Shown one piece after another: positions 1-64,000 of a DNA stretch of 64,000 bases. Numbering within the stretch: position 1 is the stretch's first letter; the number at the start of each line of letters is the position of its first letter. The notes beneath the pieces were generated by a model. That model saw only the letters and a program-made list of their open reading frames with translations, ran no database searches and was not told the DNA's origin. Source of the stretch: Kiritimatiellia bacterium (GTDB taxonomy: Bacteria > Verrucomicrobiota > Kiritimatiellia > CAIQIC01 > Lenti-01); NCBI GenBank assembly GCA_017458625.1, contig JAFTAH010000138.1, forward strand, positions 1,877 through 65,876, read 5' to 3'. The position numbers were made by a program, and so were the translations under genes.

Positions 1-1431
1 TCGGCGCACCCGAAGGACGACCCGCTGGCCCCGGACGTCCAGTACTGGCTCCCCATCTCGATGTACTACGGCGGCCAGTACGAGGAGGCCCTGCCGCTGT
101 TCCGCGACTACGCCAAGAACAACCCGATGACCCCCTACGCGCCCGAGGCCGAGTACCGCGCCGCCTGCTGCCTCTACGCCCTCGAGGACTACGAGGGCTG
201 CACCCAGGCCACCGAGGCGTGGCTCGCCGCGCATCCCGACCACTACTTCAAGTTCGAGGCCTCCATCATGCTCGGCGACGCCTATGGCACCCTCGCCGAC
301 TTCCCCGCCGCCAAGACCGCCTACCGCCGCGCGATGGTCCCCGCCGCCGGCCCGTTCTACTACATCGCCCTCACCCAGGCCTCCCGCCTCCACAAGGCCC
401 TCGCCGAGCCCGAGGAATACCAGGAGATGGCCCGCGAGTACGAGCAGTACATCCGCGACATGCCCAACGACTCCAACATCGTCGACGCCGGCTACAACGC
501 GGGCTGGGCCTTCCGCCAGCTCAAGCACCCCGAGCGCGCCGTCGCCCTCTACTGGCGCATGATCGAGCTTTTCGGCAACACGCCCGCCTGGGAGGGCTTC
601 GACCTCATCCTGGCCGACCTCGCCAAGCTCTACCCCCGCGACGACCCCAACGCCTATTCCCGCGAGCTCAACCAGCGCTACACCAAGGCCCTCGCCGCCG
701 GCCGCACCACCCTCGCCAGCCGCCTCGCCGCCGAGATCGTCAAGCGCGCCACCAACACCGCCGACTTCCAGAAGGGCCTCGCCTCCTTCGCCAGCCACTT
801 CCCCGCCGACGCCCTCGGCCCCGAGACCCTCGTCTGGCTCGGCCGCTCCTGGATCGAGAACGGCATGCCCGACGCCGGCACCGAATACCTCCGGCAGCTC
901 CTCGCCGCCTACCCCGACACCCGGCCCGTCCCCGAGGCCCAGATGCTCCTCTCCCAGCAGGCCCTCGAGCGCCGCCAGTACGACGAGGCCTTCTCCATGG
1001 CCGACGCCGTGGTCCAGAACGCCGCCGAGCTCGACATCTACGTCGAGGCCACCTTCTGCCGCGCCGAGGCCCTGCGCGGACTCGGCCACCACGGCGAGGC
1101 CATCAGCGACTACAACGAGATCCTCGCCAACCGTTCCGCCCCCCGCCGCCTCAAGCCCGAGGCCCTCCTCGGCATCGCCTCCTGCCTCGAGGCCCAGAAC
1201 GAGTTCGCCCAGGCCATCGCCTACTACCAGCGCATCTACGTCCTCTACCGCGCCTACAAGCCCCAGGTCCGCCTCGCCTACCTCCGCTCCGGCATCGACT
1301 TCGAGCGCCTCGGCAAGACCCAGGACGCCATCAACACCTACCAGGAGTTCCTCGGCGACCACGACCTCGCCGCCGGCTCCGCCGAGTCCGCCACCGCCAC
1401 CCAGCGCCTCGCCGCCCTCCGCGGCTCCTGA
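1..1431 (+). CDS. Tetratricopeptide-repeat (YbgF/BamD-like TPR) protein, 5'-truncated by window edge
   Basis: Frame open from base 1 to TGA at 1429-1431; repeated TPR-like helices (EAEYRAACCLYALEDY, EALLGIASCLEAQNEFAQAIAYYQRI); strong C3 codon usage. Confidence 0.85.
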   Translation, partial: SAHPKDDPLAPDVQYWLPISMYYGGQYEEALPLFRDYAKNNPMTPYAPEAEYRAACCLYALEDYEGCTQATEAWLAAHPDHYFKFEASIMLGDAYGTLADFPAAKTAYRRAMVPAAGPFYYIALTQASRLHKALAEPEEYQEMAREYEQYIRDMPNDSNIVDAGYNAGWAFRQLKHPERAVALYWRMIELFGNTPAWEGFDLILADLAKLYPRDDPNAYSRELNQRYTKALAAGRTTLASRLAAEIVKRATNTADFQKGLASFASHFPADALGPETLVWLGRSWIENGMPDAGTEYLRQLLAAYPDTRPVPEAQMLLSQQALERRQYDEAFSMADAVVQNAAELDIYVEATFCRAEALRGLGHHGEAISDYNEILANRSAPRRLKPEALLGIASCLEAQNEFAQAIAYYQRIYVLYRAYKPQVRLAYLRSGIDFERLGKTQDAINTYQEFLGDHDLAAGSAESATATQRLAALRGS

Positions 1432-1526
1432 AAACCCGTTTCCATTGCATGGAAAACCCCCGGAAACATGGTTCCATTGTCTGGAAAAACCCCCGAAACA
1501 TGCTTCCATTGTCTGGAAAAGTCCCC
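1432..1526 (+). repeat. Tandem array of three ~32-bp units, each with palindrome TTCCA-N5-TGGAA
   Basis: Units start at 1432, 1464 and 1496 (AAACAYG.TTCCATTG..TGGAAAA.CCCC); array fills the intergenic gap. Confidence 0.9.
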
Positions 1527-1541
1527 AACCCCCGCCCCGCC

Positions 1542-2615
1542 ATGAAACCGATCCGCCTCCCCGCCTCCGCCGCCGTCCTCGTCCTCGCCGCGCTGCTCGC
1601 GCCCGTCGTCGCCGCGCCGCCGGCCGCCGCGCAGCAGCTCGGCCCCTACGAGGTCCAGACGAAGGGCGCCTCCTTCAACGCCAAGTTCATCAAGCGCGAA
1701 AAGGACACCGTGTGGCTCCGCCGCATCGCCCCCGACGGCACCATCGGCCCGCAGGTCGGGTACGAGAAGGCCGACATCGAGAACGTCGCCATGCCGCCCC
1801 CCGCCTTCTTCTCCAACGTCTACGCCATGGTCGCCTCGCCCACGCCGCCCCCCGCCTCCTCGCTCATCCGCGCCGACAAGGCCATCGACGCCTTCATCGA
1901 CACCACCCGCCCCTACCGCGACCTGCCCGGCATCATCTGCGACGAGGCCATCTTCCTCAAGGGCCAGCTGCTCGACCTCCAGCGCAAGTACGACGACGCC
2001 ATCGCCACCTACGAGAGCCTCCGCTCCATGAATCCCCCCTCCCCCTTCGCCACCAACGCCCTCGTCCGCGTCGGCATCGACTACCAGCGCACCACCAACT
2101 CCCTCGAGGCCATCTCCTGCCTGTCCGGCGTGCTGCTGCCCGAGGACGACGAGAACCTCCTCAGCGCCCTCCTCTTCGCGCTGGGCGACGCCTTCGCCGA
2201 CGTCGGCAACTACGACAACGCCCTCCAGTCCTACCTCACGCTCGTCGTCTTCTACCCCTACGTCCGCGACAACGAGCCCCGCGCCCTCGCCAAGGTCCTG
2301 CCCTGCTACGCGGCCCTCAAGGAGTGGGAGCCGCTCTACCGCGCCATCCAGGACATCCACGCCACCTACCCCGGCACCCCCGCCGCCGCCGTCGCCGACG
2401 CCATCGCCAAGAAGTACGCCAAGGAGCTCGGCGAGGCCGGCCTCCTCGTCGCCGATGGCGAACGCGTCGTGGAAGACGCCGCCGACGGCCCCCTCAAGGG
2501 CACCACCGCCGCCACCGAGGCCCCCGAGCACACCCAGCTCCCCGGCGCCTCCGCCAGGCCCGACGCCGACATCTCCCCCATCGCCGACACCGTCACCTAC
2601 CCCGACGAGCTGTAG
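1542..2615 (+). CDS. Secreted TPR-repeat protein
   Basis: ATG at 1542, signal peptide MKPIRLPASAAVLVLAALLAPVVAA, TPR motifs (ALLFALGDAFADVGNYDNALQSY). Confidence 0.8.
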   Translation: MKPIRLPASAAVLVLAALLAPVVAAPPAAAQQLGPYEVQTKGASFNAKFIKREKDTVWLRRIAPDGTIGPQVGYEKADIENVAMPPPAFFSNVYAMVASPTPPPASSLIRADKAIDAFIDTTRPYRDLPGIICDEAIFLKGQLLDLQRKYDDAIATYESLRSMNPPSPFATNALVRVGIDYQRTTNSLEAISCLSGVLLPEDDENLLSALLFALGDAFADVGNYDNALQSYLTLVVFYPYVRDNEPRALAKVLPCYAALKEWEPLYRAIQDIHATYPGTPAAAVADAIAKKYAKELGEAGLLVADGERVVEDAADGPLKGTTAATEAPEHTQLPGASARPDADISPIADTVTYPDEL

Positions 2616-2725
2616 CCCCCCCCCGCCGGCTGTCGGCGGTCCACGGCCGGCCCCTCGCGCGTCGCCAGTCGCGCGTCGCCAGTCGCAATGCCTGCCCGCA
2701 CCCCGGACTTGCGCCCGCAATATGT

Positions 2726-2741
2726 GTGATTTTACGTCAAA
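2726..2741 (+). repeat. Polar intergenic motif copy (GTGATTTTACGTCAAA)
   Basis: Exact core followed by ACAAGGCTTTTTTG. Confidence 0.9.
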
Positions 2742-2757
2742 ACAAGGCTTTTTTGCG

Positions 2758-2821
2758 CAAAACGTTTTCCCGGCGATGGAAACGTGTTTCGGCACTGTTT
2801 CCATGAAATGGAACCTGGTTT
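2758..2821 (-). repeat. Two 32-bp TTCCA-N5-TGGAA units, reverse orientation
   Basis: Minus strand reads AAACCAGGTTCCATTTCATGGAAACAGTGCCG / AAACACGTTTCCATCGCCGGGAAAACG; same family as 1432 and 30897. Confidence 0.8.
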
Positions 2822-2918
2822 CGGGCCGACGTCGGCGATGGCTCCGGCCCGTTTTCCGCCCCGTACGGCGTTTTTTCCTTTCCCCGTGTCCGTCTTTGGT
2901 GTAGAAACCGCGCCCGCC

Positions 2919-4763
<1,845 letters not shown>

Positions 4764-4799
4764 GAAGCCAGCAACGCCGGGATTTCCTCGGCAATTCCC

Positions 4800-4829
4800 G
4801 TAGCGGGCGGCCATCGCGCCGCCCCTTTC
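4800..4829 (+). repeat. GTAG-type REP-like hairpin, possibly also a terminator, between convergent genes
   Basis: GTAGC-GGGCGGC-CATCGC-GCCGCCC-CTTTT. Confidence 0.55.
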
Positions 4830-4830
4830 G

Positions 4831-7101
4831 CTATTGCCAGAACAGCTTGCTCGACGGCGTGGAGGCGGGCGCGTTGGTGGGGGGCGGCGGCGGCGGCAGC
4901 TGCTCGTCGAGGATGGACTGCAGGACCAGCGCGTCGGGATCCTCCGGGACGGCCGAAAGATACTGCCGGAGCGGCTTCGCGGCCCGGCGGTACTGGCGGA
5001 GCCGGATGAGCGCGTCGGCCAGCTTGTAGAGCCGCTTGAAGCGATACGGGGCGATGCGCTCGGCGTGCGCGATGGCGTCGTTGGACTCGTCCCACTCGCC
5101 CGTCAGGCAGTAGAGGCTCGCCAGCTCCTCCCAGAGCAGCGGATTGTCCGGGGTCTGCTCAATGGCGGTGCGAAGCGCGGCGACGGCCTCGGCCGGCTGG
5201 TCGGTGCGGTAGAGGGCCTGGGAGAGCAGGATGGAGGCATCGGAGTTGGACGGATCGCGCCCCAGCGCGTAGCGGAGCCAGGGCTGGGCCGGCTCGGGAT
5301 GTTCAGCCTCGAGCAGGTAGCTGGCGACGCGGGTGGCGTAGAGCACGTCGAAATAGCCGTCGTGCCCGTCCGGGGCGTGCAGGATAGGCAACACCTCGTC
5401 GAAGGGATGCCCCTGGGCGGACAGGATGAAGCAGAGCAGCGCGCGAACGTCGTAGCGGTGGGGCGCCAGGGACAGCGCGGACCGGGCGGCGGTCTCGGCG
5501 CGGGCAGCATCGCCGGCGCGCAAGAGGTAGTAGGCCGCACGGGCGGAAAAGGCGAGATCCCCGGGCCGGGCCTCCTGGCGGCGCGCGAAGATGGCATGGG
5601 TCTGACGCAGCGAAATGGCGTCGACGCGCGCCTGGGCGGCATCGCGCAGACCTCTCAGATACGCCAGCGTGTTGGTGTGGGTGGTCTGCCGCAGGAACGG
5701 CTGCGACACCTGCTGGTGGAGCAGCGTGTCCGCCACGGAGCACTCGCCCCACGGATTCTGGAGCAGGAAGCTCGCCAGCTCGACGGCAGGCGGCAGGGCG
5801 GCATCCGGAGCCGGCAGGAGCGGCGCGAAGGCGGACGCGCCCTGGAGCGTCTCCAGCAGCCCCCGGGCCAGCGCGTAGGTGGCAGCGAAGGAGAAATGGA
5901 CGTGGTCCAGGAAGAGGTCGTGGCCGGGAATCCCGTTGGTGGACAGCGTGGCAAACAGCTGGTCGGCGTCGAAGAGCGGCAGGCCGCGCTCTGCGGCCGC
6001 ATCCCGGATGACCTGGTTGAGGTGCGAGGTCGCCCGCAACGGCAGGGCGTCTGCATCCGCCGCCCGGCGGAACAGCGCGTCCGCATCCGCCACGCGCCCC
6101 AGCGCCAGCGCAACGGTCGCGGCCCGGAAGAGGCCCTCGGCATGGCGCGGATTCAGCACCAGCAGCTCGTCATAACGGGCGGCGGCGGCTTCCAGGTCGT
6201 TGGTCTGCGCGGCCTTGATCGCGGCCCGGAAGAGCTCGCGCACCTCCTGCGCCTTGGTCTCGTCCGCCAGATATGCGGTGGCGAACGGCGAGCAGTCGCG
6301 CAGGTTCACGGGCATGGTGACGGGCACGACGACCGGGGCGGCCCCGCAGGCCAGATCGAGCGTCGCGGCATAGTTGGCCACGAACGAACGGCGCACGGAC
6401 TCGCGGCGCGGGTCGTCGAGCTGGAAGCGGTCGCGCAAGGTGAGCGGCTCGGCGGACTTCCAGGCGTCGCGGTCGGCCAGGCGCGGCAAAAAGCGGTTCC
6501 GGAGGTCGGCGTAGAGCAGATGGAGGCTGGAGCGAGAAAGCAACGTCCAGATACGCGCAAGCCGAGCCGAGGTGTGCAGCCGTCCGGAAGGGGACGCCGG
6601 CCCGAAAGGCCCCGAGATCTCGTTGTTGCCATACATCAGGATCACCGCGTCCGGCTGCAGGCGGAAGAGGTCGCGGGCCGACTCGCGCAACGTGTGGGAA
6701 TTGCCTTCGGCCAGGCCCAGGGGAATCACCTCGACCTGCGCTTCCGGCGCCCGAACCTGGAGCAGCGCCTCCAGCACACGGGCCAGGCCAAAGGACGGAT
6801 CGGGCAGCCCCAGCCCCGCGTCATCGGCCAGCAGCACCACCCGGATGGAACCCGGCTGGCGGTGCTCGGCGGCGATGACGGGCAGCGGCGGCGTGGCCGT
6901 GCGCGGCGCCGCGAAACGGTAGGCGAAGAACGGATTGTCCACCAGCATCGGCGTGCCATCGGCGGCCGTCGATTCGACAAGATGCCGGGAGGAGTAGTGC
7001 GGCGCGACAATCCGCGCCACCAGTTCCGCCACGCCCAGAAGCAACAGGAGGACCAGCAGGACGATTCCGAGACGGCGAAGGAGTCGAAGCAAAGTGGACA
7101 T
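4831..7101 (-). CDS. Membrane-anchored SGNH/GDSL-like domain plus TPR protein
   Basis: N-terminal TM helix; PDAVILMYGNNE and FLDHVHF (SGNH blocks III and V); C-terminal TPRs. Confidence 0.75.
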   Translation of the reverse strand: MSTLLRLLRRLGIVLLVLLLLLGVAELVARIVAPHYSSRHLVESTAADGTPMLVDNPFFAYRFAAPRTATPPLPVIAAEHRQPGSIRVVLLADDAGLGLPDPSFGLARVLEALLQVRAPEAQVEVIPLGLAEGNSHTLRESARDLFRLQPDAVILMYGNNEISGPFGPASPSGRLHTSARLARIWTLLSRSSLHLLYADLRNRFLPRLADRDAWKSAEPLTLRDRFQLDDPRRESVRRSFVANYAATLDLACGAAPVVVPVTMPVNLRDCSPFATAYLADETKAQEVRELFRAAIKAAQTNDLEAAAARYDELLVLNPRHAEGLFRAATVALALGRVADADALFRRAADADALPLRATSHLNQVIRDAAAERGLPLFDADQLFATLSTNGIPGHDLFLDHVHFSFAATYALARGLLETLQGASAFAPLLPAPDAALPPAVELASFLLQNPWGECSVADTLLHQQVSQPFLRQTTHTNTLAYLRGLRDAAQARVDAISLRQTHAIFARRQEARPGDLAFSARAAYYLLRAGDAARAETAARSALSLAPHRYDVRALLCFILSAQGHPFDEVLPILHAPDGHDGYFDVLYATRVASYLLEAEHPEPAQPWLRYALGRDPSNSDASILLSQALYRTDQPAEAVAALRTAIEQTPDNPLLWEELASLYCLTGEWDESNDAIAHAERIAPYRFKRLYKLADALIRLRQYRRAAKPLRQYLSAVPEDPDALVLQSILDEQLPPPPPPTNAPASTPSSKLFWQ

Positions 7102-7142
7102 AGGCAAACCGTGGGGCTAGGAGACGGGAATTGGGCGGCGGT

Positions 7143-8336
7143 TCATGGCGTGATTCCCCGGTAGTGAAGCGGAGCGGACTCGCCCTCGGCCTCGGCGGCG
7201 GCTTTCGCGGCCTGCTCGGCAGCGGCGGCGTCGAACGAGTTGTCCTCCAGCCACAACGTGGACTGCTTGAAGTCGAGCACGACCGTGTATTCCCGCCAGA
7301 GCCGCCAGCCGATGCGCGGCGGAGCTTCCGGAGGCAGGCCCAGCGACTCGTGCGTGACGACCGGCACCTCGTCCAGGACGTAGCCACCCAGGTCCAGCAT
7401 CGCCGTTCCGCGCTCGGCCGCCCCGGCCAGTTCAGGCACCCCAGCCGGCACCGACAACGCAAAATCGCCGGCCAGGTCAATCCAGCAGTTCTGCATGCTC
7501 CCGTCGATCCGGGCAACGACGGACGGCCGCTCCCGCACCATCGTCATCGGCAGATGGAGGACCTCCTGCGACCCCGAACGGTAGGTCTGCGATGTCGCCA
7601 GAATCGCCGTCCGCTCCGGAAAGCTGATCCGGATGAACGAAAAGGCCTGCATCAGGGAGGCCCCCATCACGGCGGTGATGCGCTTGCGGGCGCCTTCCAT
7701 CGCCCGCCGGACGAGCCAGGAACGTTCCGGCGCCGGGGCCGCCTCAGGACGCGCCAACGGCCCCAGCAGACCATACGCAGGCGGCACGTAGTAGACGGGC
7801 GACTCGACGTGCAACGTCTCGAACACCACCTTGTTGGCCACCCCCGCATAGCCCGGAATGTCCGAGACCACATGGTCCGGATACTCGCCGATGGGCTCGC
7901 CGTCCGGATCCTCCTTGAACGGCCGATAGTCCTGGTCGGGCGCGCTCTCGTAGCGGCACCAGTTCTGCCGCGCGGTCGGATCCAGCAGCAGCCCGTATTC
8001 CTCCATGCGGGCCGACTCCGCTCGCACGATAGGCAACGAGGACTTCCCCGGGCCGAAAAACCGGACTAGCGCGCTCTTGCCGTACCAGGGACGGTTCGCG
8101 TTCTGGAACACCGGCTTGCCCGTCGTCCCGCGATAGACCGTGATGTTGGCCACGCGGGCGTCGCGGCCGCTCTCGATGAAGGCGTCGACCTCCGCCTGGG
8201 GGGCCGGCTCCGGCGCCAGGGGCAGCCGATCGACCCCGAAGCGCAGACAGCCCGCCCCCAGCAGGGGCAACAAGGCCAGCGTCAACGTCGCAGCGCCAAT
8301 GGCGGAAACAGGTTGTCGCAGAGGAAACAAGCTCAT
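7143..8336 (-). CDS. Hypothetical lipoprotein, degenerate two-domain retropepsin-like fold
   Basis: Lipobox LGAGC; LLLDPTA...VMGASLMQAF and WIDLAG...RIGWRLWREYTVVLDF resemble Asp_protease_2 patterns. Confidence 0.55.
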   Translation of the reverse strand: MSLFPLRQPVSAIGAATLTLALLPLLGAGCLRFGVDRLPLAPEPAPQAEVDAFIESGRDARVANITVYRGTTGKPVFQNANRPWYGKSALVRFFGPGKSSLPIVRAESARMEEYGLLLDPTARQNWCRYESAPDQDYRPFKEDPDGEPIGEYPDHVVSDIPGYAGVANKVVFETLHVESPVYYVPPAYGLLGPLARPEAAPAPERSWLVRRAMEGARKRITAVMGASLMQAFSFIRISFPERTAILATSQTYRSGSQEVLHLPMTMVRERPSVVARIDGSMQNCWIDLAGDFALSVPAGVPELAGAAERGTAMLDLGGYVLDEVPVVTHESLGLPPEAPPRIGWRLWREYTVVLDFKQSTLWLEDNSFDAAAAEQAAKAAAEAEGESAPLHYRGITP

Positions 8337-8535
8337 GGTGGTTGCAGTATGCGCCCCCGACGCCCCCGACGCAAACCGAATCCGCCTCCCCCTCCGCCGT
8401 TCGACCGTCGACTGTCGGCCGTCGTTCCTCTCCCCTCCCCTCCCTTGCCTCTGGCCGTCCCGTTCCCCCTTTGCCTCCCCCTTCTGCCTCCCCCTTTGTC
8501 CTCCGCCCCCCTTCCTCCGCACCCCCCAAAAGCGT

Positions 8536-8551
8536 GTGATTCTACGTAAAA
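8536..8551 (+). repeat. Polar intergenic motif copy (GTGATTCTACGTAAAA)
   Basis: Between divergent genes; followed by TATTGGCTTTTTTACCCATTT. Confidence 0.85.
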
Positions 8552-8727
8552 TATTGGCTTTTTTACCCATTTCACCTCTCAGGCCACAGGGCCGTCGCGC
8601 CTCGCCTCCCCTCCCCTTTTTCGCCCCCCTCCATCCCCGGATTTCGTGCGCGACAAGCCCCCGCCGCTGCGCTATGATGCTTCCCGTCACGGCGGCATCC
8701 CCCGCCACACAGGAAGCGAGGCGCAAG

Positions 8728-9612
8728 ATGAGAATGGATGGCAGACGGCAGAGTTCCCACGTGGACGACAGACGCGGACGTACGGCCAAGGTGGCCGGCG
8801 GCCTGGGACTGGGCGGCATCCTGCTCGTCGCCCTCCTCTCCTACCTCGGCGGCGGCAATCCGCTGGAGGCGATCTTCGGCGCCATCTCGCAAAGCGGCGG
8901 CATCAACCTCGGCGGCCAGACCACTTCCCAGCAGGCCGAACCCTACCAGCCCACCGCCGAGGAGGAGGAGCTCGCCGTCTTCGCCCGCCAGATCCTCGCC
9001 GGCACGGAGGACGTCTGGACCGAGCTCTTCGCCCGGCAGGGCAAGCGCTACACGCCGCCCAAGCTCGTTCTCTTCACCGATGCGGTCCAGAGCGGCTGCG
9101 GCGGTGCCACCAAGCAGACCGGGCCCTTCTACTGCTCCGCCGACCAGAACGTCTATCTCGACCTCTCCTTCTTCAGCTCCATGCGCCGCGACCTCGGCGC
9201 CGACGGCGACTTCGCCTACGCCTACGTCATCGGTCACGAGATCGGCCACCACGTCCAGCATCTGCTCGGCACCCTCGACCAGGCCCACGCCCGCATGCAG
9301 CGCCTCGGCAAGGAGGAGGCCAACCGCATCAGCGTCCGCCTCGAGCTCCAGGCCGACTTCTACGCCGGCGTCTGGGCCCATCACGACAACGCCCGCTTCG
9401 GCAGCCTCGAGGACGGCGACATCGAGGAGGCCATCCGCTGCGCCCAGGTCATCGGCGACGACTTCCTCCAGAAGAAGGCCCGCGGCTACGTCCAGCCCGA
9501 CAGCTTCACCCACGGCACCAGCGCCTCCCGCATGCGCTGGTTCAAGCGCGGACTCGCCAGCGGCAACCTCGCGGACGGCGACACCTTCTCCGTCCCCTTC
9601 GACCAGCTCTAG
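8728..9612 (+). CDS. Neutral zinc metallopeptidase (YpfJ / Zn_peptidase family)
   Basis: MRMDGRRQSSHVDDRR start, GPFYCSAD, AYVIGHEIGHHVQ, ELQADFYAG, FTHGTS. Confidence 0.93.
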   Translation: MRMDGRRQSSHVDDRRGRTAKVAGGLGLGGILLVALLSYLGGGNPLEAIFGAISQSGGINLGGQTTSQQAEPYQPTAEEEELAVFARQILAGTEDVWTELFARQGKRYTPPKLVLFTDAVQSGCGGATKQTGPFYCSADQNVYLDLSFFSSMRRDLGADGDFAYAYVIGHEIGHHVQHLLGTLDQAHARMQRLGKEEANRISVRLELQADFYAGVWAHHDNARFGSLEDGDIEEAIRCAQVIGDDFLQKKARGYVQPDSFTHGTSASRMRWFKRGLASGNLADGDTFSVPFDQL

Positions 9613-9693
9613 CCGCGCGATGCGCCCGTCCGGCCCCCGCCCCACGTCCTGGCCCCGGACCCTCCGGTCTGCCCTCTGGCCGCCGCCTAGCCG

Positions 9694-11985
9694 ATGAGTT
9701 CCCGCGATTCCACGGCCCGTCCGCACGGCTTTGGCACCTTCCAGGGCGTCTTCACGCCGAGCATCCTCACGATCATCGGCGTGGTCATGTACCTGCGCTT
9801 CGGGTGGGTGCTGGGCAACCTCGGCCTGGGCGCCACCCTGCTCCTGGTCACCGCCTCCAGCGCCATCACCTTCCTCACCGGCCTGTCCGTCTCCGCGCTT
9901 GCCACCAACCGCGAAGTCGGCGGCGGCGGGGCCTACTACATGGTGTCGCGCGCCTTTGGCGCGGAGGTGGGCGCGGCCGTCGGCATCCCCCTCTACCTCT
10001 CGCAGGCCATTGCCATCGCCTTCTACGTCGCCGGCTTCACCGAGGCCTTCCTCGGCTCCGTCCCCGCCGCCGCCAACTGGGATCCACGCCTCGTCGGCAC
10101 CGTGGTGCTGCTCTCCCTGGCCGCCCTCTCGCTCTTCTCCGCCAACCTCGCCCTCAAGGCCCAGTACGTGATCATGGCGGCCATCGTCGCCTCGCTCGTC
10201 TCCTTTTTCCTCGGCACCGCCCCCGCCCCGGACGTCCTCGGCAACCCGCTCTCCACCGTCGCCAAGAAGGACTTCTGGACCGTCCTGGCCGTCTTCTTCC
10301 CCGCCGTCACTGGCATCCTTTCGGGCGTCGGCATGAGCGGCGACCTGGCCGATCCTGGCCGCGCCATCCCGCGCGGCACGCTCGGCGCCGTCCTGACGGG
10401 CTGGGTCATCTACATGGCCGTCCCGATTGCCTTCCAGCACTTCGCCGGCGGCTCGGCGGCGCTCATCGAAGACCCCATGCTCTTCGCCAAGTGCGCCCGC
10501 TGGGCCGGGGCCGTCACCGTGGGCGTCTGGGCCGCGTGCCTCTCCAGCGCCCTGGGCTCCCTGCTCGCCGCCCCCCGCGTCGTCCAGGCCGTCGCCCGCG
10601 ACCGCCTTCTCCCCGAGGCCTTTGGCCGCGGCTACGGCCCCAGCGACGAGCCCCGCCTGGCCACCACCTTCACCCTGCTCCTCGCCACGGCCTGCATCTG
10701 GGCGGGCGGCGTCGACCTCCTCGCCCCCGTCCTCACCATGATCAACCTCATCGTCTACGCCCTCCTCAACCTCTCCGCCGGGTTCGAGGAACTGGTCGGA
10801 AGCCCCTCCTGGCGCCCGCGTTTCCGCGTCCCCGCCCCCCTCTCCCTGCTCGGCTTCGCCGGCTGCGCCACCGTCATGCTGCTCATCAGCGCCTCCGCCA
10901 CCATCGTCGCCGTCGCCGTCGTCGCCACCCTCCACTGGATCCTCATGCGCCGCCGCCTCAACGCCCGCTGGGGCGACATCCGGCGTGGCTTCCGCCTCTG
11001 GACCGTCCAGCGCAGCCTCCGCGCCCTCGCCGACTCCGCCGACGACGGCCGCAACTGGCAACCCGACCTCCTGGTGCTCGCCGGCACCCCCTCCCGCCGC
11101 CCCCGCCTCGTCCGCCTCGCCGGCGCCATCGCCCGCGACCACGGCCTCGTGACCGTCGCCGCCGTCATCCCCGCCGAGAACTGGACCGCCGCCCGGGCCG
11201 ACTCCATGCGGCAGGCCATCCGCGCCTACCTCGACCGCGAAGGGCTCCACGCCTTTGCCTACGTCCATCCCGGCGGTACCCCGTCCCCCTGGACCGGCAT
11301 GCGCGAAATGGTCCGCACCTACGGCTTCGGGCCTGTCGCCCCCAACACCATACTCCTCGGCTTCACCTCCGACCCCGCCGCCCAGCCCGAACTCGCCGCC
11401 CTCGTCCAGCTCGCCGCCCAGATGCGCCGCAACGTCGTCCTCGTCGCCGGCGCCGGGGCTGGCGATGAAGAAGACAATGTCCCGTCCCCGCCAGCGGCGG
11501 CTACGCCAGCCGAACCTGCCACCTCGACCGCCCCGCCGCCCCTCGCGCCTCCGCCTCGCCCCTTCCGCATCGACCTCTGGTGGCGCGGCAAGGGCCCCAA
11601 CGCCCCCTTCCTCCTTGCCCTCGCCTGGCTGGTCCAACACGCCCGCCGCCACGAAGCCACTTGCCTCCGCCTCTGCCACGTCCTCGAGCCCGGCGAATCC
11701 TCCTCCGCCGTCGCCGCCACCCTCCGCGCCTTCCTCGCGCAAATCCGCGTCGACGGCGAAGTCAACCCCGTCGCCCCCGCCGGACGCTCTCCCATGCAGG
11801 CCATCCGCGACGAATCCGCCGACGCCTTCCTCGTCATCATGGGCCTCCGCGCCCCGCTCCCCGACGAAGCCCCAGCCGCCTACGGCGCCTACCTCGATGC
11901 CTGCCGCGCCTCTGCCACCGGCCTCCCCCTGACCGCCTTCGCCCTTGCCGCCGAGTCCCTCGACTTCCGCGGCATCTTCGCCTAG
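9694..11985 (+). CDS. Amino-acid permease / cation-chloride cotransporter (SLC12-like)
   Basis: FGTFQGVFTPSILTIIGV, GGGGAYYMVSR, FFPAVTGI.SG..MSGDL, ~12 TM helices plus C-terminal cytoplasmic domain (RNWQPDLLV). Confidence 0.9.
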   Translation: MSSRDSTARPHGFGTFQGVFTPSILTIIGVVMYLRFGWVLGNLGLGATLLLVTASSAITFLTGLSVSALATNREVGGGGAYYMVSRAFGAEVGAAVGIPLYLSQAIAIAFYVAGFTEAFLGSVPAAANWDPRLVGTVVLLSLAALSLFSANLALKAQYVIMAAIVASLVSFFLGTAPAPDVLGNPLSTVAKKDFWTVLAVFFPAVTGILSGVGMSGDLADPGRAIPRGTLGAVLTGWVIYMAVPIAFQHFAGGSAALIEDPMLFAKCARWAGAVTVGVWAACLSSALGSLLAAPRVVQAVARDRLLPEAFGRGYGPSDEPRLATTFTLLLATACIWAGGVDLLAPVLTMINLIVYALLNLSAGFEELVGSPSWRPRFRVPAPLSLLGFAGCATVMLLISASATIVAVAVVATLHWILMRRRLNARWGDIRRGFRLWTVQRSLRALADSADDGRNWQPDLLVLAGTPSRRPRLVRLAGAIARDHGLVTVAAVIPAENWTAARADSMRQAIRAYLDREGLHAFAYVHPGGTPSPWTGMREMVRTYGFGPVAPNTILLGFTSDPAAQPELAALVQLAAQMRRNVVLVAGAGAGDEEDNVPSPPAAATPAEPATSTAPPPLAPPPRPFRIDLWWRGKGPNAPFLLALAWLVQHARRHEATCLRLCHVLEPGESSSAVAATLRAFLAQIRVDGEVNPVAPAGRSPMQAIRDESADAFLVIMGLRAPLPDEAPAAYGAYLDACRASATGLPLTAFALAAESLDFRGIFA

Positions 11986-12054
11986 CCCCCCACGCCCGCC
12001 CCCGCTCCTCGCCCCTCCGCCCCTCCGCCCCCCCCTTTTGCCCTCCAAAATGCT

Positions 12055-12070
12055 GTGATTTTACGTCAAA
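12055..12070 (+). repeat. Polar intergenic motif copy
   Basis: GTGATTTTACGTCAAACATTGGGTTTTTG. Confidence 0.9.
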
Positions 12071-12236
12071 CATTGGGTTTTTGCTCATTTTTCCTGTTCC
12101 GCCCCGTTCGGTTCCGGGCTGCGCGGCCCGCCTCCCCTCTCCTGCCCCCCTTCCCGGGGTGTCGGGGCCTCGCCCCGCGAAAAGGTTGGAGCCCCCCCCT
12201 GGAGTGTGCTAGGATGACCCCATCAGGGGCAAACCC

Positions 12237-15200
12237 ATGCGCCACAACCATTCCCACACCCCACCCCGCTCCGGCCACCTGGGCCAGCTGGCGGTTCTGC
12301 TCGCAGCCACCGTCGCCCTCGCCCTGACGGCCTGCCAGGCCCCGGGACCATCCCGCACGTCCATGCTCCCCCCGCGCGAGCTGTGGACAACGACCACCAA
12401 CGTCACGACCACGGCCAACGCCTTCTCGCCCACGGCGGCCCCCGTGGAGACCTTCGTCGCCATCGACCTCTCCCGCCCCACGCAGCTCGTCGCGGCCGCC
12501 CTCGACTGGGCCCCGGAGAGTGTTCCGTCCGCCTACTCCATTGAAGTCACCGACGATCCCGACACCTCCCCCTGGGTGACGGTGGCAACGGCCTCGCACC
12601 CTGTCCCGGGCCTCCAGCTCCTGACTTTTACGCCCACTCTGGCCCAGCACATCCGGGTCCATGTCTCCTCGGCGGCCGTAACGAACCCGCCCCTCCTGCG
12701 CCGCTTCCGCCCCATCCCCTACGCCCAGCGCCCGACGGCCGTCTGGACGCTCCCCGACGGCTCGACGCTGCCGCTCCCCGACACCACCCCGCTCTTCGAC
12801 GAATCCCCGGACACCCCCCTCGTCGCCCCCGCCATCGCTCCGGGGGACACCCTCCAGCTCGACATCGACCTCCACGCGCTCTTCTCCATCGGCGGCGTCC
12901 GCCTCGACTGGGCTTCCCCCAAGGCCCGCCCCGCCGCCCTGACGCTCTACCTTTCCCGCGACGGCGCCAACTGGATCGAGGCCGGATCCATCGACCCGGA
13001 CGCCGCCGATGCCAGCGATGTCGTCATCGTCACCCGCTCGCTTCCCGTACGCCACATCCGGCTCGCAGCCATGGCCCCCTCGCCCTCCTCCGATGACGCC
13101 CAGAAGGCCAAGAAGTCCCCCAACGCCTCTCCGCCAGACGCCAAGACGCCCAAGCAGGACGCCACCGCCCCCGCCGCAGACGCTCCCTCGCCTTCCGATG
13201 CCCCGCCGCCTTCGGCCCCAGCCGCTTCCCCGGAGAAGAAGAAGGGCGTGGCCACCGCCGTCGCCTCGACCATCGCCGAAGCCACGACGAAGACGGCCTC
13301 TGCCACCGTTTCCGTGCTCGAGACGGCCGCCAGCGCCACGGTCTCCGCCGCTGGAGCCACCGTCTCGGCAATCGCCTCGGCCCCGGGGGCCCTCGTGTCG
13401 TCGGTCGAGCGCATCGTGGCACCCGCCGTGAAGCCGGTTTTCGCGTTCAGCCTGCTCGGCCTTTCGTTCCGCGATGCCGACGCCGCCAGCCGCCCCTGGT
13501 TGCTCTACCAGGCTTCCGCCGCCCATGTTCCGCCCGCGCTCGCCCCGCGCGCCCTGCTCGGCCAGCAGCCCTTCTGGACAGTCGCCCTTTCCCCCGCCAC
13601 CACCACCGGTCCCCTGCTCTCCACGGAAGGCGCCTTCGCCCCCTCCGCCACGGCCCCCTCGCTCTGGCCCGTCGCCATCGTCGGCACCAACGCCTACACC
13701 CCCGCCAACGCCAGGTCCGCCAGCTACTCCATCCCCGCCCCCGGCGTCCCCCTCCCCGCCGCCACCTGGTCTTTCCCCGACGGCCTCTCCCTCGCCCTCC
13801 GCATCCTCCCCGTCTCCACTTCCACCCCCACGAATCCGCTCGGTCGTCCGCTGATCCTCGCCTCCTACGAATGGGCCAATGCCTCCTCGAATCCGCTCCC
13901 CGTCCGGCTCGCCTGGATTCTCCGGCCCCTCCGCGTGCCCGCCCCGGCGGCCAAGGGCGGCCTGGCCTTCATCGCCCGCCTCCGCAGCAGCCGTCCCGCC
14001 GCCGTCTCCACCCCAGACCTCCAGGAGCTCCGCGTCAACGCCGAGCCCCTCTACGCCACGGCCGCCCCCGGTCTGAAGTGCGTCGCCGCCCCCTTCCGCG
14101 AGGCCGACATCACCACCTCCCTCCTCGCCCCGCCCGCAATGCCCGACACCGATGCCGCCAACGACCGCTCCGGCCTCGCCTCCGCCGCCTGGGTGCTCGA
14201 CACCGTCATCCCCCCGCTTGCCAGCAACCGCGTCGTCATCGCCGCCACCCCACCCCTCTTCGACTCCGACCGGCTGCTCCGCCATCTTTCCGCCCCCGCC
14301 GCCCCCGCCTCGGCCTCGACCCCGCCGGAGCCTTCCGGGCCGCGCCTCTTCTGGCGGAAAACGGCGGCCCTGCCGCAGCATTCGTCTCTCCCCTCCCCGC
14401 TCGCCACCCTGCCCGGACATGACGCCTCCGTCACCGCCACGCCTGCGGACGGCACTCCCGCCGACGCCACCGGCCCCCGCCGCCACGTCCCGCCACGCCC
14501 CGCCTGGCCCCCCACCGAGGACGCCGCCGAAGCCCTCTTCGACGCCGCCTACGCCGACGCCACCTTCGCCGCCTACGCCCGCCTCGGCGCCTACGCCCCC
14601 GACATCCACCACCCACGCCCCCTCCAAGTCCAGCGCCTCCAGTTCGCCTATCTTCTCCAACTCGATGCCGACACCCGCCTCGTTCCCGACGCCGCCGACC
14701 GCATCCGTCTCGACGACGACATCTGGCGCTTCGCCGCCCTCCTCCGCGCCGGACTCGTCCAGCCCGCCGCCGACTGGCTCAAGCTTCTCCTTGCCGCCCA
14801 GAACCCGACCAACGGGGCCGTCCCCGCCCTCTACGCAGCCTTCCCCCTCGGCTTCGTCCCCGCCAGCCCCAACACCGCCCCCGGCCTCGCCCTCGGCGAC
14901 ACCGATGCCGCCCCCGACGCCCCCTCCGACACCGATGCCGCCCCCTCCCGCCTCCAGGACGTCCCCGCCGTCCCCGCCCCCGATGCCGAACAGGCCGGCC
15001 ACAACTCCGCCCACTCCCAGCTCGTCTTCGCCTGCATGGAGTTCTTCCGCTTCACCCACGACACCACCTTCCTCCGCGCCGCCTACCCCTCCATGCGCGC
15101 CGCCATGGCCTATCTCCAGGGCCTCCACGAAGCCGTCATTCCCCGCCCCCCCTCCCGCTTGCGCCGCCTCTTCTCCTCCCCCCCCGATCCCACCCCCGCC

Positions 15201-16220
15201 TTCGGCCTCCTCCCCGCCTCCCCCTCCGACCCCGACCGCCATCCCTACGTCCACGCCTTCTGGGCCCTCCTCGGCTGGAAGGAGCTCCGCGCCGCCGCCA
15301 CCACCCTCGGCCTCGACGAGGACGCCGCCTGGGCCGACTCCCACTACCAGGCGCTTCGAGGCCTCCTCCAACACTCCTTCGACCTCCTCTTCCAGGACTA
15401 TCCCCCCGGCCGCCTCCGGCTCCTTCTCGCCTCCCCGGACCCTGGCGCGCCCCCTTCCCCCTACGATGCCGCCCTCCTGGTCTGGCCCGTCTGCGAACCC
15501 GACCTCCTGCCCCGCCACGTCCTGCTCTCCACCCTGGCCCTCGGCTACGAGCCCTTCCTCCGCGCCGTTCCTCTCGCCCCCCTCGAACGTCCGGGCGCTG
15601 TCACCGCCACGGCGGACGCCGCCACCGCCGCGCCCGCCCCCCTCTCCCGGCCCCCGCGCCTATCCCTCGAAGCCATCCGCCTGCTCCTCCCCCTCTCCCT
15701 CTCCGGCCGCGCCGACTACGCCCGCGAGATCCTCTTCACCCTCACCGACGCCCTGACCCCCGCCCCCTGGGGAGCCCTCCCCATGGCCTATCCTCCCGGC
15801 CCCTCCCCCATGCCCTACCCCCGCGCCGCCGCCCTCTACGCCCTCGCCGTCCGCCAGATCCTCCTCCACGAAGATCCCGCCACCCAGGTCCTCCACCTCC
15901 TCCCCGGCTGTCCCCCCGACTGGCTCCAGCTCGGCGACGGCCTCTCCCTCCCCTCCGCCCCCACCGCCTATGGCCCCGTCTCCCTCGCCGCCTCCATCCG
16001 CGGCCGCCACTTCCGCCTGACCTTCTCCGGCTCGGCCTCCCCTCCCGGCGGCTACCGCCTCTGGTGGCCCCGCCAGCTCAAGCCCCTCCGCGTCCGCCTC
16101 AACTCCGCCGAGCTCGCCCCCGACGCCTACGACGAGCTCGGCATCTCCCTCCCCCCCTCCTTCTCCGGCTCCCTCGTCGCCACCTACGACGACGACTTCC
16201 CCTCCTCCCGCGACTTCTAG
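12237..16220 (+). CDS. Large lipoprotein with discoidin (F5/8C)-like domains and a six-hairpin glycosidase-like C-terminal part
   Basis: Lipobox LALTAC; LQLDIDL...IGGVRLDW...YLSRDGANW; FGLLPAS, HPY.HAFWALLG, APTAYGPVS. Confidence 0.6.
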   Translation: MRHNHSHTPPRSGHLGQLAVLLAATVALALTACQAPGPSRTSMLPPRELWTTTTNVTTTANAFSPTAAPVETFVAIDLSRPTQLVAAALDWAPESVPSAYSIEVTDDPDTSPWVTVATASHPVPGLQLLTFTPTLAQHIRVHVSSAAVTNPPLLRRFRPIPYAQRPTAVWTLPDGSTLPLPDTTPLFDESPDTPLVAPAIAPGDTLQLDIDLHALFSIGGVRLDWASPKARPAALTLYLSRDGANWIEAGSIDPDAADASDVVIVTRSLPVRHIRLAAMAPSPSSDDAQKAKKSPNASPPDAKTPKQDATAPAADAPSPSDAPPPSAPAASPEKKKGVATAVASTIAEATTKTASATVSVLETAASATVSAAGATVSAIASAPGALVSSVERIVAPAVKPVFAFSLLGLSFRDADAASRPWLLYQASAAHVPPALAPRALLGQQPFWTVALSPATTTGPLLSTEGAFAPSATAPSLWPVAIVGTNAYTPANARSASYSIPAPGVPLPAATWSFPDGLSLALRILPVSTSTPTNPLGRPLILASYEWANASSNPLPVRLAWILRPLRVPAPAAKGGLAFIARLRSSRPAAVSTPDLQELRVNAEPLYATAAPGLKCVAAPFREADITTSLLAPPAMPDTDAANDRSGLASAAWVLDTVIPPLASNRVVIAATPPLFDSDRLLRHLSAPAAPASASTPPEPSGPRLFWRKTAALPQHSSLPSPLATLPGHDASVTATPADGTPADATGPRRHVPPRPAWPPTEDAAEALFDAAYADATFAAYARLGAYAPDIHHPRPLQVQRLQFAYLLQLDADTRLVPDAADRIRLDDDIWRFAALLRAGLVQPAADWLKLLLAAQNPTNGAVPALYAAFPLGFVPASPNTAPGLALGDTDAAPDAPSDTDAAPSRLQDVPAVPAPDAEQAGHNSAHSQLVFACMEFFRFTHDTTFLRAAYPSMRAAMAYLQGLHEAVIPRPPSRLRRLFSSPPDPTPAFGLLPASPSDPDRHPYVHAFWALLGWKELRAAATTLGLDEDAAWADSHYQALRGLLQHSFDLLFQDYPPGRLRLLLASPDPGAPPSPYDAALLVWPVCEPDLLPRHVLLSTLALGYEPFLRAVPLAPLERPGAVTATADAATAAPAPLSRPPRLSLEAIRLLLPLSLSGRADYAREILFTLTDALTPAPWGALPMAYPPGPSPMPYPRAAALYALAVRQILLHEDPATQVLHLLPGCPPDWLQLGDGLSLPSAPTAYGPVSLAASIRGRHFRLTFSGSASPPGGYRLWWPRQLKPLRVRLNSAELAPDAYDELGISLPPSFSGSLVATYDDDFPSSRDF

Positions 16221-16345
16221 CCCCTCCCCGGCCCTCGCCTCCCCTGCCCTCGCCTCCCCTGCCCTCGCCTCCCCAGGGAAGCGCGGGGGGCCTTCCCCCG
16301 TCCTTTGCCTCCCCCCTCTCCGCCTCCCCTTCGTCCCCAAATGTC

Positions 16346-16361
16346 GTGATTCTACGTCAAA
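16346..16361 (+). repeat. Polar intergenic motif copy
   Basis: GTGATTCTACGTCAAAATCAGGCCTTTTTT, between convergent genes. Confidence 0.9.
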
Positions 16362-16392
16362 ATCAGGCCTTTTTTCGCCGTTTTGCTTTCTC

Positions 16393-16455
16393 GGAGCGCG
16401 GGCCGTCGCGCCCCGCCATCCCCCCCGGCCCGTAGCGCGGGGCCGTCGCGCCCCG
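16393..16455 (+). repeat. Two tandem REP-like hairpins (G[T/G]AGCGCGGG[G]CCGTCGCGCCCCG)
   Basis: Copies at 16393-16415 and 16432-16455; GTAG plus CGGGGC/GCCCCG stem. Confidence 0.65.
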
Positions 16456-16462
16456 TCCCCCT

Positions 16463-17362
16463 TTACCGCATCGGCACCATGAACGTCTTCATCACCGGCA
16501 GATGCTGCATGTTCCGAGCCGTGTCGTCCCACCGCACGGGGGGCGGCGGCGGATTCCACAGCCGCGAGTCGAACACCAGCCCATTGGCGAACGACCGCCC
16601 CCCCACCACCGTCGGCACCTCCAGCTTCGCCAGCCGTCGGCTCGCCAGCACGAAGTCGTACGGCCGGTTCCGCGGCCCGTTCGTGTTTGGATTCCCCGCC
16701 TGGTCCTGCGGCTGCCGCGTATCGTCGAAGTAGTCGCACAACGCCAGCACCGCCGCCGCATCCCGGCTCGTCGTGTTCAGGTCCCCGCACAACACCACAT
16801 ACGCCTCCCGCGGCCAATGCGCCCGGATCAGCCGCACCAGTTCCCGCGCCTGCTTCACCCGCAGCTCCCGCTTGCTGCTCGAAAGATGCACGCTCACCAC
16901 ATGCAACGGCCGCGGCCCCGGCACCATGATCGTCGCCCACGCGAAGTTCCGGTTCTCCACGTACGGATCGTTCCACTGCCCCGCATCCAGGATTGGATAC
17001 CGGCTGATGATCCCGTTCGGCAACCGATCCGCCCCCTTCTCCCGCGTGAAATGATACCCCGCCCCGAACAGGTCGTACACCAGCGCCGCCGCTCCCCCCT
17101 CCTTGTAGTTGAACTCCTGGATGCCGATGATGTCCGGCTTCAGCGCCTTCAGGATCCGCATGCTCGCCGGCCCATACGCCTGCGTCGTGCTGTCCGACAG
17201 GTTTGCCGAGCAAATCGTGATGGGCACCTCCGTCACGGCCGCCTGCGCCCGTGCCGCCGCGATTGCCTCCGCCAACGTCCTCGGCCGCGCCTCCGCCACG
17301 CCGCCCAGCACGACGACCGCCACCGCCACCGCAATGACCGCCACCCGCCTCGCACTTGCCAT
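16463..17362 (-). CDS. Secreted endonuclease/exonuclease/phosphatase (EEP) family protein
   Basis: SANLS, PDIIGIQE, NGIISRYPI, VSVHL, VLCGDLN, YDFVLAS, QHLPV; signal peptide. Confidence 0.9.
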   Translation of the reverse strand: MASARRVAVIAVAVAVVVLGGVAEARPRTLAEAIAAARAQAAVTEVPITICSANLSDSTTQAYGPASMRILKALKPDIIGIQEFNYKEGGAAALVYDLFGAGYHFTREKGADRLPNGIISRYPILDAGQWNDPYVENRNFAWATIMVPGPRPLHVVSVHLSSSKRELRVKQARELVRLIRAHWPREAYVVLCGDLNTTSRDAAAVLALCDYFDDTRQPQDQAGNPNTNGPRNRPYDFVLASRRLAKLEVPTVVGGRSFANGLVFDSRLWNPPPPPVRWDDTARNMQHLPVMKTFMVPMR

Positions 17363-17511
17363 GAACCTACCTGTCGTCATCCTGTTACCTATTGCTCTGC
17401 AACCCTACCCCTCCCTCCCCTCCCCCTGCAACACTTTTCGCCTCCCCTCTCGTACTGCGGAACCGTCGCGCCCCGCCTCCCCGCCCCCCCATTTCGCCCC
17501 TCCCAATTCGC

Positions 17512-17527
17512 GTGATTTTACGTCAAT
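17512..17527 (+). repeat. Polar intergenic motif copy
   Basis: GTGATTTTACGTCAATCATTGGCCTTTTTT. Confidence 0.9.
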
Positions 17528-17646
17528 CATTGGCCTTTTTTGCCACTTTTGCCCTCCCTTCACCCCGCCCTCTCCCGCCCCCCCGCCCTTCCTCCTCGAC
17601 AACCCCCTCCCCCTGGCGTACAGTCCCGCCCCGGAGTTTGATTCCT

Positions 17647-18570
17647 ATGCCAACCCTCCCCTCCCCCACCACCGATCCCCTCTGGTCCGCGACCCGCCTC
17701 CGCGCCCGCCTCTTCGCCGCCATCCGCGACTTCTTCGCCGCCCACGGCGTCCTTGAGGTCGACACCCCCGTCCGCATCCCTGCCAACGCCCCCGAGGCCA
17801 ACATCGACCCCGTCCCCGCCCCGCCCGGCTGGCTCCGCACCTCCCCCGAGCTCCACATGAAGCGCCTCCTCGCCCACGGCGCCCCCGCCATCTTCCAGCT
17901 CGGCCCCTGCTTCCGCGCCGGCGAACGCGGTCCTCGCCACCGCGAGGAGTTCACCCTCCTCGAATGGTACCGCCCCGGCGGCGACGAATTCACCGTCCTC
18001 GACGACCTCAAGGCCCTCCTCGAACACCTCGCCCGCGCCTTCTGGCACGGCCGTACCGCCTCCACCTGGCAGGGCCGCCCCATCTCCCTGGCCGCCGCCG
18101 ACTGGCGTCTCCTCCGCATCCCCGACCTCTTCCGCGACCTCGCCGGCTGGGACGTCCTCGACCACTTCGACCCCGACCGCTTCGACCTCGACCTCGTGGA
18201 CAAGATTGAGCCCGCACTGCCCCCCTCCTGCCCCGTCGCCCTCCTCGCCTATCCCGCCCCCGTCGCCGCCCTCGCCCGCCGCGACGACGCCGACCCCCGC
18301 CTCGCCCGCCGCTGGGAGGCCTACCTCGCCGGCATGGAGCTCGCCAACGCCTTCTGCGAACTCACCGACCCCGCCGAGCAGCGCGCCCGCTTCCTCGCCG
18401 AAAACGCCTCCCGCGCCCGCCTCGGCCACCCCACGGCCCCCATCGACGAGGACTTCCTCCGCGACCTCGCCTCCATGCCTCCCGCCGGCGGCATCGCCCT
18501 CGGCCTCGAACGCGTCCTCATGCTCCTCGCCGACGCCCCCGACATCGCCGCCGTCGCCCCCTTCCGCTAG
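17647..18570 (+). CDS. epmA: EF-P lysine aminoacylase EpmA/GenX
   Basis: LEVDTP, LRTSPELHMKRLL, FRAGE.G.RH..EFT.LEWY, ELANAF.EL, GIALGLER; lacks anticodon-binding domain. Confidence 0.92.
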   Translation: MPTLPSPTTDPLWSATRLRARLFAAIRDFFAAHGVLEVDTPVRIPANAPEANIDPVPAPPGWLRTSPELHMKRLLAHGAPAIFQLGPCFRAGERGPRHREEFTLLEWYRPGGDEFTVLDDLKALLEHLARAFWHGRTASTWQGRPISLAAADWRLLRIPDLFRDLAGWDVLDHFDPDRFDLDLVDKIEPALPPSCPVALLAYPAPVAALARRDDADPRLARRWEAYLAGMELANAFCELTDPAEQRARFLAENASRARLGHPTAPIDEDFLRDLASMPPAGGIALGLERVLMLLADAPDIAAVAPFR

Positions 18571-18697
18571 CCGCCCCCCCTCCAGGCGAAACGTTTTCCT
18601 GGAACGCCCCCATTTTGATTGACGCCAACCGCCCGCTGGCGCAAAGTTTCCCCTTGCACACGTTCCTCTCTTGCAAGCCAACCCCATAGGAGTACGC

Positions 18698-20176
18698 ATG
18701 AAACTCATCAAGAAGATCAACAAGAAGGTCCTCGAACGCAGCATCGCCCGCGCCCGCGAGCGCAACATCATCCTCCCCACCTTCGCTCAGCAGAAGGACC
18801 CCAAGAAGATCCCCGCCAAGATCCAGGCCAAGCTCAAGAAGATCGGCCTCTGGGACGTCAACCCCCTCAACCTCTTCCGCATCACCTGGCACAACGACCC
18901 CAAGACCGGCCTCTTCAACGACGGCAACTTCATCGAGTTCCCCTCCGCCCTCACCGGCACCGGTGCCCGCCTCGTCGGCCTCGTCGGCCGCTACTTCCCC
19001 ACCGGCGCCCACAAGGTCGGCGCCGCCTACGGCTGCCTCGTCCCCCGCCTCGTCTCCGGCAACTTCGACCCCACCACCCAGAAGGCCGTCTGGCCCTCCA
19101 CTGGCAACTACTGCCGCGGCGGCGCCTACGATTGCGCCCTCCTCGCCTGCCCCGCCATCGCCATCCTCCCCGAAGGCATGTCCAAGGAGCGCTTCGACTG
19201 GCTCCGCGAAATCAAGACCGACGAGATCATCGCCACCCCCGGCACCGAGTCCAACGTCAAGGAAATCTACGACAAATGCTGGGAGCTCCGGCGCGAACGC
19301 GGCGACAAGATCGTCATCTTCAACCAGTTCGAGGAGTTCGGCAACTCCATCTGGCACTACAACATGACCGGCGGCATCATCGACGAGATCTACCGCAAGT
19401 TCTTCCGCAAGCCCCACTCCCGCCTCTCCGCCTACATCAGCGCCACCGGCAGCGCCGGCACCATCGCCGCCGGCGACTTCCTCCGCAAGCACTACCCCGA
19501 CATCCGCGTCGTCGCCTGCGAAGCCGCCCAGTGCCCCACCCTCTACCAGTGCGGCTTCGGCGCCCACCGCATCGAGGGCATCGGCGACAAGCACATCCCC
19601 TGGGTCCACAACGTCCGCAACACCGACGCCGTCTCCGCCATCGACGACGAGCAGGTCATGCAGCTCATCCGCCTCTTCAACGAGGACGCCGGCAAGACCT
19701 ACCTCGCCAAGCTCGGCCTCAAGACCGCCCAGATCGACGCCCTCAAGGCCGTCGGCATCTCCGGCATGTGCAACCTCGTCAGCGCCATCAAGACCGCCAA
19801 GTACTACGACATGGACGGCCGCGATGTCATCTTCTTCCCCCTCACCGACTCCATGGACCTCTACGCCAGCCGCCTCGCCGAAATGCAGGCTGCCGAAGGC
19901 AAGTTCACCGCCGAGTCCGCCGCCCGCGTCTACGGACAGTGGCTCGCCGGCTGCACCCCCGACACCTTCCGCGAGCTCAACTACTTCGACCGCAAGCAGC
20001 TCCACCAGTTCAAGTACTTCACCTGGGTCGAGCAGCAGGGCAAGACCTCCGACGAGCTCCGCGAGCTCTGGGATCCCGAGTTCTGGGACGAGCTCTTCGA
20101 CGAGGCCCAGGTCAAGCAGTGGGACAAGCTTATCGACCAGTTCAACGCCGCCACCGGCCTCCTCAAGAAGCTCTAG
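18698..20176 (+). CDS. PLP-dependent enzyme, fold type II (cysteine synthase / threonine synthase-like PALP family)
   Basis: FPTGAHKVGA (PLP lysine), STGNYCRG, TGSAGT, HRIEGIG; SD AGGAG upstream. Confidence 0.85.
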   Translation: MKLIKKINKKVLERSIARARERNIILPTFAQQKDPKKIPAKIQAKLKKIGLWDVNPLNLFRITWHNDPKTGLFNDGNFIEFPSALTGTGARLVGLVGRYFPTGAHKVGAAYGCLVPRLVSGNFDPTTQKAVWPSTGNYCRGGAYDCALLACPAIAILPEGMSKERFDWLREIKTDEIIATPGTESNVKEIYDKCWELRRERGDKIVIFNQFEEFGNSIWHYNMTGGIIDEIYRKFFRKPHSRLSAYISATGSAGTIAAGDFLRKHYPDIRVVACEAAQCPTLYQCGFGAHRIEGIGDKHIPWVHNVRNTDAVSAIDDEQVMQLIRLFNEDAGKTYLAKLGLKTAQIDALKAVGISGMCNLVSAIKTAKYYDMDGRDVIFFPLTDSMDLYASRLAEMQAAEGKFTAESAARVYGQWLAGCTPDTFRELNYFDRKQLHQFKYFTWVEQQGKTSDELRELWDPEFWDELFDEAQVKQWDKLIDQFNAATGLLKKL

Positions 20177-20195
20177 GCCATACCCCATACCCCAC

Positions 20196-20236
20196 CGGCC
20201 CCTGCCCGCCCCCCGGCGCCAGGGGCCGTTTCCTTT
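20196..20236 (+). terminator. Probable intrinsic terminator
   Basis: CGGCCCCTG...CAGGGGCCG followed by TTTCCTTT. Confidence 0.55.
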
Positions 20237-20342
20237 GCCCCCTGCCCTGGCCTTGGCCCGTCTTTTCTCTGGCCGCGGGACCGTCGTGCTCCGCGCTCAC
20301 CCCCCATCGCCCCCGGCTTCCGAACGAACAGCTTCTTTGGAC

Positions 20343-20370
20343 TTGGCAAGCCTTTTTGACATGCTATGCT
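20343..20370 (+). promoter_or_regulatory. Possible sigma70 promoter
   Basis: TTGGCA-16-TATGCT with extended TG. Confidence 0.4.
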
Positions 20371-20377
20371 CAAAGCC

Positions 20378-22741
20378 ATGTCCAAGTATGACCAAATCCT
20401 CTTGCTGGCTTTATCGTTTTTCGGCTTGCTGAAAACAGATGCCGCTGCAATTCCGCAGAGAGACGAGGGGGTCGCGCCCGAATTTCGGAACCAGCCCGCC
20501 TCCCACGTGACCAGCAAAACCTTTGGCCCGACGCGTTCCACCAGTGTTTTCAAGGGAGCGTTTCAAGTCGACTTGGTCATCATCTCGTTCGCGGACTGCA
20601 AAGTGCCCGAACCGGAAACCGTCAGAAACGCCCTGAATGTCATCCGGGGCTCGACCGTGTCCGATTATTACAAGGAATATTCGCAGGGCATCACCTGGCC
20701 CGTCCTTGCGGCCTACCCTGCGGTCTATGTGGACAAACAACCACTCGGATACTACTGCCGCCACGCCCCGGCGGCCAACATGGTTGGCTGGACGTCCATC
20801 GACGACGGGGTTGCAAGAGCCGCCATGCTGCGCAAAAACGCCCTTCAGTTTGTCCGCAGGCTTTCCGGAAGGTTCACGCCGGGGAAAGTGACATGCTTTG
20901 TCTACTGCCGGGAACTGGGCCGGGGCTCCCCGGCGATGGAGAAATGCTTGCGGCCATTCTATCCCAAACCCACGGAAAAACAACTGCTTGCCGGAGCAGT
21001 TGACCCTCTCACGACCTATAATCCGGAAATTCCATGGGCTGATCCCTTGTGGCCCAACTCCCGCCCACAGGTTTTCTACCCGGCGGATGGAAGCACAATC
21101 GTCCATGAACTTGGCCATGTGCTGGGGGCTCCTGACTTCTATCACGCCACGGAAAAATATGATGGGCTGCCCGGCACGCCCACCCTGCCATGGGCCTGGG
21201 GACCGACCGGCCCTGCATACTGCCGCACTATCTACCAGGCCTTCGCGCCTCCGGCCGCCTATCCATTCCTCGACAAGCCCGGAACCTACATGCTCGGGCC
21301 CCGATCCGGGGCATTCCCGTTTTCTTTCGCCAGCAGGGCAGAGGAGGAAGCCGCTCTGCCCTTGGGCTTCTTCATCCCTTCGGCCCATCCCAATTATCTC
21401 TTCTGCGTCGAGTTCGTCTACGACGAGAAGCCGCCCATTGGCACGCCGGGCTATTATGGCCTGCTCATCCATCTCATCAATGTCACCATGGACTCGCCCA
21501 CCCTGGGACCGCCAGACAAATGCTACACCTACCGTCCGGACGACCCGTTCTTCCGCGCGCTGAAGGCCGACTGGCCGCCCGCCCTGCTCCACGATGGCGA
21601 TGTGTTCGACGACTCCTCCAATCCTCGCGCCATCCTGCCCAACCAGTTGCCCGCCGGCATCGCCATCCGCAATATCGAATTGGGCTATGGAATGGCCTCG
21701 TTCTCTCTCGAGTTCCAGCCCAACACGCTGTCCTCTTTCCAGCTCCACCAGTCGCTCCTGCCGATCATCAAGCTGACGGGCATCGACGAAATTGGAGCAA
21801 CCTCCTTCCGCGCCCATGCCGATGTCATCTACCGGGGGGAACCGCTCCTGACCGAATATGGTTTCTGCTACGGTCCCACGCCACATCCAACCGTGACCAG
21901 CGGACGATTCCCCCTCTACCATCGCGACCGGTACGATGCGCGGATCATCGATTGCAAGCCCGGCGCAACCCTCCATGTGCGAGCCTACGCACAATCCGAA
22001 CGCGGCATCGCCTATTCTGCGGAAGAACAGACCGTCACTCTGCCCACGCCCGAAAAAGTCACGACGGTTCCACCGCTGCTAACCGATCACCTGCTGGGAA
22101 ACGCTTTCATCACTCGATGGCATTACTCACGTGGCGACCAGGCGAGGGACACGGCTTCCGCCCAAGTGACCCTCATGTCATTGGCCGCCTACTATCATGT
22201 TGTGCCCGGCGGATCCCAGGCGGTGAAGGGACCATTCACCCGCCTGAACCTCTGGCGCATGCATACATCCCCATCGTTGTCGCGGCCAGATTTCCGCATG
22301 GTGGAGGAAGAGGCGATGCGCACCGGGATGCGCTCCGTCGCGGTGGCGGCAGGCCTGTGCAACCATCGGTTCGGCGACTTCAAGACATGGGCAAGAACGT
22401 GCGCCTCTCGCTTGAAAATCCCGTCGCCGGGCACCAACATCATTCGCGTGAGCCCGCAGGACATTGAGACCCACGCCCCACGCATCAAGGAATGGCTCCG
22501 TCATGCCCAGCCGGTCCTGCTGGTCCGCGAAAGCAAGCAGACCGTCTGGGAAACCACCCACATCACCTGGCCCCTCGACATCGCCATCCTCGATGGCTTC
22601 AATGCCAACGGACAATTCCATGTCGCCTTCCCCCTTGGCTCTGACCGTGGCAACCAGCATCGCAAGTCCGGCTACTACAGCCTGCCCGACCTCTTGCTTG
22701 ACACCACGGATTCCTGCCTCATGTTCTACCGTCCCCGGTAA
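20378..22741 (+). CDS. Secreted M6-like zinc metalloprotease with Fn3-like and degenerate C10-peptidase-like domains
   Basis: Signal peptide; VSDYYKEYSQG; HELGHVLGAPDFY; GEPLLTEYGFCY...VRAYA; weaker GC3 than neighbours. Confidence 0.7.
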   Translation: MSKYDQILLLALSFFGLLKTDAAAIPQRDEGVAPEFRNQPASHVTSKTFGPTRSTSVFKGAFQVDLVIISFADCKVPEPETVRNALNVIRGSTVSDYYKEYSQGITWPVLAAYPAVYVDKQPLGYYCRHAPAANMVGWTSIDDGVARAAMLRKNALQFVRRLSGRFTPGKVTCFVYCRELGRGSPAMEKCLRPFYPKPTEKQLLAGAVDPLTTYNPEIPWADPLWPNSRPQVFYPADGSTIVHELGHVLGAPDFYHATEKYDGLPGTPTLPWAWGPTGPAYCRTIYQAFAPPAAYPFLDKPGTYMLGPRSGAFPFSFASRAEEEAALPLGFFIPSAHPNYLFCVEFVYDEKPPIGTPGYYGLLIHLINVTMDSPTLGPPDKCYTYRPDDPFFRALKADWPPALLHDGDVFDDSSNPRAILPNQLPAGIAIRNIELGYGMASFSLEFQPNTLSSFQLHQSLLPIIKLTGIDEIGATSFRAHADVIYRGEPLLTEYGFCYGPTPHPTVTSGRFPLYHRDRYDARIIDCKPGATLHVRAYAQSERGIAYSAEEQTVTLPTPEKVTTVPPLLTDHLLGNAFITRWHYSRGDQARDTASAQVTLMSLAAYYHVVPGGSQAVKGPFTRLNLWRMHTSPSLSRPDFRMVEEEAMRTGMRSVAVAAGLCNHRFGDFKTWARTCASRLKIPSPGTNIIRVSPQDIETHAPRIKEWLRHAQPVLLVRESKQTVWETTHITWPLDIAILDGFNANGQFHVAFPLGSDRGNQHRKSGYYSLPDLLLDTTDSCLMFYRPR

Positions 22742-22809
22742 CCCCTGAAGCTCGCCCCCTCCCCTCCCTCTCCCTCCCTCTCCCCCCGCTTTTCGCCCCT
22801 CAAATTGTA

Positions 22810-22825
22810 GTGATTTCACGTCAAA
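22810..22825 (+). repeat. Polar intergenic motif copy
   Basis: GTGATTTCACGTCAAAACATTGGTTTTTTG. Confidence 0.9.
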
Positions 22826-23061
22826 ACATTGGTTTTTTGCCTGTTTTCCCTTTCCCACGCCCTTGCCTCCCGGGGGTGCGCCCCCCCCGTTCTTCGCCCT
22901 CCGCCCCCCTCGCCCCCTCTTCGCCGTCCCCCTTTGTCCCCCCTCGCCCCCATCGTCCCCATTGTCCCCGCCGTCCTCTCCCCGCCCCTTCGTCCTCCTC
23001 CTCTCCACCTGTCCCAGTGGTCACAGCCCCCCCATGCGCCTTTCCCCGTCCCCCAATTATC

Positions 23062-23080
23062 GTGATTTCACGTGAAAACA
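23062..23080 (+). repeat. Polar motif copy, variant with perfect TTTCACGTGAAA palindrome
   Basis: GTGATTTCACGTGAAAACA. Confidence 0.85.
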
Positions 23081-23159
23081 ATCCCATTATTCCTTTTTTC
23101 TTGCCTTCCCCGTCTCTCTATGTAATCATCCGTTCATCATCAACGAAAGGATGCCTCCC

Positions 23160-23912
23160 ATGCCCCGCAACCGCCACCCCTTCGCCCGCTCCCGCGGCCC
23201 CAACCGCCACTCCCCCGGCTTCTACCACCGCCGCGAGGCACTCGCCCGCGCCGAGGCCGAATACGTCTGCAAGACCTTCCACTTCGGACTTGGCGGCGAC
23301 CTCGCGACCGCATTCGCGGAACTCGTCGTCGGCGGCGCCTGGATGCTGGTGGGCAGCATCTTCCTGCTGGGCATGAATGCCATCAAGGCGCAGACGTCCA
23401 GACACCGCCGGGCCGCCATGGAGCGCCAGATGGCCCAGGCCAACCTCCCCACCCCCGCCGCACTCGAGGCCCGCTGGCACCGCACCAGGCGCAAGTCGCT
23501 CCAGGAGGCCTTGCGCCTCGGTGCCATGCTCATGCAGATTGCCGACACCACCTCCAACACGATTCAGCTGGACAAGAACGGCAAGCTGGCCGGGCGTGGC
23601 GCCGGACTGAAAGGCTGGCTACAGGCCTATTGCCCCAGCATCCCCTATCCGACCGCCATGCGGTACAAACGGATGGCTGAACGTTTGCTGATGCTCCTCT
23701 CCATCGAGGGCAAAGGGGCAGGTGTCGCGATGGATTGGGTTCTGCCAAAAGCCAGTCAGCCCTCCCCTCGAACCCAGATCCCAGGCAAGGCGGGCCGGGA
23801 GATTGCCCAGATCCAGGCCTGCGTGGGCAAGCTCCTCGAATTTCACCCCAGCCAGCGGAGCCTGCTCGCCCTGCTGAAGCGGGCGCTGGTCCGGGCAGGA
23901 AAACTCGCGTAG
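23160..23912 (+). CDS. Hypothetical basic protein with DUF3102-like segment
   Basis: SD GAAAGGA 8 nt before ATG 23160; LRLGAML...GLKGWLQAYCPSIPYPTAMRYKRMAE resembles the DUF3102 G.W..WL...C......A.RYM..A pattern. Confidence 0.6.
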   Translation: MPRNRHPFARSRGPNRHSPGFYHRREALARAEAEYVCKTFHFGLGGDLATAFAELVVGGAWMLVGSIFLLGMNAIKAQTSRHRRAAMERQMAQANLPTPAALEARWHRTRRKSLQEALRLGAMLMQIADTTSNTIQLDKNGKLAGRGAGLKGWLQAYCPSIPYPTAMRYKRMAERLLMLLSIEGKGAGVAMDWVLPKASQPSPRTQIPGKAGREIAQIQACVGKLLEFHPSQRSLLALLKRALVRAGKLA

Positions 23913-23940
23913 GGAAAAGTGAATTATATGAATTATCGTG

Positions 23941-23959
23941 TGTTTTCACATAGAATCAT
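23941..23959 (-). repeat. Polar motif copy, reverse orientation, degenerate
   Basis: Minus strand CTCCAAAAGCT-ATGATTCTATGTGAAAACA. Confidence 0.7.
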
Positions 23960-24128
23960 AGCTTTTGGAGGCTCCGGGGAACCGCATGTCCGCGCGCCAT
24001 ACAGGACACGGTGCGAGGCCTTTTGACTTCACCTCGGCCACCGCGAATTGGGCATTGCACCGCCTGCCAGGGAAACGCTAGAATAGCGAGGTGGCCAAGG
24101 TTTTGGCTACAGCGAAAGGACAGACGAG

Positions 24129-25553
24129 ATGCAAATCCAGGTTGCGGACCAGCGGGCACAGGACATCATCGAACGATTTCTGGAGATTGCGGCCATTCCG
24201 CGCGCCTCCGGCCACGAAGGTGCCCTCGCGCAATACCTCCTGGACTGGGCGGCCGCGCGACATCTCCGGTCCGAGCAGGACAAGGCAGGAAACGTCCGCA
24301 TCGACCTGCCCGCGACCGCCGGCCGTGCCGCCGAGGGGGCCATCCTCCTCCAGGCGCACATGGACATGGTGGCGGCCCCGGATCCCGACGGCGTGCCAGC
24401 ACCCGTCCTCGCCCCCGATGGCAAGACCCTCCGCGCCCGCCACTCGACGCTAGGCGCGGACGACGGCATCGGCATCGCCATCATCCTCTCCATCCTGGAC
24501 AGCCCCCCCGCCAGCCATCCCGCCCTCCGCGCCCTGTTCACCGTCGAGGAGGAGACCACGATGGCCGGCGCCGAAGCCCTGTCCCCGGACTGGCTGGCAG
24601 ACGCGCAAGGCCTCCTGAACATCGACTGGGAGGAAGCCGGCGTCGCCTGCGTGGCCTCGGCCGGCTGCAAGCTCCTGACCCTCAGCCGCATGTTCGAGAG
24701 TTGGACGCCCGTCTCAGCCGCCCACGCCTACTCCGTCGCACTGCGCGATTTCCCCGGCGGCCATTCGGGGCTGGACATCGGCCGCGGCATCCCGAATCCG
24801 GTGCTGGTGCTGGCCCGCGCCATGTCGCTAGGCCTGGAGGTGCTCGCCCCCCGGCTTCACGCCTTTGTCGGCGGATCCGCGCACAACGCCATCCCCCAGA
24901 ACGCCATCGCGACCTTCACCTCCGACCATCCCGAGACGCCCCGCTACCTGACCGTCCTCCGCGCGGCCCTGCTGGCGAGCGCCCCGCCGCAGGCCTCCAT
25001 CCCGGTCGGCCCCCTTGGCACTGCGGCGCGAGCCAGCGTGCTCTGCCTTTCTGCGGCCGACTCGGCACTTTTCCTACAGTTCCTGGGCCAATGTCCTGCC
25101 GGGGTGCTCAAGGCCAACGCCGACGGCTCGCCCGCCATCTCTGCCAACGTCGGCATCGCCTCCCTGATGAACGCCGTCCCCGACGCCCCCGCCCAAGTCG
25201 TCGTCAACATCCGGGCCCACGAGACCGCCGAACTCGACGAATGGTGTGCCGTCTACCGCCGCCTCGGCGCGGAATACGGCTTCGACTGCTCTGCCCCGCA
25301 GGGTGCCCCGCCCTGGAACCAGAAGCCCTCCGCCTGGGTCGACCGCGTCCTCGCCCTGGGCGGCGCGGGCTGGCGGGCCGTCAAGGCGCATGTCGGCCTC
25401 GAATGTTCCGCCTTCGCCCAAAAGGCCCCCGACCTGCCGCTGGTCTCCATCGGCCCCACCGTCCTCCACCCCCACTCCCTCGCCGAAACCTTGGACACCG
25501 ACACCGTCGCCGACATCGCCATCCTCATCCGCACCGTCATCGCAGACACCTAG
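24129..25553 (+). CDS. pepD: M20 family dipeptidase (PepD-like)
   Basis: IPRASGHE, LLQAHMDMV, TLGADDGIG, FTVEEE, GGHSG, HVGLEC, SIGP...PHS. Confidence 0.85.
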   Translation: MQIQVADQRAQDIIERFLEIAAIPRASGHEGALAQYLLDWAAARHLRSEQDKAGNVRIDLPATAGRAAEGAILLQAHMDMVAAPDPDGVPAPVLAPDGKTLRARHSTLGADDGIGIAIILSILDSPPASHPALRALFTVEEETTMAGAEALSPDWLADAQGLLNIDWEEAGVACVASAGCKLLTLSRMFESWTPVSAAHAYSVALRDFPGGHSGLDIGRGIPNPVLVLARAMSLGLEVLAPRLHAFVGGSAHNAIPQNAIATFTSDHPETPRYLTVLRAALLASAPPQASIPVGPLGTAARASVLCLSAADSALFLQFLGQCPAGVLKANADGSPAISANVGIASLMNAVPDAPAQVVVNIRAHETAELDEWCAVYRRLGAEYGFDCSAPQGAPPWNQKPSAWVDRVLALGGAGWRAVKAHVGLECSAFAQKAPDLPLVSIGPTVLHPHSLAETLDTDTVADIAILIRTVIADT

Positions 25554-25621
25554 CGAAAGGACTTTTTGGCTTCCTTTTGGTCCCGCGCCCGCATAGGCTT
25601 CCCCCGTTTTCGCATTCTCCC

Positions 25622-26695
25622 ATGGCTGTTCCCGCTTCCCACTCCATCTCTCCCGCTCCCGCCGCCGCGACGCCGCCCATGCCGCCGCTGCTCGCGGACC
25701 TCCCCCCCTACCTCACCCTTCGCCGCGGCGCCCTCGCCAACGCCGCCGCCCACCTCGACCTCCATCGCCGCGTCCTGGTCGTCACCGATGCCGGCGTGCC
25801 CCCCGCCTATGCCCAGGCCCTCGCCGAGGCCGCCGCCCAGTCCTCGCCCGCCGCCCCTCCCCCCATCCCCCTGACCCTCCCGTCTGGCGAAGCCACCAAA
25901 TGCCCCGCCCTCCTCGCCGCCGTCCACCGCGCCCTCCTCAAGCGCGACTTCACCCGCCGCGACTGCGTCATCGCCGTCGGCGGCGGCGTCATCGGCGACC
26001 TCGCGGGCTTCGCGGCCGCCACCTACATGCGCGGCATCGACTTCTACAACGTCCCCACCACCCTTCTCGCCCAGCTCGACTCCTCCATCGGCGGCAAGAC
26101 GGCCATCGACTTCGAGGGCGTCAAGAACGTCATCGGGGCCTTCCACCCGCCCCGTCACGTCCTCATCGACCCCGATGTCCTCGACACCCTGCCCCCGCGC
26201 CAGCTCCGCGCCGGGCTCGCCGAGGCCATCAAGATGGCGGCCACCTCCGACCCCGCCCTCTTCGCCCTCCTCGAGCGCTCCACCGATCTCCGTGCCGACC
26301 TCCCCGAGATCATCCGCCGCGCCCTCCTCGTCAAGGCGACCGTCGTCGCCGCCGACCCCTACGAGGCCAACCTCCGCCGCGTCCTGAACTTCGGCCACAC
26401 CCTGGGCCATGCCATCGAGGCCGCCGCCCGGGGCGACCTCCTCCACGGCGAATGCGTCGCCATCGGCATGCTCCCCTTCGCCGGCCCCGCACTCCGCCCA
26501 CGCCTCGCCGCGCTCCTCCGGAAATACGGTCTCCCGACCACCTCTCCTCTCCCCCCCGACGTCCTCCGCCCATTCCTCCTCCACGACAAGAAGGCGACCG
26601 CCTCCGCCATCACCGCCGTCTTCGCCGACGAGGTGGGCGCCTTCCGCTTCCAGTCTCTTCCGCCCGACGAAATCCTCGCCCTCCTGCCCCCCTAA
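25622..26695 (+). CDS. aroB: 3-dehydroquinate synthase (alternative start 25679)
   Basis: GEATK, GGGVIGDLAGFAAATYMRG, PTTLLAQLDSSIGGKT, LNFGHTLGHAIE, HGECVAIGM, DKK. Confidence 0.96.
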   Translation: MAVPASHSISPAPAAATPPMPPLLADLPPYLTLRRGALANAAAHLDLHRRVLVVTDAGVPPAYAQALAEAAAQSSPAAPPPIPLTLPSGEATKCPALLAAVHRALLKRDFTRRDCVIAVGGGVIGDLAGFAAATYMRGIDFYNVPTTLLAQLDSSIGGKTAIDFEGVKNVIGAFHPPRHVLIDPDVLDTLPPRQLRAGLAEAIKMAATSDPALFALLERSTDLRADLPEIIRRALLVKATVVAADPYEANLRRVLNFGHTLGHAIEAAARGDLLHGECVAIGMLPFAGPALRPRLAALLRKYGLPTTSPLPPDVLRPFLLHDKKATASAITAVFADEVGAFRFQSLPPDEILALLPP

Positions 26696-26717
26696 GCCTG
26701 CCTCGCCCGACCGCCCC

Positions 26718-27812
26718 ATGAAAAACACTTTCGGCACCGCCCTCACCCTCACCCTCTACGGCGAATCCCACGGTCCCGCCGTCGGCGCCGTCCTCGACGG
26801 CCTCCCCCCTGGTCTTCCCGTCGACGAGGCCTCCATCGCGCGCCGCCTCGCCCGCCGCCGTCCCTCCGGCCCCGATGCCACGGCCCGCCGCGAGCCCGAC
26901 CCCTTCCAGCTCCTCTCCGGCGTCTTCCGCGGCCACACCACCGGCACCCCCCTCTGCATCAACATCCCCAACACCGACACCCGCTCCGCCGACTACCTCC
27001 CCGACCGCCCCCGCCCCTCCCACGCCGACTACGCCGCCCACGTCAAGTACTGCGGCCACCAGGACTACCGCGGCGGCGGCCATTTCTCCGGCCGCCTCAC
27101 CGCCCCCATCGTCGCCGCCGGTGCCATCCTCCTCGACGCCCTCGCCGCCCGCGGCGTCCGCATCGGCACCCACATCCTCCGCTGCGGCGGTGTCCCCGAC
27201 CGTCCCTTCGCCGCCCCCCCCCGCGACCTCGCCAACGACCTCGATGCCCTCGACGCCGCCCCCTTCCCCGCCCTTTCCCCCGACGCCCCCGCCCAGATGA
27301 CCGCCGCCATCCTCGCCGCCAAGGCCGACCGCGACTCCGTCGGCGGCGTCACCCAGACCGCCATCCTCGGACTCCCCCCCGGACTCGGCGAACCCTGGTT
27401 CGACTCCCTCGAATCCCTCCTCGCCCACGCCCTATTCTCCCTCGGCGGCATCAAAGGCATCGAATTCGGCGACGGATTCGCCCTCGCCGACCTCCGCGGC
27501 AGCCAGGCCAACGACCCCCTCTGCACCGACGGCCGCGCCGTCGTCACCACCACCAACCACGCCGGCGGCATCAACGGCGGACTCTCCAACGGCATGCCCA
27601 TACTCTTCCAATGCGCCGTCAAGCCCACCGCCACCATCCCCCGCCCCCAGCCCACCATCGACCTCCGCACCCTCCAGAACGCCACCATCGCCGCCGCCGG
27701 ACGCCACGACCCCGCCATCGTCCGCCGCCTCCCCCCCTGCATCGACGCCCTGACCGCCCTCGTCATCGCCGACCTCCTCTTCCAGCGCCCGCCCTCCCCC
27801 ACCCTCCCCTAA
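26718..27812 (+). CDS. aroC: Chorismate synthase
   Basis: NTFG...GESHG, RPSHAD, RGGGHFSGRLT, NHAGGINGG, KPT, GRHDP. Confidence 0.96.
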   Translation: MKNTFGTALTLTLYGESHGPAVGAVLDGLPPGLPVDEASIARRLARRRPSGPDATARREPDPFQLLSGVFRGHTTGTPLCINIPNTDTRSADYLPDRPRPSHADYAAHVKYCGHQDYRGGGHFSGRLTAPIVAAGAILLDALAARGVRIGTHILRCGGVPDRPFAAPPRDLANDLDALDAAPFPALSPDAPAQMTAAILAAKADRDSVGGVTQTAILGLPPGLGEPWFDSLESLLAHALFSLGGIKGIEFGDGFALADLRGSQANDPLCTDGRAVVTTTNHAGGINGGLSNGMPILFQCAVKPTATIPRPQPTIDLRTLQNATIAAAGRHDPAIVRRLPPCIDALTALVIADLLFQRPPSPTLP

Positions 27813-27883
27813 CGCCCCTCGGCCTCCCGAAATTCCAACCTCCCGCCTCCCCCGTTCACACCCGATTGTCTCCGCCAAATATC

Positions 27884-27899
27884 GTGATTTCACGTCAAA
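27884..27899 (+). repeat. Polar motif copy, with a second degenerate core GTAATCTCACGTGA at ~27906
   Basis: GTGATTTCACGTCAAA between convergent genes. Confidence 0.85.
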
Positions 27900-28035
27900 A
27901 CCCACGTAATCTCACGTGATTATCTCTTGTCGCGGCGAGGAGGGGGCGCATCTCGCGCCCCGGCCTACGAAGTGAACCCCCTTTCCGCCACAACCCGTCC
28001 GACGGAAACAGCCACGGCTTTATCGAAACCAGCGC

Positions 28036-29148
28036 TCAAACTTCGCGGTCGAAGTCGAGGTCGCCCTGCCGGGGGTCCTGGCCAACGTCGCAGTACTTGC
28101 AGTCGAGGCACGGGGCCTGGCCGCGCAGGGAGCGGAGCTTGTTCTTCAGCGCCCAGCTGGCGGGATGCCTCACGTACTTGTGCATGACGGGGCTGGCGGT
28201 GCCCACCATCCAGCAGTTCTTGGGGCATTTGCTCACCATCTGGCGCACGCGCCGGGCCTGGTCGCTCCGCCAGATCGTCATGAAGTCGGCGTCGTGGATG
28301 TTGCCCATGCTCCAGTTCTTCGGGGTGTCGCAGGCAGTGGCCTCGTCCTGCGGCTGGCCGTTCTGGCGCAGTTCGATGCCGTTGCAGGGCATCACCTCGC
28401 CCCAGGGATCGATGAAGAAGTTGGCCATGCCGGCCTCGCAGGGGAGCATCCGGCGGCGGCCGCGGATATAGTTGATGAGCCCCATGTTGAACCAGGCGCG
28501 GAACCAGCTCTTCGGGTGGCGTTCGGCGAGCTGCCAGCGGACGAGCTGTTCGAAGTCGGCGCAGACGACGTCGGTGTTGGTGATGACGTTGTCCGACTTG
28601 TGGAAGTAGTAGGAATTGTGGAAGGCGGCAGTGGCAAATTCCATGCCGAGTTCGCGGGAGAGGCGGTACAGGGCGAGCATGTCGCCGCTGTTGTGGTTGG
28701 AGACGGTGCAGCCGAAGCCGATGTCCTTGAGGCCCATGGCGCGCAGGGCGAGGAGGGTGCGGAGGCCCTTGTCGAAGCCGCCGGGACGGCCCCGGAGCTC
28801 GTCGTTCTTCTGGCTGAGGCCCTCGATGCTGATGCGGATGCCGATGGTGGGAAACCGCCTGGCGAGGGCGAGGACGCGATCCTCGAACCAGCCGCTGGTG
28901 GAGATGACGATGCGGGGGGCATGGCGGTAGCATTCCTCGACGATTTCGGGCAGGTCTTCGCGGACGAACGGCTCGCCGCCGGTCAGGTTGATGAAGCGGA
29001 GGGGCGGCAACGACTTGAAGTCGGCGGCGACGACCTCCTCCTCCTTGCGGGTGGGATACTTCCAGATGTTGCACATCTGGCAGCGCATCGGGCAGCGGTA
29101 GGTGAGGATGAGGCTGGCGTCAGTGGGAGCGGGAACGGAGGTCGTCAT
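28036..29148 (-). CDS. Radical SAM / SPASM domain protein
   Basis: CPMRCQMC (CxxxCxxC), TGGEPF, CEAG...IDPWGEVMPC...GNI, CPKNCW. Confidence 0.92.
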   Translation of the reverse strand: MTTSVPAPTDASLILTYRCPMRCQMCNIWKYPTRKEEEVVAADFKSLPPLRFINLTGGEPFVREDLPEIVEECYRHAPRIVISTSGWFEDRVLALARRFPTIGIRISIEGLSQKNDELRGRPGGFDKGLRTLLALRAMGLKDIGFGCTVSNHNSGDMLALYRLSRELGMEFATAAFHNSYYFHKSDNVITNTDVVCADFEQLVRWQLAERHPKSWFRAWFNMGLINYIRGRRRMLPCEAGMANFFIDPWGEVMPCNGIELRQNGQPQDEATACDTPKNWSMGNIHDADFMTIWRSDQARRVRQMVSKCPKNCWMVGTASPVMHKYVRHPASWALKNKLRSLRGQAPCLDCKYCDVGQDPRQGDLDFDREV

Positions 29149-30275
29149 GGTACAGGCCTTTGAGGTTCAAGCGAATGGTAGACGGCGGCGGTCTGGCGGG
29201 CGATCTCGTCCCAGTCGTATTTCCGCATGTCGTAGGCGACGCGGGCGGGGGCATCGACGGCGAGGAGGGCCTTGAGGCGGGCGGCGAGGGCGGGAATGTC
29301 GCCGGTGGGGAAATAGCATTCGGCGGGAAGGGCGACTTCGAGGTTGGGGGCGATGTCGGAGACGGCCACCGGCAGGCCGTAGGCCATGGCCTCGAGCAGC
29401 GCGATGGGGAGGCCCTCGTGCGACGATGCCAGCACGTAGCCCCTGGCCCCGGTCAGCAGGGCCTGCAGCGGCGGGCCGTTGAGGAAGCCCGGCAGGACGA
29501 TGCCCTCTTCGCGGGCACGGGCCTTGAGCTGCGTGGCATAGGCGTCCTGGAAGTCGGCATCGCCGGCCAGCACCAGCTTGATGCGGCCCTCGCGGACGGC
29601 GGGCACCTCGCCGCGAAGCCGGGCAAAGGCCTCCACGACGTGGTGCAGGTTCTTTTCCGGGACGAATCGGCAGGCCGAGAGGAGGTAGCCGCCCTTTTGG
29701 ATGCCGAGGCGCGCGAACAATGCCGGGTCGTCGGTGGGGCAGGGCTTGGGAGCGCCGTTGGGGATGAGGGCGACATCGGTCCGGCCATGGCGTTTGGCCA
29801 CATGCGTGCGGATCATCTCGGAGATGACGATGACGCGGTCGGCCCAGCGGCAGCCGCAGCGCTCGCCCCAGCGAAGGGCCCAGCGCGCGGGACGGCTCCA
29901 CTTGGCGCGATCGTAGTCGAAGCCATGGTGCGTAAAGACCACCTTCAGGCCCAGCCATTTCGCCAGGGGGACGGCCAGCGCTGGACCGATGGCATGGATG
30001 TGCACCACGTCCGCTCCGCGCCGCCTGGCCTCTCGCACCGCGCGAAAGGTGTGCAGGAACGCCTCCAGCCACTTCTGGTGCGGCGACGGCAGGTCCAGCA
30101 GCTTCACACCCTCCCATTCGCCGTGCGGGGCGTTTGCGGGCACATAGCCGGTCCGCCGCACCACGGTGAGATCGAGGCCCATCGCCGCCAGCCGGGGCAT
30201 GAGCGCCTCGCAATGCGCCTCCACGCCGCCCATGATGTGCGGGATGCCCCGGGTGCCCGTCACGAACACCTTCAT
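29145..30275 (-). CDS. Glycosyltransferase family 4
   Basis: GTRGIP..MGGVE, HGFDYDRAKW, RFVPEK, EGLPIALLEAM; overlaps radical SAM start by 4 nt. Confidence 0.92.
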   Translation of the reverse strand: MKVFVTGTRGIPHIMGGVEAHCEALMPRLAAMGLDLTVVRRTGYVPANAPHGEWEGVKLLDLPSPHQKWLEAFLHTFRAVREARRRGADVVHIHAIGPALAVPLAKWLGLKVVFTHHGFDYDRAKWSRPARWALRWGERCGCRWADRVIVISEMIRTHVAKRHGRTDVALIPNGAPKPCPTDDPALFARLGIQKGGYLLSACRFVPEKNLHHVVEAFARLRGEVPAVREGRIKLVLAGDADFQDAYATQLKARAREEGIVLPGFLNGPPLQALLTGARGYVLASSHEGLPIALLEAMAYGLPVAVSDIAPNLEVALPAECYFPTGDIPALAARLKALLAVDAPARVAYDMRKYDWDEIARQTAAVYHSLEPQRPVP

Positions 30276-30464
30276 GCCCGCCGCCCTCCGCGCCGCCGCG
30301 CCCCGACGCCATCTGCCATTGCTCTCTTCATCGTTTGCCAGTATAGCGGCCGCCCCTGCCCCCGCAAAGCGCGAACTTCGCCGCCTTTTTGATTTCCCTT
30401 CCGTCGCCGGCGCGCTAGACTGGGGGCCGTAACCCACTCTAGCCGAAAGAACCCGGAGTCATCC

Positions 30465-30881
30465 ATGCGCAGAACCGAATCCCGTGCCGCCTTCACGCTT
30501 GTGGAGCTGCTGGCCGTCGTCGCCATCATCGCCATCCTGGCCGCCCTTGTCCTCGGGCTGGCGGGAGTTGCCCAGCGCAATTCCGCCCGCAAGCGCGCCG
30601 AATCCCAGATTGCCCAGCTCCAGGCGTTCGTCGAGGAATACCAGACCAAGTACGGCAAGATCCCCGGCGACCCCAGCAAGAACGAGGCCGAAAACCTCAA
30701 GGCGCTCTCCAACGCCCTCGTCAACGCCAAGCATGCCCTGACGAACCTCCTCGACCCGTGGGACGACCCCTATCACTACAAGGCGGCCTCGAAATTCACG
30801 TGCTACATCTGGTCCACCGCCGGCAACGCCGACGAGACCAACCGCACCGCCTGGATCGGCACGCCCATGCCCAAAGACTAG
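30465..30881 (+). CDS. Prepilin-type N-methylation domain protein (pseudopilin-like)
   Basis: AFTLVELLAVVAIIAILAAL; DPWDDPYHY (GspG-like). Confidence 0.9.
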   Translation: MRRTESRAAFTLVELLAVVAIIAILAALVLGLAGVAQRNSARKRAESQIAQLQAFVEEYQTKYGKIPGDPSKNEAENLKALSNALVNAKHALTNLLDPWDDPYHYKAASKFTCYIWSTAGNADETNRTAWIGTPMPKD

Positions 30882-30896
30882 TCCCGCCGCGCCCGG

Positions 30897-30989
30897 AAAC
30901 ATGTTTCCATTCCATGGAAAAACCCCGGAAACACGTTTCCATTCCATGGAAAAAGTGCCGAAACATAGTTCCATTGCCTGGACAACCCC
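30897..30989 (+). repeat. Tandem array of three 32-bp TTCCA-N5-TGGAA units
   Basis: Units at 30897, 30929 and 30961; ends directly at the murF ATG. Confidence 0.9.
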
Positions 30990-32441
30990 ATGAAGCCTAC
31001 CACGCTTGAAACGCTGGCGTCCTGGTGCGGCGCCGCCTACAGTCCGCCGCGCGACGGGTCGCCGGCCCCCGCCGCCATCACCTCGCTGGCCATCGACTCC
31101 CGCAAGCTCGCGCCCGGCACCCTCTTCTTCGCCCTGCCCGGCGAGCGCGCGGATGGCCACGACTTCCTCGGGGCCGTCGCCCCGGCGGGCGCGGCGGCCG
31201 TCGTGCGCGCCGACTACCCGGAGGACAAGCTGCCGCCCGCCGCCGCGCTGCTGCGCCATCCCGACCCGGCGGCCGCCCTGCTGGCCATCGCCGCCGCCTA
31301 CCGCCGCGAGTTCGCGGGGCGGGCGACCATCGTCGCCATCGCGGGCTCCGTGGGCAAGACGACGACCAAGGAGCTGGTCGCTGACGCCCTGTCCACCGTG
31401 GGACCGACCGTCCGCACCGTGGCCAATCTCAACAACCAGCTCGGCATGCCGCTGTCCCTCGCCACGTTGGGAGAGGACACCCGTTTCGGCGTGTTCGAGG
31501 TAGGCATCTCCCATCCCGGAGAAATGCCGCCGCTGGCGGACGTGTTGCGTCCGGATGCCGTGGTCTTCACCACCATCGGCCCGGTCCATCTCGAATACTT
31601 CCCGTCCGTCGAGGCCATCGCCGAGGAGAAGGCGCAGCTGCTGGACGCGCTGACCCCGGGCGGGCTGGCGGTCCTGGACGCCTCGTCGCCCTATTTTCCG
31701 ATCCTCCGCCGCCATGCGGAAGCGCGCCAGGCCCGCCTCGTCACCACGGCCCCCGAGTCCGCCGGCATTGCCGCCGACTACGTGTCGCGGCCCGACCCCG
31801 ACGCCCCCGGCCAACGCGCCATCGTCGTCGAGACGGCCACGGGCGAGTCCGCCTCCCTGGCGCTGCCGCCGCCGGGGGGCCACATGGTCGCGAACCTGGT
31901 GCCCGCCGTCGCGCTGGCCCGCACGCTAGGGGCAACCTGGGACGAACTCCGCACGGCCTTCGAGACGCCCTCCGCCGCCCCGATGCGCTGGGCCCGCTCG
32001 GTACTTCCCGTCACTGGCATCCACCTGGTCAACGACGCCTACAACGCCAACCCCATCTCCATGCGCGCCTCCATCGAGTCCTTCCTGGCGATGCCGCCGC
32101 CGGCTCCCGCGAGCCGCCGCCACCTGGCCGTCGGGCCGATGCTCGAGCTCGGCAGCATCGCGCAGGAGGCCCATCAGGCGCTGGGGCGGCAGCTCGCGGC
32201 CATTCCGGCCGCCGCTGGCGTCGGTGCCATCGTCGTCCTCGACACCTACCCTCCGGCCTCGCCGCTGGCCCATGCCATCGCCGACGCCTACGCCGCCGCC
32301 CATGGCACGGCCCCGTTGCTCCTGGCCGCCGACTACCCGCCTGCCGCCGACTTCCTCCGCGCCCATGCCGCCCCCGCCGACCTGCTCCTGCTCAAGGCGT
32401 CCCGCGGCCTCCACCTCGAACGTCTGATTCCGCTGCTCTAG
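30990..32441 (+). CDS. murF: UDP-MurNAc-tripeptide--D-Ala-D-Ala ligase
   Basis: IDSR, GERADGHDF, GSVGKTTTKE, NLNNQLGMP, NDAYNANP.SM, MLELG, LKASRG. Confidence 0.95.
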   Translation: MKPTTLETLASWCGAAYSPPRDGSPAPAAITSLAIDSRKLAPGTLFFALPGERADGHDFLGAVAPAGAAAVVRADYPEDKLPPAAALLRHPDPAAALLAIAAAYRREFAGRATIVAIAGSVGKTTTKELVADALSTVGPTVRTVANLNNQLGMPLSLATLGEDTRFGVFEVGISHPGEMPPLADVLRPDAVVFTTIGPVHLEYFPSVEAIAEEKAQLLDALTPGGLAVLDASSPYFPILRRHAEARQARLVTTAPESAGIAADYVSRPDPDAPGQRAIVVETATGESASLALPPPGGHMVANLVPAVALARTLGATWDELRTAFETPSAAPMRWARSVLPVTGIHLVNDAYNANPISMRASIESFLAMPPPAPASRRHLAVGPMLELGSIAQEAHQALGRQLAAIPAAAGVGAIVVLDTYPPASPLAHAIADAYAAAHGTAPLLLAADYPPAADFLRAHAAPADLLLLKASRGLHLERLIPLL

Positions 32442-32480
32442 CGCGGCACGCCCCCCGGGAGGAAGACCCATGCCTTCCCC

Positions 32481-32571
32481 CGCCGCAAGTCGCCCGCCGC
32501 AAATCGCCCGCCGCAAGTCGCCCGTCGCAAGTCGCCCGCCGCTTGTCGCCACTCGCCTGTCGCCACTCGCC
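32481..32571 (+). repeat. 14-bp (2x heptamer) tandem repeat CGCCGCAAGTCGCC, about 6.5 units
   Basis: Read directly from sequence; related 14-bp repeat at 2655-2686. Confidence 0.8.
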
Positions 32572-32601
32572 ATGGGAGGCGTTCGCGTCCCCGGAATCAC
32601 T

Positions 32602-32617
32602 GTGATTTTACGTAAAA
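32602..32617 (+). repeat. Polar intergenic motif copy
   Basis: GTGATTTTACGTAAAACATTGGCCTTTTTCG. Confidence 0.9.
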
Positions 32618-32688
32618 CATTGGCCTTTTTCGCATTTTCCTGCCGGGAAGAAGCGGCAGGCATGGGGATGGACGGGGCGGGGGGCGGA

Positions 32689-32717
32689 TTGACTTTGCGG
32701 GCGGGATGGACTATAAG
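32689..32717 (+). promoter_or_regulatory. Probable sigma70 promoter
   Basis: TTGACT-17-TATAAG upstream of lipoprotein gene. Confidence 0.55.
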
Positions 32718-32757
32718 GGGTGGCGACGCAAGTAGCGTCAATGGAGGAAAGGCAAGC

Positions 32758-33273
32758 ATGAAACAGTTTTCGATCCTTTTGGTCACCCTGGCCCTGGTGG
32801 CGAGCGGATGCGTGATGCAGGAGTCGCTCTCGGGGGACGCCTATTCGCGGAGTGGAGCGCGGTCCGGGAACATGGTGCGCATGGGCACCATCGTCTCCAT
32901 CGAGGAGGTGCTGATCGAGGGCGATGGCGGTGCCGCCGGCGGCATTGGCGGCGCGGTCGTGGGGGGAGCTGCCGGGAGCATGTTCGGCGGGGGCCGGGCC
33001 TCGATTCTGACGACGGCGGTGGGAGCCGTCGGCGGCGCGGTGGCAGGCTCGGCCATCGAGCACAAGATCACGCAGAAGAAGGGCCTCGAAATCACGGTGA
33101 AGTACGCGGGCAGCGACGAATGCGAGGCCATCGTGCAGGAGCCGGGCAAGGATCAGTTCATGGTGGGCCAGGCCATCCGCGTCCTCACCGACAAGAGCTC
33201 CGGCGTGAAGCGCGTCCGCCCGGTTCCGCAGCAGTCCCTCACCGTGGTCGAGGAAACCGTCGTATCCGAATAG
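32758..33273 (+). CDS. Outer-membrane lipoprotein, glycine-zipper 2TM (SlyB-like)
   Basis: Lipobox VASGC; GGIGGAVVGGAAGSMFGGG...GAVGGAVAGSAIE; SD GGAGG. Confidence 0.9.
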   Translation: MKQFSILLVTLALVASGCVMQESLSGDAYSRSGARSGNMVRMGTIVSIEEVLIEGDGGAAGGIGGAVVGGAAGSMFGGGRASILTTAVGAVGGAVAGSAIEHKITQKKGLEITVKYAGSDECEAIVQEPGKDQFMVGQAIRVLTDKSSGVKRVRPVPQQSLTVVEETVVSE

Positions 33274-33300
33274 CGCGTTTGCGCCGGGGGGCTGGCGGCG

Positions 33301-34488
33301 TCAGGCGGGGCTGCCGTCCTGCGCCTTGAAGCAGATGCGGGCGATGAGTTCCTGGAAGGATTCCGCGCCGCTGAGCAGCTGGATCTCGATGCGCAGGAAG
33401 TAGACCGGCACGTCGATGCGGGAGAGGTGGGGGAAGCGGACGGCGTCCTTCTCGGTGGTGACGATGAGCTCCGCCCCGCGCGCCTTGGCGTCGTTGATGG
33501 TGTCGATGATCTCCTGGGCCTCGTAGCGGTGGTGGTCGGGAAAGCGGCGCCGGAAGACGATGGTGCCGCCCAGCCGTTCGAGCGAATCCTCGAAGCCGCG
33601 CGGGGCCGCGATGCCGGAGATGGCGGCGAGCGTCTTGCCCTGGAGGAAGTCGAGGGGCTGGCGGTCCGTGGAGTAGACGCCGCGCAGGTGGGTGGGCGTA
33701 TGGCGGCACTCGGCAATTTCGGCATGGTCGTTGTACTTGCGGATTTCCTTGCGCAGTTCGGGGGAGCCGTCGCCGTGGGACTTGGTGATGAAGATGAACG
33801 AGGCGCGGCGGAGATGCCGCTGGCTTTCGCGCAGCAGCCCGCGCGGCAGGACGTAGCCGTTGTCGAACGGGTTGTTGCGGTCGACAAGCACGATGTCGAG
33901 GCGGTGCTGGAGCCGCAGATACTGGAAGCCGTCGTCGAGGATGAGCGTGTCGCAGCCGAGCTTCTGGATGGCATAGCGGCCGCCCTTGACGCGGTCCTTG
34001 TCGACGATGACGCAGACATCGGGGAGGTTGGTGGCCAGCATGTACGGCTCGTCGCCGCCCTGGCCGCTGTCGAGCAGGATGCGATGGCCGTCGGAGACCA
34101 CGCGCGGGGGAACGACCTGCGGCGTGTTGAAGGTGAGGAACCGCTTCCAGCGCTCCGACGACGGCTGGCTCACCGACTTGTAGCCGCGCGAGAGGATGGC
34201 GACCCGCCGCCCGTTCTGCTGGAGGGCGCGCGCGAACACTTCCACCACCGGCGTCTTGCCCGTCCCCCCCACCGTGAGGTTGCCGATGCTGATGACCTGG
34301 CAGCCGAGAATCTTCGGCCGGAGAATCCGTTTCTCGTAGGCCCAGAGGCGGACCGACATGATCCAGCGGTAGAGCCGCGACAAGTTCTTCAGCACGAACC
34401 GCAGCAGCGACGGCACGACCCCCTTGAGGCGGTCGGTGATGACCGCCATGAAGAAGATTTCCATCCGTTCTGACTGCTGCTTGGCCAT
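33301..34488 (-). CDS. lpxK: Tetraacyldisaccharide 4'-kinase
   Basis: [53 protein letters not shown]. Confidence 0.96.
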
Positions 34489-34642
34489 GTGTCCGCGCAA
34501 TATACCCGCCCTTCTCGCCCGCGACAAGCCCACAACGAGCGGTTGTGGCATCCTTGGTCACCGACCTTGCGGCAATGAATACGCCATGCCGTATAAGGAA
34601 TCGGCTAGGACAAGAGGCCAAGAATGCCGAAAAAGGTTAGCA

Positions 34643-34658
34643 TTTGACGTAAAATCAC
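34643..34658 (-). repeat. Polar motif copy, reverse orientation
   Basis: Plus strand TTTGACGTAAAATCAC = GTGATTTTACGTCAAA on minus; flanks are G-rich on plus. Confidence 0.9.
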
Positions 34659-34725
34659 TTACTTTGGAGGGGCAGGCGGGAGGAGGGGGAGACGGGAAAT
34701 CCCGCAGGGAGGAAGCGGGGGCGGG

Positions 34726-35454
34726 TCAGCGGCGGGCAATCCAGGCGGGAGAGGCGTAGCGGGCCAGGAGGGCGGGGACGGGCGGGGGAGCGGTCAGAGG
34801 CAGGGCGGCAGGAAGGTGGAAGAGCGCGAGGAGGGCGGAGAGCAGGGCGTCGGCGCAAGCGTCGTGGAGACGGGTGCGGGCGCCTTCGAGGCGGAGAGAC
34901 CCCTGGTACAGGACGTGGGTGGCGCGGCGGCGAAGGGCGCCGCCGAGAACCTTGTGGCCGTCGGGGGCCAGCAGGTCGGCGGGAACGGGAGCCAGGAAGC
35001 ACTGGCTGGCAGGAGCGACGTCTGTCGCGACGGACTGGCACGGACGGAGCGGCATCGGCTCGGCCGGGGACGGCGGAACGAGCCGAAGAGGCAGGGCGAG
35101 CGCGGAGGAAAGAGCCGCCGCGATGGCGTTGTGGAGCGCGAGGTAGAGGGCGGCGGGCGCGGCCGGGAGCAGAGCACGGGGGGCGACGAGGGAGAAGGTG
35201 AGGTCGATGTCGTGGATGACGATGCCGCCGCCGGTGGGGCGTCGCGTGCAACGACGACGCAAGTGCGGGGGGAGGGTCTGGAGGACGTCGGCGTGGCGCT
35301 GGGCGTAGCCGAAGGTGGCGGAAGGCACGGAGGCGGGCGTCCAGCGGTAGAGGCGCAGACAGGGGGCGGGAGGGGCGGCATCGAGGAGCGTCTCGTCCAA
35401 GGCCATCTGGCCGGCAAGGCCTAGACGCGGGGCCTGGAGGAGACGGAGGAACAT
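34726..35454 (-). CDS. Lipoate-protein ligase / octanoyltransferase family protein (BPL_LplA_LipB)
   Basis: QMALDETLL, LRLYRW, RRPTGGG..IH, KVLGGA, LYQGS. Confidence 0.85.
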   Translation of the reverse strand: MFLRLLQAPRLGLAGQMALDETLLDAAPPAPCLRLYRWTPASVPSATFGYAQRHADVLQTLPPHLRRRCTRRPTGGGIVIHDIDLTFSLVAPRALLPAAPAALYLALHNAIAAALSSALALPLRLVPPSPAEPMPLRPCQSVATDVAPASQCFLAPVPADLLAPDGHKVLGGALRRRATHVLYQGSLRLEGARTRLHDACADALLSALLALFHLPAALPLTAPPPVPALLARYASPAWIARR

Positions 35455-35473
35455 GGGGGCCGCGAGCGCAAGC

Positions 35474-36649
35474 CTATTCGGCCGCCGCCGCGGGGGCCTC
35501 GGGGGCGTCTGCAGAAGCCACGCCGACGCGTTCGATGGGTGCGCCATCGGTCAGCTTGTTCTGGCCCATGACGATGTATTCCTCGTTGGCGGCGAGGCCG
35601 GAGACGATTTCGACGCGGTCGTTGTCGCGAAGGCCGGTCTCGACGGTCTGGGCGCGGACGGTATGACCATCGGCGTTGACGACGAACAGGATCTGGTGGT
35701 CGAGGACGCGGATGAGGGCGGAAGCGGGAACCGTGAGGACGCCGGCGCGGGCGGCAATCTGCATGGAGGCGGTGGCGTACATGCCGGGACGCATGAGCCA
35801 GGAGCCGTCGGGCGTGCGTTCGTTGTCCAGCAGCACCTCGACCTGGGCGGTGCGGGTGGTGGTGTCGACGGTGGGGAAGATGCGGGACAGGGTGGCGACA
35901 AACGTGCGGTCGCCGACGCCGTCCAGGCGGATGGACACCTCGGTCTGGCCCGGCGTCAGCATGGGCAGCATGCGCGCCGGAACCGCGAGCATGAGGCGGA
36001 GGGGCGTCATCTGGGCCATCGTCAGGATGGGCGTGGAGGACGAGACCATGGCACCGGGATCGAGGTGGCGGGCGGTCACCACGCCGTCCATGGGGGCCTT
36101 GACAAAGGCTTCGTCGAGGTTGACCTGGGCCAGGCGGAGACTGGCCTGGGCCTGGGCCAGGGTCGCCTGGGCGGATTCGAAGGCGGTGACGGCGGCATCG
36201 CGGGCCTGCTCGGTGGAGACGTTTTCCGCGTAGAGGGCCTCGATGCGGCGGCGTTCGCGGTCCTTGTCGGCCAGCGAGACCTCGGCGGCGCGGACCTGCG
36301 CTCCAGCCAGCGAAACCTGGGCCTCGAGCTCGTCGTGCGCGACTTCGGCAACGGTCTGCCCCTTCTTGACCTCGACGCCTTCGGTGACAGCCTGGCCCTT
36401 GCGGAGCACCACCTTGTCCAGACGCCCGGCAGCCTTGCTGGCAAGATTGACCGACAGGGGCGACTCCAAGTCGCCGGTGAACTCGAAGAGTTCGCGGATG
36501 TCGCTGGGCGCGGCCGTGGCGGTGCGGACGGCGACAGGCTGCATTTCGCCGCCGGTCTGGGCCTCGTCGGACTTCATGCAGGCGGCAGAAGAGCCAAGGA
36601 TGGCGGCGGCAAGCAGGGCGCGGGCAAGAGCAAGGGCGGTTCTTTTCAT
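35474..36649 (-). CDS. Efflux membrane fusion protein (RND-type periplasmic adaptor)
   Basis: Lipobox SAAC; G.EVKKGQ, KAPMDGVV, MRPGMYA, VETG...VEIVSGL. Confidence 0.92.
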   Translation of the reverse strand: MKRTALALARALLAAAILGSSAACMKSDEAQTGGEMQPVAVRTATAAPSDIRELFEFTGDLESPLSVNLASKAAGRLDKVVLRKGQAVTEGVEVKKGQTVAEVAHDELEAQVSLAGAQVRAAEVSLADKDRERRRIEALYAENVSTEQARDAAVTAFESAQATLAQAQASLRLAQVNLDEAFVKAPMDGVVTARHLDPGAMVSSSTPILTMAQMTPLRLMLAVPARMLPMLTPGQTEVSIRLDGVGDRTFVATLSRIFPTVDTTTRTAQVEVLLDNERTPDGSWLMRPGMYATASMQIAARAGVLTVPASALIRVLDHQILFVVNADGHTVRAQTVETGLRDNDRVEIVSGLAANEEYIVMGQNKLTDGAPIERVGVASADAPEAPAAAAE

Positions 36650-36696
36650 GGCAGGAAGTTGGGCTGGGGTGGACTGGGATGGGGTTGGTGGCTTTT

Positions 36697-36749
36697 CTAG
36701 GTTTTCTAGATTTCCAGTTGTCTAGATTTCTAGGATTCTAGCATTCTAG
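36697..36749. repeat. CTAG array, 8-9 bp period
   Basis: CTAG at 36697, 36706, 36722, 36730, 36738, 36746 (the last contains the tolC stop). Confidence 0.85.
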
Positions 36750-38245
36750 GGCGAAGGGGTGGACGGGTCGGACGGAGCTGGTGCATCGGGGGCGGCGGAG
36801 GGGAAGAGCGGCTGGTCGGGCAGCGGGGCGTCGGCGAGGCAGCCCATGGTTTTCCGGAGGGCGAGGCGGGTCAGGACATGGTCGAAGATGGACTGGTAGT
36901 AGTTGGCGGAGGCGGTGGTCAGGGCGTTGCGGGCGTCGAGCACCTCGACCTGGGTGTTCTGGCCTTCGCGCAGGCCGACCTCTACGAGCCGGAGGGCCTC
37001 GCGAGCGGTCTCGAGGTTCTGGGACTGCGAATCCGCGAACTCCTCGGCGGTCTTGAGGGCCAGGACGCGCTGGCGCACCTCGGAAACGACCGACTCCTCG
37101 GCGTCCTGGAGGGCGAGCTCGAGCTGGGCAAGTTCGGCGGCGGCCTTGCGGGTGGCGCCGCGCGTGGCAAGACCGTCGAAGAGCGTCCAGGAGGCGGTGA
37201 GGCCCGCGCGCCATTCGTCGCCCCAGTCGTCGGAGGAGGCGTCGTGGGGGTCCGGCGAGGCGTAGGTTTCGGTGAAGAACGCGGAAACGGTGGGATAGTA
37301 GGTGGCGCGCGCGTTGGCAAGGGCCTCGCGTTGGAGGCGGACGGCATACTCGGCGGTGGCGAGGTCGGCGCGGCTGGAGAGGGCGATCGCCAGGGCGGTG
37401 TCGAAGTCGATGGCCTCGCGCACCAGCGGGAGCGGGGTGACGAGCGTCACCTCGCTGTCGGGCGAGGCCCCGATGAGGCGGAAGAGGGCGGTGAAGGCCT
37501 TGTCGAGGTTGTTGCGCGCCTGGAGGGCTTCGGCCTTGAAGTTGGACACCTCGACGGTGGCGCGGAGCACGTCGTAGTTGGAGGCCATGCCCTGGCGCCG
37601 GCGGAGATTGGCCTCGCTGAGCTGGCGTTCGGCGGTCTGGAGCGAGATGGTCTTCACTTCCAGCAGATGCTGCGAGAGGATGGCGTTGAAGTACGCCGCC
37701 TGCAAGTCGTAGCGGACCTGCTCCTCGGCGGAACGGATCTTGGCCTCGGTCCATTCGCGGGTGAGATGGGCGGCACGGATGGCCGCCCCGATGCGGCCGC
37801 TGAACAGGGGCTGGGAGACCGTGACGGCGGCGGACGATTGGTCGACGTAGCGGCCGCGGCGGCTGACGCCATTCTCGTCGGTGGCAGCAAGGTCGTCGTC
37901 GAGTCGCGTGTAGCCGCCGGAGGCGACGAGCGAGGGCAGGACGTTCTGGTAGGCGGACTGGATTTGCGCAGCGGCGGTCTCGCGGCCGAGCACCTCCTGC
38001 TGGAGGGAGAGGTTGAAGGCAAGCGCCTTTTCCAGGGCGTCGGCAAGCGACAGCGGCCCGGAAAGAAAGATGCCGCGACCTTCATAGGGCGTGCGCGCGT
38101 CCAGGGCGGCAAGGCGTGCCTGGGCGGCATCGTGGCGGAGCTCCCGCATCTCGTCGGCGTCCGGCGTGGAAAAGCAGGCGACAAGCAGCAGGGGCAGGGC
38201 CAGGAGGGCGGCCAAACGCCAGAAGGCGGAAGAGTGCGTGTTCAT
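36746..38245 (-). CDS. TolC-family outer-membrane efflux protein
   Basis: Lipobox LVAC; LSLADALEKAL..N, QPLFSG, WTLFDG, two OEP repeats. Confidence 0.92.
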   Translation of the reverse strand: MNTHSSAFWRLAALLALPLLLVACFSTPDADEMRELRHDAAQARLAALDARTPYEGRGIFLSGPLSLADALEKALAFNLSLQQEVLGRETAAAQIQSAYQNVLPSLVASGGYTRLDDDLAATDENGVSRRGRYVDQSSAAVTVSQPLFSGRIGAAIRAAHLTREWTEAKIRSAEEQVRYDLQAAYFNAILSQHLLEVKTISLQTAERQLSEANLRRRQGMASNYDVLRATVEVSNFKAEALQARNNLDKAFTALFRLIGASPDSEVTLVTPLPLVREAIDFDTALAIALSSRADLATAEYAVRLQREALANARATYYPTVSAFFTETYASPDPHDASSDDWGDEWRAGLTASWTLFDGLATRGATRKAAAELAQLELALQDAEESVVSEVRQRVLALKTAEEFADSQSQNLETAREALRLVEVGLREGQNTQVEVLDARNALTTASANYYQSIFDHVLTRLALRKTMGCLADAPLPDQPLFPSAAPDAPAPSDPSTPSP

Positions 38246-38298
38246 GGGGAAAAGGGCCTCGGAATGGAAAAGGAACGTGGGGGCGGCACGTCTCGTGA

Positions 38299-38326
38299 AT
38301 CATACGGCCAAGGCGCGGATTGTCAA
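38299..38326 (-). promoter_or_regulatory. Probable sigma70 promoter of the tolC-like gene
   Basis: Minus strand TTGACA-16-TATGAT. Confidence 0.55.
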
Positions 38327-38331
38327 GGAAA

Positions 38332-38347
38332 GGACTTTTCGAGACCG
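38332..38347 (+). repeat. 16-bp direct repeat, left copy (GGACTTTTCGAGACCG)
   Basis: Identical to 40517-40532. Confidence 0.85.
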
Positions 38348-38404
38348 GCAAATTGCAAGCTAACTCGGACAGAGGTCTGCGGGGGCTCATGCAGTGGCGA
38401 GATA

Positions 38405-39332
38405 GTCGTTCATGCAAAACCCGTTTTGAGTCCCGAAGCGTGGTCGGGACGGGGGCGTGAGGGGGGGGCATCGGCGAGGAGAGCCGTCGGCGGAATCAGG
38501 CTGCCTGCGAGGGGGCAGGCCAGGCCATCGGAAGGGGGCGGGGGAAAAGGCACAAAAAGAGGCGCTTGAGCCCCTTCATCAGCTTGCGGAGGTTGAAGCC
38601 GACGGCGGTCAGCAGGGCGTGGAGGGCGTCGCCCTGTCTTCCTGCGAGTCGGCAGCGGCCTTCGCGGGAGTGGTCCTCCCGTACGTGCCCGATGACCGGT
38701 TCGATGGCGCTGCGCCGCTTCCACCAGCGTAGCAGGCTCCGGTCCGGAGTCTTCCTGAAGCGGTTCACGATCTGGATGTCGCACGATCCGTCGTAGCCGC
38801 TCTTCCGGTATCCCAGGTCGGCGCAGGCCTGTTTCGGGGCCACGCCGGTGATCCGCTCCGCCTGCTCCAGGGACAGCTGGAGGGTGTGTCCGTCGTAGGG
38901 ATTGCCCGGGAACGTCTGCGCCCCGAGGATCCAGCAGGAGCGCGCGCTCGTCACCAGCCCCGTTTTCACCCCGAACTCGTAGCGTTTGCGGGCCTTTCCC
39001 CGCGAGCATCCGGATCGGACACGACGGACGGCCGTTGTCCGGCGAGTAGGCGGGTTCCATGACGGCCTCGAAGCGCGACCAGTCGATGGCCCTGGCAGCA
39101 GGACGAGTTCGTGCTTCGGGTTCACGAGATCGGAAAGCAGGGGCTTCCACAACTGGGTCTGGACCGACTTGGCGGCGGGGCTTTTCGTCATCATTTTTGG
39201 GGGTCACCGGAGAATATCCTTTGTTTTCGCGGGCAACCCTATCAACCCCCCCCCAATTGCACGATAATAATTTATATAAATTATTGTGAACAAATATGTT
39301 ATGGCTCATCAAATAAATTTTTCATAATCGAC
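38405..39332 (-). mobile_element. IS5-family insertion sequence, internally deleted (non-autonomous)
   Basis: Imperfect TIRs GTCGTTCATGCAAAA (38405-38419) and TTTTTCATAATCGAC (39318-39332); AT-rich left end; transposase remnants inside. Confidence 0.8.
38496..39194 (-). pseudogene. IS5 transposase pseudogene
   Basis: N-terminal NPKHELV/IDWSRFE...GRP..PIRMLAG (frameshifted) joined directly to GKARKRYEFG...GNPYDGHTL...ADLGY...RRSAIEPVIGH. Confidence 0.88.
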
Positions 39333-39387
39333 AACATAGTTGCAGAACAGGTGCCGGGATGATATTATTCCCAGAAAAGAGGTGGTC

Positions 39388-40392
39388 ATGAACAAGACAA
39401 CAGCAGCGTTTGGCAAAATGGTGGGGCTTTTTGGGGTTCTGATCTGGATCTGCACGTCCTCCGCCTGGGGCGAGAAATGGACGACACTCACGGGGTGTTC
39501 GCTCATTTCCATTTCTGGCAATGACGGCGACAGCTTTTTCACCCAGTGCCCGGGGCTTCAGCCCGCCGCCCCGGACCAAAAGGTGTTTCGCCTGTATTAC
39601 GTGGACACGCCGGAATCCGACGATTCCATTCCCGAACGGCTGGCTGATCAGAAGACCTATTGGGACCTCCCCGACGACAAAACCGTCGTCAAATGCGGGG
39701 TGATGGCCAAGGAGTTCACGGCCGCTTTCCTGCAAAAGTCGTTCACGGTGCATACGCAATGGGAGGACGCCATGGGGCGGACCGAGCGGGGCCGCACCTT
39801 TGCGATGGTGGTCGGCGGCGGCGGCGAGGATCTGGGGCTGGCTCTGGTGCGGAACGGCCTGGCGCGGGTCTATGGCCGAGGCCCCAACCTCACAGGACTG
39901 GCCACCTACCGCTCGGCGACTGCCAACATCTGGTGGGAAAAACTGCGCAAGGCGGAGGCCCAGGCCAAGCACAAGCGGCTGGGCTGCTGGGCTTATTCCG
40001 GAAGCCGGGGCGCAAGACTGGCTGCGGCGGAAGAAGCTGGCGTCACCGCTCCCGCCATCGGGGCGGCTGGTTTTTCCGGCCGGACCCCAGTTCTTGGGCC
40101 GGTCCCTCCTCCCTCCATCCGTCCGGGGGGGAGCGGAACTGTCGCTCCTGCTTCCGCACCTGCTCGCTCCGCGCCTCCTGCCACGGCCTATCCTCTGGAA
40201 ACCACCACCCCCCGCCCTCTGCCCATCTACTCCTTGAAAGACCCTGGCCAGGCTCAGCCTCTGGGCATGTTACGTGCGGGCTTTCCCGTGACCGTGGTGG
40301 GGGATGAAGGCCAGGGACGCGTCCGCGTCCGCTTCACCCTTTCCGATGGTACACGCGAAGGATCCGCCATGAAGACAGATTTGGGCCTTTAG
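39388..40392 (+). CDS. Secreted thermonuclease (SNase-like) with Pro/Ala linker and C-terminal SH3-like region
   Basis: DGDSF, FRLYYVDTPE, GRTFAMV, LVRNGLAR, EAQAKHKRLGCW; SD AGAGG. Confidence 0.88.
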   Translation: MNKTTAAFGKMVGLFGVLIWICTSSAWGEKWTTLTGCSLISISGNDGDSFFTQCPGLQPAAPDQKVFRLYYVDTPESDDSIPERLADQKTYWDLPDDKTVVKCGVMAKEFTAAFLQKSFTVHTQWEDAMGRTERGRTFAMVVGGGGEDLGLALVRNGLARVYGRGPNLTGLATYRSATANIWWEKLRKAEAQAKHKRLGCWAYSGSRGARLAAAEEAGVTAPAIGAAGFSGRTPVLGPVPPPSIRPGGSGTVAPASAPARSAPPATAYPLETTTPRPLPIYSLKDPGQAQPLGMLRAGFPVTVVGDEGQGRVRVRFTLSDGTREGSAMKTDLGL

Positions 40393-40516
40393 CATGTTGC
40401 GCGGTTTTTCGTTTCTGACAAATCCCTCCAGCCAGCCGGACAGTTGGGGCTTCGTTGCTGGAGCGTGTGATCGTGATGGTTGCTTTTGGGGCGCGAACTC
40501 CATTTCGGTTACAAAG

Positions 40517-40532
40517 GGACTTTTCGAGACCG
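40517..40532 (+). repeat. 16-bp direct repeat, right copy
   Basis: GGACTTTTCGAGACCG. Confidence 0.85.
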
Positions 40533-40687
40533 CATTTCGGGCTTGCATTGCGGGAGCGGACGTGGTTTAGTCCCCGCGTTTTCGCGTGCGCCGATGGGCG
40601 CCGCGGGAGCCGCCGGCGGCGCTTCAGTGGGCATTCCACCCCCGGCCTGGTCACGAATGCCCGGGACATCTAACCAAAATATCTAGC

Positions 40688-42448
40688 ATGTCTAAGAAAA
40701 AGAAGCTGGTCGCCGAGGAGTCTCCGGAACGCGCCCAGATGTGGGAACTGTACAACAGCACGATGAAGGCCATCCAGGAAGGCCAGATCGTCGAGGGAAG
40801 CATTGTTGAAAAGGGCGAAAAGGACGTCCTCGTCGATATCGGCTACAAGTCCGAGGGCGTGCTCCCCGCCGAAGAGTTCGAGGACTTCGAGAAGGTCGCC
40901 GTCGGCGACAAGGTCGAAGTGCTGCTCGACCGCCTCGAGGACGAGGATGGAATGCCGGTCCTCAGCAAGACCAAGGCCGAACGCCAGCGCAAGTGGGACG
41001 ATGTCGTCCAGAACAAGGACGAAGGCGACACCGTCATCGGCACCGTCAAGGGCAAGGTCAAGGGCGGTCTCGTCGTCGACGTCGGCGTCGACGCCTTCCT
41101 GCCCGGCTCGCAGATCGATGTCACCCCGGTTCGCGACCTCGACCCGTTCATCGGCCAGGACATCGAATGCAAGATCCTCAAGATCAACAAGGAACGCCGC
41201 AACATCGTCCTCAGCCGCCGCGACCTCCTCGAGGACCAGCGCCGCGAGCAGAAGCAGGCCCTCCTCAAGGAGATCAAGGTCGGCGAGAAGCGCATGGGCG
41301 TGGTCAAGAACATCACCGACTTCGGCGCATTCGTCGATCTCAAGGGCATGGATGGCCTCCTGCACATCACCGACATGAGCTGGGGCCGCATCAACCACCC
41401 CAGCGAGGTCGTCCAGCAGGGCCAGGAGCTCGAGGTCATCGTCCTCGACGTCAACCTCGACAAGGAACGCATCTCCCTCGGCCTCAAGCAGCTGCAGGCC
41501 AATCCTTGGGACGAGATCGAGATGAAGTACCCCAAGGGCGCCCGCGTCCATGGCAAGGTCGTCAACCTCGTGCCCTACGGCGCGTTCGTCCAGCTCGAGC
41601 CCGGCGTCGAAGGCCTCGTCCACGTCTCCGAGCTCTCCTGGACCAAGCGCATCGCCCGCGCCTCCGACGTGCTTAGCGTCGGCGACGAGGTTGACGCCGT
41701 CGTCCTCAACATCAACAAGGAAGAGCAGAAGATCTCGCTCGGCATCCGCCAGACCGAGGCCAATCCCTGGGACGACGTGGCCGACAAGTATCCCATCGGC
41801 AGCCGCGTGAAGGGCAAGGTCCGCAACTTCACCAACTACGGCGCGTTCATCGAGCTCGAAGAGGGTGTCGACGGCATGATCCACGTCTCCGACATGTCCT
41901 GGACCCGCAAGATCAACCACCCCTCCGAGCTCCTCCAGAAGGGCCAGGAGGTCGAGGCCGTCGTCCTCGAGGTCTCGCCCGAGAACCAGCGCATCTCCCT
42001 CGGCCTCAAGCAGGCGCAGGAAGATCCCTGGTCCGGCATCTCCAACCGCTACCACCTCGGCCAGCTCATCAAGGGCAAGGTCACCAAGCTCGCCAGCTTC
42101 GGCGCCTTCGTCGAGCTCGAGGAGGGCGTGGACGGCCTCGTGCACATCTCCCAGATCTCCGACGACCACGTCGCCAAGATCCGCGATGTCCTCCAGCCCG
42201 GACAGGTGGTCGAGGCCCGCATCGTCAAGATCGACCCCGTCGACCGCCGCATCGGCCTCAGCATCAAGGCCGCCAACGTCTCCGACGAGGACTTCCAGGT
42301 CGACGACTCCATGCTCGAAGGCCTCCGCCCCGGCGAAGACCTGGTGGACCTGGCCGGCGCCTTCGACGCCGCCCTCAGCTCCTCCGACTCCAAGCCCGAG
42401 GAGTGGTCCCCCGGACAGGCCGAGTACGATGAGCCCAAGGGCGAATAG
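40688..42448 (+). CDS. rpsA: 30S ribosomal protein S1
   Basis: Six S1 repeats (VDIGYKSEG, AFLPGSQID, NITDFGAFVDL.G.DGLLHITDMSW, etc.). Confidence 0.98.
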   Translation: MSKKKKLVAEESPERAQMWELYNSTMKAIQEGQIVEGSIVEKGEKDVLVDIGYKSEGVLPAEEFEDFEKVAVGDKVEVLLDRLEDEDGMPVLSKTKAERQRKWDDVVQNKDEGDTVIGTVKGKVKGGLVVDVGVDAFLPGSQIDVTPVRDLDPFIGQDIECKILKINKERRNIVLSRRDLLEDQRREQKQALLKEIKVGEKRMGVVKNITDFGAFVDLKGMDGLLHITDMSWGRINHPSEVVQQGQELEVIVLDVNLDKERISLGLKQLQANPWDEIEMKYPKGARVHGKVVNLVPYGAFVQLEPGVEGLVHVSELSWTKRIARASDVLSVGDEVDAVVLNINKEEQKISLGIRQTEANPWDDVADKYPIGSRVKGKVRNFTNYGAFIELEEGVDGMIHVSDMSWTRKINHPSELLQKGQEVEAVVLEVSPENQRISLGLKQAQEDPWSGISNRYHLGQLIKGKVTKLASFGAFVELEEGVDGLVHISQISDDHVAKIRDVLQPGQVVEARIVKIDPVDRRIGLSIKAANVSDEDFQVDDSMLEGLRPGEDLVDLAGAFDAALSSSDSKPEEWSPGQAEYDEPKGE

Positions 42449-42474
42449 CCCCGCTCCCATCCCCCCATCGGCAC

Positions 42475-42510
42475 GAAAGCCTCCGCCCCTGCGGCGGGGG
42501 CTTTCCTTTT
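42475..42510 (+). terminator. Intrinsic terminator of rpsA
   Basis: GAAAGCCTCCGCC-CCTGC-GGCGGGGGCTTTC-CTTTT. Confidence 0.8.
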
Positions 42511-42574
42511 GTGCGTTCGGCACGTCACACGACGGGAAACGCCATGAGGCCAAAATGCCAAAAAAACTTGCATT

Positions 42575-42590
42575 TTACACATAAAATCGC
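42575..42590 (-). repeat. Polar motif copy, reverse orientation, degenerate
   Basis: Minus strand GCGATTTTATGTGTAAAATGCAAGTTTTTTTGGCATTTT, with the same downstream T-tract phasing. Confidence 0.6.
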
Positions 42591-42647
42591 GCATCACAGC
42601 GCAACGGAGGGGATTAGCATTGCGGGGGCAAGGCGGTGCGGAGTAGG

Positions 42648-43358
42648 ATGGAAGAAATGAAACGGAGCATGACACGCGGCAGATGGTGGGGGGCAGGGGT
42701 GGCAGCACTGTGTCTATGGCTGGCTGCCGCAGGCGGGGCGCAGGGGGGCGAGGCATTCGCCACGCTGGAGCCCAAGACGTCGCGGGAGGGGTATCTGGCG
42801 CGGCTGCTCATCAACGAGGTGCCGTTTCCGGGAGAGCGTGGCTTCGTAAGCGAGGAGGACACGCGAACGGCCATGCGGGAGGTGCTATGGGTGCTGCACG
42901 GCCGGACCAAGCTGGTCCCGGCGGGCTACAAGCAGGAGGAGGTCGGCGGAACGACGGGCACGAACGTGCTGGACTTCATCACGGCGCGACGACAGTGCGA
43001 GGGGTTCATGCGGGATGCGCAGGGCGGACTGGCCATGGAAGCGCGCGTGGAGGCCCGGGTGGAGTATCTGCTGAAGCTGGCGAACAGCGGCAGCAAGCCG
43101 GGGCGCTTCGCAAATCTGCTGAACTACGCGCAGGACCTGGCCAAGCGCTATTTTGCGGAGGGCATGACGGAAGCGGACGTGTTCGCGGAGCTAACGTCGA
43201 TTGGCGGGGTGCCGGTGACGGGACGTCCGTATTCGTGGATGGCGGGACAGGACATATATCATCCGGGCGGCAGCTTCGTGAGGATTCCAGACTCGCTGCG
43301 CGGACTGCTGGGAGGAAATCGGTTTTTCACCTTGCAAAGGAAGGATGGCACGCAATGA
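42648..43358 (+). CDS. Secreted hypothetical protein, possible SleB/Hydrolase_2-like cell-wall hydrolase
   Basis: Signal peptide; LARLLINE...AM..VLWVL.GR...V.D.IT...QC.GF...LGGNRFF. Confidence 0.55.
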   Translation: MEEMKRSMTRGRWWGAGVAALCLWLAAAGGAQGGEAFATLEPKTSREGYLARLLINEVPFPGERGFVSEEDTRTAMREVLWVLHGRTKLVPAGYKQEEVGGTTGTNVLDFITARRQCEGFMRDAQGGLAMEARVEARVEYLLKLANSGSKPGRFANLLNYAQDLAKRYFAEGMTEADVFAELTSIGGVPVTGRPYSWMAGQDIYHPGGSFVRIPDSLRGLLGGNRFFTLQRKDGTQ

Positions 43359-44371
43359 GCAGCGGGCGAATGGCAAGTGGGCAGGGGTGGGCAATGGTGC
43401 TGGCGACCAGCGCACTGTCACTGGTACTGTCGGCGGCGACATGGGGGGCGGAAGAGGCAGCGGCAGCGGCAGGACAGACGGCAGCAGAATCACCTGCGGC
43501 ACCCCTGACGGAAACACCATCCGCCGATGCGGCGGCGACGGAGTCGCTGAATCCGCCGGCGGCGGTGCTCGACCCAGAATATCTGGAAGACCTGGCGGTG
43601 TTCCTCTACTGGTGGTATCTGGACGAGGAGGACTTGGACTTGGGAGACCGGAAGGGGTTCGTGTTCCGGGTGCGGCGGCTCCGGCCCGAAGCCGACGAGG
43701 CGGACCATAGCGAATGGGCGGAGATTCGACTTCCGGCGTTCAAGCTGGGCGTGGTGGTGAAGCGCCCGGACTACGTCATCGAGGAGACGGGCGACGCCGT
43801 GAAGGGCAAGATGTTCCGCATCGTCAACCTGTTCCGGCTGGACGGGACGGAGGACGGAGAGCAGGAAACGGACGGCTGGCAACGCGTGGACTTGTCGCTG
43901 CCGGACATGCTGGAGGAGATTTACGCACGGTACGAGCATCGGCGGTTCCCGGACGCGGAACTGACGGAACGCCTGCATCGGGCGTGCCGCCGCGCCATGA
44001 ACCTCGACGTGAATGGTCGCGAGGCGGGCGACCAGGTGATGCACATCGCCCCGCTGTCGGACGTGGCGAACGAGGCGTGGGTGTACCTGGAGAACCAGTG
44101 CCTGCTCTTGCAGTTCACGACGGACCGCGACATCGAGGAGCCGGGCGGCGATCCTGACGGGGCGGACATGCGCGTCCGGGGCTACAACCTGCTAGAGGAC
44201 ACCATCACGACGCCGGAAGAGATCCCGGGCACCACGCAGTACATGACGATGGACCAGGCCGGGCGCGCGCTCTACAACTGCCTGGTGCTGGGCAAGCGGC
44301 TGATTGTGCTCAATCCCGAGGATGCGCAGGAAACGCCCATCGTGAAGGAATTCGTGGTGGGGCGGCAGTAG
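43355..44371 (+). CDS. Secreted hypothetical protein
   Basis: ATGA overlap with upstream gene; signal peptide; acidic; no recognised motif. Confidence 0.7.
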   Translation: MSSGRMASGQGWAMVLATSALSLVLSAATWGAEEAAAAAGQTAAESPAAPLTETPSADAAATESLNPPAAVLDPEYLEDLAVFLYWWYLDEEDLDLGDRKGFVFRVRRLRPEADEADHSEWAEIRLPAFKLGVVVKRPDYVIEETGDAVKGKMFRIVNLFRLDGTEDGEQETDGWQRVDLSLPDMLEEIYARYEHRRFPDAELTERLHRACRRAMNLDVNGREAGDQVMHIAPLSDVANEAWVYLENQCLLLQFTTDRDIEEPGGDPDGADMRVRGYNLLEDTITTPEEIPGTTQYMTMDQAGRALYNCLVLGKRLIVLNPEDAQETPIVKEFVVGRQ

Positions 44372-44486
44372 CCGGCGAAGGGGGCGGCGAGCAAACCGGG
44401 GCCTCTTCGATTGCAGCCGAATAGTGCTTGCAAGCGATTCATGCGGCACCGCACGCGTCCTCCCGCCCCGTCAGGACACAAAAAAA

Positions 44487-44564
44487 TGGGGTGAAAGACG
44501 GGATTTGAACCCGCAACGACTTGAACCACAATCAAGTGCTCTACCAAGTTGAGCTACTTTCACC
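44487..44564 (-). tRNA. tRNA-His (GUG)
   Basis: Minus strand G-GTGAAAG...CTTGA-TT-GTG-GT-TCAAG...GGTTCAAATCC...CTTTCAC-C-CCA; G-1:C73 histidine identity; encoded CCA. Confidence 0.96.
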
Positions 44565-44588
44565 ACCAGCAACGGCAAACTTGCGGCC

Positions 44589-44616
44589 ATTATGCACACT
44601 CGCCTCCCGATTGCAA
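44589..44616 (-). promoter_or_regulatory. Probable tRNA promoter
   Basis: Minus strand TTGCAA-16-CATAAT followed by GC-rich discriminator. Confidence 0.55.
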
Positions 44617-44692
44617 CCCTTTGCGCAAAAAAAAATTTGCCGGCGAGGCGAGGGGTGCACGTGCGGAGCGGGGCATCGGCGGGAAATCGGCG

Positions 44693-44721
44693 TTGAAATG
44701 GGGGCGGCCGGGGGGTATAGT
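44693..44721 (+). promoter_or_regulatory. Probable leuS promoter
   Basis: TTGAAA-17-TATAGT. Confidence 0.55.
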
Positions 44722-44755
44722 GGCCGCGTTTTTCCAACAAAACAAGAGGTGTACG

Positions 44756-47359
44756 ATGGCGTATCCGCATGGTGAGATCGAGGCCAAATGGCAGCAGTAC
44801 TGGGACGAGCACCAGACGTTCAGGACCCCTGAGCGGCCCACGCCCGGCAAGCCCAAGAAGTACATCCTCGACATGTTCCCCTATCCCAGCGGCCAGGGGC
44901 TCCACGTCGGCCATCCGGAAGGCTACACCGCCACCGACATCCAGGCCCGCTACTGGCGCACCCGCGGCGTCGAGGTCCTCCACCCCATGGGCTGGGACGC
45001 GTTCGGCCTCCCCGCCGAGCAGTTCGCCATCAAGACCGGCGGCCACCCGCGCACCTTCACCCACAAGAACATCGACACCTTCCGCCGCCAGCTCAAGATG
45101 CTCGGCTTCTCCTACGACTGGGCCCGCGAGTTCGCCACCACCGACGAGAACTATGTGCGCTGGACGCAGTGGATCTTCCTCCAGCTCTTCAAGAAGGGCC
45201 TCGCCTACGAGACCGAGCTCCCCGTCAACTGGAGCCCCGACATGTGCGCCGTGCTCGCCAACGAGGAGGTCGAGGAGTGGCGCGCCAAGGGCTTCACCGT
45301 CGAGCGCCGCATGATGCGCCAGTGGGTGCTCAAGATCACCGCCTACGCCGAACGCCTGCTCGCCGACCTCGATACGCTCGACTGGCCCGAGAGCATCAAG
45401 GAGATGCAGCGCAACTGGATCGGCCGCAGCGAAGGCGCGGAGGTCGACTTCGCCATCGGCGAGGACAAGGTCACCGTCTTCACCACCCGCCCCGACACCC
45501 TCTTCGGCGCCACCTACATGGTCCTCGCCCCGGAGCATCCCCTCGTCGACAAGATCGTCACCCCCGAACAGCGCCCCGCCGTCGAGGCCTACCGCGCCGC
45601 CGCCGCCCGCAAGTCCGACCTCGAGCGCACCGACCTCGTCAAGGACAAGACCGGCGTCTTCACCGGCGCCTACGCCACCAATCCCGTCAACGGCACGCAA
45701 ATCCCCGTCTGGGTCGCCGACTACGTGCTCTGGGGCTACGGCACCGGCGCCATCATGGCCGTCCCCGCCCACGACGACCGAGACTACGCCTTCGCCAAGA
45801 AGTTCGACCTCCCCATCATCCAAGTCGTCGGGGGCGGCGACATCTCCCAGACCGCCTGGACCGGCGACGGCCCCCTCGTCAACTCCGCCAACGCCGAGAT
45901 TTCCCTCAACGGCCTCGCCGTCGCCGACAGCAAGCGCGCCATCACCGAATGGCTCGAGTCGAAGTGCCTCGGCCACAAGCAGGTCAACTACAAGCTCCGC
46001 GACTGGCTCTTCAGCCGCCAGCGCTACTGGGGCGAGCCCTTCCCCCTTATCCATTGCCCCCACTGCGGCGTCGTGCCCGTCCCCGAGGACCAGCTCCCCG
46101 TCCGCCTGCCCGCCATGGAGGACTATCGCCCCACCCCCGACGGCAAGCCTCCGCTGGCGCGCGCCGGCGACTGGGTGAACACCACCTGCCCCGTCTGCGG
46201 CGCCCCCGCCACCCGCGAAACCAACACCATGCCCCAGTGGGCCGGCTCCTGCTGGTACTACCTGCGCTACATCGATCCGCATAACGGCACCGCCCTCGTC
46301 GACCCCGACCTCGAGCGCTACTGGATGCCCGTCGACCTCTACGTCGGCGGCGCCGAGCACGCCGTCCTCCACCTTCTCTACGCCCGCTTCTGGCACAAGG
46401 TCCTCTTCGACATCGGCGCCGTCCACACCGCGGAGCCCTTCCACAAGCTCGTCAACCAGGGCATGATCCTCGGCGAGCTCGAGTACACCCTCTTCCGCGA
46501 CCCCGACTCCGCCGAGCCCGTCTCCTACCTCTCCGACCGCTGGCAGGCCCGCCCCGCCGACGAATGGAAGACCGAGCGGCTCCCCGAAACCGACGTCGAA
46601 AAGCGCGGCGACCGCTTCGTCTGGCGCTCCCATCCCGAAGTCGTCCTCCGCGCCAAGGCCGAGAAGATGTCCAAGTCCCGCGGCAACGTCATCAACCCCG
46701 ACGACATCGTCCGCGAGCACGGCGCCGATGCCCTCCGCCTCTACGAAATGTTCATGGGCCCCCTCACCCAGGTCAAGCCCTGGAGCATGAAGGGCGTCGA
46801 AGGCGTCTCCCGCTTCCTCAACCGCGTCTACCGCCTCGTCGTTGACGACGAGACCGGCGAACTCTCCCCCGCCCTCGCCGACGCCGCCCCCACCGACGCC
46901 CAGCTCCGCGCCCTCCACGCCGTCGTCAAGAAGGTCACCACCGGCATCGAGAAGATGGAGTACAACACCGCCATCTCCGCCATGATGATCTTCCTCAACG
47001 ACGCCACCGCCTGGGAGCAGCGCCCCCGCGCCGTCCTTGCCCCCTTCGTGCAGATTCTCGCGCCCTTCGCCCCGCACATCGCCGAAGAACTCTGGTCCCG
47101 CCTCGGCCATTCCGACTCCCTCGCCTACGAGCCCTGGCCCACCTGGGACGAGGAAGTGCTGAAGGAGAAGGAGCTCGAGCTGCCCGTCCAGGTCAACGGC
47201 AAGCTCCGCGGCCGCATCACGGTTCCCGCCGACGCCGCCCAGCCCGACATCCTGGCCGCCGCCAAGGCCTGCCCCACCGTCGTCCCCTTCCTCGCCGGCA
47301 AGACCATCCGCAAGGAAATCGTCGTCCCCGCCCGCATGGTCAACCTCGTCGTCGGCTAG
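44756..47359 (+). CDS. leuS: Leucine--tRNA ligase
   Basis: [49 protein letters not shown]. Confidence 0.98.
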
Positions 47360-47569
47360 CGCCTCCGCCCGCCTCTGCCTTCGCCAGTTGAGGCAACGGC
47401 AAGACGCCGTTGCCCCTTCTTTGGTGTCGTCCCGCGCGACCTTTGGAGCCGTCCCGCGCGACCGCTCTTCCCTTCGGCTGCAATCGCTTGCACTCGACGG
47501 CATTCGTCTGCCCTCGCCCCCCCCCCCTGTCGCCCGCTCTCTCCCCCAACAATCCGCCGCCCAATTGCC

Positions 47570-47585
47570 GTGATTTTACGTCAAA
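47570..47585 (+). repeat. Polar intergenic motif copy
   Basis: GTGATTTTACGTCAAACATTGGCGTTTTTGCGCATTTT. Confidence 0.9.
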
Positions 47586-47781
47586 CATTGGCGTTTTTGC
47601 GCATTTTGCCTCTTCCAGGCGGGCAAGCCCCCTCTCCCGCCCGCCTCGTCCCCTTTCGCCCTGCTTGTCCCCAATGGCCCCTTCCTCTCCACCTTTTGCC
47701 ACTTTTTCCAAAAAAACGTTTTACACGGAAAAAACAGGCGACTATAGTCCCCCTTGTTCACCCCAACGAGGAGACTTCACC

Positions 47782-49317
47782 ATGACTTTTGAACGCGCTT
47801 CCGGCATCCTGCTACACCCCACCTCCCTGCCCAGCCCCTACGGCATCGGCGATCTCGGCCCGGAAGCGGTCAAGTTCCTCGACTTCCTGCAAGAGGCCGG
47901 CCAGCGCCTCTGGCAGATCCTTCCCCTCGGCCCCACCTCCTACGGCGACTCCCCCTACCAGTCCCCCTCCACCTTCGCCGGCAACCCCCTCTGGCTGTCC
48001 CCCGACCTCCTCCATGCGGAAGGCCTCCTCTCCGATGCCGACCTCGACGCCTATCCCGCCTTTCCCGCCGACCACGTCGACTTCGGTCCCGTAATTCTCG
48101 CCAAGTCCGCCCTCCTCAAGGCCGCCTGCGAACGCTTCCGTGCCAAGCTGGACACCGATCCCGAGCTCTCCGCCGCCTTCGCCGCCTTCTGCCGCAACAA
48201 CGCCGCCTGGCTGGACGACTACGCCCTCTTCGCCGCCCTCAAGGACGAGCACAACGGCACCCCCTGGACCACCTGGGAGCCTGAACTCGCCACCCGCGAC
48301 CCCGCCGCCCTCGACCTCGCCCGTGCCCGCCTCGCCGTCCCCGTCCAGGACGTCCAGATCCAGCAGTTCCTCTTCGACCGCCAATGGCGCGCCATCCGCG
48401 AGGCCGCCGCCGCCCGCTCCATCCAGCTCATCGGCGACATCCCCATCTTCGTCGCCCACGACTCCGCCGACGTCTGGGCTAATCCCTCCCTCTTCTTCCT
48501 CAATCCCGACGGCTCTCCCGCCGTGGTCGCCGGCGTGCCCCCGGACTACTTCTCCGCCACTGGCCAGCTCTGGGGCAATCCCCTCTACAACTGGCCGGTT
48601 CACCGGGAGTCCGGCTACGACTGGTGGATTCGCCGCCTCCGCCGCGTCTTCTCCCTCGTCGACATCGTCCGCATCGACCACTTCCGCGGCTTCGAGGCCT
48701 ACTGGGAGATTCCGGGCGGCGAGACCACGGCCATCAACGGCCGCTGGGTCAAGGGCCCCGACGCGCCCTTCTTCGACGCCCTCCGCGACGCCCTCGGCGA
48801 CCTCCCCATCATCGCCGAGGACCTCGGCCTCATCACCCCGGAAGTCGTCGCCCTCCGCGACCACTGCGACTTCCCCGGCATGCGCATCCTCCAGTTCGCC
48901 TTCGGCAACGACGACCGTGCCGCCGAATTCCGTCCCGAGTCCTATCCCGCCAACTGCGTCGTCTACACCGGCACCCATGACAACGACACCACCGTCGGCT
49001 GGTTCCATTCCCAGGCCGGCGAAGGCTCCACCCGCTCCCAGGCCGACATCGACGCCGAACGCCGCATGATCCTGGCCTACCTCGGCACCTCCGGCGAGCA
49101 CATCGCCTGGGACCTCATCGAGCTCGGCGCCCGTTCCAACGCCAACACCTTCGTCGTCCCCCTCCAGGACGTCCTCGAACTGGGTTCCGAGGCCCGCATG
49201 AACACCCCCGGCAAGGCCGCCGGCAACTGGCAGTGGCGCTTCGCCTGGAACCAGCTCTCCGACACCGCCGTCGCCCATCTCGCCCACATCACCCGCGCCA
49301 CCGGCCGCCTCAAGTAG
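47782..49317 (+). CDS. malQ: 4-alpha-glucanotransferase (amylomaltase, GH77)
   Basis: RASGILLHPTSLP, WQILPLGP, GVPPDYFS.TGQLWGNP, RIDHFRG, IAEDLG, YTGTHDNDT. Confidence 0.97.
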   Translation: MTFERASGILLHPTSLPSPYGIGDLGPEAVKFLDFLQEAGQRLWQILPLGPTSYGDSPYQSPSTFAGNPLWLSPDLLHAEGLLSDADLDAYPAFPADHVDFGPVILAKSALLKAACERFRAKLDTDPELSAAFAAFCRNNAAWLDDYALFAALKDEHNGTPWTTWEPELATRDPAALDLARARLAVPVQDVQIQQFLFDRQWRAIREAAAARSIQLIGDIPIFVAHDSADVWANPSLFFLNPDGSPAVVAGVPPDYFSATGQLWGNPLYNWPVHRESGYDWWIRRLRRVFSLVDIVRIDHFRGFEAYWEIPGGETTAINGRWVKGPDAPFFDALRDALGDLPIIAEDLGLITPEVVALRDHCDFPGMRILQFAFGNDDRAAEFRPESYPANCVVYTGTHDNDTTVGWFHSQAGEGSTRSQADIDAERRMILAYLGTSGEHIAWDLIELGARSNANTFVVPLQDVLELGSEARMNTPGKAAGNWQWRFAWNQLSDTAVAHLAHITRATGRLK

Positions 49318-49363
49318 CCCCGGTGCCGGGCCCGGCCAAACCCGCTCGCCCCCACCAAGAATC

Positions 49364-49399
49364 CTAGAATTCTAGAATCCTAGTTTTCTAGCATTCCAG
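49364..49399. repeat. CTAG array, 8-bp period
   Basis: CTAG at 49364, 49372, 49380 and 49388 between convergent genes. Confidence 0.85.
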
Positions 49400-49420
49400 T
49401 GCTTTCCCCCGCCCCGCGCT

Positions 49421-51619
49421 TCACAGCTCGGGCACGCTCCGGAGCTCTGCCGCCGACATCACCTCCACGCATGGCGGCGCGTGCGGACGGCAGAACAGGC
49501 CATGGATGGCATCCGGCCCCTCCAGCTCCAGCACCGACTGGAGCAGACGCACCATCGCCTTCGTGATGCGCACGCCCGGAATCATGATCGGAATCCCCGG
49601 CGGATACGGCACCACGAACTGCGTCGCCACGCAGCCCGCCGCCTCCGTCAACGGCACCATCTCGCCATAGGCGAGCGCGGCGTCCCGGGGCAGATAGCTC
49701 GGTTGCGCCGCCACCGCCGCCGACACCACCGTTCCGCTCCCCGCCGCCTCCGGCCGCCCGATCAGCTGCCGGTTCGCCCGGCACACCCGGAACAGATACT
49801 CGAAATGGTCCTCCACCGTTCCCGTCGTCGCCAGGAACAGCAACGTGTTGCTCGATGCCTTCTCCCACTGGATGTGCGCCTTCAGCAGCGCCTTCTTCAT
49901 CCGTGCGCACGCCGCCGGGCTGCGCAGCATCAGCACCAGCTTCAGCGGATCCTTCAGATAGCCGTCCGCCTCCCAGTCCGCCCCGGAGCCCGCAATGTCG
50001 CCCAAGGTCGCGAAGCATTCCGTCTCCGGCCGTCCGCACACCTCCGCCACCCGCGTCCGGAAGTCCGCCGCCCACTGCAGCCGCTCGTCCAGCAGCTTCA
50101 GCCCCTCCAGCCGCATCTGCACCCCGGCCGTGTCGAGCGTCGCCAGAAACGGATAATGCGGGGACGTCGAATGCCAATACCGCAGCACTTCGTGGAAATC
50201 GTGCGAGAACTTCTCGTAGGAGCCCCGCCCCCGCACCGCGAACCGCCGCCGCAGCCACCGGAACGGCGCCTGCCCGTCCTCCTCCAGCAGCGCCTTGAAC
50301 CGCGTCGACACGTGGATCATCGACGCCTGCGAGAACGCCGACAGCACCTTGTGCGTCGACTGCACCGAGAAATGCGCCCCGCACGTCTCGTTCACCGCCG
50401 AATACCGGAACGCCCGGGGACGTCCCGACGGATCATCCAGGTCCAGGAACGTGTAGAACGGGTGGAAGTTCAGATACGCCGCCCACGCCTCGTCCGCGTA
50501 GAACAGCACCCCCGCCGCCTCGCACAGCCGCGCCACGTCCCACACCGGATACAGCACCCCCTCGTACGTGCACGTCGTCAGGATCAGCAGCCGTGGCCGC
50601 CTGGCGTCGCCTTCCGGGATGGCCGCCGCCCGCGCCAGCTCCGCCTTGATGTCCGGCAGCGACGTCGGCCCCCAGATGCCCAGCCGCGCATTGTACCGCG
50701 CCGGCAAATATCGCGGCACCGCCCCCGCCATCACGATCGCGTGATGCACCGACTGGTGGCAGTTCCGGTCCACCAGCACCGTCTCCCCCGGCCGCAGCAG
50801 CGTCATCAGCATCGCCTTGTTCGACGTGCTCGTCCCGTTGGTCACATAGCAGGACTGGGCCGTGCAGAAGATTTCCGACGTCAGCCGCTCCGCCTCCGAC
50901 AGCGGCGTGTGCGCGTCTGGCACGCCCAGGTCCCCCAGCGACTCCACCGACACCGACAGGTCCGTCCGGAAGATTTCCGGCCCGTACTCCTCGTGAAACC
51001 CGTGCAAAAACGGCGATGTCTCGAACGCCCGCCCCCCGTTATGCCCTGGCGTGTGCCACGACGACCCGGCCCGCACCTTCACGTACTGCCGCAGCGCCGT
51101 CGCGAACGGCGGCGTCCAGAACGACTTGAACATCCGCACCAGCCGCTCGTGATACCGTCCCGGCTGCGCCAGCACCTCGTACGGCTTCTTGGACCACCGC
51201 CGTTGCGGCAGCGGCTTGGCCAGCGCCTCTCCGCGCCGCGTCACCACCACCTTCGGGATCGCGGGAAAGTACAGCCGCAGCCAGTCCCGCAGCGCCAGCC
51301 GGTCGATGGTCGTCACCTCCAGCAGCCCCGCGTCGATCAGGAACAGCCCGCAGCCCCGGCCGTCCGCCGTCAGCACCGTCCGTTCCGGCGGCGCGTCGTC
51401 CGCCCGCAGCGGTTCCTCGAACAGATGCATCGCGAGGTCCTCTCCGCTCGTCACCATGCACAGCCGCAGCACCGGATAGTCCAGGGGCGCCCGCGTATTG
51501 AACGTCTCCCCGCAGAACTCCCGGAACGCGTCCGCCAGCCCCGCCTCCATCACCGGCAACGTCTTCCCGTCCCGCCGCGTCGCCTTGTGCAAATAGAAAA
51601 CCGTCAACGATCTGATCAT
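49421..51619 (-). CDS. Orn/Lys/Arg decarboxylase (PLP fold type I)
   Basis: WHTPGHNGG, VTNGTSTSNK, VDRNCHQS, DEAW, QSTHK, STSPHY, PYPPGIP. Confidence 0.92.
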   Translation of the reverse strand: MIRSLTVFYLHKATRRDGKTLPVMEAGLADAFREFCGETFNTRAPLDYPVLRLCMVTSGEDLAMHLFEEPLRADDAPPERTVLTADGRGCGLFLIDAGLLEVTTIDRLALRDWLRLYFPAIPKVVVTRRGEALAKPLPQRRWSKKPYEVLAQPGRYHERLVRMFKSFWTPPFATALRQYVKVRAGSSWHTPGHNGGRAFETSPFLHGFHEEYGPEIFRTDLSVSVESLGDLGVPDAHTPLSEAERLTSEIFCTAQSCYVTNGTSTSNKAMLMTLLRPGETVLVDRNCHQSVHHAIVMAGAVPRYLPARYNARLGIWGPTSLPDIKAELARAAAIPEGDARRPRLLILTTCTYEGVLYPVWDVARLCEAAGVLFYADEAWAAYLNFHPFYTFLDLDDPSGRPRAFRYSAVNETCGAHFSVQSTHKVLSAFSQASMIHVSTRFKALLEEDGQAPFRWLRRRFAVRGRGSYEKFSHDFHEVLRYWHSTSPHYPFLATLDTAGVQMRLEGLKLLDERLQWAADFRTRVAEVCGRPETECFATLGDIAGSGADWEADGYLKDPLKLVLMLRSPAACARMKKALLKAHIQWEKASSNTLLFLATTGTVEDHFEYLFRVCRANRQLIGRPEAAGSGTVVSAAVAAQPSYLPRDAALAYGEMVPLTEAAGCVATQFVVPYPPGIPIMIPGVRITKAMVRLLQSVLELEGPDAIHGLFCRPHAPPCVEVMSAAELRSVPEL

Positions 51620-51704
51620 GGCACCCCCAGCATACCCCCCTCCCCTCCCCCGCGCAAGCTCTCCCGCCGCCCTGTCCCCCCGGAAAGGACGCGCCCAGAT
51701 TGCC

Positions 51705-51720
51705 GTGATTTCACCCGCAA
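51705..51720 (+). repeat. Polar motif copy, degenerate
   Basis: CCAGATTGCC-GTGATTTCACCCGCAA. Confidence 0.55.
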
Positions 51721-51905
51721 CTCCCCTCGTTGGGCCATTTATGACTTCCCCCTCCTCCTCGTCCCTGGTCGCCCCCCGGTCGTCCCCTGGTTTCCATGCG
51801 CACCGTGTTGCCGATTTTTGCCGCTTGCCCTCTCCCCCTTCCCTCCGCTATATTTCCTTGGCATTTCATCCCACGTTTCGTCCCCTTCTTCTCCCGGAGC
51901 CCCCC

Positions 51906-54233
51906 ATGAGCGGAAAATTCAAGTACATCGGCCAGTCCTACACCCGTCCCGACGCCGTCCAGAAGGCCCTCGGCAAGTCCGAATACCTCGACGACCTCCG
52001 CCTCCCCGACCTCCTCCACGCCTCCATCCTCCATCCCCCCGTCGCCCACGCCCTTATCAAGTCCATCGACACCTCCGAGGCTGAGGCCATGCCCGGCGTC
52101 GTCGCCGTCGTCACCGGCCGCAACTGCCACATCCTCTACGGCGACAACATCACCGACATCTCCCCCATGGCCTCCACCCGCGTCCGCCACATCGGCGACC
52201 ACGTGGCCGCCGTCATCGCCGAGACCAAGCACCAGGCCGACGAGGCGCTCAAGAAGATCAAGGTCGAATACCAGCCCCTGCCGGTCTACACCGACGCCCG
52301 CGACGCCCTGGCGCCGGACGCCGTCCTCATCCACCCGGACGCGCCGAGCTACCGCCACATTCCGGGCCTCGGCTGCGTCCCCGGCACCAACATCGCCAGC
52401 CAGTACACCCTCCGCAAGGGCGACGTCCAGAAGGGCTTCGCCGAGTCCGACGTCATCGTCGAGGGCGAGTTCGTCTACCCCCACAGCTCCTGCGCCGCCA
52501 TCGAGCCGCACGGGGCCATCGTCCGCTTCAACGAGGACGGCACCATCGACGCCTGGTCCTCCTCCATCTGCCCCTTCATCATCCGCGACGATCTCGCCCA
52601 CGCCTACCATCGCCCCGCCTCCCAGGTCCGCGTCCGCATCCCCGAGGTCGGCGGCTGTTTCGGCTACAAGAGCGACATCACCGTCGAGCAGACCGTCGCC
52701 TGGATCGCCTCCCACGTCCCCGGTCGCCCCGTCAAGTGGGTCGCCTCCCGCCAGGAGGACTTCACCAGCACCCTCATGGGCCACGGCTTCCGCCACCACA
52801 TGAAGATTGGCGCCAAGCGCGACGGCACCCTCGTCGCCATCCAGGCCGACATCTTGCACTCGACCGGCGCCTTCGCCGACACCGGCGTCCACGTCTGCAA
52901 CGCCGCCACCCACAACTGCACCGGCCCCTACCAGTTCCAGCACGCCCTCCTCGCCAACAAGTGCGTCTACACCAACACCCCCCCCGTCGGCGCCTTCCGC
53001 GGCTACGGCCACCAGGAGGGCCATTTCGCCGTCGAACGCCTCATGGACATCCTCGCCCGCAAGCTCGGCATGGACCCCATCGAGCTCCGCCGCAAGAACT
53101 TCCTCGGCCCCGGCAAGGAAAACGCCGCCGGCGAGCGCTTCTACGCCACCAACGGCTCCGTCGCCCAATGCGCCGACCTCGTCGAGCAGGCCGTCTTCAA
53201 GGACGCCCCCAAGCCCGCCGAGGACGACGAGTTCGTCTACGGCCGCGGCTTTGCCGCCGTCATGAAGTCCCCCAAGGGCGCCTCCTTCTCCTCCAAGTCG
53301 TGCTACCTCAAGCTCAACCCCGACGGCTCCGCCAACGTCAACATGGGCGGCGCCGAGGTCGGCCAGGGCCTCCGCATGGTCGTCCAGCAGGTCGCCGGCG
53401 AGGCCCTCAAGATTCCGCCCGAGAAGGTCCGCGTCTACCCCCAGATCGACACCCAGTACTGCCCCTGGGAGTGGCAGACCATCGGCTCGATGTTCACCAC
53501 CCAGGGCGGCCGCGCCATCGTCCGCGCCGCCGACAAGGCCATCGCCATGCTCAAGGAGAACGCCTCCCGCGCCCTCCTCGTCCCCGCCGACCTCCTCGAA
53601 TGGGACGGCGAGAAGGTCTACCTCCGCCACGACCCGGCCGTCCACGCCACGATTGCCCAGCTCGCCCACGGCTACGTCACCGAAAACGGCATCACCGTCG
53701 GCGACGTCGTCCACGCCACCAGCGACGCCCGCCTCCCCCGCTACTCCAACCCCGATGCCGACGGCCGCGGCGGCCTCGGCGTCGAATACACCTTCGGCGC
53801 CCAGGCCTGCGAGGTCAAGATTTCCAAAAAGACCGGCAAGGTCCACGTCACCCACTTCGCCTCCTCCTTCGATGTCGGCACCGTCATCAACCCCCGCCAG
53901 ATCCGCGGCCAGATCGCCGGCGGCGTCGTCATGGCCATCGGCGCCTCCCTCTCCGAAGGCATCCAGTACGACGCCGACGGCCGCATCCTCAACGCCCACT
54001 ACGGCAAGTACCACCTCGCCTCCTTCCGCGACGCCCCCGACCGCCAGACCATCGTCCCCGTCGAAAACCCCGGCGAAGTCGGCCCCTTCGGCGCCCGCGG
54101 CATCGGCGAACACCCCGTCGTCGGCGTCGCCCCCGCCATCCTCAACGCCATCTTCGACGCCATCGGCGTCGACTTCGACGAAATCCCCGTCACCCCCGAC
54201 AAGATTCTCGCCGCCCTCGCCCAGAAACGGTGA
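51906..54233 (+). CDS. Xanthine dehydrogenase / CO dehydrogenase family molybdopterin-binding subunit
   Basis: IGQS..RPDA..K..G, VGGCFGYK, GAFRGYG, EVGQG, GQIAGG, GARGIGE. Confidence 0.93.
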   Translation: MSGKFKYIGQSYTRPDAVQKALGKSEYLDDLRLPDLLHASILHPPVAHALIKSIDTSEAEAMPGVVAVVTGRNCHILYGDNITDISPMASTRVRHIGDHVAAVIAETKHQADEALKKIKVEYQPLPVYTDARDALAPDAVLIHPDAPSYRHIPGLGCVPGTNIASQYTLRKGDVQKGFAESDVIVEGEFVYPHSSCAAIEPHGAIVRFNEDGTIDAWSSSICPFIIRDDLAHAYHRPASQVRVRIPEVGGCFGYKSDITVEQTVAWIASHVPGRPVKWVASRQEDFTSTLMGHGFRHHMKIGAKRDGTLVAIQADILHSTGAFADTGVHVCNAATHNCTGPYQFQHALLANKCVYTNTPPVGAFRGYGHQEGHFAVERLMDILARKLGMDPIELRRKNFLGPGKENAAGERFYATNGSVAQCADLVEQAVFKDAPKPAEDDEFVYGRGFAAVMKSPKGASFSSKSCYLKLNPDGSANVNMGGAEVGQGLRMVVQQVAGEALKIPPEKVRVYPQIDTQYCPWEWQTIGSMFTTQGGRAIVRAADKAIAMLKENASRALLVPADLLEWDGEKVYLRHDPAVHATIAQLAHGYVTENGITVGDVVHATSDARLPRYSNPDADGRGGLGVEYTFGAQACEVKISKKTGKVHVTHFASSFDVGTVINPRQIRGQIAGGVVMAIGASLSEGIQYDADGRILNAHYGKYHLASFRDAPDRQTIVPVENPGEVGPFGARGIGEHPVVGVAPAILNAIFDAIGVDFDEIPVTPDKILAALAQKR

Positions 54234-54427
54234 AAATCGATTCCTCCCACGACTTCGGCACCCGCGAATGCCCCTCCTGCGGCGTCCGCGTCCCCGCCAA
54301 CGAGAACCGCTGCCCCATCTGCCACTACCCCTTCCCCGTCAAGTCCACCCTCTCCCGCTCCGCCCCTCTCATTGCCCTCGTCCTTCTCCTCATCTTTCTC
54401 GCCCTCCTCCTCCCCCTCTTCCTCTAG
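54230..54427 (+). CDS. Small zinc-ribbon membrane protein
   Basis: GTGA overlap with upstream stop; CPSC..CPIC plus C-terminal TM helix. Confidence 0.7.
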   Translation: MKIDSSHDFGTRECPSCGVRVPANENRCPICHYPFPVKSTLSRSAPLIALVLLLIFLALLLPLFL

Positions 54428-54563
54428 AGCATTTTCAAGAATATTGCAGCCGTTTTCGGTAGGGGCCGACCGCCGGGCGGCCCGAAGAACAATTCGGGAA
54501 ACGGCCCGCCCGGCGGTCGGGCCCTACCATGGATGTGGCCACATATTTTCTTAATTCGCTCTA
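54425..54563. mobile_element. MITE-like element (139 bp) with TAGAGC...GCTCTA ends containing a GTAG REP doublet
   Basis: Ends TAGAGCATTTTCAAGAATATTGCAGCC and GGCCACATATTTTCTTAATTCGCTCTA; inside, GTAGGGGCCGACCGCCGGGCGGCCCG and its inverted copy. Confidence 0.75.
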
Positions 54564-54858
54564 CCCTCCTAGAAATCCTAGAAATCTTTAGAAATCTCTC
54601 GCCTTCCCCGCCCCCCCTGCGCCCACCCGCCCCCCCCGTCGCCATCGTCCCCCTCGTCCCCTCCTCCCCCCCGCAAAAAATCTTCTCCTCCCCCTCATTT
54701 TTCTCTTGCCCGTCCCCTCCCCTAGGCGTACCCTTGACTTGGATTCGGGAAGCGGACTCCTCTCCGGAACCACCCGCCCCCCCCATCCAAAAAACGCATA
54801 AAACCTTAGAGAAAACTGACAAAACTCCACAACGGGCAACAGCCCAAAGGATGGCCAA

Positions 54859-55536
54859 ATGAAAAAAGTATCCCTGATTCTCCTCGCCGCCGCCCTCTCG
54901 GCAACGGCCACCCTCGCCCAGTCGGCGACTGAGCCCGTCTACTCCCAGAATGCCGTCGGTTTCATCAACAAGACCGTCGAAGCTGGCACCTATGCAGCCT
55001 TGACCTTCCCGTTCGTTGACATGGCCGCGACCAATGACCTGATTGACTTCGACTCCCAGCAGATTGCCAAGGATGCCACCCGTGGCTCTACCGTCTATTT
55101 CTGGAATGGAACTGGTTGGGATATGAAGACTGCACGCAACAATGGCTTCAATACCGGCAAGAAGCTTCTCCCCGGTGAACTGTTCCTGTACAAGCCCGCC
55201 TCGCAGCAGACTGTGGTCCTCTGCGGTGAAGTTCCCGATAGCGCAGAGCTTCAACGCGATATCGTAGGTGCGGCCAACTACACGGCTTGCGGCAATCCCT
55301 ATCCCGTTGCTACTGAATTTGATACTTCGACTTTGGCGACTAGTTCTCCCCGTGGTGCGACTGCGTATTTCTGGAATGGAACTGGTTGGGATATGAAGAC
55401 TGCGCGCAACAATGGCTTCAATACCGGCAAGATTCTTGATCCTGGTGAGGGTTTCTTGTACAAGACACTTGCAACAGGTGCCTCGACGAACTGGGTTGTG
55501 ACCCGCCCCTATGACTTCCCTGCTGCCAAGGAATAA
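54859..55536 (+). CDS. Secreted protein with internal two-fold repeat (VYSxNxVG-type N-terminus)
   Basis: Signal peptide; YFWNGTGWDMKTARNNGFNTGK occurs twice; many T-ending codons. Confidence 0.8.
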   Translation: MKKVSLILLAAALSATATLAQSATEPVYSQNAVGFINKTVEAGTYAALTFPFVDMAATNDLIDFDSQQIAKDATRGSTVYFWNGTGWDMKTARNNGFNTGKKLLPGELFLYKPASQQTVVLCGEVPDSAELQRDIVGAANYTACGNPYPVATEFDTSTLATSSPRGATAYFWNGTGWDMKTARNNGFNTGKILDPGEGFLYKTLATGASTNWVVTRPYDFPAAKE

Positions 55537-55566
55537 CCCATAACATTTAGAAAGAAAGGTCTGAAA

Positions 55567-56226
55567 ATGAAGAAAGTATTGATTGGCTTGTTGGTCGCCT
55601 TGATGGCTGCCTCGTCGTTCGCTGGTATACTTGTCGCTTGGGATACAGGTGGTTTCTTGAGTGGTACTGATGGTAACCCTTATGTTTTCGATAGCGATGA
55701 CGAAAGCACTACGAAATTGGTCTGGGATTTGGTCTATACGACCGATTCCTCTATCACCACGCCTGTGCTGAATGAGACAACGGGTGAAATCACGTACGGA
55801 AAGAACGACACGATTGTCTCCCAGCGTATTGCGACGCCAGGTGCCGATAAGGTGAACACGGAGATCACTGATCTCATCGGCTCGCCTCAGGTTTCTCTGA
55901 GTCCGCAGGAGATGGATGCTGGTGCCTACTTGAATAATGTAACATACCAGCACAGGGAGTTCCCCTATAGCTCTGGTGGGCTGTATGCGGCGGTGTTCCA
56001 GTACACGTCTGACAACACCGTTTATTACGCTATGACGGCTTTGGTTACAGAGGTCAACTGGTCGAATGATGGTTCTGCCACGCCGACTGAAGTTTGCTTC
56101 GACTTGACCGCTGATACCCAGTTGGAGAAGTTGGGCTCGTTCACTCCTGTGCCTGAGCCCGCTACGATGAGCCTGCTGGGCCTTGGCGCGCTGGCGATGG
56201 TTCTCCGCCGCAAGCTCCGCAAGTAG
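55567..56226 (+). CDS. PEP-CTERM protein
   Basis: Signal peptide; C-terminal VPEPATMSLLGLGALAMVLRRKLRK; SD GAAAGG. Confidence 0.93.
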   Translation: MKKVLIGLLVALMAASSFAGILVAWDTGGFLSGTDGNPYVFDSDDESTTKLVWDLVYTTDSSITTPVLNETTGEITYGKNDTIVSQRIATPGADKVNTEITDLIGSPQVSLSPQEMDAGAYLNNVTYQHREFPYSSGGLYAAVFQYTSDNTVYYAMTALVTEVNWSNDGSATPTEVCFDLTADTQLEKLGSFTPVPEPATMSLLGLGALAMVLRRKLRK

Positions 56227-56249
56227 TTTTCGGTTAGGTTATATACGTT

Positions 56250-56282
56250 CTGGCCGGTGGGCATCGCTCACCGGCCAGTTTT
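56250..56282 (+). terminator. Intrinsic terminator
   Basis: CTGGCCGGTG-GGCATCGCT-CACCGGCCAG-TTTT. Confidence 0.8.
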
Positions 56283-56425
56283 GTATTCCCCCTTCCCCGC
56301 CCACCCCTTGTTGTGACGAGGACGCCCCCACCCTCGCCCTTTCCCTTCTCCTCGCCCCTTTCTTCCTTCCCCTTTTTTCCCCCTCTCTCAACCCTGGCCC
56401 CTCCACCCCGCCCGCTCCAATCGTC

Positions 56426-56846
56426 GTGATTTTACGTCAATCATTGCCCATTTAGGGCAAATTTAGAAAATTTGTGGCCACATCCATGGTAGGGCCCGAC
56501 CGCCGGGCGGCCCGGAAAACCAATGCGAGGAACGCCCCGCCTCCTCTCCACCCCCCTCCCCCGAAATTCTCGAAACCCTCTCAATTCTCGATTTGCCTCC
56601 CCCGTCTCTACGTCTCTGCGCCTCTACTCCCCCTCCTCCCGACCCGCCCCAATCGTCGTGATTTTACGTCAATCATTGCCCATTTCGCCCATTTTTCCTC
56701 CCATTCATCCCCGTTTTTCCCCGCCTCATCCCCCCCCTTCTTCGTCCCCTCCCGTCCCCCTTGCCACCCCCTCCCGTACCGCAGGGGCGTCATCCCTCGC
56801 CCTCGCCCATTTTCGCCCCTCCAAATTCGCGTGATTTCACGTCAAA
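56426..56846 (+). repeat. Cluster of three polar motif copies (56426, 56658, 56831)
   Basis: CCAATCGTCGTGATTTTACGTCAATCATTGCCCATTT twice, plus GTGATTTCACGTCAAAATCAGCC. Confidence 0.9.
56453..56583. mobile_element. Partly eroded MITE copy; 56453-56514 is an inverted copy of ~54501-54563
   Basis: TAGGGCAAATTTAGAAAATTTGTGGCCACATCCATGGTAGGGCCCGACCGCCGGGCGG. Confidence 0.6.
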
Positions 56847-56958
56847 ATCAGCCTTTTTTCGCCATTTCTCGCCTCCCCTTCCCTCCTCGGCTTGCGCCCC
56901 CTGACTGCCCCTCTTGTCTTGGTGCCTCGGCCGTCGCGCCCCGCCTTCTCCCCCCCTC

Positions 56959-57096
56959 TAGAGCATTTTGCGAAAATGTGTGGCCGCAAGGTTCGGAGGT
57001 GCGACATCCTGTCGCGCCCAAATCAATTGCGCGGCTGGAAGCCGCACCTCCGGAAGCCGCCCGCCAAAGGGCTACAGTAATTTGAAAACCGCTCTA
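56959..57096. mobile_element. MITE-like element (138 bp), same ends, different (GGAG-type) REP doublet
   Basis: TAGAGCATTTTGCGAAAATGTGTGGCC ... GGCTACAGTAATTTGAAAACCGCTCTA; inside CGGAGGTGCGACATCCTGTCGCG / CGCGGCTGGAAGCCGCACCTCCG. Confidence 0.75.
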
Positions 57097-57205
57097 AACT
57101 CTCGAAACCATCGCAATTCGCGAATTTCTCGATTATCCCCCCCCTCTCTGCATCTCTGCACCTCAGCGCGAGCCCTTCCCCCCTCTCCTCCCCCCATCCC
57201 CCAGC

Positions 57206-59146
57206 TCACTCCCCTTTCATTTCCCGCTCTTCGAGACGGTTCAGCTTATAACCGGCGCTCCCATCGATTCCGCCGGCCTCCTTCCGCTCGCGCAGGAAGG
57301 CGACCGCCTCGCCAAAGCGCCCCATGACGCTCAGCTGGTCGGCATATTGGTTCACATAGAAACGATCCATCGGACTGACCTCGAAGGCCTGTCTGTAAGC
57401 CGCCAGCGCCCCTTCCGGATCATCCTGGTAGATCCGTGCGCGCCCCAGCGTGTAATAGGCTAGCGGCTCCAGCGGATTGCACGCCAACGCTTGCCGCGCC
57501 TCGGCCTCGGCCTCGGCCGCAATCCGATGCCGCCCCGCCTCCCGGACCGCCGGATCGGCATCATAGAACCACTTCGCCTGTGTCAGACGGATGGCGGCCA
57601 GTCCCAGATGCGCATTCGCATTGCGAGCATCCCATTGCGCAGAGGCCACGAACAGCTTCTCGGCCTGCGCCGAACGCAGACTCGTGCACGCCAGTTCGCC
57701 CTGGACATAGCACCAGTAGGACATCCCCGCGCGGAACGAGACGATACCGCAGAACAGCGCCAGCCCCGCCATGGTCAGCCCGCCCGCACTGCGCCACAGC
57801 CAGCCCAGCTTGCTCGCGCCCATCGGCTCCGTATCCTCCCCCAGCACCGTCCCCCAGGCAAGCCCGCAGAGCGTCACCAGCAGCAGTGGAATCGGGAAAA
57901 TATGGAAATTGAAGTCGAAGACCGCGTGCGCCGTCGCCATGACCATCGCCCCGCCCACTCCGGCCAGGAAACACGCATTCCCCGGCTCGCGCACCCGCCG
58001 CATGGCCGCCATCCACGCCCCCGCCGCGCACAGCAACGCCACCAGCAGCAGCCCCGCCCCCGCCAGACCATATTCCGCCACCACCTGCACATACTCGTTG
58101 TGCGGATAGTCGTAGAGCAGATTCAGCTTCGCCTTGCGCTGATATTTCGGATAGGCCCAGACCCACTGGCCACCGCCATGCCCGAACTCGGGTGCATCAC
58201 GCACCATCGCCGGAGTATCCTGCCACATGTTCCGTCGCGCCGTCCACGAGGTATTCGTCGCCTTGAACGGGCCGTCGAAGCGAGCCTTCACCGCCGGAAA
58301 TGCCGCCAGCGTCCCCGCCGCAATCGCCGCCATCAGCAGCGGCACCACCACCAGCGCCACCGCGAAGTGTTTGCGGTTCACCCGCCACAGCCAGAGCATC
58401 ACCATCGCCCCCAGCCCCAGCAGCGTGCCCACCAGTGCGCTCCGCGAAAGCGACCAGAACAATGCCGGCAATGCCGGCAACAGGTAGTAGATCGCCAGCA
58501 TCCGCAGCGGCAGCCCCGCCCCCGGCGCAAAAATCACCGCAAACGCCACAGGAATCAGCATGCCGATAAGACACGCGAAGTGGTTCGGACACAGGAACGT
58601 ACCCGAAACCCGCCCTGCATACTGCGACGCTTGCGTCATCCAGAGGATCTGGCTCGATCCCGTCAGATGCTGATAGACTCCGTAGAATGCCTCGAACGTC
58701 CCCAGCAGTAGCAACAACGCCACGACCATCTTCCACCGCCGCGGCCGCTTGCCCAGCTGCACCCAGGCAATCCCCAGCCCCAGATACGCCCCCCACTTGA
58801 GCGCATCCCAGCGGGCCGCATCGTGGACCGGCGTGAACTGATCGCGCAGCACCACGTAGGCGACCAGCGCCACGAACGGATAGACTGCCCATGGCAGGCG
58901 TGGCGAGGCCGTCTGGCGGACGAGCACCGGTCGCAGCATCGCGCAGAAAATGCCCGCGAACAGCAGAATCAGCCCAATGGAGAAGCCCCAGGTCCTCGTA
59001 CACGCCAGCATGCCCGTTCCCCACACCAGGGCCCCCACGAAAAACCCCATCGCGAGCCAGTCCAGCACGCGCCCCGCCAGCGGCTGACGATCCCAAAAGG
59101 CAATCTCCGGCATGATCTGCCGGTACTCCCGCCCCTCTTCAGCCAT
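57206..59146 (-). CDS. O-antigen ligase/polymerase (Wzy_C) family protein with C-terminal TPRs
   Basis: Multiple TM helices; RVSGTF.CPNHFA, SLSRSA, FGHGGG, PHNEYVQ..AEYG; TPR tail. Confidence 0.9.
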   Translation of the reverse strand: MAEEGREYRQIMPEIAFWDRQPLAGRVLDWLAMGFFVGALVWGTGMLACTRTWGFSIGLILLFAGIFCAMLRPVLVRQTASPRLPWAVYPFVALVAYVVLRDQFTPVHDAARWDALKWGAYLGLGIAWVQLGKRPRRWKMVVALLLLLGTFEAFYGVYQHLTGSSQILWMTQASQYAGRVSGTFLCPNHFACLIGMLIPVAFAVIFAPGAGLPLRMLAIYYLLPALPALFWSLSRSALVGTLLGLGAMVMLWLWRVNRKHFAVALVVVPLLMAAIAAGTLAAFPAVKARFDGPFKATNTSWTARRNMWQDTPAMVRDAPEFGHGGGQWVWAYPKYQRKAKLNLLYDYPHNEYVQVVAEYGLAGAGLLLVALLCAAGAWMAAMRRVREPGNACFLAGVGGAMVMATAHAVFDFNFHIFPIPLLLVTLCGLAWGTVLGEDTEPMGASKLGWLWRSAGGLTMAGLALFCGIVSFRAGMSYWCYVQGELACTSLRSAQAEKLFVASAQWDARNANAHLGLAAIRLTQAKWFYDADPAVREAGRHRIAAEAEAEARQALACNPLEPLAYYTLGRARIYQDDPEGALAAYRQAFEVSPMDRFYVNQYADQLSVMGRFGEAVAFLRERKEAGGIDGSAGYKLNRLEEREMKGE

Positions 59147-59160
59147 ATCCCATTCCCCCA

Positions 59161-60339
59161 TTAGAAGAAGCGTTCCTGCAGCTCGACAATGTCGCCCGGC
59201 TCCAGCAGGATGTCATCCTCCGGCGTCCGTTCCAGCTTCTTCGCGTTCTTGATGATCTTGAAGATGGCCCCGTTCCGCCGGATGAGCACCTTCCCGTTCC
59301 AGAACTCGGTACCTCCGCCCGCCGCCGCAATGGCCTCGGAGACGTGCACGGCATTCTGCAAGTTGTACCGTCCCGGCCCCCGAATGGTGCCCGAAATGTA
59401 GTAGAAACGCGTCGGCACGATGACCTGGACGGTCATGTTGCGATAGATGCCCTGCTTCAGATAGGTGTCGCGAATGGTGCGCTCAAGCTGCGAGGCGGTC
59501 AGCCCCGCCGCCCGGATCTCGTTGATGAACGGCAAGGTCACCATGCCCGCCTCGTCGATGATGTCTTCCACCCGGTCCGCTTCCGGAATCCCGCGCAGGT
59601 AAATCTGCACCGCATCGCCCGGCCCCAGCGTGTAGGCGGACGGATCCATCGGCCGCGACGATGGCGACTCGCCTCCGCCCGCCGGCACGACTGGCCCTGC
59701 GGGCTCAGCCGACGCCTGCGGCTCCGCCAGCACCGGAACCTCTGGCGCCGGAACCGGAACCACCGGCACCGCCACCGGCTCTTCGCCCGGCACCTGCGCG
59801 CTCGGCGGCGGCAGCAGCTGCACCGGGGGCGGCTCCACCGCCTCCTCTACGGGAACCACCTCGGGCGCAGGCTCGGGCTTCGCCTCCTCCCCCGTCACCG
59901 CCTGCGTCTGCTGCGCCTCCAGCTGTTTCTCGGCCGCCCGCGCCCGCTCCTCCGCCGCCTTGAGCCGGGCCTGGGCCGCCTGCAAATCCGCCTCCGCGCG
60001 CCGGATGCGCTCGTCGGCTTCCTGACGGGCCTGGGCCTCGCGCGCTGCGGCCGCCTGGGCGGCGGCTTCCCGCGCGGCTTCCGCCTGCTGGCGCGCCTGT
60101 TCGGCCGCCGCCGCCTGCTCGGCCGCCGCCTGCTGGCGCGCCTGCTCCTCCGCCTCCTGCCGCTGGCGGATGTGCATGGGCGTGGCCGATGCCGCACGCC
60201 GCTTCGCCACCAGCTTTTCATACTCCGACAACGTGCTTCCGTGCGTGCTGCTACAGGCCGCGCCCCCGAGGACGAGGCCTGCCGCCAGGCTTGCGAGCAG
60301 GACAAAGCGAATGGACGGGAAAAACTGATTGGCACGCAT
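59161..60339 (-). CDS. Polysaccharide export lipoprotein (Wza/Poly_export plus SLBB) with long coiled-coil/Pro-rich N-terminal extension
   Basis: Lipobox AAC; YTLGPGD, IDEAG.VTLPFI..I.AAGLT, EAIAAAGG, LEPGD. Confidence 0.88.
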   Translation of the reverse strand: MRANQFFPSIRFVLLASLAAGLVLGGAACSSTHGSTLSEYEKLVAKRRAASATPMHIRQRQEAEEQARQQAAAEQAAAAEQARQQAEAAREAAAQAAAAREAQARQEADERIRRAEADLQAAQARLKAAEERARAAEKQLEAQQTQAVTGEEAKPEPAPEVVPVEEAVEPPPVQLLPPPSAQVPGEEPVAVPVVPVPAPEVPVLAEPQASAEPAGPVVPAGGGESPSSRPMDPSAYTLGPGDAVQIYLRGIPEADRVEDIIDEAGMVTLPFINEIRAAGLTASQLERTIRDTYLKQGIYRNMTVQVIVPTRFYYISGTIRGPGRYNLQNAVHVSEAIAAAGGGTEFWNGKVLIRRNGAIFKIIKNAKKLERTPEDDILLEPGDIVELQERFF

Positions 60340-60349
60340 GGGAAGTCTC

Positions 60350-62464
60350 CTAGGATTCGGCGGCGTCTTCTTCCGTCTCGCGCCGCGTGTTGCCGTAATA
60401 CTTCTTCGTTGTGTAGTGATAGTAGTAATAGTAGTCGTCGCGCATGATGTTGATGTTGTTCAGCACGGCTCCCATCAGGGTGCCGCCCGCATTCTCCACC
60501 ATCCGCTTCGCCCGCAGACTGATCAGCTTCGGATACTTCCGATACTGCACCACGAGCAGCACGCCATCCGCCTCGGAAGACAGGATCGCCGCGTCCGTCA
60601 CGCCGAGGATCGGAGGGGAATCCATCAAGATGACATCATAGTGCGGCTTGAGCTTGTCCAGCAACGCCCGGATGCGAGGCCCGTTCATGATTCCCAACGT
60701 ACCGCGGCGAATGCGCCCGGCCGTGATCATCGACAGATTCGGCACGCCCGTCTCCTGCACCGCCTCCATCGGCTCGAGCTCGCCCAGCAAGATGTTGACC
60801 AGTCCCTTCTTGTTGGAAAGACCCACCATCTTATGCTGCACGGGACGGCGCATGTCGGCGTCGATGACCAGCACGTTGCTCCCCTGTTCCGCATAGACGT
60901 ACGAAAGGTTGAACAGCGTCGTCGACTTGCCTTCGCCCACACCACCGGAAACCACGGTGAACACCTTCTGGTTCCCTTCGCGCGCCAGCAGCGCCAACGA
61001 CGTCCTGAGCCCGCGGTACGCCTCGCCCTGGCCCGAGGAATGCCCCGCCTCGGTGAGCGGCCGCGACTGCTGCGGAATGACCGCCAGCACGGACAGGCCG
61101 AGGTACTTCTCGACTTCGTCGACCGTCTTCAGCGACACATCGAGGTATTCGACGAAGAACGCCAGCCCCACGCCGGCCAGCAGACCGAGCACCACGGACA
61201 GGACGATGTTGAGCGGAATGATCGGCGAGGAAGGACGCTCCGGGGCCTCCGCCTCCTCCACGATATGCACCATGGTGCGCGGTACTTCCAGCTCGATGCC
61301 GGTCTGCGTGACCCGCGCGCGCAACGCCGTCAGGATGTCGCGCTGCAGGGCCACCTCGCGGTCGGCACGTTCGAACGGCAGCAGGTCGGCGGCCTGCGAC
61401 TCGATGTCGAGCGCGCGCAATTCGTCGAGTTCCTTCTGGAGCGAATCCACCTTGCTCTTCCGCACCTGATAGTCGGCGGAAAGCCCTCGCTTGAGGCCAT
61501 CCAGCGACTCTTCGAGCTGCTTCTTGATCTCGTCAATGGCCCCCTTCAGCCGCTTGATGTTCGGGTGGTTCTCGCCCAGCGTCCCATCCGCCAGCATCGT
61601 CTGCAACGACACATTCGCATCGATGTACTGCTGGCGCAACGCCACCAGGGCCGGATCGCTGACCGTGTACACGGCCGCCGACAGCAGCTGCTCGCCATCC
61701 AGCTGCGACAACTCGTCCATGCGCGTCTTGCTCTGGATCATCTCGACGCGCGCCGCCGACACCTGCTGCTCCAGCATCTGAATCCGCTGGAGTTCCGCGC
61801 TAATCGACCCCGAATACGTCCGTGCCACCAGCAGCAGGTTCTTCTCCGAACGAATCTTCTCCAGCTTGTTCTCCGCTTCCTCCACGCGTTCCTGCTGGAG
61901 GCGCAACTCGTTGCTCATCGCATCGATCGAGTTCTGGATCTTGCGCCGGACGTCCTGCTCGCGCGAAGCCTGGTACACGCTGGCAATCTCGTTGGCAATC
62001 TCCGCCGACTGCTTGGGATTCTCGGTCGTCACGCGGATGTTCATCAAGGTGGTATCGCGGTCCTGCTCGACCCGTATCGAGCGCTGCAGCATCCGACGCG
62101 TCTCCTCGGCGTCGAGCGGCGACTTGTCCTCGTTCAGTTCCGCCCCCCACACCCGCTGGAGGTTGAGATTGTGCATGACCTTCGTCAGAATCGGCCGCGA
62201 GGTCATGATTTTTTCCTGCGTCAGCAGGAAGAACGGGTTGTACCCCGCACCGGACGACGACCGGTTGCCGAACGGATCAACATCCAGTTGCTCGTCGCGC
62301 ACCTCGATCTGCGTCTGTGCCGTGTACTTCTTCGGCATCATCACCGTGTAGAACGTACCCGTGACAATCGTCATCAGGGCAACCGCCAGGACCACTTCCT
62401 TGCGGTCGCGAATGACACGCCAGTAGTCCAAAAAATGCAGGGAATTTACGGATTCTTCAGCCAT
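60350..62464 (-). CDS. Polysaccharide co-polymerase / tyrosine autokinase (Wzc-like)
   Basis: Wzz-like N-terminus, two TM helices, EAYRGLRT, GEGKST, IDADMRRP, DSPP, C-terminal Tyr cluster YYYYYHY. Confidence 0.93.
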   Translation of the reverse strand: MAEESVNSLHFLDYWRVIRDRKEVVLAVALMTIVTGTFYTVMMPKKYTAQTQIEVRDEQLDVDPFGNRSSSGAGYNPFFLLTQEKIMTSRPILTKVMHNLNLQRVWGAELNEDKSPLDAEETRRMLQRSIRVEQDRDTTLMNIRVTTENPKQSAEIANEIASVYQASREQDVRRKIQNSIDAMSNELRLQQERVEEAENKLEKIRSEKNLLLVARTYSGSISAELQRIQMLEQQVSAARVEMIQSKTRMDELSQLDGEQLLSAAVYTVSDPALVALRQQYIDANVSLQTMLADGTLGENHPNIKRLKGAIDEIKKQLEESLDGLKRGLSADYQVRKSKVDSLQKELDELRALDIESQAADLLPFERADREVALQRDILTALRARVTQTGIELEVPRTMVHIVEEAEAPERPSSPIIPLNIVLSVVLGLLAGVGLAFFVEYLDVSLKTVDEVEKYLGLSVLAVIPQQSRPLTEAGHSSGQGEAYRGLRTSLALLAREGNQKVFTVVSGGVGEGKSTTLFNLSYVYAEQGSNVLVIDADMRRPVQHKMVGLSNKKGLVNILLGELEPMEAVQETGVPNLSMITAGRIRRGTLGIMNGPRIRALLDKLKPHYDVILMDSPPILGVTDAAILSSEADGVLLVVQYRKYPKLISLRAKRMVENAGGTLMGAVLNNINIMRDDYYYYYHYTTKKYYGNTRRETEEDAAES

Positions 62465-62652
62465 GGGAGGAAAACCTTGGAACGAGGGTGGCGGGTGACG
62501 GAAATGGTGCGGTCAGGAAAGGAGGGGGCGGGTTGGCAAGGGGATGAAAAGAAAAGTCGGGGCAACAGCCGCAAGACGTGGCAGGGGGACGGGCCTTTTT
62601 GCAGGAAAAAGGCGGCCGTTGCCGGTCGCCTTGTCCCCGCCCCCCCTGGGGG

Positions 62653-63846
62653 TTAGAAGAGCTGGATGCGCCACCCCACGTCGACGCGGTGGTTGTCGAA
62701 CTCTTCGCGGCCAGGAATATCGCTGTCCAGCTTGATGAACTGGTAGCAAACCTCCAGCCAGTTGTGGCGGTAGAACTCGAAGGCGGCCCGCGTCGAGAAC
62801 GCGAAGGTGTCTTCGGCCCCGTCCTTGAGCTCGCTGTCGCTCTTCGCGTAGTCCGCATCGTAGTCGTTGTGGGAGTAGATCACCGAGGCGTAGAGGCCCA
62901 GCCGGGAGGTCACTTCCCAGGCGGCGGAAAGCGACAGGTACGTGCGGTTCTGGCTCATGTAGTTCGAGATATCGGACTCGTAGATCGAGTAGGACGCGGA
63001 CAGCGTGGTGCGGAAGTCGGCCACCGGCAGGAAGGTGAGGGAGAGTTCACCGTACGGCTGCGTCTGGTCATCATAGAACTCGTCATCGTCGTACCAGCGC
63101 TGCTCGACGCCGCCGCGGAGCGAACCGATGAAGTAGCTCGAAAGGGTCTGCTCATAGCCGACACCAGCGAAGATCATCGTGGAATCGCGGTCGAAGCCCT
63201 CGGGATTCTTGTCGTAGAGCAGCCGCTGATAGCGGAAGTCGGCCATGGCGGCGGCCAGCGAGTTCAGCTGCTGGCGAACGGTGAGACCGCCAACGGGCGA
63301 AATGTAGTCGTCGTACTTGTGGGCAGCGCCATCATCGGTGTAGGTCAGCGAGATGAAACGGCCGCTCAGGTCGATGCGGGTGTTGGGCCCGACGTTGTAG
63401 AGGAGGGCGGCAATCGCGCTGTTGTAGTAGTTGTCATCGTCCTCGCGCACCACATAGTCGTCGCTGTGGAGCTCGGGCAGCTGGCCGGCGCGGAGCGAAT
63501 CGCCCAGGTTCAAGGTCAACGTGTCGCTGATCTTGTGGGAGAAGTCGGCCGAGAGGTCGTGGAGGACGTCCACCTTGTCATCTTCGCGGGCCTCGTACCA
63601 CGTAATCGACGGCGTATAGCGGATGGAGAACGAGGTGTGATTGTGGAAGTTGAGGTTGAGCAGGGCCGTCACTTCCTCGATGAGGCGCAGGGACTCCTCG
63701 GGATTGTGGTCGTCGGACACGCGGTAGATGTTGTTATCGTAGCCCACGCGGAAACGGTTGAAGAGGTGGAACGGAACCTCCTCGACGGCCATGGCGACGG
63801 ACGAGGCGGCCAGAAGGGCAAGCAGGGCGGTGCAAATTCGCTTCAT
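62653..63846 (-). CDS. Outer-membrane beta-barrel protein of EPS/PEP-CTERM loci
   Basis: Signal peptide; GYDNNIY; alternating aromatic beta strands; C-terminal Phe. Confidence 0.8.
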   Translation of the reverse strand: MKRICTALLALLAASSVAMAVEEVPFHLFNRFRVGYDNNIYRVSDDHNPEESLRLIEEVTALLNLNFHNHTSFSIRYTPSITWYEAREDDKVDVLHDLSADFSHKISDTLTLNLGDSLRAGQLPELHSDDYVVREDDDNYYNSAIAALLYNVGPNTRIDLSGRFISLTYTDDGAAHKYDDYISPVGGLTVRQQLNSLAAAMADFRYQRLLYDKNPEGFDRDSTMIFAGVGYEQTLSSYFIGSLRGGVEQRWYDDDEFYDDQTQPYGELSLTFLPVADFRTTLSASYSIYESDISNYMSQNRTYLSLSAAWEVTSRLGLYASVIYSHNDYDADYAKSDSELKDGAEDTFAFSTRAAFEFYRHNWLEVCYQFIKLDSDIPGREEFDNHRVDVGWRIQLF

Positions 63847-64000
63847 GTTGGAATTCCTTGCAGAGGGTTCAGGGTATACGGAGGAAAGTCGGATTCGAAT
63901 AGGCGACATCAGTGGGGGGTCGGACGAGGCCGGGGCTTCGGCTTGGCCTCGGAAATGGCATGCGCCACCACGGCGGGAGGAACCGGAACCAGCTGAGGCT

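What the first reader, a model, noticed from the sequence alone, without database searches (positions are those of the whole stretch)
7143..62464. Local strand composition and synonymous codon choice follow motif orientation, not gene orientation
Seen by eye, not quantified. Genes here default to C-ending codons. Minus-strand genes next to plus-oriented motifs (7143-8336, EEP 16463-17362, decarboxylase 49421-51619, wzy/wza/wzc 57206-62464) use G-ending codons, so the plus strand stays C-rich. The more distant beta-barrel gene of the same locus reverts to C3. Plus-strand genes next to the minus motif at 42590 (42648-44371) are G3. Gene 23160-23912 starts C-rich beside a plus motif and ends G-rich beside a minus motif. 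Plus genes flanking plus motifs (end of 12237-16220, epmA, aroBC, malQ) are extremely C-rich. Exceptions exist just right of 27884 and 32602. Inference: either many small inversions of a replichore-polarised motif, or the motif nucleates a kb-scale strand-asymmetric mutational process (for example a helicase or nickase loading site). Switches inside a gene and inside an operon favour the second.
Basis: partly seen in the sequence, partly recalled or inferred. Interest (0 to 1): 0.75.

Follow-up and report, generated by a model that had tools for sequence, protein, structure and literature searches.

The report
Strand-locked codon mosaic in Kiritimatiellae
In this uncultured gut bacterium, stretches of roughly 5-30 kb have one DNA strand almost stripped of G at freely changeable sites whichever way the genes point; this is an unusually strong and patchy form of a known strand bias, and the repeated motif marks its direction but does not cause it.

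Summary
At fourfold sites the + strand is 80-100% C over 14.5-20 kb and 44.8-54.4 kb, straight through Pfam-confirmed minus-strand genes: EEP has C-G skew -0.86, the decarboxylase -0.80 and wzy/wza/wzc -0.51 to -0.27. Genome-wide, adjacent opposite-oriented genes have anticorrelated skew (r=-0.55). At 159 of 241 classifiable orientation switches the strand composition continues.

Motif orientation tracks this field. Exact copies are aligned with it in 88-91% of cases, and the skew is strongest within 2 kb 5' of the motif. But the motif is not the cause:
- It has 81 copies here and 0-1 in four sister genomes whose leuS is equally skewed.
- Reversed genes are as common more than 8 kb from any copy.
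- Once flank composition is in the regression, the motif adds nothing.

A sister genus shows the same gene-independent field organised by replichore, flipping at dnaA. Here it forms a mosaic that loses coherence beyond about 20 kb, in a clade with scrambled synteny.

My best reading (0.38) is a replication-type strand bias broken up by segmental rearrangement. A locally anchored oriented process (0.27) is not excluded. Transcription read-through found no support.

The scan has noted similar orientation-independent skew mosaics before in archaea and phages, of the G+T type. This one is C+T.

The parts
1..4760 (+). Domain with a C-rich + strand. Three plus-strand genes have fourfold C-G skew +0.56 to +0.73, rising 5' to 3' within each gene.
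4834..8285 (-). Two minus-strand genes (a TPR/GDSL protein and an unknown) with near-neutral to G-leaning coding strands (+0.02 and -0.22). This is a gradual transition zone.
8791..27809 (+). Long domain with a C-rich + strand. The plus-referenced skew is +0.35 to +1.0 over most of it and dips to about -0.07 to +0.4 across the low-GC4 gene at 20366-22738. It includes epmA-like and aroB/aroC genes at +0.74 to +0.99.
16466..17344 (-). EEP-family gene on the minus strand with a G-rich coding strand (-0.86). The + strand stays 89-100% C-skewed across it.
   Evidence: Pfam PF03372
28039..30275 (-). Domain with a G-rich + strand: radical SAM and GT4 genes, both C-rich in their own coding strands. 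There is an abrupt flip at about 27.9 kb, next to the motif at 27884.
33304..38969 (-). Domain with a G-rich + strand (lpxK, LplA-like, HlyD, OEP and a DDE transposase fragment). It contains the only exact minus-oriented motif in the window (34644).
42699..44368 (+). Two plus-strand genes with G-leaning coding strands (-0.44 and -0.37), flanked by co-oriented C-rich genes (rpsA +0.78, leuS +0.83). The same two-gene island is G-leaning between co-oriented C-rich genes in G006 (-0.37 and -0.13, between +0.51 and +0.42).
   Evidence: Contigs from 4 independent runs bridge both flips.
44487..44563 (-). tRNA-His, lying exactly at the flip between the island and leuS.
44756..54424 (+). Extreme domain. 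The plus-referenced skew is +0.6 to +1.0 through leuS, malQ, the minus-strand decarboxylase and a molybdopterin-type dehydrogenase gene.
49424..51607 (-). Orn/Lys/Arg decarboxylase gene on the minus strand with a G-rich coding strand (-0.80). It is also G-rich in G006 (-0.66) and in loci L018 and L019 (-0.78 and -0.76).
   Evidence: Pfam PF01276/PF03711
57209..62431 (-). wzy, wza and wzc on the minus strand with G-leaning coding strands (-0.51, -0.36, -0.27).
62656..64000 (-). Minus-strand genes that revert to C-rich coding strands (+0.25). The field flips at about 62.4 kb.
2726..56845 (.). 14 copies of the intergenic motif GTGATTTYACGTMAA (up to 2 mismatches). On the + strand: 2726, 8536, 12055, 16346, 17512, 22810, 23062, 27884, 32602, 47570, 56426, 56658 and 56831. 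On the - strand: 34644. Each has a C-rich tract 5' and two T-runs 3'.
   Evidence: About 0.04 copies expected by chance.
49358..49410 (+). CTAG-periodic array between malQ and the decarboxylase. Other arrays lie at 36692-36760 (opposite orientation, in the opposite field) and 54570-54600. The k-mer CTAGAATCCT lies on the C-rich strand 26:1 genome-wide.

Best explanation
The window is a mosaic of segments that lose coherence beyond about 20 kb. In each segment one DNA strand is strongly pyrimidine-rich at silent sites (C far above G, T above A). All genes in the segment share that strand composition whichever way they point.

A weaker effect tied to a gene's own direction is superimposed. Coding strands lean to C, increasingly from 5' to 3'.

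Most likely mechanism. The segment-level field is a strand-asymmetric substitution pressure of the replication-skew kind. In the sister genus G013 the same gene-independent field is organised by replichore and flips at dnaA. In this clade the pressure is much stronger, and the chromosome has been cut and re-pasted so often that segments carrying opposite histories now lie side by side. The GTGATTTYACGTMAA repeat is a species-specific, strand-polar intergenic element that travels with its segment. It therefore reports the field direction without causing it.

Shown: the field exists, it is independent of gene orientation, it affects amino-acid usage, the motif is not needed, G013 has the replichore form, and synteny is scrambled.

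Inferred: that the field here is replication-linked, and that rearrangement produced the mosaic.
For: 1. The field is independent of gene direction.
- Opposite-oriented neighbours give r=-0.545.
- At convergent junctions (n=195), 42 have both genes C-rich, 86 have one reversed and 2 have both reversed, where 11.2 would be expected by chance. At divergent junctions (n=187) the counts are 33, 73 and 5.
- All 64 reversed directons (runs of co-oriented genes) with both flanks known adjoin a flank of the same strand composition, 51 of them on both sides.
- Whole operons are reversed at full amplitude, and Pfam confirms 20 of the 30 G-rich genes tested.

2. It acts at the DNA level, not through codon choice for translation.
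- Between the most G-skewed and most C-skewed gene classes, Gly falls from 10.2 to 6.7%, Glu falls from 7.6 to 4.4% and Pro rises from 4.5 to 7.5%.
- T-A skew at fourfold sites follows C-G skew (rho 0.55).

3. The sister genus G013 shows the replichore form.
- Opposite-oriented neighbours give r=-0.76. Junction counts are 3 both C-rich, 32 one reversed and 0 both reversed.
- The field correlates over 100 kb.
- The sign flips within a few kb of dnaA-dnaN for genes of both orientations.
- Whole-sequence GC skew there is about +/-0.2. A runs slightly with G, so the asymmetry is of the same purine/pyrimidine kind.

4. Synteny is scrambled in the clade.
- The 143 G000-G006 orthologues fall into 111 blocks.
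- G006 and G014 are 85-98% identical, yet their shared blocks are only about 2.5-3 kb and sit inside long contigs. In the G013 genus, blocks are 7-10 kb at about 80% identity.
- dnaA and dnaN lie on different contigs here but are adjacent in G006, G013 and G005.

5. Skew depends on context. Orthologues with no conserved neighbours agree in sign 52% of the time (n=87); those in conserved blocks agree 84% (n=56).

6. The share of flips that fall between tandem genes (74 of 156) is about what breakpoints scattered in proportion to intergenic length would give (45%; my arithmetic).
Against: - The residual field has no long-range order: 0.28 at 10-20 kb, 0.08 at 20-30 kb and about 0 beyond. Yet both signs reach near-saturation on the same contigs. 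That needs nearly all of the roughly 150 flips to be recent.
- Contigs from 4 other studies, about 1% diverged, are collinear across the two flips at 42.5 and 44.5 kb.
- Polarity is a problem. In G013 the leading strand is G-rich, and leuS (-0.38) and the ribosomal-protein operon sit on it. In the five genomes of this clade leuS is +0.78 to +0.95. Housekeeping genes in the window all sit on the locally C-rich strand. So either the sign of the replication bias reversed, or most genes are head-on to replication.
- The two-gene G-leaning island between co-oriented C-rich genes is conserved in G006, although its neighbours there are different.
- Abrupt flips where C-rich strands converge outnumber the opposite type, 46 to 25.
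- Gene-referenced skew rises 5' to 3' within genes, from 0.13 to 0.48 (p=4e-49), and along directons. Both need a second process tied to gene direction.
- tRNA orientation is uncorrelated with the field.
- Around dnaA in G006 no clear replichore field is visible.
Confidence: 0.38

Rival explanations
1. A locally anchored, oriented DNA process sets the field domain by domain. Candidates are repeated one-directional repair or recombination-dependent synthesis, resection tracts, or strand-biased gene conversion. It would start weakly, build up along its direction and stop abruptly at intergenic elements. It would be neither replication from oriC nor transcription of the annotated genes. Polar intergenic repeats would mark or bound the tracts, with a different repeat in each species.
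For: - Both signs reach saturation on one contig, and there is no long-range order.
- Abrupt flips outnumber gradual ones, 46 to 25.
- Many tandem flips sit on the motif, on CTAG arrays or on the hairpin repeat.
- Skew is greatest within 2 kb 5' of the motif and decays over 5-10 kb.
- Intergenic repeats are polar to the field: TTTACGTCAA 28:1 and CTAGAATCCT 26:1. G006 has its own polar k-mer, CGATATCAAG, at 10:2.
- The G-leaning island is conserved between genera despite new neighbours.
- Gene layout explains under 5% of the variance, while flank composition explains about 60%.
- A C:G ratio near 40:1, with GC4 rising along with |skew|, looks more like a fixation bias than a plain mutation bias. 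This last point is inference.
Against: - No known bacterial mechanism of this kind exists.
- The one identified polar motif is not needed, either across species or within this genome.
- The sister genus shows that ordinary replication gives the same kind of field.
- The 5'-to-3' gradient follows gene direction, not field direction.
Confidence: 0.27
2. The asymmetry is coupled to transcription: the non-template strand loses purines or the template strand is preferentially repaired. It was amplified in this clade. Read-through from constitutively expressed units then imposes their direction on silent neighbours.
For: - Coding strands lean to C on average (+0.27), with the same sign as the small gene-direction effect in G013 (+0.12).
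- Skew rises 5' to 3' within genes and along directons. The S10/spc operon rises from about 0 to about +0.7 over 8 kb.
- Housekeeping genes sit on the C-rich strand, and the reversed genes are mostly accessory.
- Passages of PMC13323073 show that Rho avoidance can shape the purine content of coding strands.
Against: - Whole housekeeping-type operons (recO-hflX-mscS, the sdaA operon, an xdh-type operon) are reversed at the same amplitude as their supposed drivers.
- Having opposite-oriented genes downstream that transcribe towards a gene, rather than co-oriented ones, makes almost no difference (-0.31 against -0.25). The R2 is only 0.033-0.045.
- Anti-oriented genes downstream of the 38 tRNA genes are no more often reversed than those upstream (9 of 16 against 8 of 22).
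- In reversed directons the field rises rather than decays away from the entry side.
- The most transcribed operon has only weak skew.
- The sign is opposite to the published purine bias.
Confidence: 0.13
3. The reading the first reader favoured: the GTGATTTYACGTMAA motif itself loads a helicase or nickase and nucleates the kb-scale asymmetric process.
For: - Skew is aligned with the motif and depends on distance from it.
- Exact copies are aligned with the field in 88-91% of cases (n=33), against 58-64% with the majority gene orientation.
- The number of motif-like sites (127-235) is of the same order as the number of domains.
Against: - There are 0-1 copies in G001, G006, G010 and G014, which share the extreme skew, and 0-1 in the 31 other family genomes.
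- Reversed genes and anticorrelated neighbours persist more than 8-12 kb from any site with up to 3 mismatches.
- The motif adds nothing once flank composition is known.
- The field lies on both sides of the motif.
Confidence: 0.04
4. Artefact: either wrong-strand gene calls in a high-GC genome, or chimeric contigs mis-joined at the abundant intergenic repeats.
For: - High-GC genomes have long antisense ORFs.
- Several flips lie at repeats.
- This is a MAG of 165 contigs.
Against: - Pfam places 5 window genes and 20 of 30 further G-rich genes on the called strand.
- G-rich and C-rich genes have equal coding-score margins over their antisense frames (0.26 against 0.25 per codon).
- There are 37 protein homologues for the island gene.
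- Contigs from four other studies bridge 42.1-44.9, 48.7-50.3 and 50.3-54.4 kb. Only two flips were checked in this way.
Confidence: 0.03

Closest known systems
Replication-strand-specific codon usage (strand-specific mutational bias dominating synonymous choice). Chlamydia muridarum, PMC2089121, and Lawsonia intracellularis, PMC2671203: search listing and start of abstract only. Borrelia burgdorferi: recalled, not seen.
   Same: G-ending or C-ending codons are decided by the DNA strand rather than by the gene. Amino-acid usage is shifted too. The sister genome G013 is a textbook case, with a flip at dnaA.
   Different: Here there is no replichore order: domains lose coherence beyond about 20 kb and both signs occur on one contig. 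The amplitude is far larger, with C:G up to about 40:1 at fourfold sites. The asymmetry is C+T against G+A. Housekeeping genes lie on the C-rich strand, the opposite of G013.
Gene-level GC skew as a record of inversions (Merrikh and Merrikh 2018, PMC6220195: abstract and outline read).
   Same: Genes whose skew disagrees with their strand are read as segments that changed orientation relative to replication. This is the logic of my best explanation.
   Different: The fork direction is unknown here. About 29% of genes, and whole operons at saturated amplitude, would have to be recent inversions.
Coding-strand purine bias driven by Rho avoidance under runaway transcription (PMC13323073: abstract and passages read).
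   Same: It is a genome-wide purine/pyrimidine asymmetry that constrains codon choice. The 5'-low, 3'-high C content within genes seen here is what a constraint strongest at 5' ends would give (inference).
   Different: The sign is opposite, since coding strands here are pyrimidine-rich on average. The main field ignores gene direction. Rho is present.
Strand asymmetry of animal mitochondrial genomes, with effects on protein composition (PMC2779903 and PMC4182315: search listing only).
   Same: The amplitude at fourfold sites is comparable, proteins are affected, and the sign reverses after inversions.
   Different: Those are small genomes with a single replicon and one control region. This is a bacterial chromosome with many domains.

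Membership tests
Replication-associated strand compositional asymmetry | Skew at neutral sites is set by the strand, independently of gene orientation. | tested here: met
   Opposite-oriented neighbours give r=-0.545. One gene is reversed at 159 of 241 classifiable orientation switches.
Replication-associated strand compositional asymmetry | The sign is uniform within a replichore and switches only at the origin and terminus. | tested here: not met
   In G000 the field correlation is 0.08 at 20-30 kb and about 0 beyond, and several flips occur per contig. The feature is met in sister genome G013, with a flip at dnaA and one more switch in 380 kb.
Replication-associated strand compositional asymmetry | The leading strand is G-rich. 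| tested here: inconclusive
   The fork direction in G000 is unknown. leuS, rpsA, typA, aroBC and lpxK lie on the locally C-rich strand. In G013 the leading strand is G-rich.
Replication-associated strand compositional asymmetry | Mutational nature: non-synonymous positions and amino-acid usage shift in the same direction. | tested here: met
   Skew at codon positions 1 and 2 correlates with fourfold skew (rho 0.44 and 0.50). Gly, Glu, Val and Lys trade off against Pro, His, Ile and Asp.
Transcription-linked coding-strand bias (purine loading or Rho avoidance) | The bias follows the coding strand and flips with gene orientation. | tested here: not met
   Both genes are C-rich in their own coding strands at only 75 of 241 classifiable switches. 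Reversed operons are confirmed.
Transcription-linked coding-strand bias (purine loading or Rho avoidance) | The coding strand is purine-rich. | tested here: not met
   Mean fourfold C-G skew is +0.27, and T exceeds A in C-rich genes.
Transcription-linked coding-strand bias (purine loading or Rho avoidance) | The bias scales with transcription or spreads downstream of strong units. | tested here: not met
   The S10/spc operon ranges from -0.34 to +0.73. The tRNA test was negative. The one-sided regression gave R2 of 0.045 or less. Expression itself was not measured.
Replichore-polar chromosomal motifs (Chi or KOPS type; names recalled) | Short words, frequent inside genes, co-oriented with replication along a whole replichore. 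| tested here: not met
   124 of 127 copies are intergenic, at about 1 per 21 kb. Within contigs, 56 of 69 copies share the majority orientation, where about 46 would be expected by chance (my arithmetic). C95 and C123 drive that result.
Promoter or terminator element of the adjacent gene | Fixed orientation relative to the flanking gene. | tested here: not met
   The upstream gene is co-oriented in 77 of 115 cases and the downstream gene in 69 of 115. No Rfam family matches the window apart from tRNA.

The most novel reading that the evidence does not exclude
The strand asymmetry is not a fossil of replication. It is actively maintained, domain by domain, by an oriented DNA process that starts and stops at intergenic sites. 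Candidates are repeated one-directional repair or recombination-dependent synthesis, or strand-biased gene conversion. Polar repeats that differ between species mark the tracts. Such a process would be strong enough to rewrite codon and amino-acid usage in a whole clade of gut Kiritimatiellae.
Probability: 0.27. Interest if true: 0.9.

Novelty: new variant of a known kind. Interest (0 to 1): 0.65.

Why it matters
- If the mosaic is a record of rearrangement, this clade combines one of the strongest strand biases known in bacteria with an exceptional rate of genome shuffling. Silent-site skew then becomes a per-segment history of orientation.
- If the field is maintained locally, it points to an undescribed oriented mutational or conversion process in bacteria.
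- Either way there are practical consequences. Codon-usage, expression-level, HGT and GC-skew-based origin predictions will fail in these genomes. Protein composition differs systematically with a gene's strand context, which can mislead phylogenies.

Tried and rejected
- Two-state HMM segmentation split domains into sub-kb pieces. I use it only for the large-scale picture in G013 and quote no domain counts from it.
- Clade-specific loss of repair or termination genes was not found. mutY is present in 36 of 36 family genomes, mfd in 35 of 36 and rho in 32 of 36. fpg is in 18 of 36: it is absent from G001, G006, G010 and G014, but present in G000 and absent from several genomes without the extreme skew.
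- The tRNA read-through test and the one-sided gene-layout regression showed no polar spreading.
- I looked for CTAG arrays as an independent polarity marker in G013. None were found in 631 kb, so the test could not be run.
- rpoB (TIGR02013) and 16S rRNA were not found in this 80%-complete MAG.
- The SNP spectrum could not be derived. Read laying showed 40 of about 750 variant rows, and the per-run counts include other organisms at conserved genes.
- The one RNA run (X20) holds 0.07 of the words and is kept as contigs only, so it could not show strand.
- Literature searches for 'Kiritimatiell' + 'skew' (23 papers, 10 listed, none on this) and for transcription/strand asymmetry/fourfold sites found no description of this pattern. 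Only those searches were made.
- Codon dialects selected by gene class were considered. I rejected them because positions 1 and 2, amino-acid usage and T/A all shift together.
- Classical-polarity replication skew plus a strong gene effect was also rejected. It would need gene effects ranging from negative to near-saturated.

Full report
WHAT THE WINDOW IS
The window is G000:C95:1877-65876 of a 2.69-Mb, 165-contig, 80%-complete MAG with 66% GC. Related loci carry titles of gut and rumen Kiritimatiellia MAGs. The 'motif' is the intergenic word GTGATTTYACGTMAA. The window holds 14 copies with up to 2 mismatches, 13 on the + strand, where 0.04 would be expected by chance. The genome holds 127 copies, 124 of them intergenic. 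Each copy has a C-rich tract 5' of the core and two T-runs 3' of it.

CHECKING THE OBSERVATION
High-GC genomes carry long antisense ORFs. I therefore built a gene finder that scores codon positions 1 and 2 fully, but position 3 only as G/C against A/T. It cannot prefer C-ending or G-ending genes. It called 1995 genes, and 1894 had at least 40 fourfold G/C sites.

Results in the window:
- Plus-strand genes have (C-G)/(C+G) of +0.4 to +0.99.
- The plus-strand genes at 42699-44368 are -0.44 and -0.37.
- Pfam places EEP, the decarboxylase, Wzy, Wza and Wzc on the minus strand. The overlapping plus-strand ORFs hit nothing.
- In bins of 60 fourfold sites, the plus-strand skew stays at +0.8 to +1.0 from 44.8 to 54.4 kb and from 14.5 to 20 kb, straight through the oppositely oriented genes.

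One sub-claim failed. Gene 23160-23912 only drifts from +0.67 to +0.45, and no minus-oriented motif lies at its end.

GENOME-WIDE PICTURE
- 552 of 1894 genes (29%) have G-rich coding strands, and the mean skew is +0.27.
- Adjacent opposite-oriented genes have anticorrelated gene-referenced skew (r=-0.545, n=382). Same-oriented neighbours give r=+0.74 (n=1347).
- A high-confidence subset gives the same result. G-rich genes have the same coding-score margin over their antisense frames as C-rich genes.
- At convergent junctions (n=195), 42 have both genes C-rich, 86 have one reversed and 2 have both reversed. At divergent junctions (n=187) the counts are 33, 73 and 5. The remaining junctions include a near-neutral gene.
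- Of 107 reversed directons (runs of co-oriented genes), 64 have both flanks known. All 64 adjoin a flank of the same strand composition, and 51 do so on both sides.
- Reversed runs include real operons: serine dehydratase/MauE/rhodanese, recO-hflX-mscS, an xdh-type operon and a prophage. Pfam hit 20 of the 30 G-rich genes tested.
- The pressure acts on DNA, not on translation. Amino-acid usage shifts (Gly 10.2 to 6.7%, Glu 7.6 to 4.4%, Pro 4.5 to 7.5%, and Asp/Glu, Asn/Lys and Ile/Met ratios), and T runs with C at fourfold sites.
- Intergenic skew is weaker, about 0.18.

A SECOND, GENE-POLAR COMPONENT
Gene-referenced skew rises from 0.13 to 0.48 along genes of at least 400 aa (n=628, p=4e-49). 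It does so in C-rich, neutral and G-rich genes alike. It also rises from about 0 to about 0.4 over the first 3-6 kb of directons. The S10/spc operon is only -0.34 to +0.73.

THE MOTIF
Its orientation does track the field.
- Between convergent genes (n=26), the gene co-oriented with the motif has +0.69 and the other -0.19 (p=2.6e-6). For divergent pairs (n=23) the values are +0.41 and -0.18.
- Against signed distance, the motif-referenced skew peaks at +0.51 and +0.47 in the 2 kb 5' of the motif. It decays to about +0.14 at 15 kb and is +0.23 to +0.31 on the 3' side.
- Exact copies are aligned with the local field in 88-91% of cases, against 58-64% with the majority gene orientation.
- For the 597 genes within 5 kb of a motif, adding motif orientation raises R2 from 0.27 to 0.48.

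But it is not the cause.
- Flank composition alone gives R2 0.58-0.61, and the motif then adds nothing.
- The motif has 81 copies here (up to 1 mismatch). It has 0 in G001, G006 and G014, 1 in G010, and 0-1 in 31 other family genomes. leuS is +0.78 to +0.95 in exactly G000, G001, G006, G010 and G014, and -0.38 to +0.21 in seven genomes of other genera.
- More than 8 kb from any site with up to 3 mismatches, reversed genes are as frequent as near the motif.
- Other intergenic repeats are polar to the field too: CTAGAATCCT lies on the C-rich strand 26:1. CTAG arrays as a whole are less so, at 35:17.

WHAT THE FIELD IS NOT
- It is not predicted by gene layout. One-sided exponential kernels of upstream and downstream gene orientation give R2 of 0.045 or less. 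Genes transcribing towards a gene have no more effect than co-oriented downstream genes.
- tRNA genes impose nothing on downstream anti-oriented genes.
- In reversed directons the field rises, rather than decays, away from the entry side.
- No clade-specific loss of mutY, mfd, fpg or rho was found.
- It is not an assembly artefact at the two flips I could check. Contigs from four other studies bridge 42.1-44.9 kb, as well as 48.7-50.3 and 50.3-54.4 kb.

THE SISTER GENUS
In 380 kb of one G013 contig:
- Opposite-oriented neighbours give r=-0.76. Junction counts are 3 both C-rich, 32 one reversed and 0 both reversed.
- The field correlates over 100 kb and changes sign once, at about 117 kb.

On another G013 contig the sign flips within a few kb of dnaA-dnaN for genes of both orientations. 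The leading strand is G-rich. The ribosomal-protein operon lies on the G-rich strand. Whole-sequence GC skew is about +/-0.2, with A running slightly with G. So a strong, gene-independent field linked to replication is a family trait.

In G000 the residual field correlates 0.70, 0.51, 0.40 and 0.28 out to 20 kb. It correlates 0.08 at 20-30 kb and about 0 beyond. In G006 the correlation length is shorter still, and opposite-oriented neighbours give only r=-0.20.

REARRANGEMENT
- The 143 G000-G006 orthologues fall into 111 collinear blocks. Skew sign agrees in 84% of genes in conserved blocks (n=56) but only 52% of singletons (n=87).
- G006 and G014 are 85-98% identical, yet they share blocks of only about 2.5-3 kb inside long contigs. 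In the G013 genus, blocks are 7-10 kb at about 80% identity.
- dnaA and dnaN are split here.
- Window genes map to many different contigs of G001 and G006.

VERDICT ON MECHANISM
The best-supported single reading (0.38) is a replication-type strand bias, much amplified in this clade, that survives as a mosaic because segments keep changing orientation. The motif is a strand-polar passenger.

The difficulties are serious:
- Both signs are saturated on the same contigs.
- There is no long-range order.
- Polarity relative to housekeeping genes is opposite to that in G013.
- A two-gene G-leaning island between co-oriented C-rich genes is conserved in G006.
- Abrupt flips outnumber gradual ones 46 to 25 (z is about 2.5 by my arithmetic).

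These points keep alive a locally anchored oriented process (0.27). Transcription read-through (0.13) and motif nucleation (0.04) fared badly in direct tests.

KNOWN RELATIVES
- Strand-specific codon usage is described for Chlamydia and Lawsonia (PMC2089121 and PMC2671203; listing only).
- Gene-level skew has been read as a record of inversions (PMC6220195; abstract).
- Coding-strand purine bias has been attributed to Rho avoidance (PMC13323073; passages).

What is new here is the amplitude, the C+T against G+A type, the domains that lose coherence beyond about 20 kb and the apparent change of sign between sister genera. Earlier scan notes report orientation-independent kb-scale skew mosaics in archaea and phages, and a replichore-type extreme skew in a planctomycete. 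I did not test those.

LIMITS
- The gene calls are my own.
- Fork direction and expression were not measured.
- Only 414-630 kb of G006 and G013 were analysed.
- The script budget ended.

Noticed in passing
window 54455-54530 and 56960-57075 (inverted arms 54502-54563 / 56453-56514): A roughly 110-nt hairpin-type repeat flanks a 1.9-kb low-GC insert that carries a PEP-CTERM gene. Contigs of other strains join 54529 directly to 57070, skipping 2540 bases. 28-30-mers of the repeat occur at 100% identity in many copies in G006, G010 and G014. It looks like a mobile cassette bounded by a multi-copy repeat.
   Followed up: partly
genome-wide, upstream of many motif copies (e.g. window 2680-2700; D12 repeats at 1387-1552 and 30884-31017): Tandem heptamer arrays (CGCAAGT)n and 32-nt periodic repeats recur in the intergenic regions that carry the motif. 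This suggests composite intergenic elements.
   Followed up: no
G000:C25:18189-19430 and its orthologues: Rho in the extreme-skew genera has a longer open frame (782-837 aa, against about 600-720 in most others) and a lower family score (605-659 bits, against 667-681). It may be co-evolving with the C-rich transcriptome.
   Followed up: no
G000:C102:41440-42801 (dnaA) and G000:C124:7561-8655 (dnaN): dnaA and dnaN are on different contigs here, whereas they are adjacent in G006, G013 and G005.
   Followed up: partly
G006:C21:80001-100000 against G014: Congeneric genomes at 85-98% DNA identity share only about 2.5-3 kb collinear blocks, which lie inside long contigs. Identity varies from segment to segment. 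This points to an exceptional rearrangement or recombination rate.
   Followed up: partly
loci L018, L019 and L040 (decarboxylase relatives): Three other MAG loci with lower GC (0.51-0.55) also show extreme fourfold skew (-0.78, -0.76, and +0.56 to +0.64). One of them is titled Anaerovoracaceae. Extreme skew may therefore recur in other lineages, or that bin may be mislabelled.
   Followed up: no
window 20366-22738: A 791-aa ORF with low GC4 (0.78), weak skew (+0.23) and no Pfam hit sits inside an extreme domain. It is probably a recent foreign insert that has not yet taken on the local composition.
   Followed up: no
G006 intergenic regions (414 kb examined): A different intergenic repeat, with core CGCGATATCAAGGAAAA, lies on the C-rich strand 10:2-3. 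It may be the counterpart of the G000 motif.
   Followed up: no

Follow-up and report, generated by a model that had tools for sequence, protein, structure and literature searches.

Several described systems place a gene between inverted copies of a short sequence, or bind a protein to copies of its site spread around a genome. Insertion sequences and other DNA transposons are repeated units with inverted repeats at both ends, and MITEs are gene-less derivatives carrying the same ends. In REP/RAYT systems, the gene of an HUH/Y1 enzyme is enclosed by inverted copies of a repeat that also occurs singly in intergenic DNA. Many invertible DNA switches are known in gut bacteria, and KorB of plasmid RK2 binds operators located both at promoters and far from them. 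Here, we describe a one-gene unit from a Kiritimatiellia bacterium which shares traits with each of these and appears to be a novel type of mobile element or a self-targeting DNA-binding module. We found no literature on inverted repeats in Kiritimatiellia, and the titles listed for Kiritimatiellia together with insertion sequences concern antibiotic resistance and the biosynthesis of lasonolide A.

In the window, i.e., the whole analysed stretch of 64,000 nucleotides, an inward-facing pair of the motif (GTGATTTCACGTGAAAACA on the plus strand at 23062-23080 and ATGATTCTATGTGAAAACA on the minus strand at 23959-23941) encloses a single gene-like ORF (23151/23160-23912), just as the sequence-only reading had described, and the third copy that it had noticed at 22810 is found on the plus strand at 22810-22828 (GTGATTTCACGTCAAAACA). 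The repeat finder recovers the inverted pair over 18 nt with 83% complementarity and aligns 22798-22848 with 23050-23100 as a 51-nt direct repeat of 75% (family D2). The unit starts with a 5' end element (23050..23099, plus strand) composed of CCCCCAATTATC, the motif with its palindromic core TTTCACGTGAAA and a T-rich stretch. It is followed by a putative promoter (23100..23129, plus strand; CTTGCC, 14 nt, ATGTAATCAT), predicted from conservation among the copies: the block is alignable among the copies on contigs C95, C102, C123, C106, and C52, and is replaced in more distant lineages by CTTGAY..TAGAAT. A scan of 22700-24200 with the sigma-70 consensus gave no site at threshold. A ribosome-binding site GAAAGGA, conserved in the alignment of copies, lies on the plus strand at 23145..23151, 8 nt upstream of the second ATG (23160), at which the homologues begin; the resulting plus-strand CDS of 250 aa (23160..23912) is supported by the ORF itself, by its paralogues and by dN/dS. 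The 3' end element (23915..23972, minus strand) is inverted, with the motif at 23941-23959, and reads CTCCAAAAGCTA, then ATGATTCTATGTGAAAACA on the minus strand. Upstream, the unit is preceded by a C-rich, G-poor tract (22742..23049, plus strand). This tract contains one gene-less ("solo") end element (22798..22848, plus strand) made of CAAATTGTA, the motif GTGATTTCACGTCAAAACA and a T-rich tail, which forms a direct repeat of the 5' end of the unit and matches the consensus of 93 solos.

The motif is strongly over-represented. When expressed as the degenerate 16-mer TGATTYYAYGTSAAAA with ≤2 mismatches, it has 17 matches in the window vs. 0.03 expected from shuffles, 13 on the plus and 4 on the minus strand (one of the latter is an echo of the palindromic core), and 116 in the whole genome vs. 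0 in a shuffled 1 Mb. The GTGAAAA variant had been thought to be particular to the bracketing pair; this holds within the window, but genome-wide gene-less copies carry it too. In the intergenic DNA of the genome, single ends number around 100 and two-ended mini-elements three. One of the latter is located in the window (27884..27915, plus strand), where motif matches delineate 32 nt in which a 5'-type end is joined back to back to a 3'-type end; the others lie at C102:39411-39450 and C133:6458-6497, and similar ones are present in the sister species. Around the 93 solo sites, the same strand contains 42–53% C. A hairpin reading of the motif was rejected, as four elements folded as DNA gave no stable structure (z −0.43, −0.87, −0.93, and −1.87). 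We also rejected a promoter or terminator function, since the orientation of the solos is independent of the neighboring genes (the same as that of the upstream gene at 55 sites and opposite at 45) and no consensus sites were detected. Inward-facing pairs as such are not exclusive to this gene family. The caveat raised earlier, that they also enclose ordinary genes, stands: 14 wider pairs, 1.3–5 kb apart, were found in the genome, and the six genes that they singly enclose comprise five ordinary ones (LpxK, PBP, FadL, SLT, and a disaggregatase-like protein) and one without a Pfam family.

The gene had been taken for an orphan, which it is not: its own 2.7-Mb genome (G000) carries at least 10 diverged copies, this gene among them, and the gene belongs to a superfamily of 561 representatives (E ≤ 0.001). 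The 12 matches found in G000 are distributed over 12 contigs and show 42–72% amino-acid identity. At the nucleotide level, the copies are 48–92% identical and thus not near-identical. At five of the 12 matches the assembly breaks off, each time in the same coding stretch, and the identical 5' coding stretches among copies may result from gene conversion. The architecture recurs throughout. Some 90 nt upstream of the start codon, the 5' motif is present in all seven copies with an assembled 5' flank, and the 3' motif follows the stop codon in all 10 with an assembled 3' flank; a sister species and other Kiritimatiellia lineages share the layout, with motif versions of their own. The roughly 0.9-kb unit that had been proposed, in which the motif forms inverted repeats at the ends, is real, and its paralogues and homologues are flanked consistently. 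Its 3' boundary is sharp: in the paralogue pairs C90/C140, C154/C12, and C153/C12, the alignment ends where the 3' motif does, at its outer edge, and close paralogue pairs have kept the motif but diverged in the 3' UTR that leads to it from the stop codon. In addition, the two ends of a unit co-vary. Across the seven two-ended units, their identity is 0.62 within a unit vs. 0.47–0.48 between units, a value reached by only 28 of 5040 permutations, and both ends share GGAT in the unit on C158, TTTTTCGG in G001 and CTGCTGTTTTACGGT in L046. The neighbors of the copies are unrelated housekeeping genes, and no recombinase gene was found beside them. Inspection by eye of five complete copies revealed no target-site duplication; their left flanks are C-rich and their right flanks G-rich.

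We found one empty site in relatives, namely the gspE|gspF junction. In G000, gspE and gspF are separated by 1,213 nt that include the unit, vs. approximately 38 nt in G001, 19 nt in G005, and 15 nt in G003. The inserted block exceeds the unit, as it also includes about 240 C-rich and about 130 G-rich nucleotides outside the motifs. This junction is a single example; at the window's own copy, the copy on C123 and the solo at 12056 synteny with the relatives is lost, which makes the comparison uninformative there.

In related genomes, the motif is abundant only where the close gene family occurs, in a version particular to each species, in agreement with the correlation that the sequence-only reading had proposed to look for. 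Matches to the G000 motif (≤1 mismatch) number 63 in G000 and 0–3 in each of 40 relatives. The version of the sister species G001 has 38 matches in G001 vs. 9 in the control, and 12 vs. 8 in G000, while the version of the sister genus (g6) has 135, 57, and 63 matches in three g6 genomes vs. 0–1 in controls. In g6, an inward-facing pair lies 853–865 nt apart at 12 of 18 loci. The 3' motif is located there inside the ORF, in the form of the rare codons TTG ATA TCG, and the repeated unit extends about 190 nt beyond it, to the stop codon; hence, the motifs are not always the physical ends. In G309, all three placeable loci show inverted pairs that match perfectly over ≥16 nt, with the 5' copy adjoining the −35 region. 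Among genomes of one family, the copy number of the gene ranges from 0 to at least 66, the latter being the matches in a single 3.2-Mb genome. A search for related loci with alignment A1 returned nothing from genome or metagenome collections, while alignment A4 recovered one genome locus (a sister-species MAG) and three metagenome loci. At 12 loci from more distant genomes, seven had no tblastn match with a single domain query, one showed poly-C only, and at one, no repeat reached 14/16.

These data bear on a rival explanation, according to which the genes are a host family of autoregulated, membrane-tethered DNA-binding proteins that arose by ordinary, non-selfish duplication, the motif being an operator placed by the −35 region with a distal looping site, and the gene-less copies being regulon or architectural sites. 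The 5' motif lies directly upstream of the −35-like block in all lineages examined and its core is partly palindromic, both of which suit an operator, and the 3' site of g6, internal to the unit, is easier to understand as an operator than as a transposon end. The protein is under purifying selection (dN/dS 0.22–0.41 in 10 paralogue pairs), as are all copies, many of which are old, and the weak KorB likeness of the fold described below would fit as well. Nevertheless, tandem duplication would not leave copies of a single gene scattered, with identical boundaries, among housekeeping genes that are unrelated. Nor does this explanation sit well with a copy inserted between gspE and gspF, which lie close together in three relatives, or with the range of copy numbers within one family. 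The gene-less sites move as well: for eight well-conserved neighbor genes of G001 sites, a G000 motif is found within 1.5 kb of the orthologue in two cases only, so that the solos of sister species are mostly not at orthologous places, and their orientation, as stated above, is untied to the adjacent genes. We consider a purely regulatory host family to be possible but doubtful.

Following a basic N-terminus, the encoded protein has a hydrophobic helix (about residues 51–75) and a helical domain (about 91 to 253; numbering from the 23151 start). The domain, folded with 146 sequences, yields a confident model (pLDDT 93.6, pTM 0.87), whereas the full-length model is poor (pLDDT 67.4) and retrieved only long helices in a fold search. 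No family in Pfam, NCBIfam, PHROG, or PADLOC matches it (PADLOC 0/4 proteins), and no transposase, recombinase, or nuclease domain is recognized by these collections, which agrees with the initial impression that DDE, tyrosine- and serine-recombinase signatures are missing. Across the superfamily alignment, no acidic residue is invariant. A sequence search of solved structures gave a chance match only (E 0.36), Foldseek with the domain returned nothing at E ≤ 0.001 in the pdb or viral sets, and Rfam places no family over the unit, a tRNA being its only match in the window at gathering scores. With VIA-align, ParB/KorB-type DNA-binding domains account for six of the best 50 fold rows, all of them below the noise bar of Z 8: 1r71 (Z 4.8, 87 residues, rmsd 3.7), 1vz0 (4.5), 6s6h (4.4), 1zx4 (3.5), and 3vwb and 8qa8 (both 3.3). 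The N-terminal, CTP-binding domain of ParB has no Pfam match in the protein.

The label "DUF3102-like" given to the protein is backed by one approach and finds no support in two. The DUF3102 model (PF11300) does not match the window protein at E ≤ 10, any of 146 superfamily members at E ≤ 1, or anything in the whole of G000. In profile comparison, hhalign of alignment A2 with five true DUF3102 members reached a probability of 0.45% (E 0.13, 23 columns) and that of A1 with one DUF3102 protein 0.1%. Resemblance is seen by the language model alone: in the ESM Atlas, 28 of 30 named neighbors are DUF3102-bearing clusters (top score 0.95, 179 shared features), in which 16–42% of members carry DUF3102. 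A true DUF3102 gene of the sister species encodes a different protein. Literature naming DUF3102 bears titles on beta-lactamase knockouts in E. coli and on tolyporphin pigments of cyanobacteria.

A protein devoid of catalytic signatures raises the question of what could move the unit. The unit may represent a non-autonomous cassette in which the inverted motifs serve a recombinase or transposase encoded elsewhere, as in mobile insertion cassettes or Xer-dependent dif modules, and the gene is selected cargo. Gene-less two-ended mini-elements would agree with this, and the genome does have transposase genes (6 Y1_Tnp and 3 DDE_Tnp_1 matches). These do not associate with the motif, though: eight Y1/DDE loci have 0–1 core matches each within 4 kb and none of the genes is bracketed, and none of the six genes singly enclosed by wider pairs is a transposase. 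The search covered two families (PF01797 and PF01609), and hence a helper may have been missed. The same gene family is enclosed in every lineage examined while the site changes along with it, which would be unexpected for cargo, and we consider this explanation improbable. A different proposal is that the family constitutes a hitherto unrecognized, Kiritimatiellia-restricted transposition or site-specific DNA-mobilizing protein that would move a one-gene element with no known catalytic fold, in which a DUF3102/KorB-like helix-turn-helix would recognize its own ends, host replication or repair would perhaps be recruited at the C-rich tracts, and the single ends would be footprints of the process. 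This appears unlikely to us, if somewhat less so than passive transport as cargo.

Population data were obtained from the contigs of four public runs. None of the contigs skips the unit, and no insertion polymorphism was seen. In run X5, the stretch 20300-23160 is almost devoid of cover. One exact match to 23292-23442 comes from an RNA library, in a contig of 151 nt, which does not show transcription. The same contigs speak to the notion of an invertible switch, in which the pair would be the crossover site of a site-specific recombinase flipping the 0.9-kb segment. The layout would fit, as a segment with its own promoter lies between inverted repeats. No joint or strand change occurs at the motif pair in any of the four runs, and, as noted, the copies have no recombinase gene beside them. 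Moreover, flipping a self-contained promoter and gene would change little, and some 100 single ends and the gspE|gspF insertion would be left unexplained; a switch is therefore very improbable.

We favor, with a probability of roughly 0.5, the reading that the unit is a self-spreading cassette whose protein would bind its own end motifs. Such a cassette would be lineage-restricted, with a C-rich tract and an end motif followed by a promoter of its own, a single gene, and the end motif once more, inverted. The protein, with its hydrophobic helix and a helical domain that may include a helix-turn-helix-like segment, would probably act as a dimer on the motif, which is partly palindromic, at either end of the unit that encodes it. 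With the 5' motif directly upstream of the putative −35 region, binding could serve spread, autoregulation, or both. The cassette would have been copied into intergenic DNA between unrelated housekeeping genes, and the single ends and two-ended mini-elements would presumably derive from it. Several points speak against a self-spreading cassette. There is no enzyme signature and no target-site duplication, the copies are old and diverged, and a membrane-like helix is unusual for a transposase. The g6 unit ends about 190 nt past the 3' motif and the gspE|gspF insert is larger than the unit, while the KorB/ParB fold evidence is weak, no polymorphism is seen and the empty site is a single one.

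If the reading is correct, repeat-bracketed one-gene elements that are named in no database occur throughout an entire class of gut and rumen bacteria. Such elements break metagenome assemblies, insert between housekeeping genes and fill intergenic DNA with species-specific motifs. As each unit has its own motif version at both ends, co-evolution of protein and site is directly testable. The system may also provide a first function for DUF3102-type proteins, and if the protein itself mobilizes the unit, it would define a new class of transposition protein.

Compared with known systems, the unit resembles KorB/ParB in having partly palindromic sites, some at promoters and some far away, but it differs in Z scores below 8, the lack of the ParB N-terminal domain, the hydrophobic helix, and the multi-copy gene. 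With DUF3102 (PF11300), which is known from phages and plasmids, the protein shares the pattern G-x-(K/R)-x-W-(L/V), 6–8 residues, T-A-x-R, and it is exactly this segment that hhalign aligns, yet no superfamily member reaches the Pfam model. As in REP/RAYT systems, the gene lies between inverted copies of a short repeat which is also scattered singly in intergenic DNA, and the repeats are orientation-biased along the chromosome. In contrast to RAYTs, the bracketed protein is not an HUH/Y1 enzyme (no PF01797 match), the repeat lacks a stable hairpin, and the gene is present in at least 10 copies vs. about one. The genome possesses a separate classical RAYT, a full-length Y1 gene flanked by a different REP (GAACCCCTACGGGGTTC), and its Y1 genes lie away from the unit. 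From insertion sequences and MITEs, the unit differs by the absence of a DDE, HUH, serine, or tyrosine transposase domain and of a visible target-site duplication, by copies that are old and diverged, by derivatives that are mostly single rather than paired ends, by a 3' repeat that is internal in one genus, and by the low-complexity C-rich and G-rich tracts accompanying the ends. The G000 units display inverted repeats at both ends of a repeated unit, as insertion sequences and DNA transposons do. Like insertion sequences and MITEs, they have one gene between inverted repeats at or near both ends, a promoter adjoining the left repeat, many dispersed intergenic copies that break assemblies, and derivatives that retain these ends but not the gene. 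Relatives show an empty site, and the distribution is patchy, with copy numbers that vary widely.

The motif is far more abundant than expected by chance: with up to two mismatches it has 17 matches in the window against 0.03 expected, and 116 genome-wide against none in a shuffled megabase, while a looser 12-mer gives 174 genome matches against 21 in the reversed genome. As the sequence-only reading had described, an inward-facing pair, GTGATTTCACGTGAAAACA (23062–23080, plus strand) and its inverted partner ATGATTCTATGTGAAAACA (23959–23941, minus strand), encloses exactly one gene-like ORF, and a third copy lies at 22810–22828 on the plus strand. The repeat finder reported the inverted pair as 18 nt with 83% complementarity, together with 51-nt direct repeats at 22798–22848 and 23050–23100. 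Homologues of the window protein begin at position 23160, an ATG with GAAAGGA ahead of it. The gene upstream of the unit (791 aa; 20366–22741, plus strand) could be assigned to no Pfam family at E ≤ 1e-5, and five related genomes lack a match to it.

The gene, taken at first for an orphan, belongs to a multicopy family. In the genome holding the window (Kiritimatiellia bacterium, 2.69 Mb, 165 contigs, 80% complete) the protein has 12 matches with 42–72% identity; five of these are contig ends broken at one identical coding stretch, and the genome therefore carries at least 10 copies. The paralogues are consistently flanked by the motif, which stands about 90 nt ahead of the start codon in 7/7 copies with an assembled 5′ flank (degenerate in those of contigs C158 and C153) and, inverted, about 50 nt past the stop codon in 10/10 copies with an assembled 3′ flank. 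By nucleotide identity the copies form two subfamilies (86–91% and 80–92%) plus older singletons, and dN/dS is 0.22–0.41 in all 10 paralogue pairs tested. In the closest pairs the 3′ motif's outer edge is precisely where the alignment stops; the short 3′ UTR ahead of it has diverged and the motif itself is intact, which argues that the motif is constrained in its own right.

The gene family was matched in 8 of 41 genomes of the order and in 20 of 301 sampled genomes of the phylum, all 20 in the same class, and each lineage has its own version of the motif. That of the window's genome, GTGATTTTACGT(C/G)AAA, has 63 matches at ≤1 mismatch there, against 0–3 in each of 40 relatives. The sister species G001, of the same genus, has two gene matches and the motif CGTGATTTTTCGG (38 matches against 9 in the control; 15 at ≤1 mismatch), a version found in the window's genome 12 times against 8 in the control, never at ≤1 mismatch. 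In another genus, g6 (G006, G010 and G014), at least 66, 46 and 46 gene matches, respectively, accompany 135, 57 and 63 matches of YGCGATATCAAGGAA, against 0–1 in controls. Homologues outside the window's genome are bracketed as well, with inward motif pairs 853–865 nt apart at 12 of 18 g6 loci and perfect inverted pairs of at least 16 nt at 3/3 loci that could be placed in G309, a genome from another family, where the 5′ copy is immediately upstream of a CTTGAY-N17-TAGAAT block. Thus, the bracketed layout belongs to the gene family as such, and the sequence of the site drifts from lineage to lineage. One G309 locus (L099, contig C35) has tandem repeats beyond both unit ends, composed of CCGCGCATCCTCGCCCGCGGAACAC in the 5′ flank and of GGGATCGAACGGACGGACGGA in the 3′ flank, echoing the C-rich and G-rich flanks of units in the window's genome.

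In g6, the 3′ motif falls within the reading frame and encodes PLISR through TTG ATA TCG, rare codons for that GC-rich genome. Twelve paralogues remain homologous for about 190 nt beyond this motif, up to the stop codon, past which similarity falls from 0.8 to less than 0.4. It follows that the motifs are functional sites and not always physical ends. The main rival to a mobile cassette, namely a family of host DNA-binding proteins, autoregulated and with operators that have multiplied, accounts for this internal 3′ site and for the promoter-proximal one.

The two ends of a unit also vary together. Among seven units with both ends available (five of them in the window's genome, the others in the sister species and in a metagenome, one each), ends within one unit are 62% identical against 47–48% between different units, in an ungapped comparison of 22 nt on this small sample; only 28 of 5040 permuted pairings are as similar as the true one. 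The G001 unit is bounded by AATTTCGTGATTTTTCGG and an inverted near-copy of it, and in a metagenome lineage whose protein is 39% identical both ends carry CTGCTGTTTTACGGT. Under simple descent from an old inverted pair, each end should best match the same end of related units and not its own partner; the reverse pattern suggests that a single factor, changing along with the unit, reads both ends.

As to the protein itself, the earlier observation that it bears no recognizable DDE, tyrosine- or serine-recombinase signature agrees with the lack of any family match in Pfam, NCBIfam, PHROG and PADLOC. Eleven relatives came from a word-indexed search across 5.8 billion proteins. An exhaustive profile search yielded 561 representatives with E ≤ 0.001, of which only 8 reach E ≤ 1e-30; they have in common approximately residues 80–185. 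No consistent Pfam family emerged among 146 members of this superfamily. In most, the domain is preceded by a hydrophobic helix and then basic residues; the helix is a putative membrane anchor that would leave the domain cytoplasmic. The domain was predicted from the 146 sequences with a pLDDT of 93.6 and a pTM of 0.87. With this model, Foldseek returned nothing at E ≤ 0.001 in the pdb or viral sets, and the top VIA-align Z of 4.9 lies under the tool's noise bar, as do the KorB/ParB/VirB DNA-binding domains that make up 6 of the best 50 rows (Z 3.3–4.8). As to the proposed likeness to DUF3102, the segment GLKGWL..CPSIPY.TAMRYK resembles the DUF3102 signature and 28 of 30 named matches in a language-model search are DUF3102-bearing clusters (top score 0.95, 179 shared features), but Pfam gives no match and hhalign, pairing exactly this segment with DUF3102, assigns a probability of only 0.45%. 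A helix-turn-helix-like DNA-binding role is plausible for the modeled protein. A true DUF3102 protein (213 aa, 28.4 bits; L036:1396–2037) is encoded on G001 contig C135, about 5 kb from the unit on the same contig; hhalign detects no relatedness between it and the gene family.

Motif copies without a gene occur mostly as solos, single end elements, 93 of which give the consensus CCCCaAA..g.cGTGATTTTACGTCAAAaa..Ggc.TTTTtgcccaTTTtt within DNA that is 42–53% C on the same strand; their T-rich tail is also present at both unit ends. Three mini-elements, one of them at 27884–27915 in the window, combine a 5′-type and a 3′-type end 30–40 nt apart. Similar mini-elements occur in G001, whose gene-less copies have the T-rich 3′ half in common with those of the window's genome. 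Solo orientation shows no tie to neighboring genes and follows regional GC skew, with 110 of 154 on the C-rich strand (±10 kb measured, ±400 nt left out) and 13 of 17 window matches on the plus strand; the preference amounts to a chromosomal polarity that gene direction does not explain. Three direct-orientation solos share one intergenic stretch of the window (56427, 56659 and 56832, plus strand; 232 and 173 nt apart), and comparable tandem sets are found on contigs C151 and C30. Only two of eight well-conserved neighbor genes of G001 sites have a motif within 1.5 kb of their orthologue in the window's genome, so sites turn over between species, which multiplied host operators leave unexplained.

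No transposase is present among the six genes singly enclosed by wider motif pairs, and no motif flanks the genome's Y1 or DDE transposase genes. The window itself has a weak DDE_Tnp_1 match (38604–39005, minus strand; 26.8 bits, 235-aa frame) without a flanking motif. Outside it, at 23400–24400 on contig C98, a Y1 transposase gene of the classical RAYT type (156-aa frame, 87 bits to PF01797) has inverted hairpin repeats, GAACCCC(A/G/T)TAGGGGTTC, on both sides; it belongs to a REP system of its own, with no relation to the unit's motif.

The copies neighbor unrelated housekeeping genes identified with Pfam, including those for uridine kinase-like, TolC-like, HypD, PriA, starch synthase, formyltransferase, Mfd and ribosomal protein S2 products and the secretion genes gspE and gspF. 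An empty site was found at the gspE-gspF junction, a 1,213-nt gap holding one copy in the window's genome, where the genes are adjacent in G001 and the relatives G005 and G003 (spacers of about 38, 19 and 15 nt by eye). Besides the unit, the inserted block includes C-rich (about 240 nt) and G-rich (about 130 nt) sequence external to the motifs. The search for an empty site was uninformative at three other places, where synteny is lost; in public contigs from four runs the unit is in place and no joint spans it. Neither such insertion nor the dispersal of copies is explained by a host regulator. Other repeats accompany some units: CTAG-rich boxes (TCTAGAATCCTAG and similar) lie within 400 nt of four of them (C102, C123, C12 and C106; 2–4 CTAG per 400 nt against a genome average of 0.26). 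The palindrome TTCCA-N3-5-ATGGAA, in many cases with CATGTTTC after it, has 355 strand-matches in the genome against none in the reversed control; it occurs at 1440, 2799, 30905 and 30937 in the window and downstream of the units at loci L045–L047, and forms short arrays beside some solos and about 180 nt beyond the 3′ end of the metagenome units.

The reading that fits best is a self-propagating cassette with putative recognition of its end motifs by its own protein, which would bind at the unit ends, while the cassette would spread itself and leave derivative end copies behind. A literature text search found no prior account of such a gene-plus-motif system. The unit and its solos fit what is classically seen for an insertion sequence and end copies derived from it, and the unit with its scattered motifs matches the layout of a RAYT and its REPs. 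Yet, unlike either, the unit encodes a protein without a known catalytic domain, shows no target duplication, exists in copies that are old and under selection, and is accompanied by low-complexity tracts.
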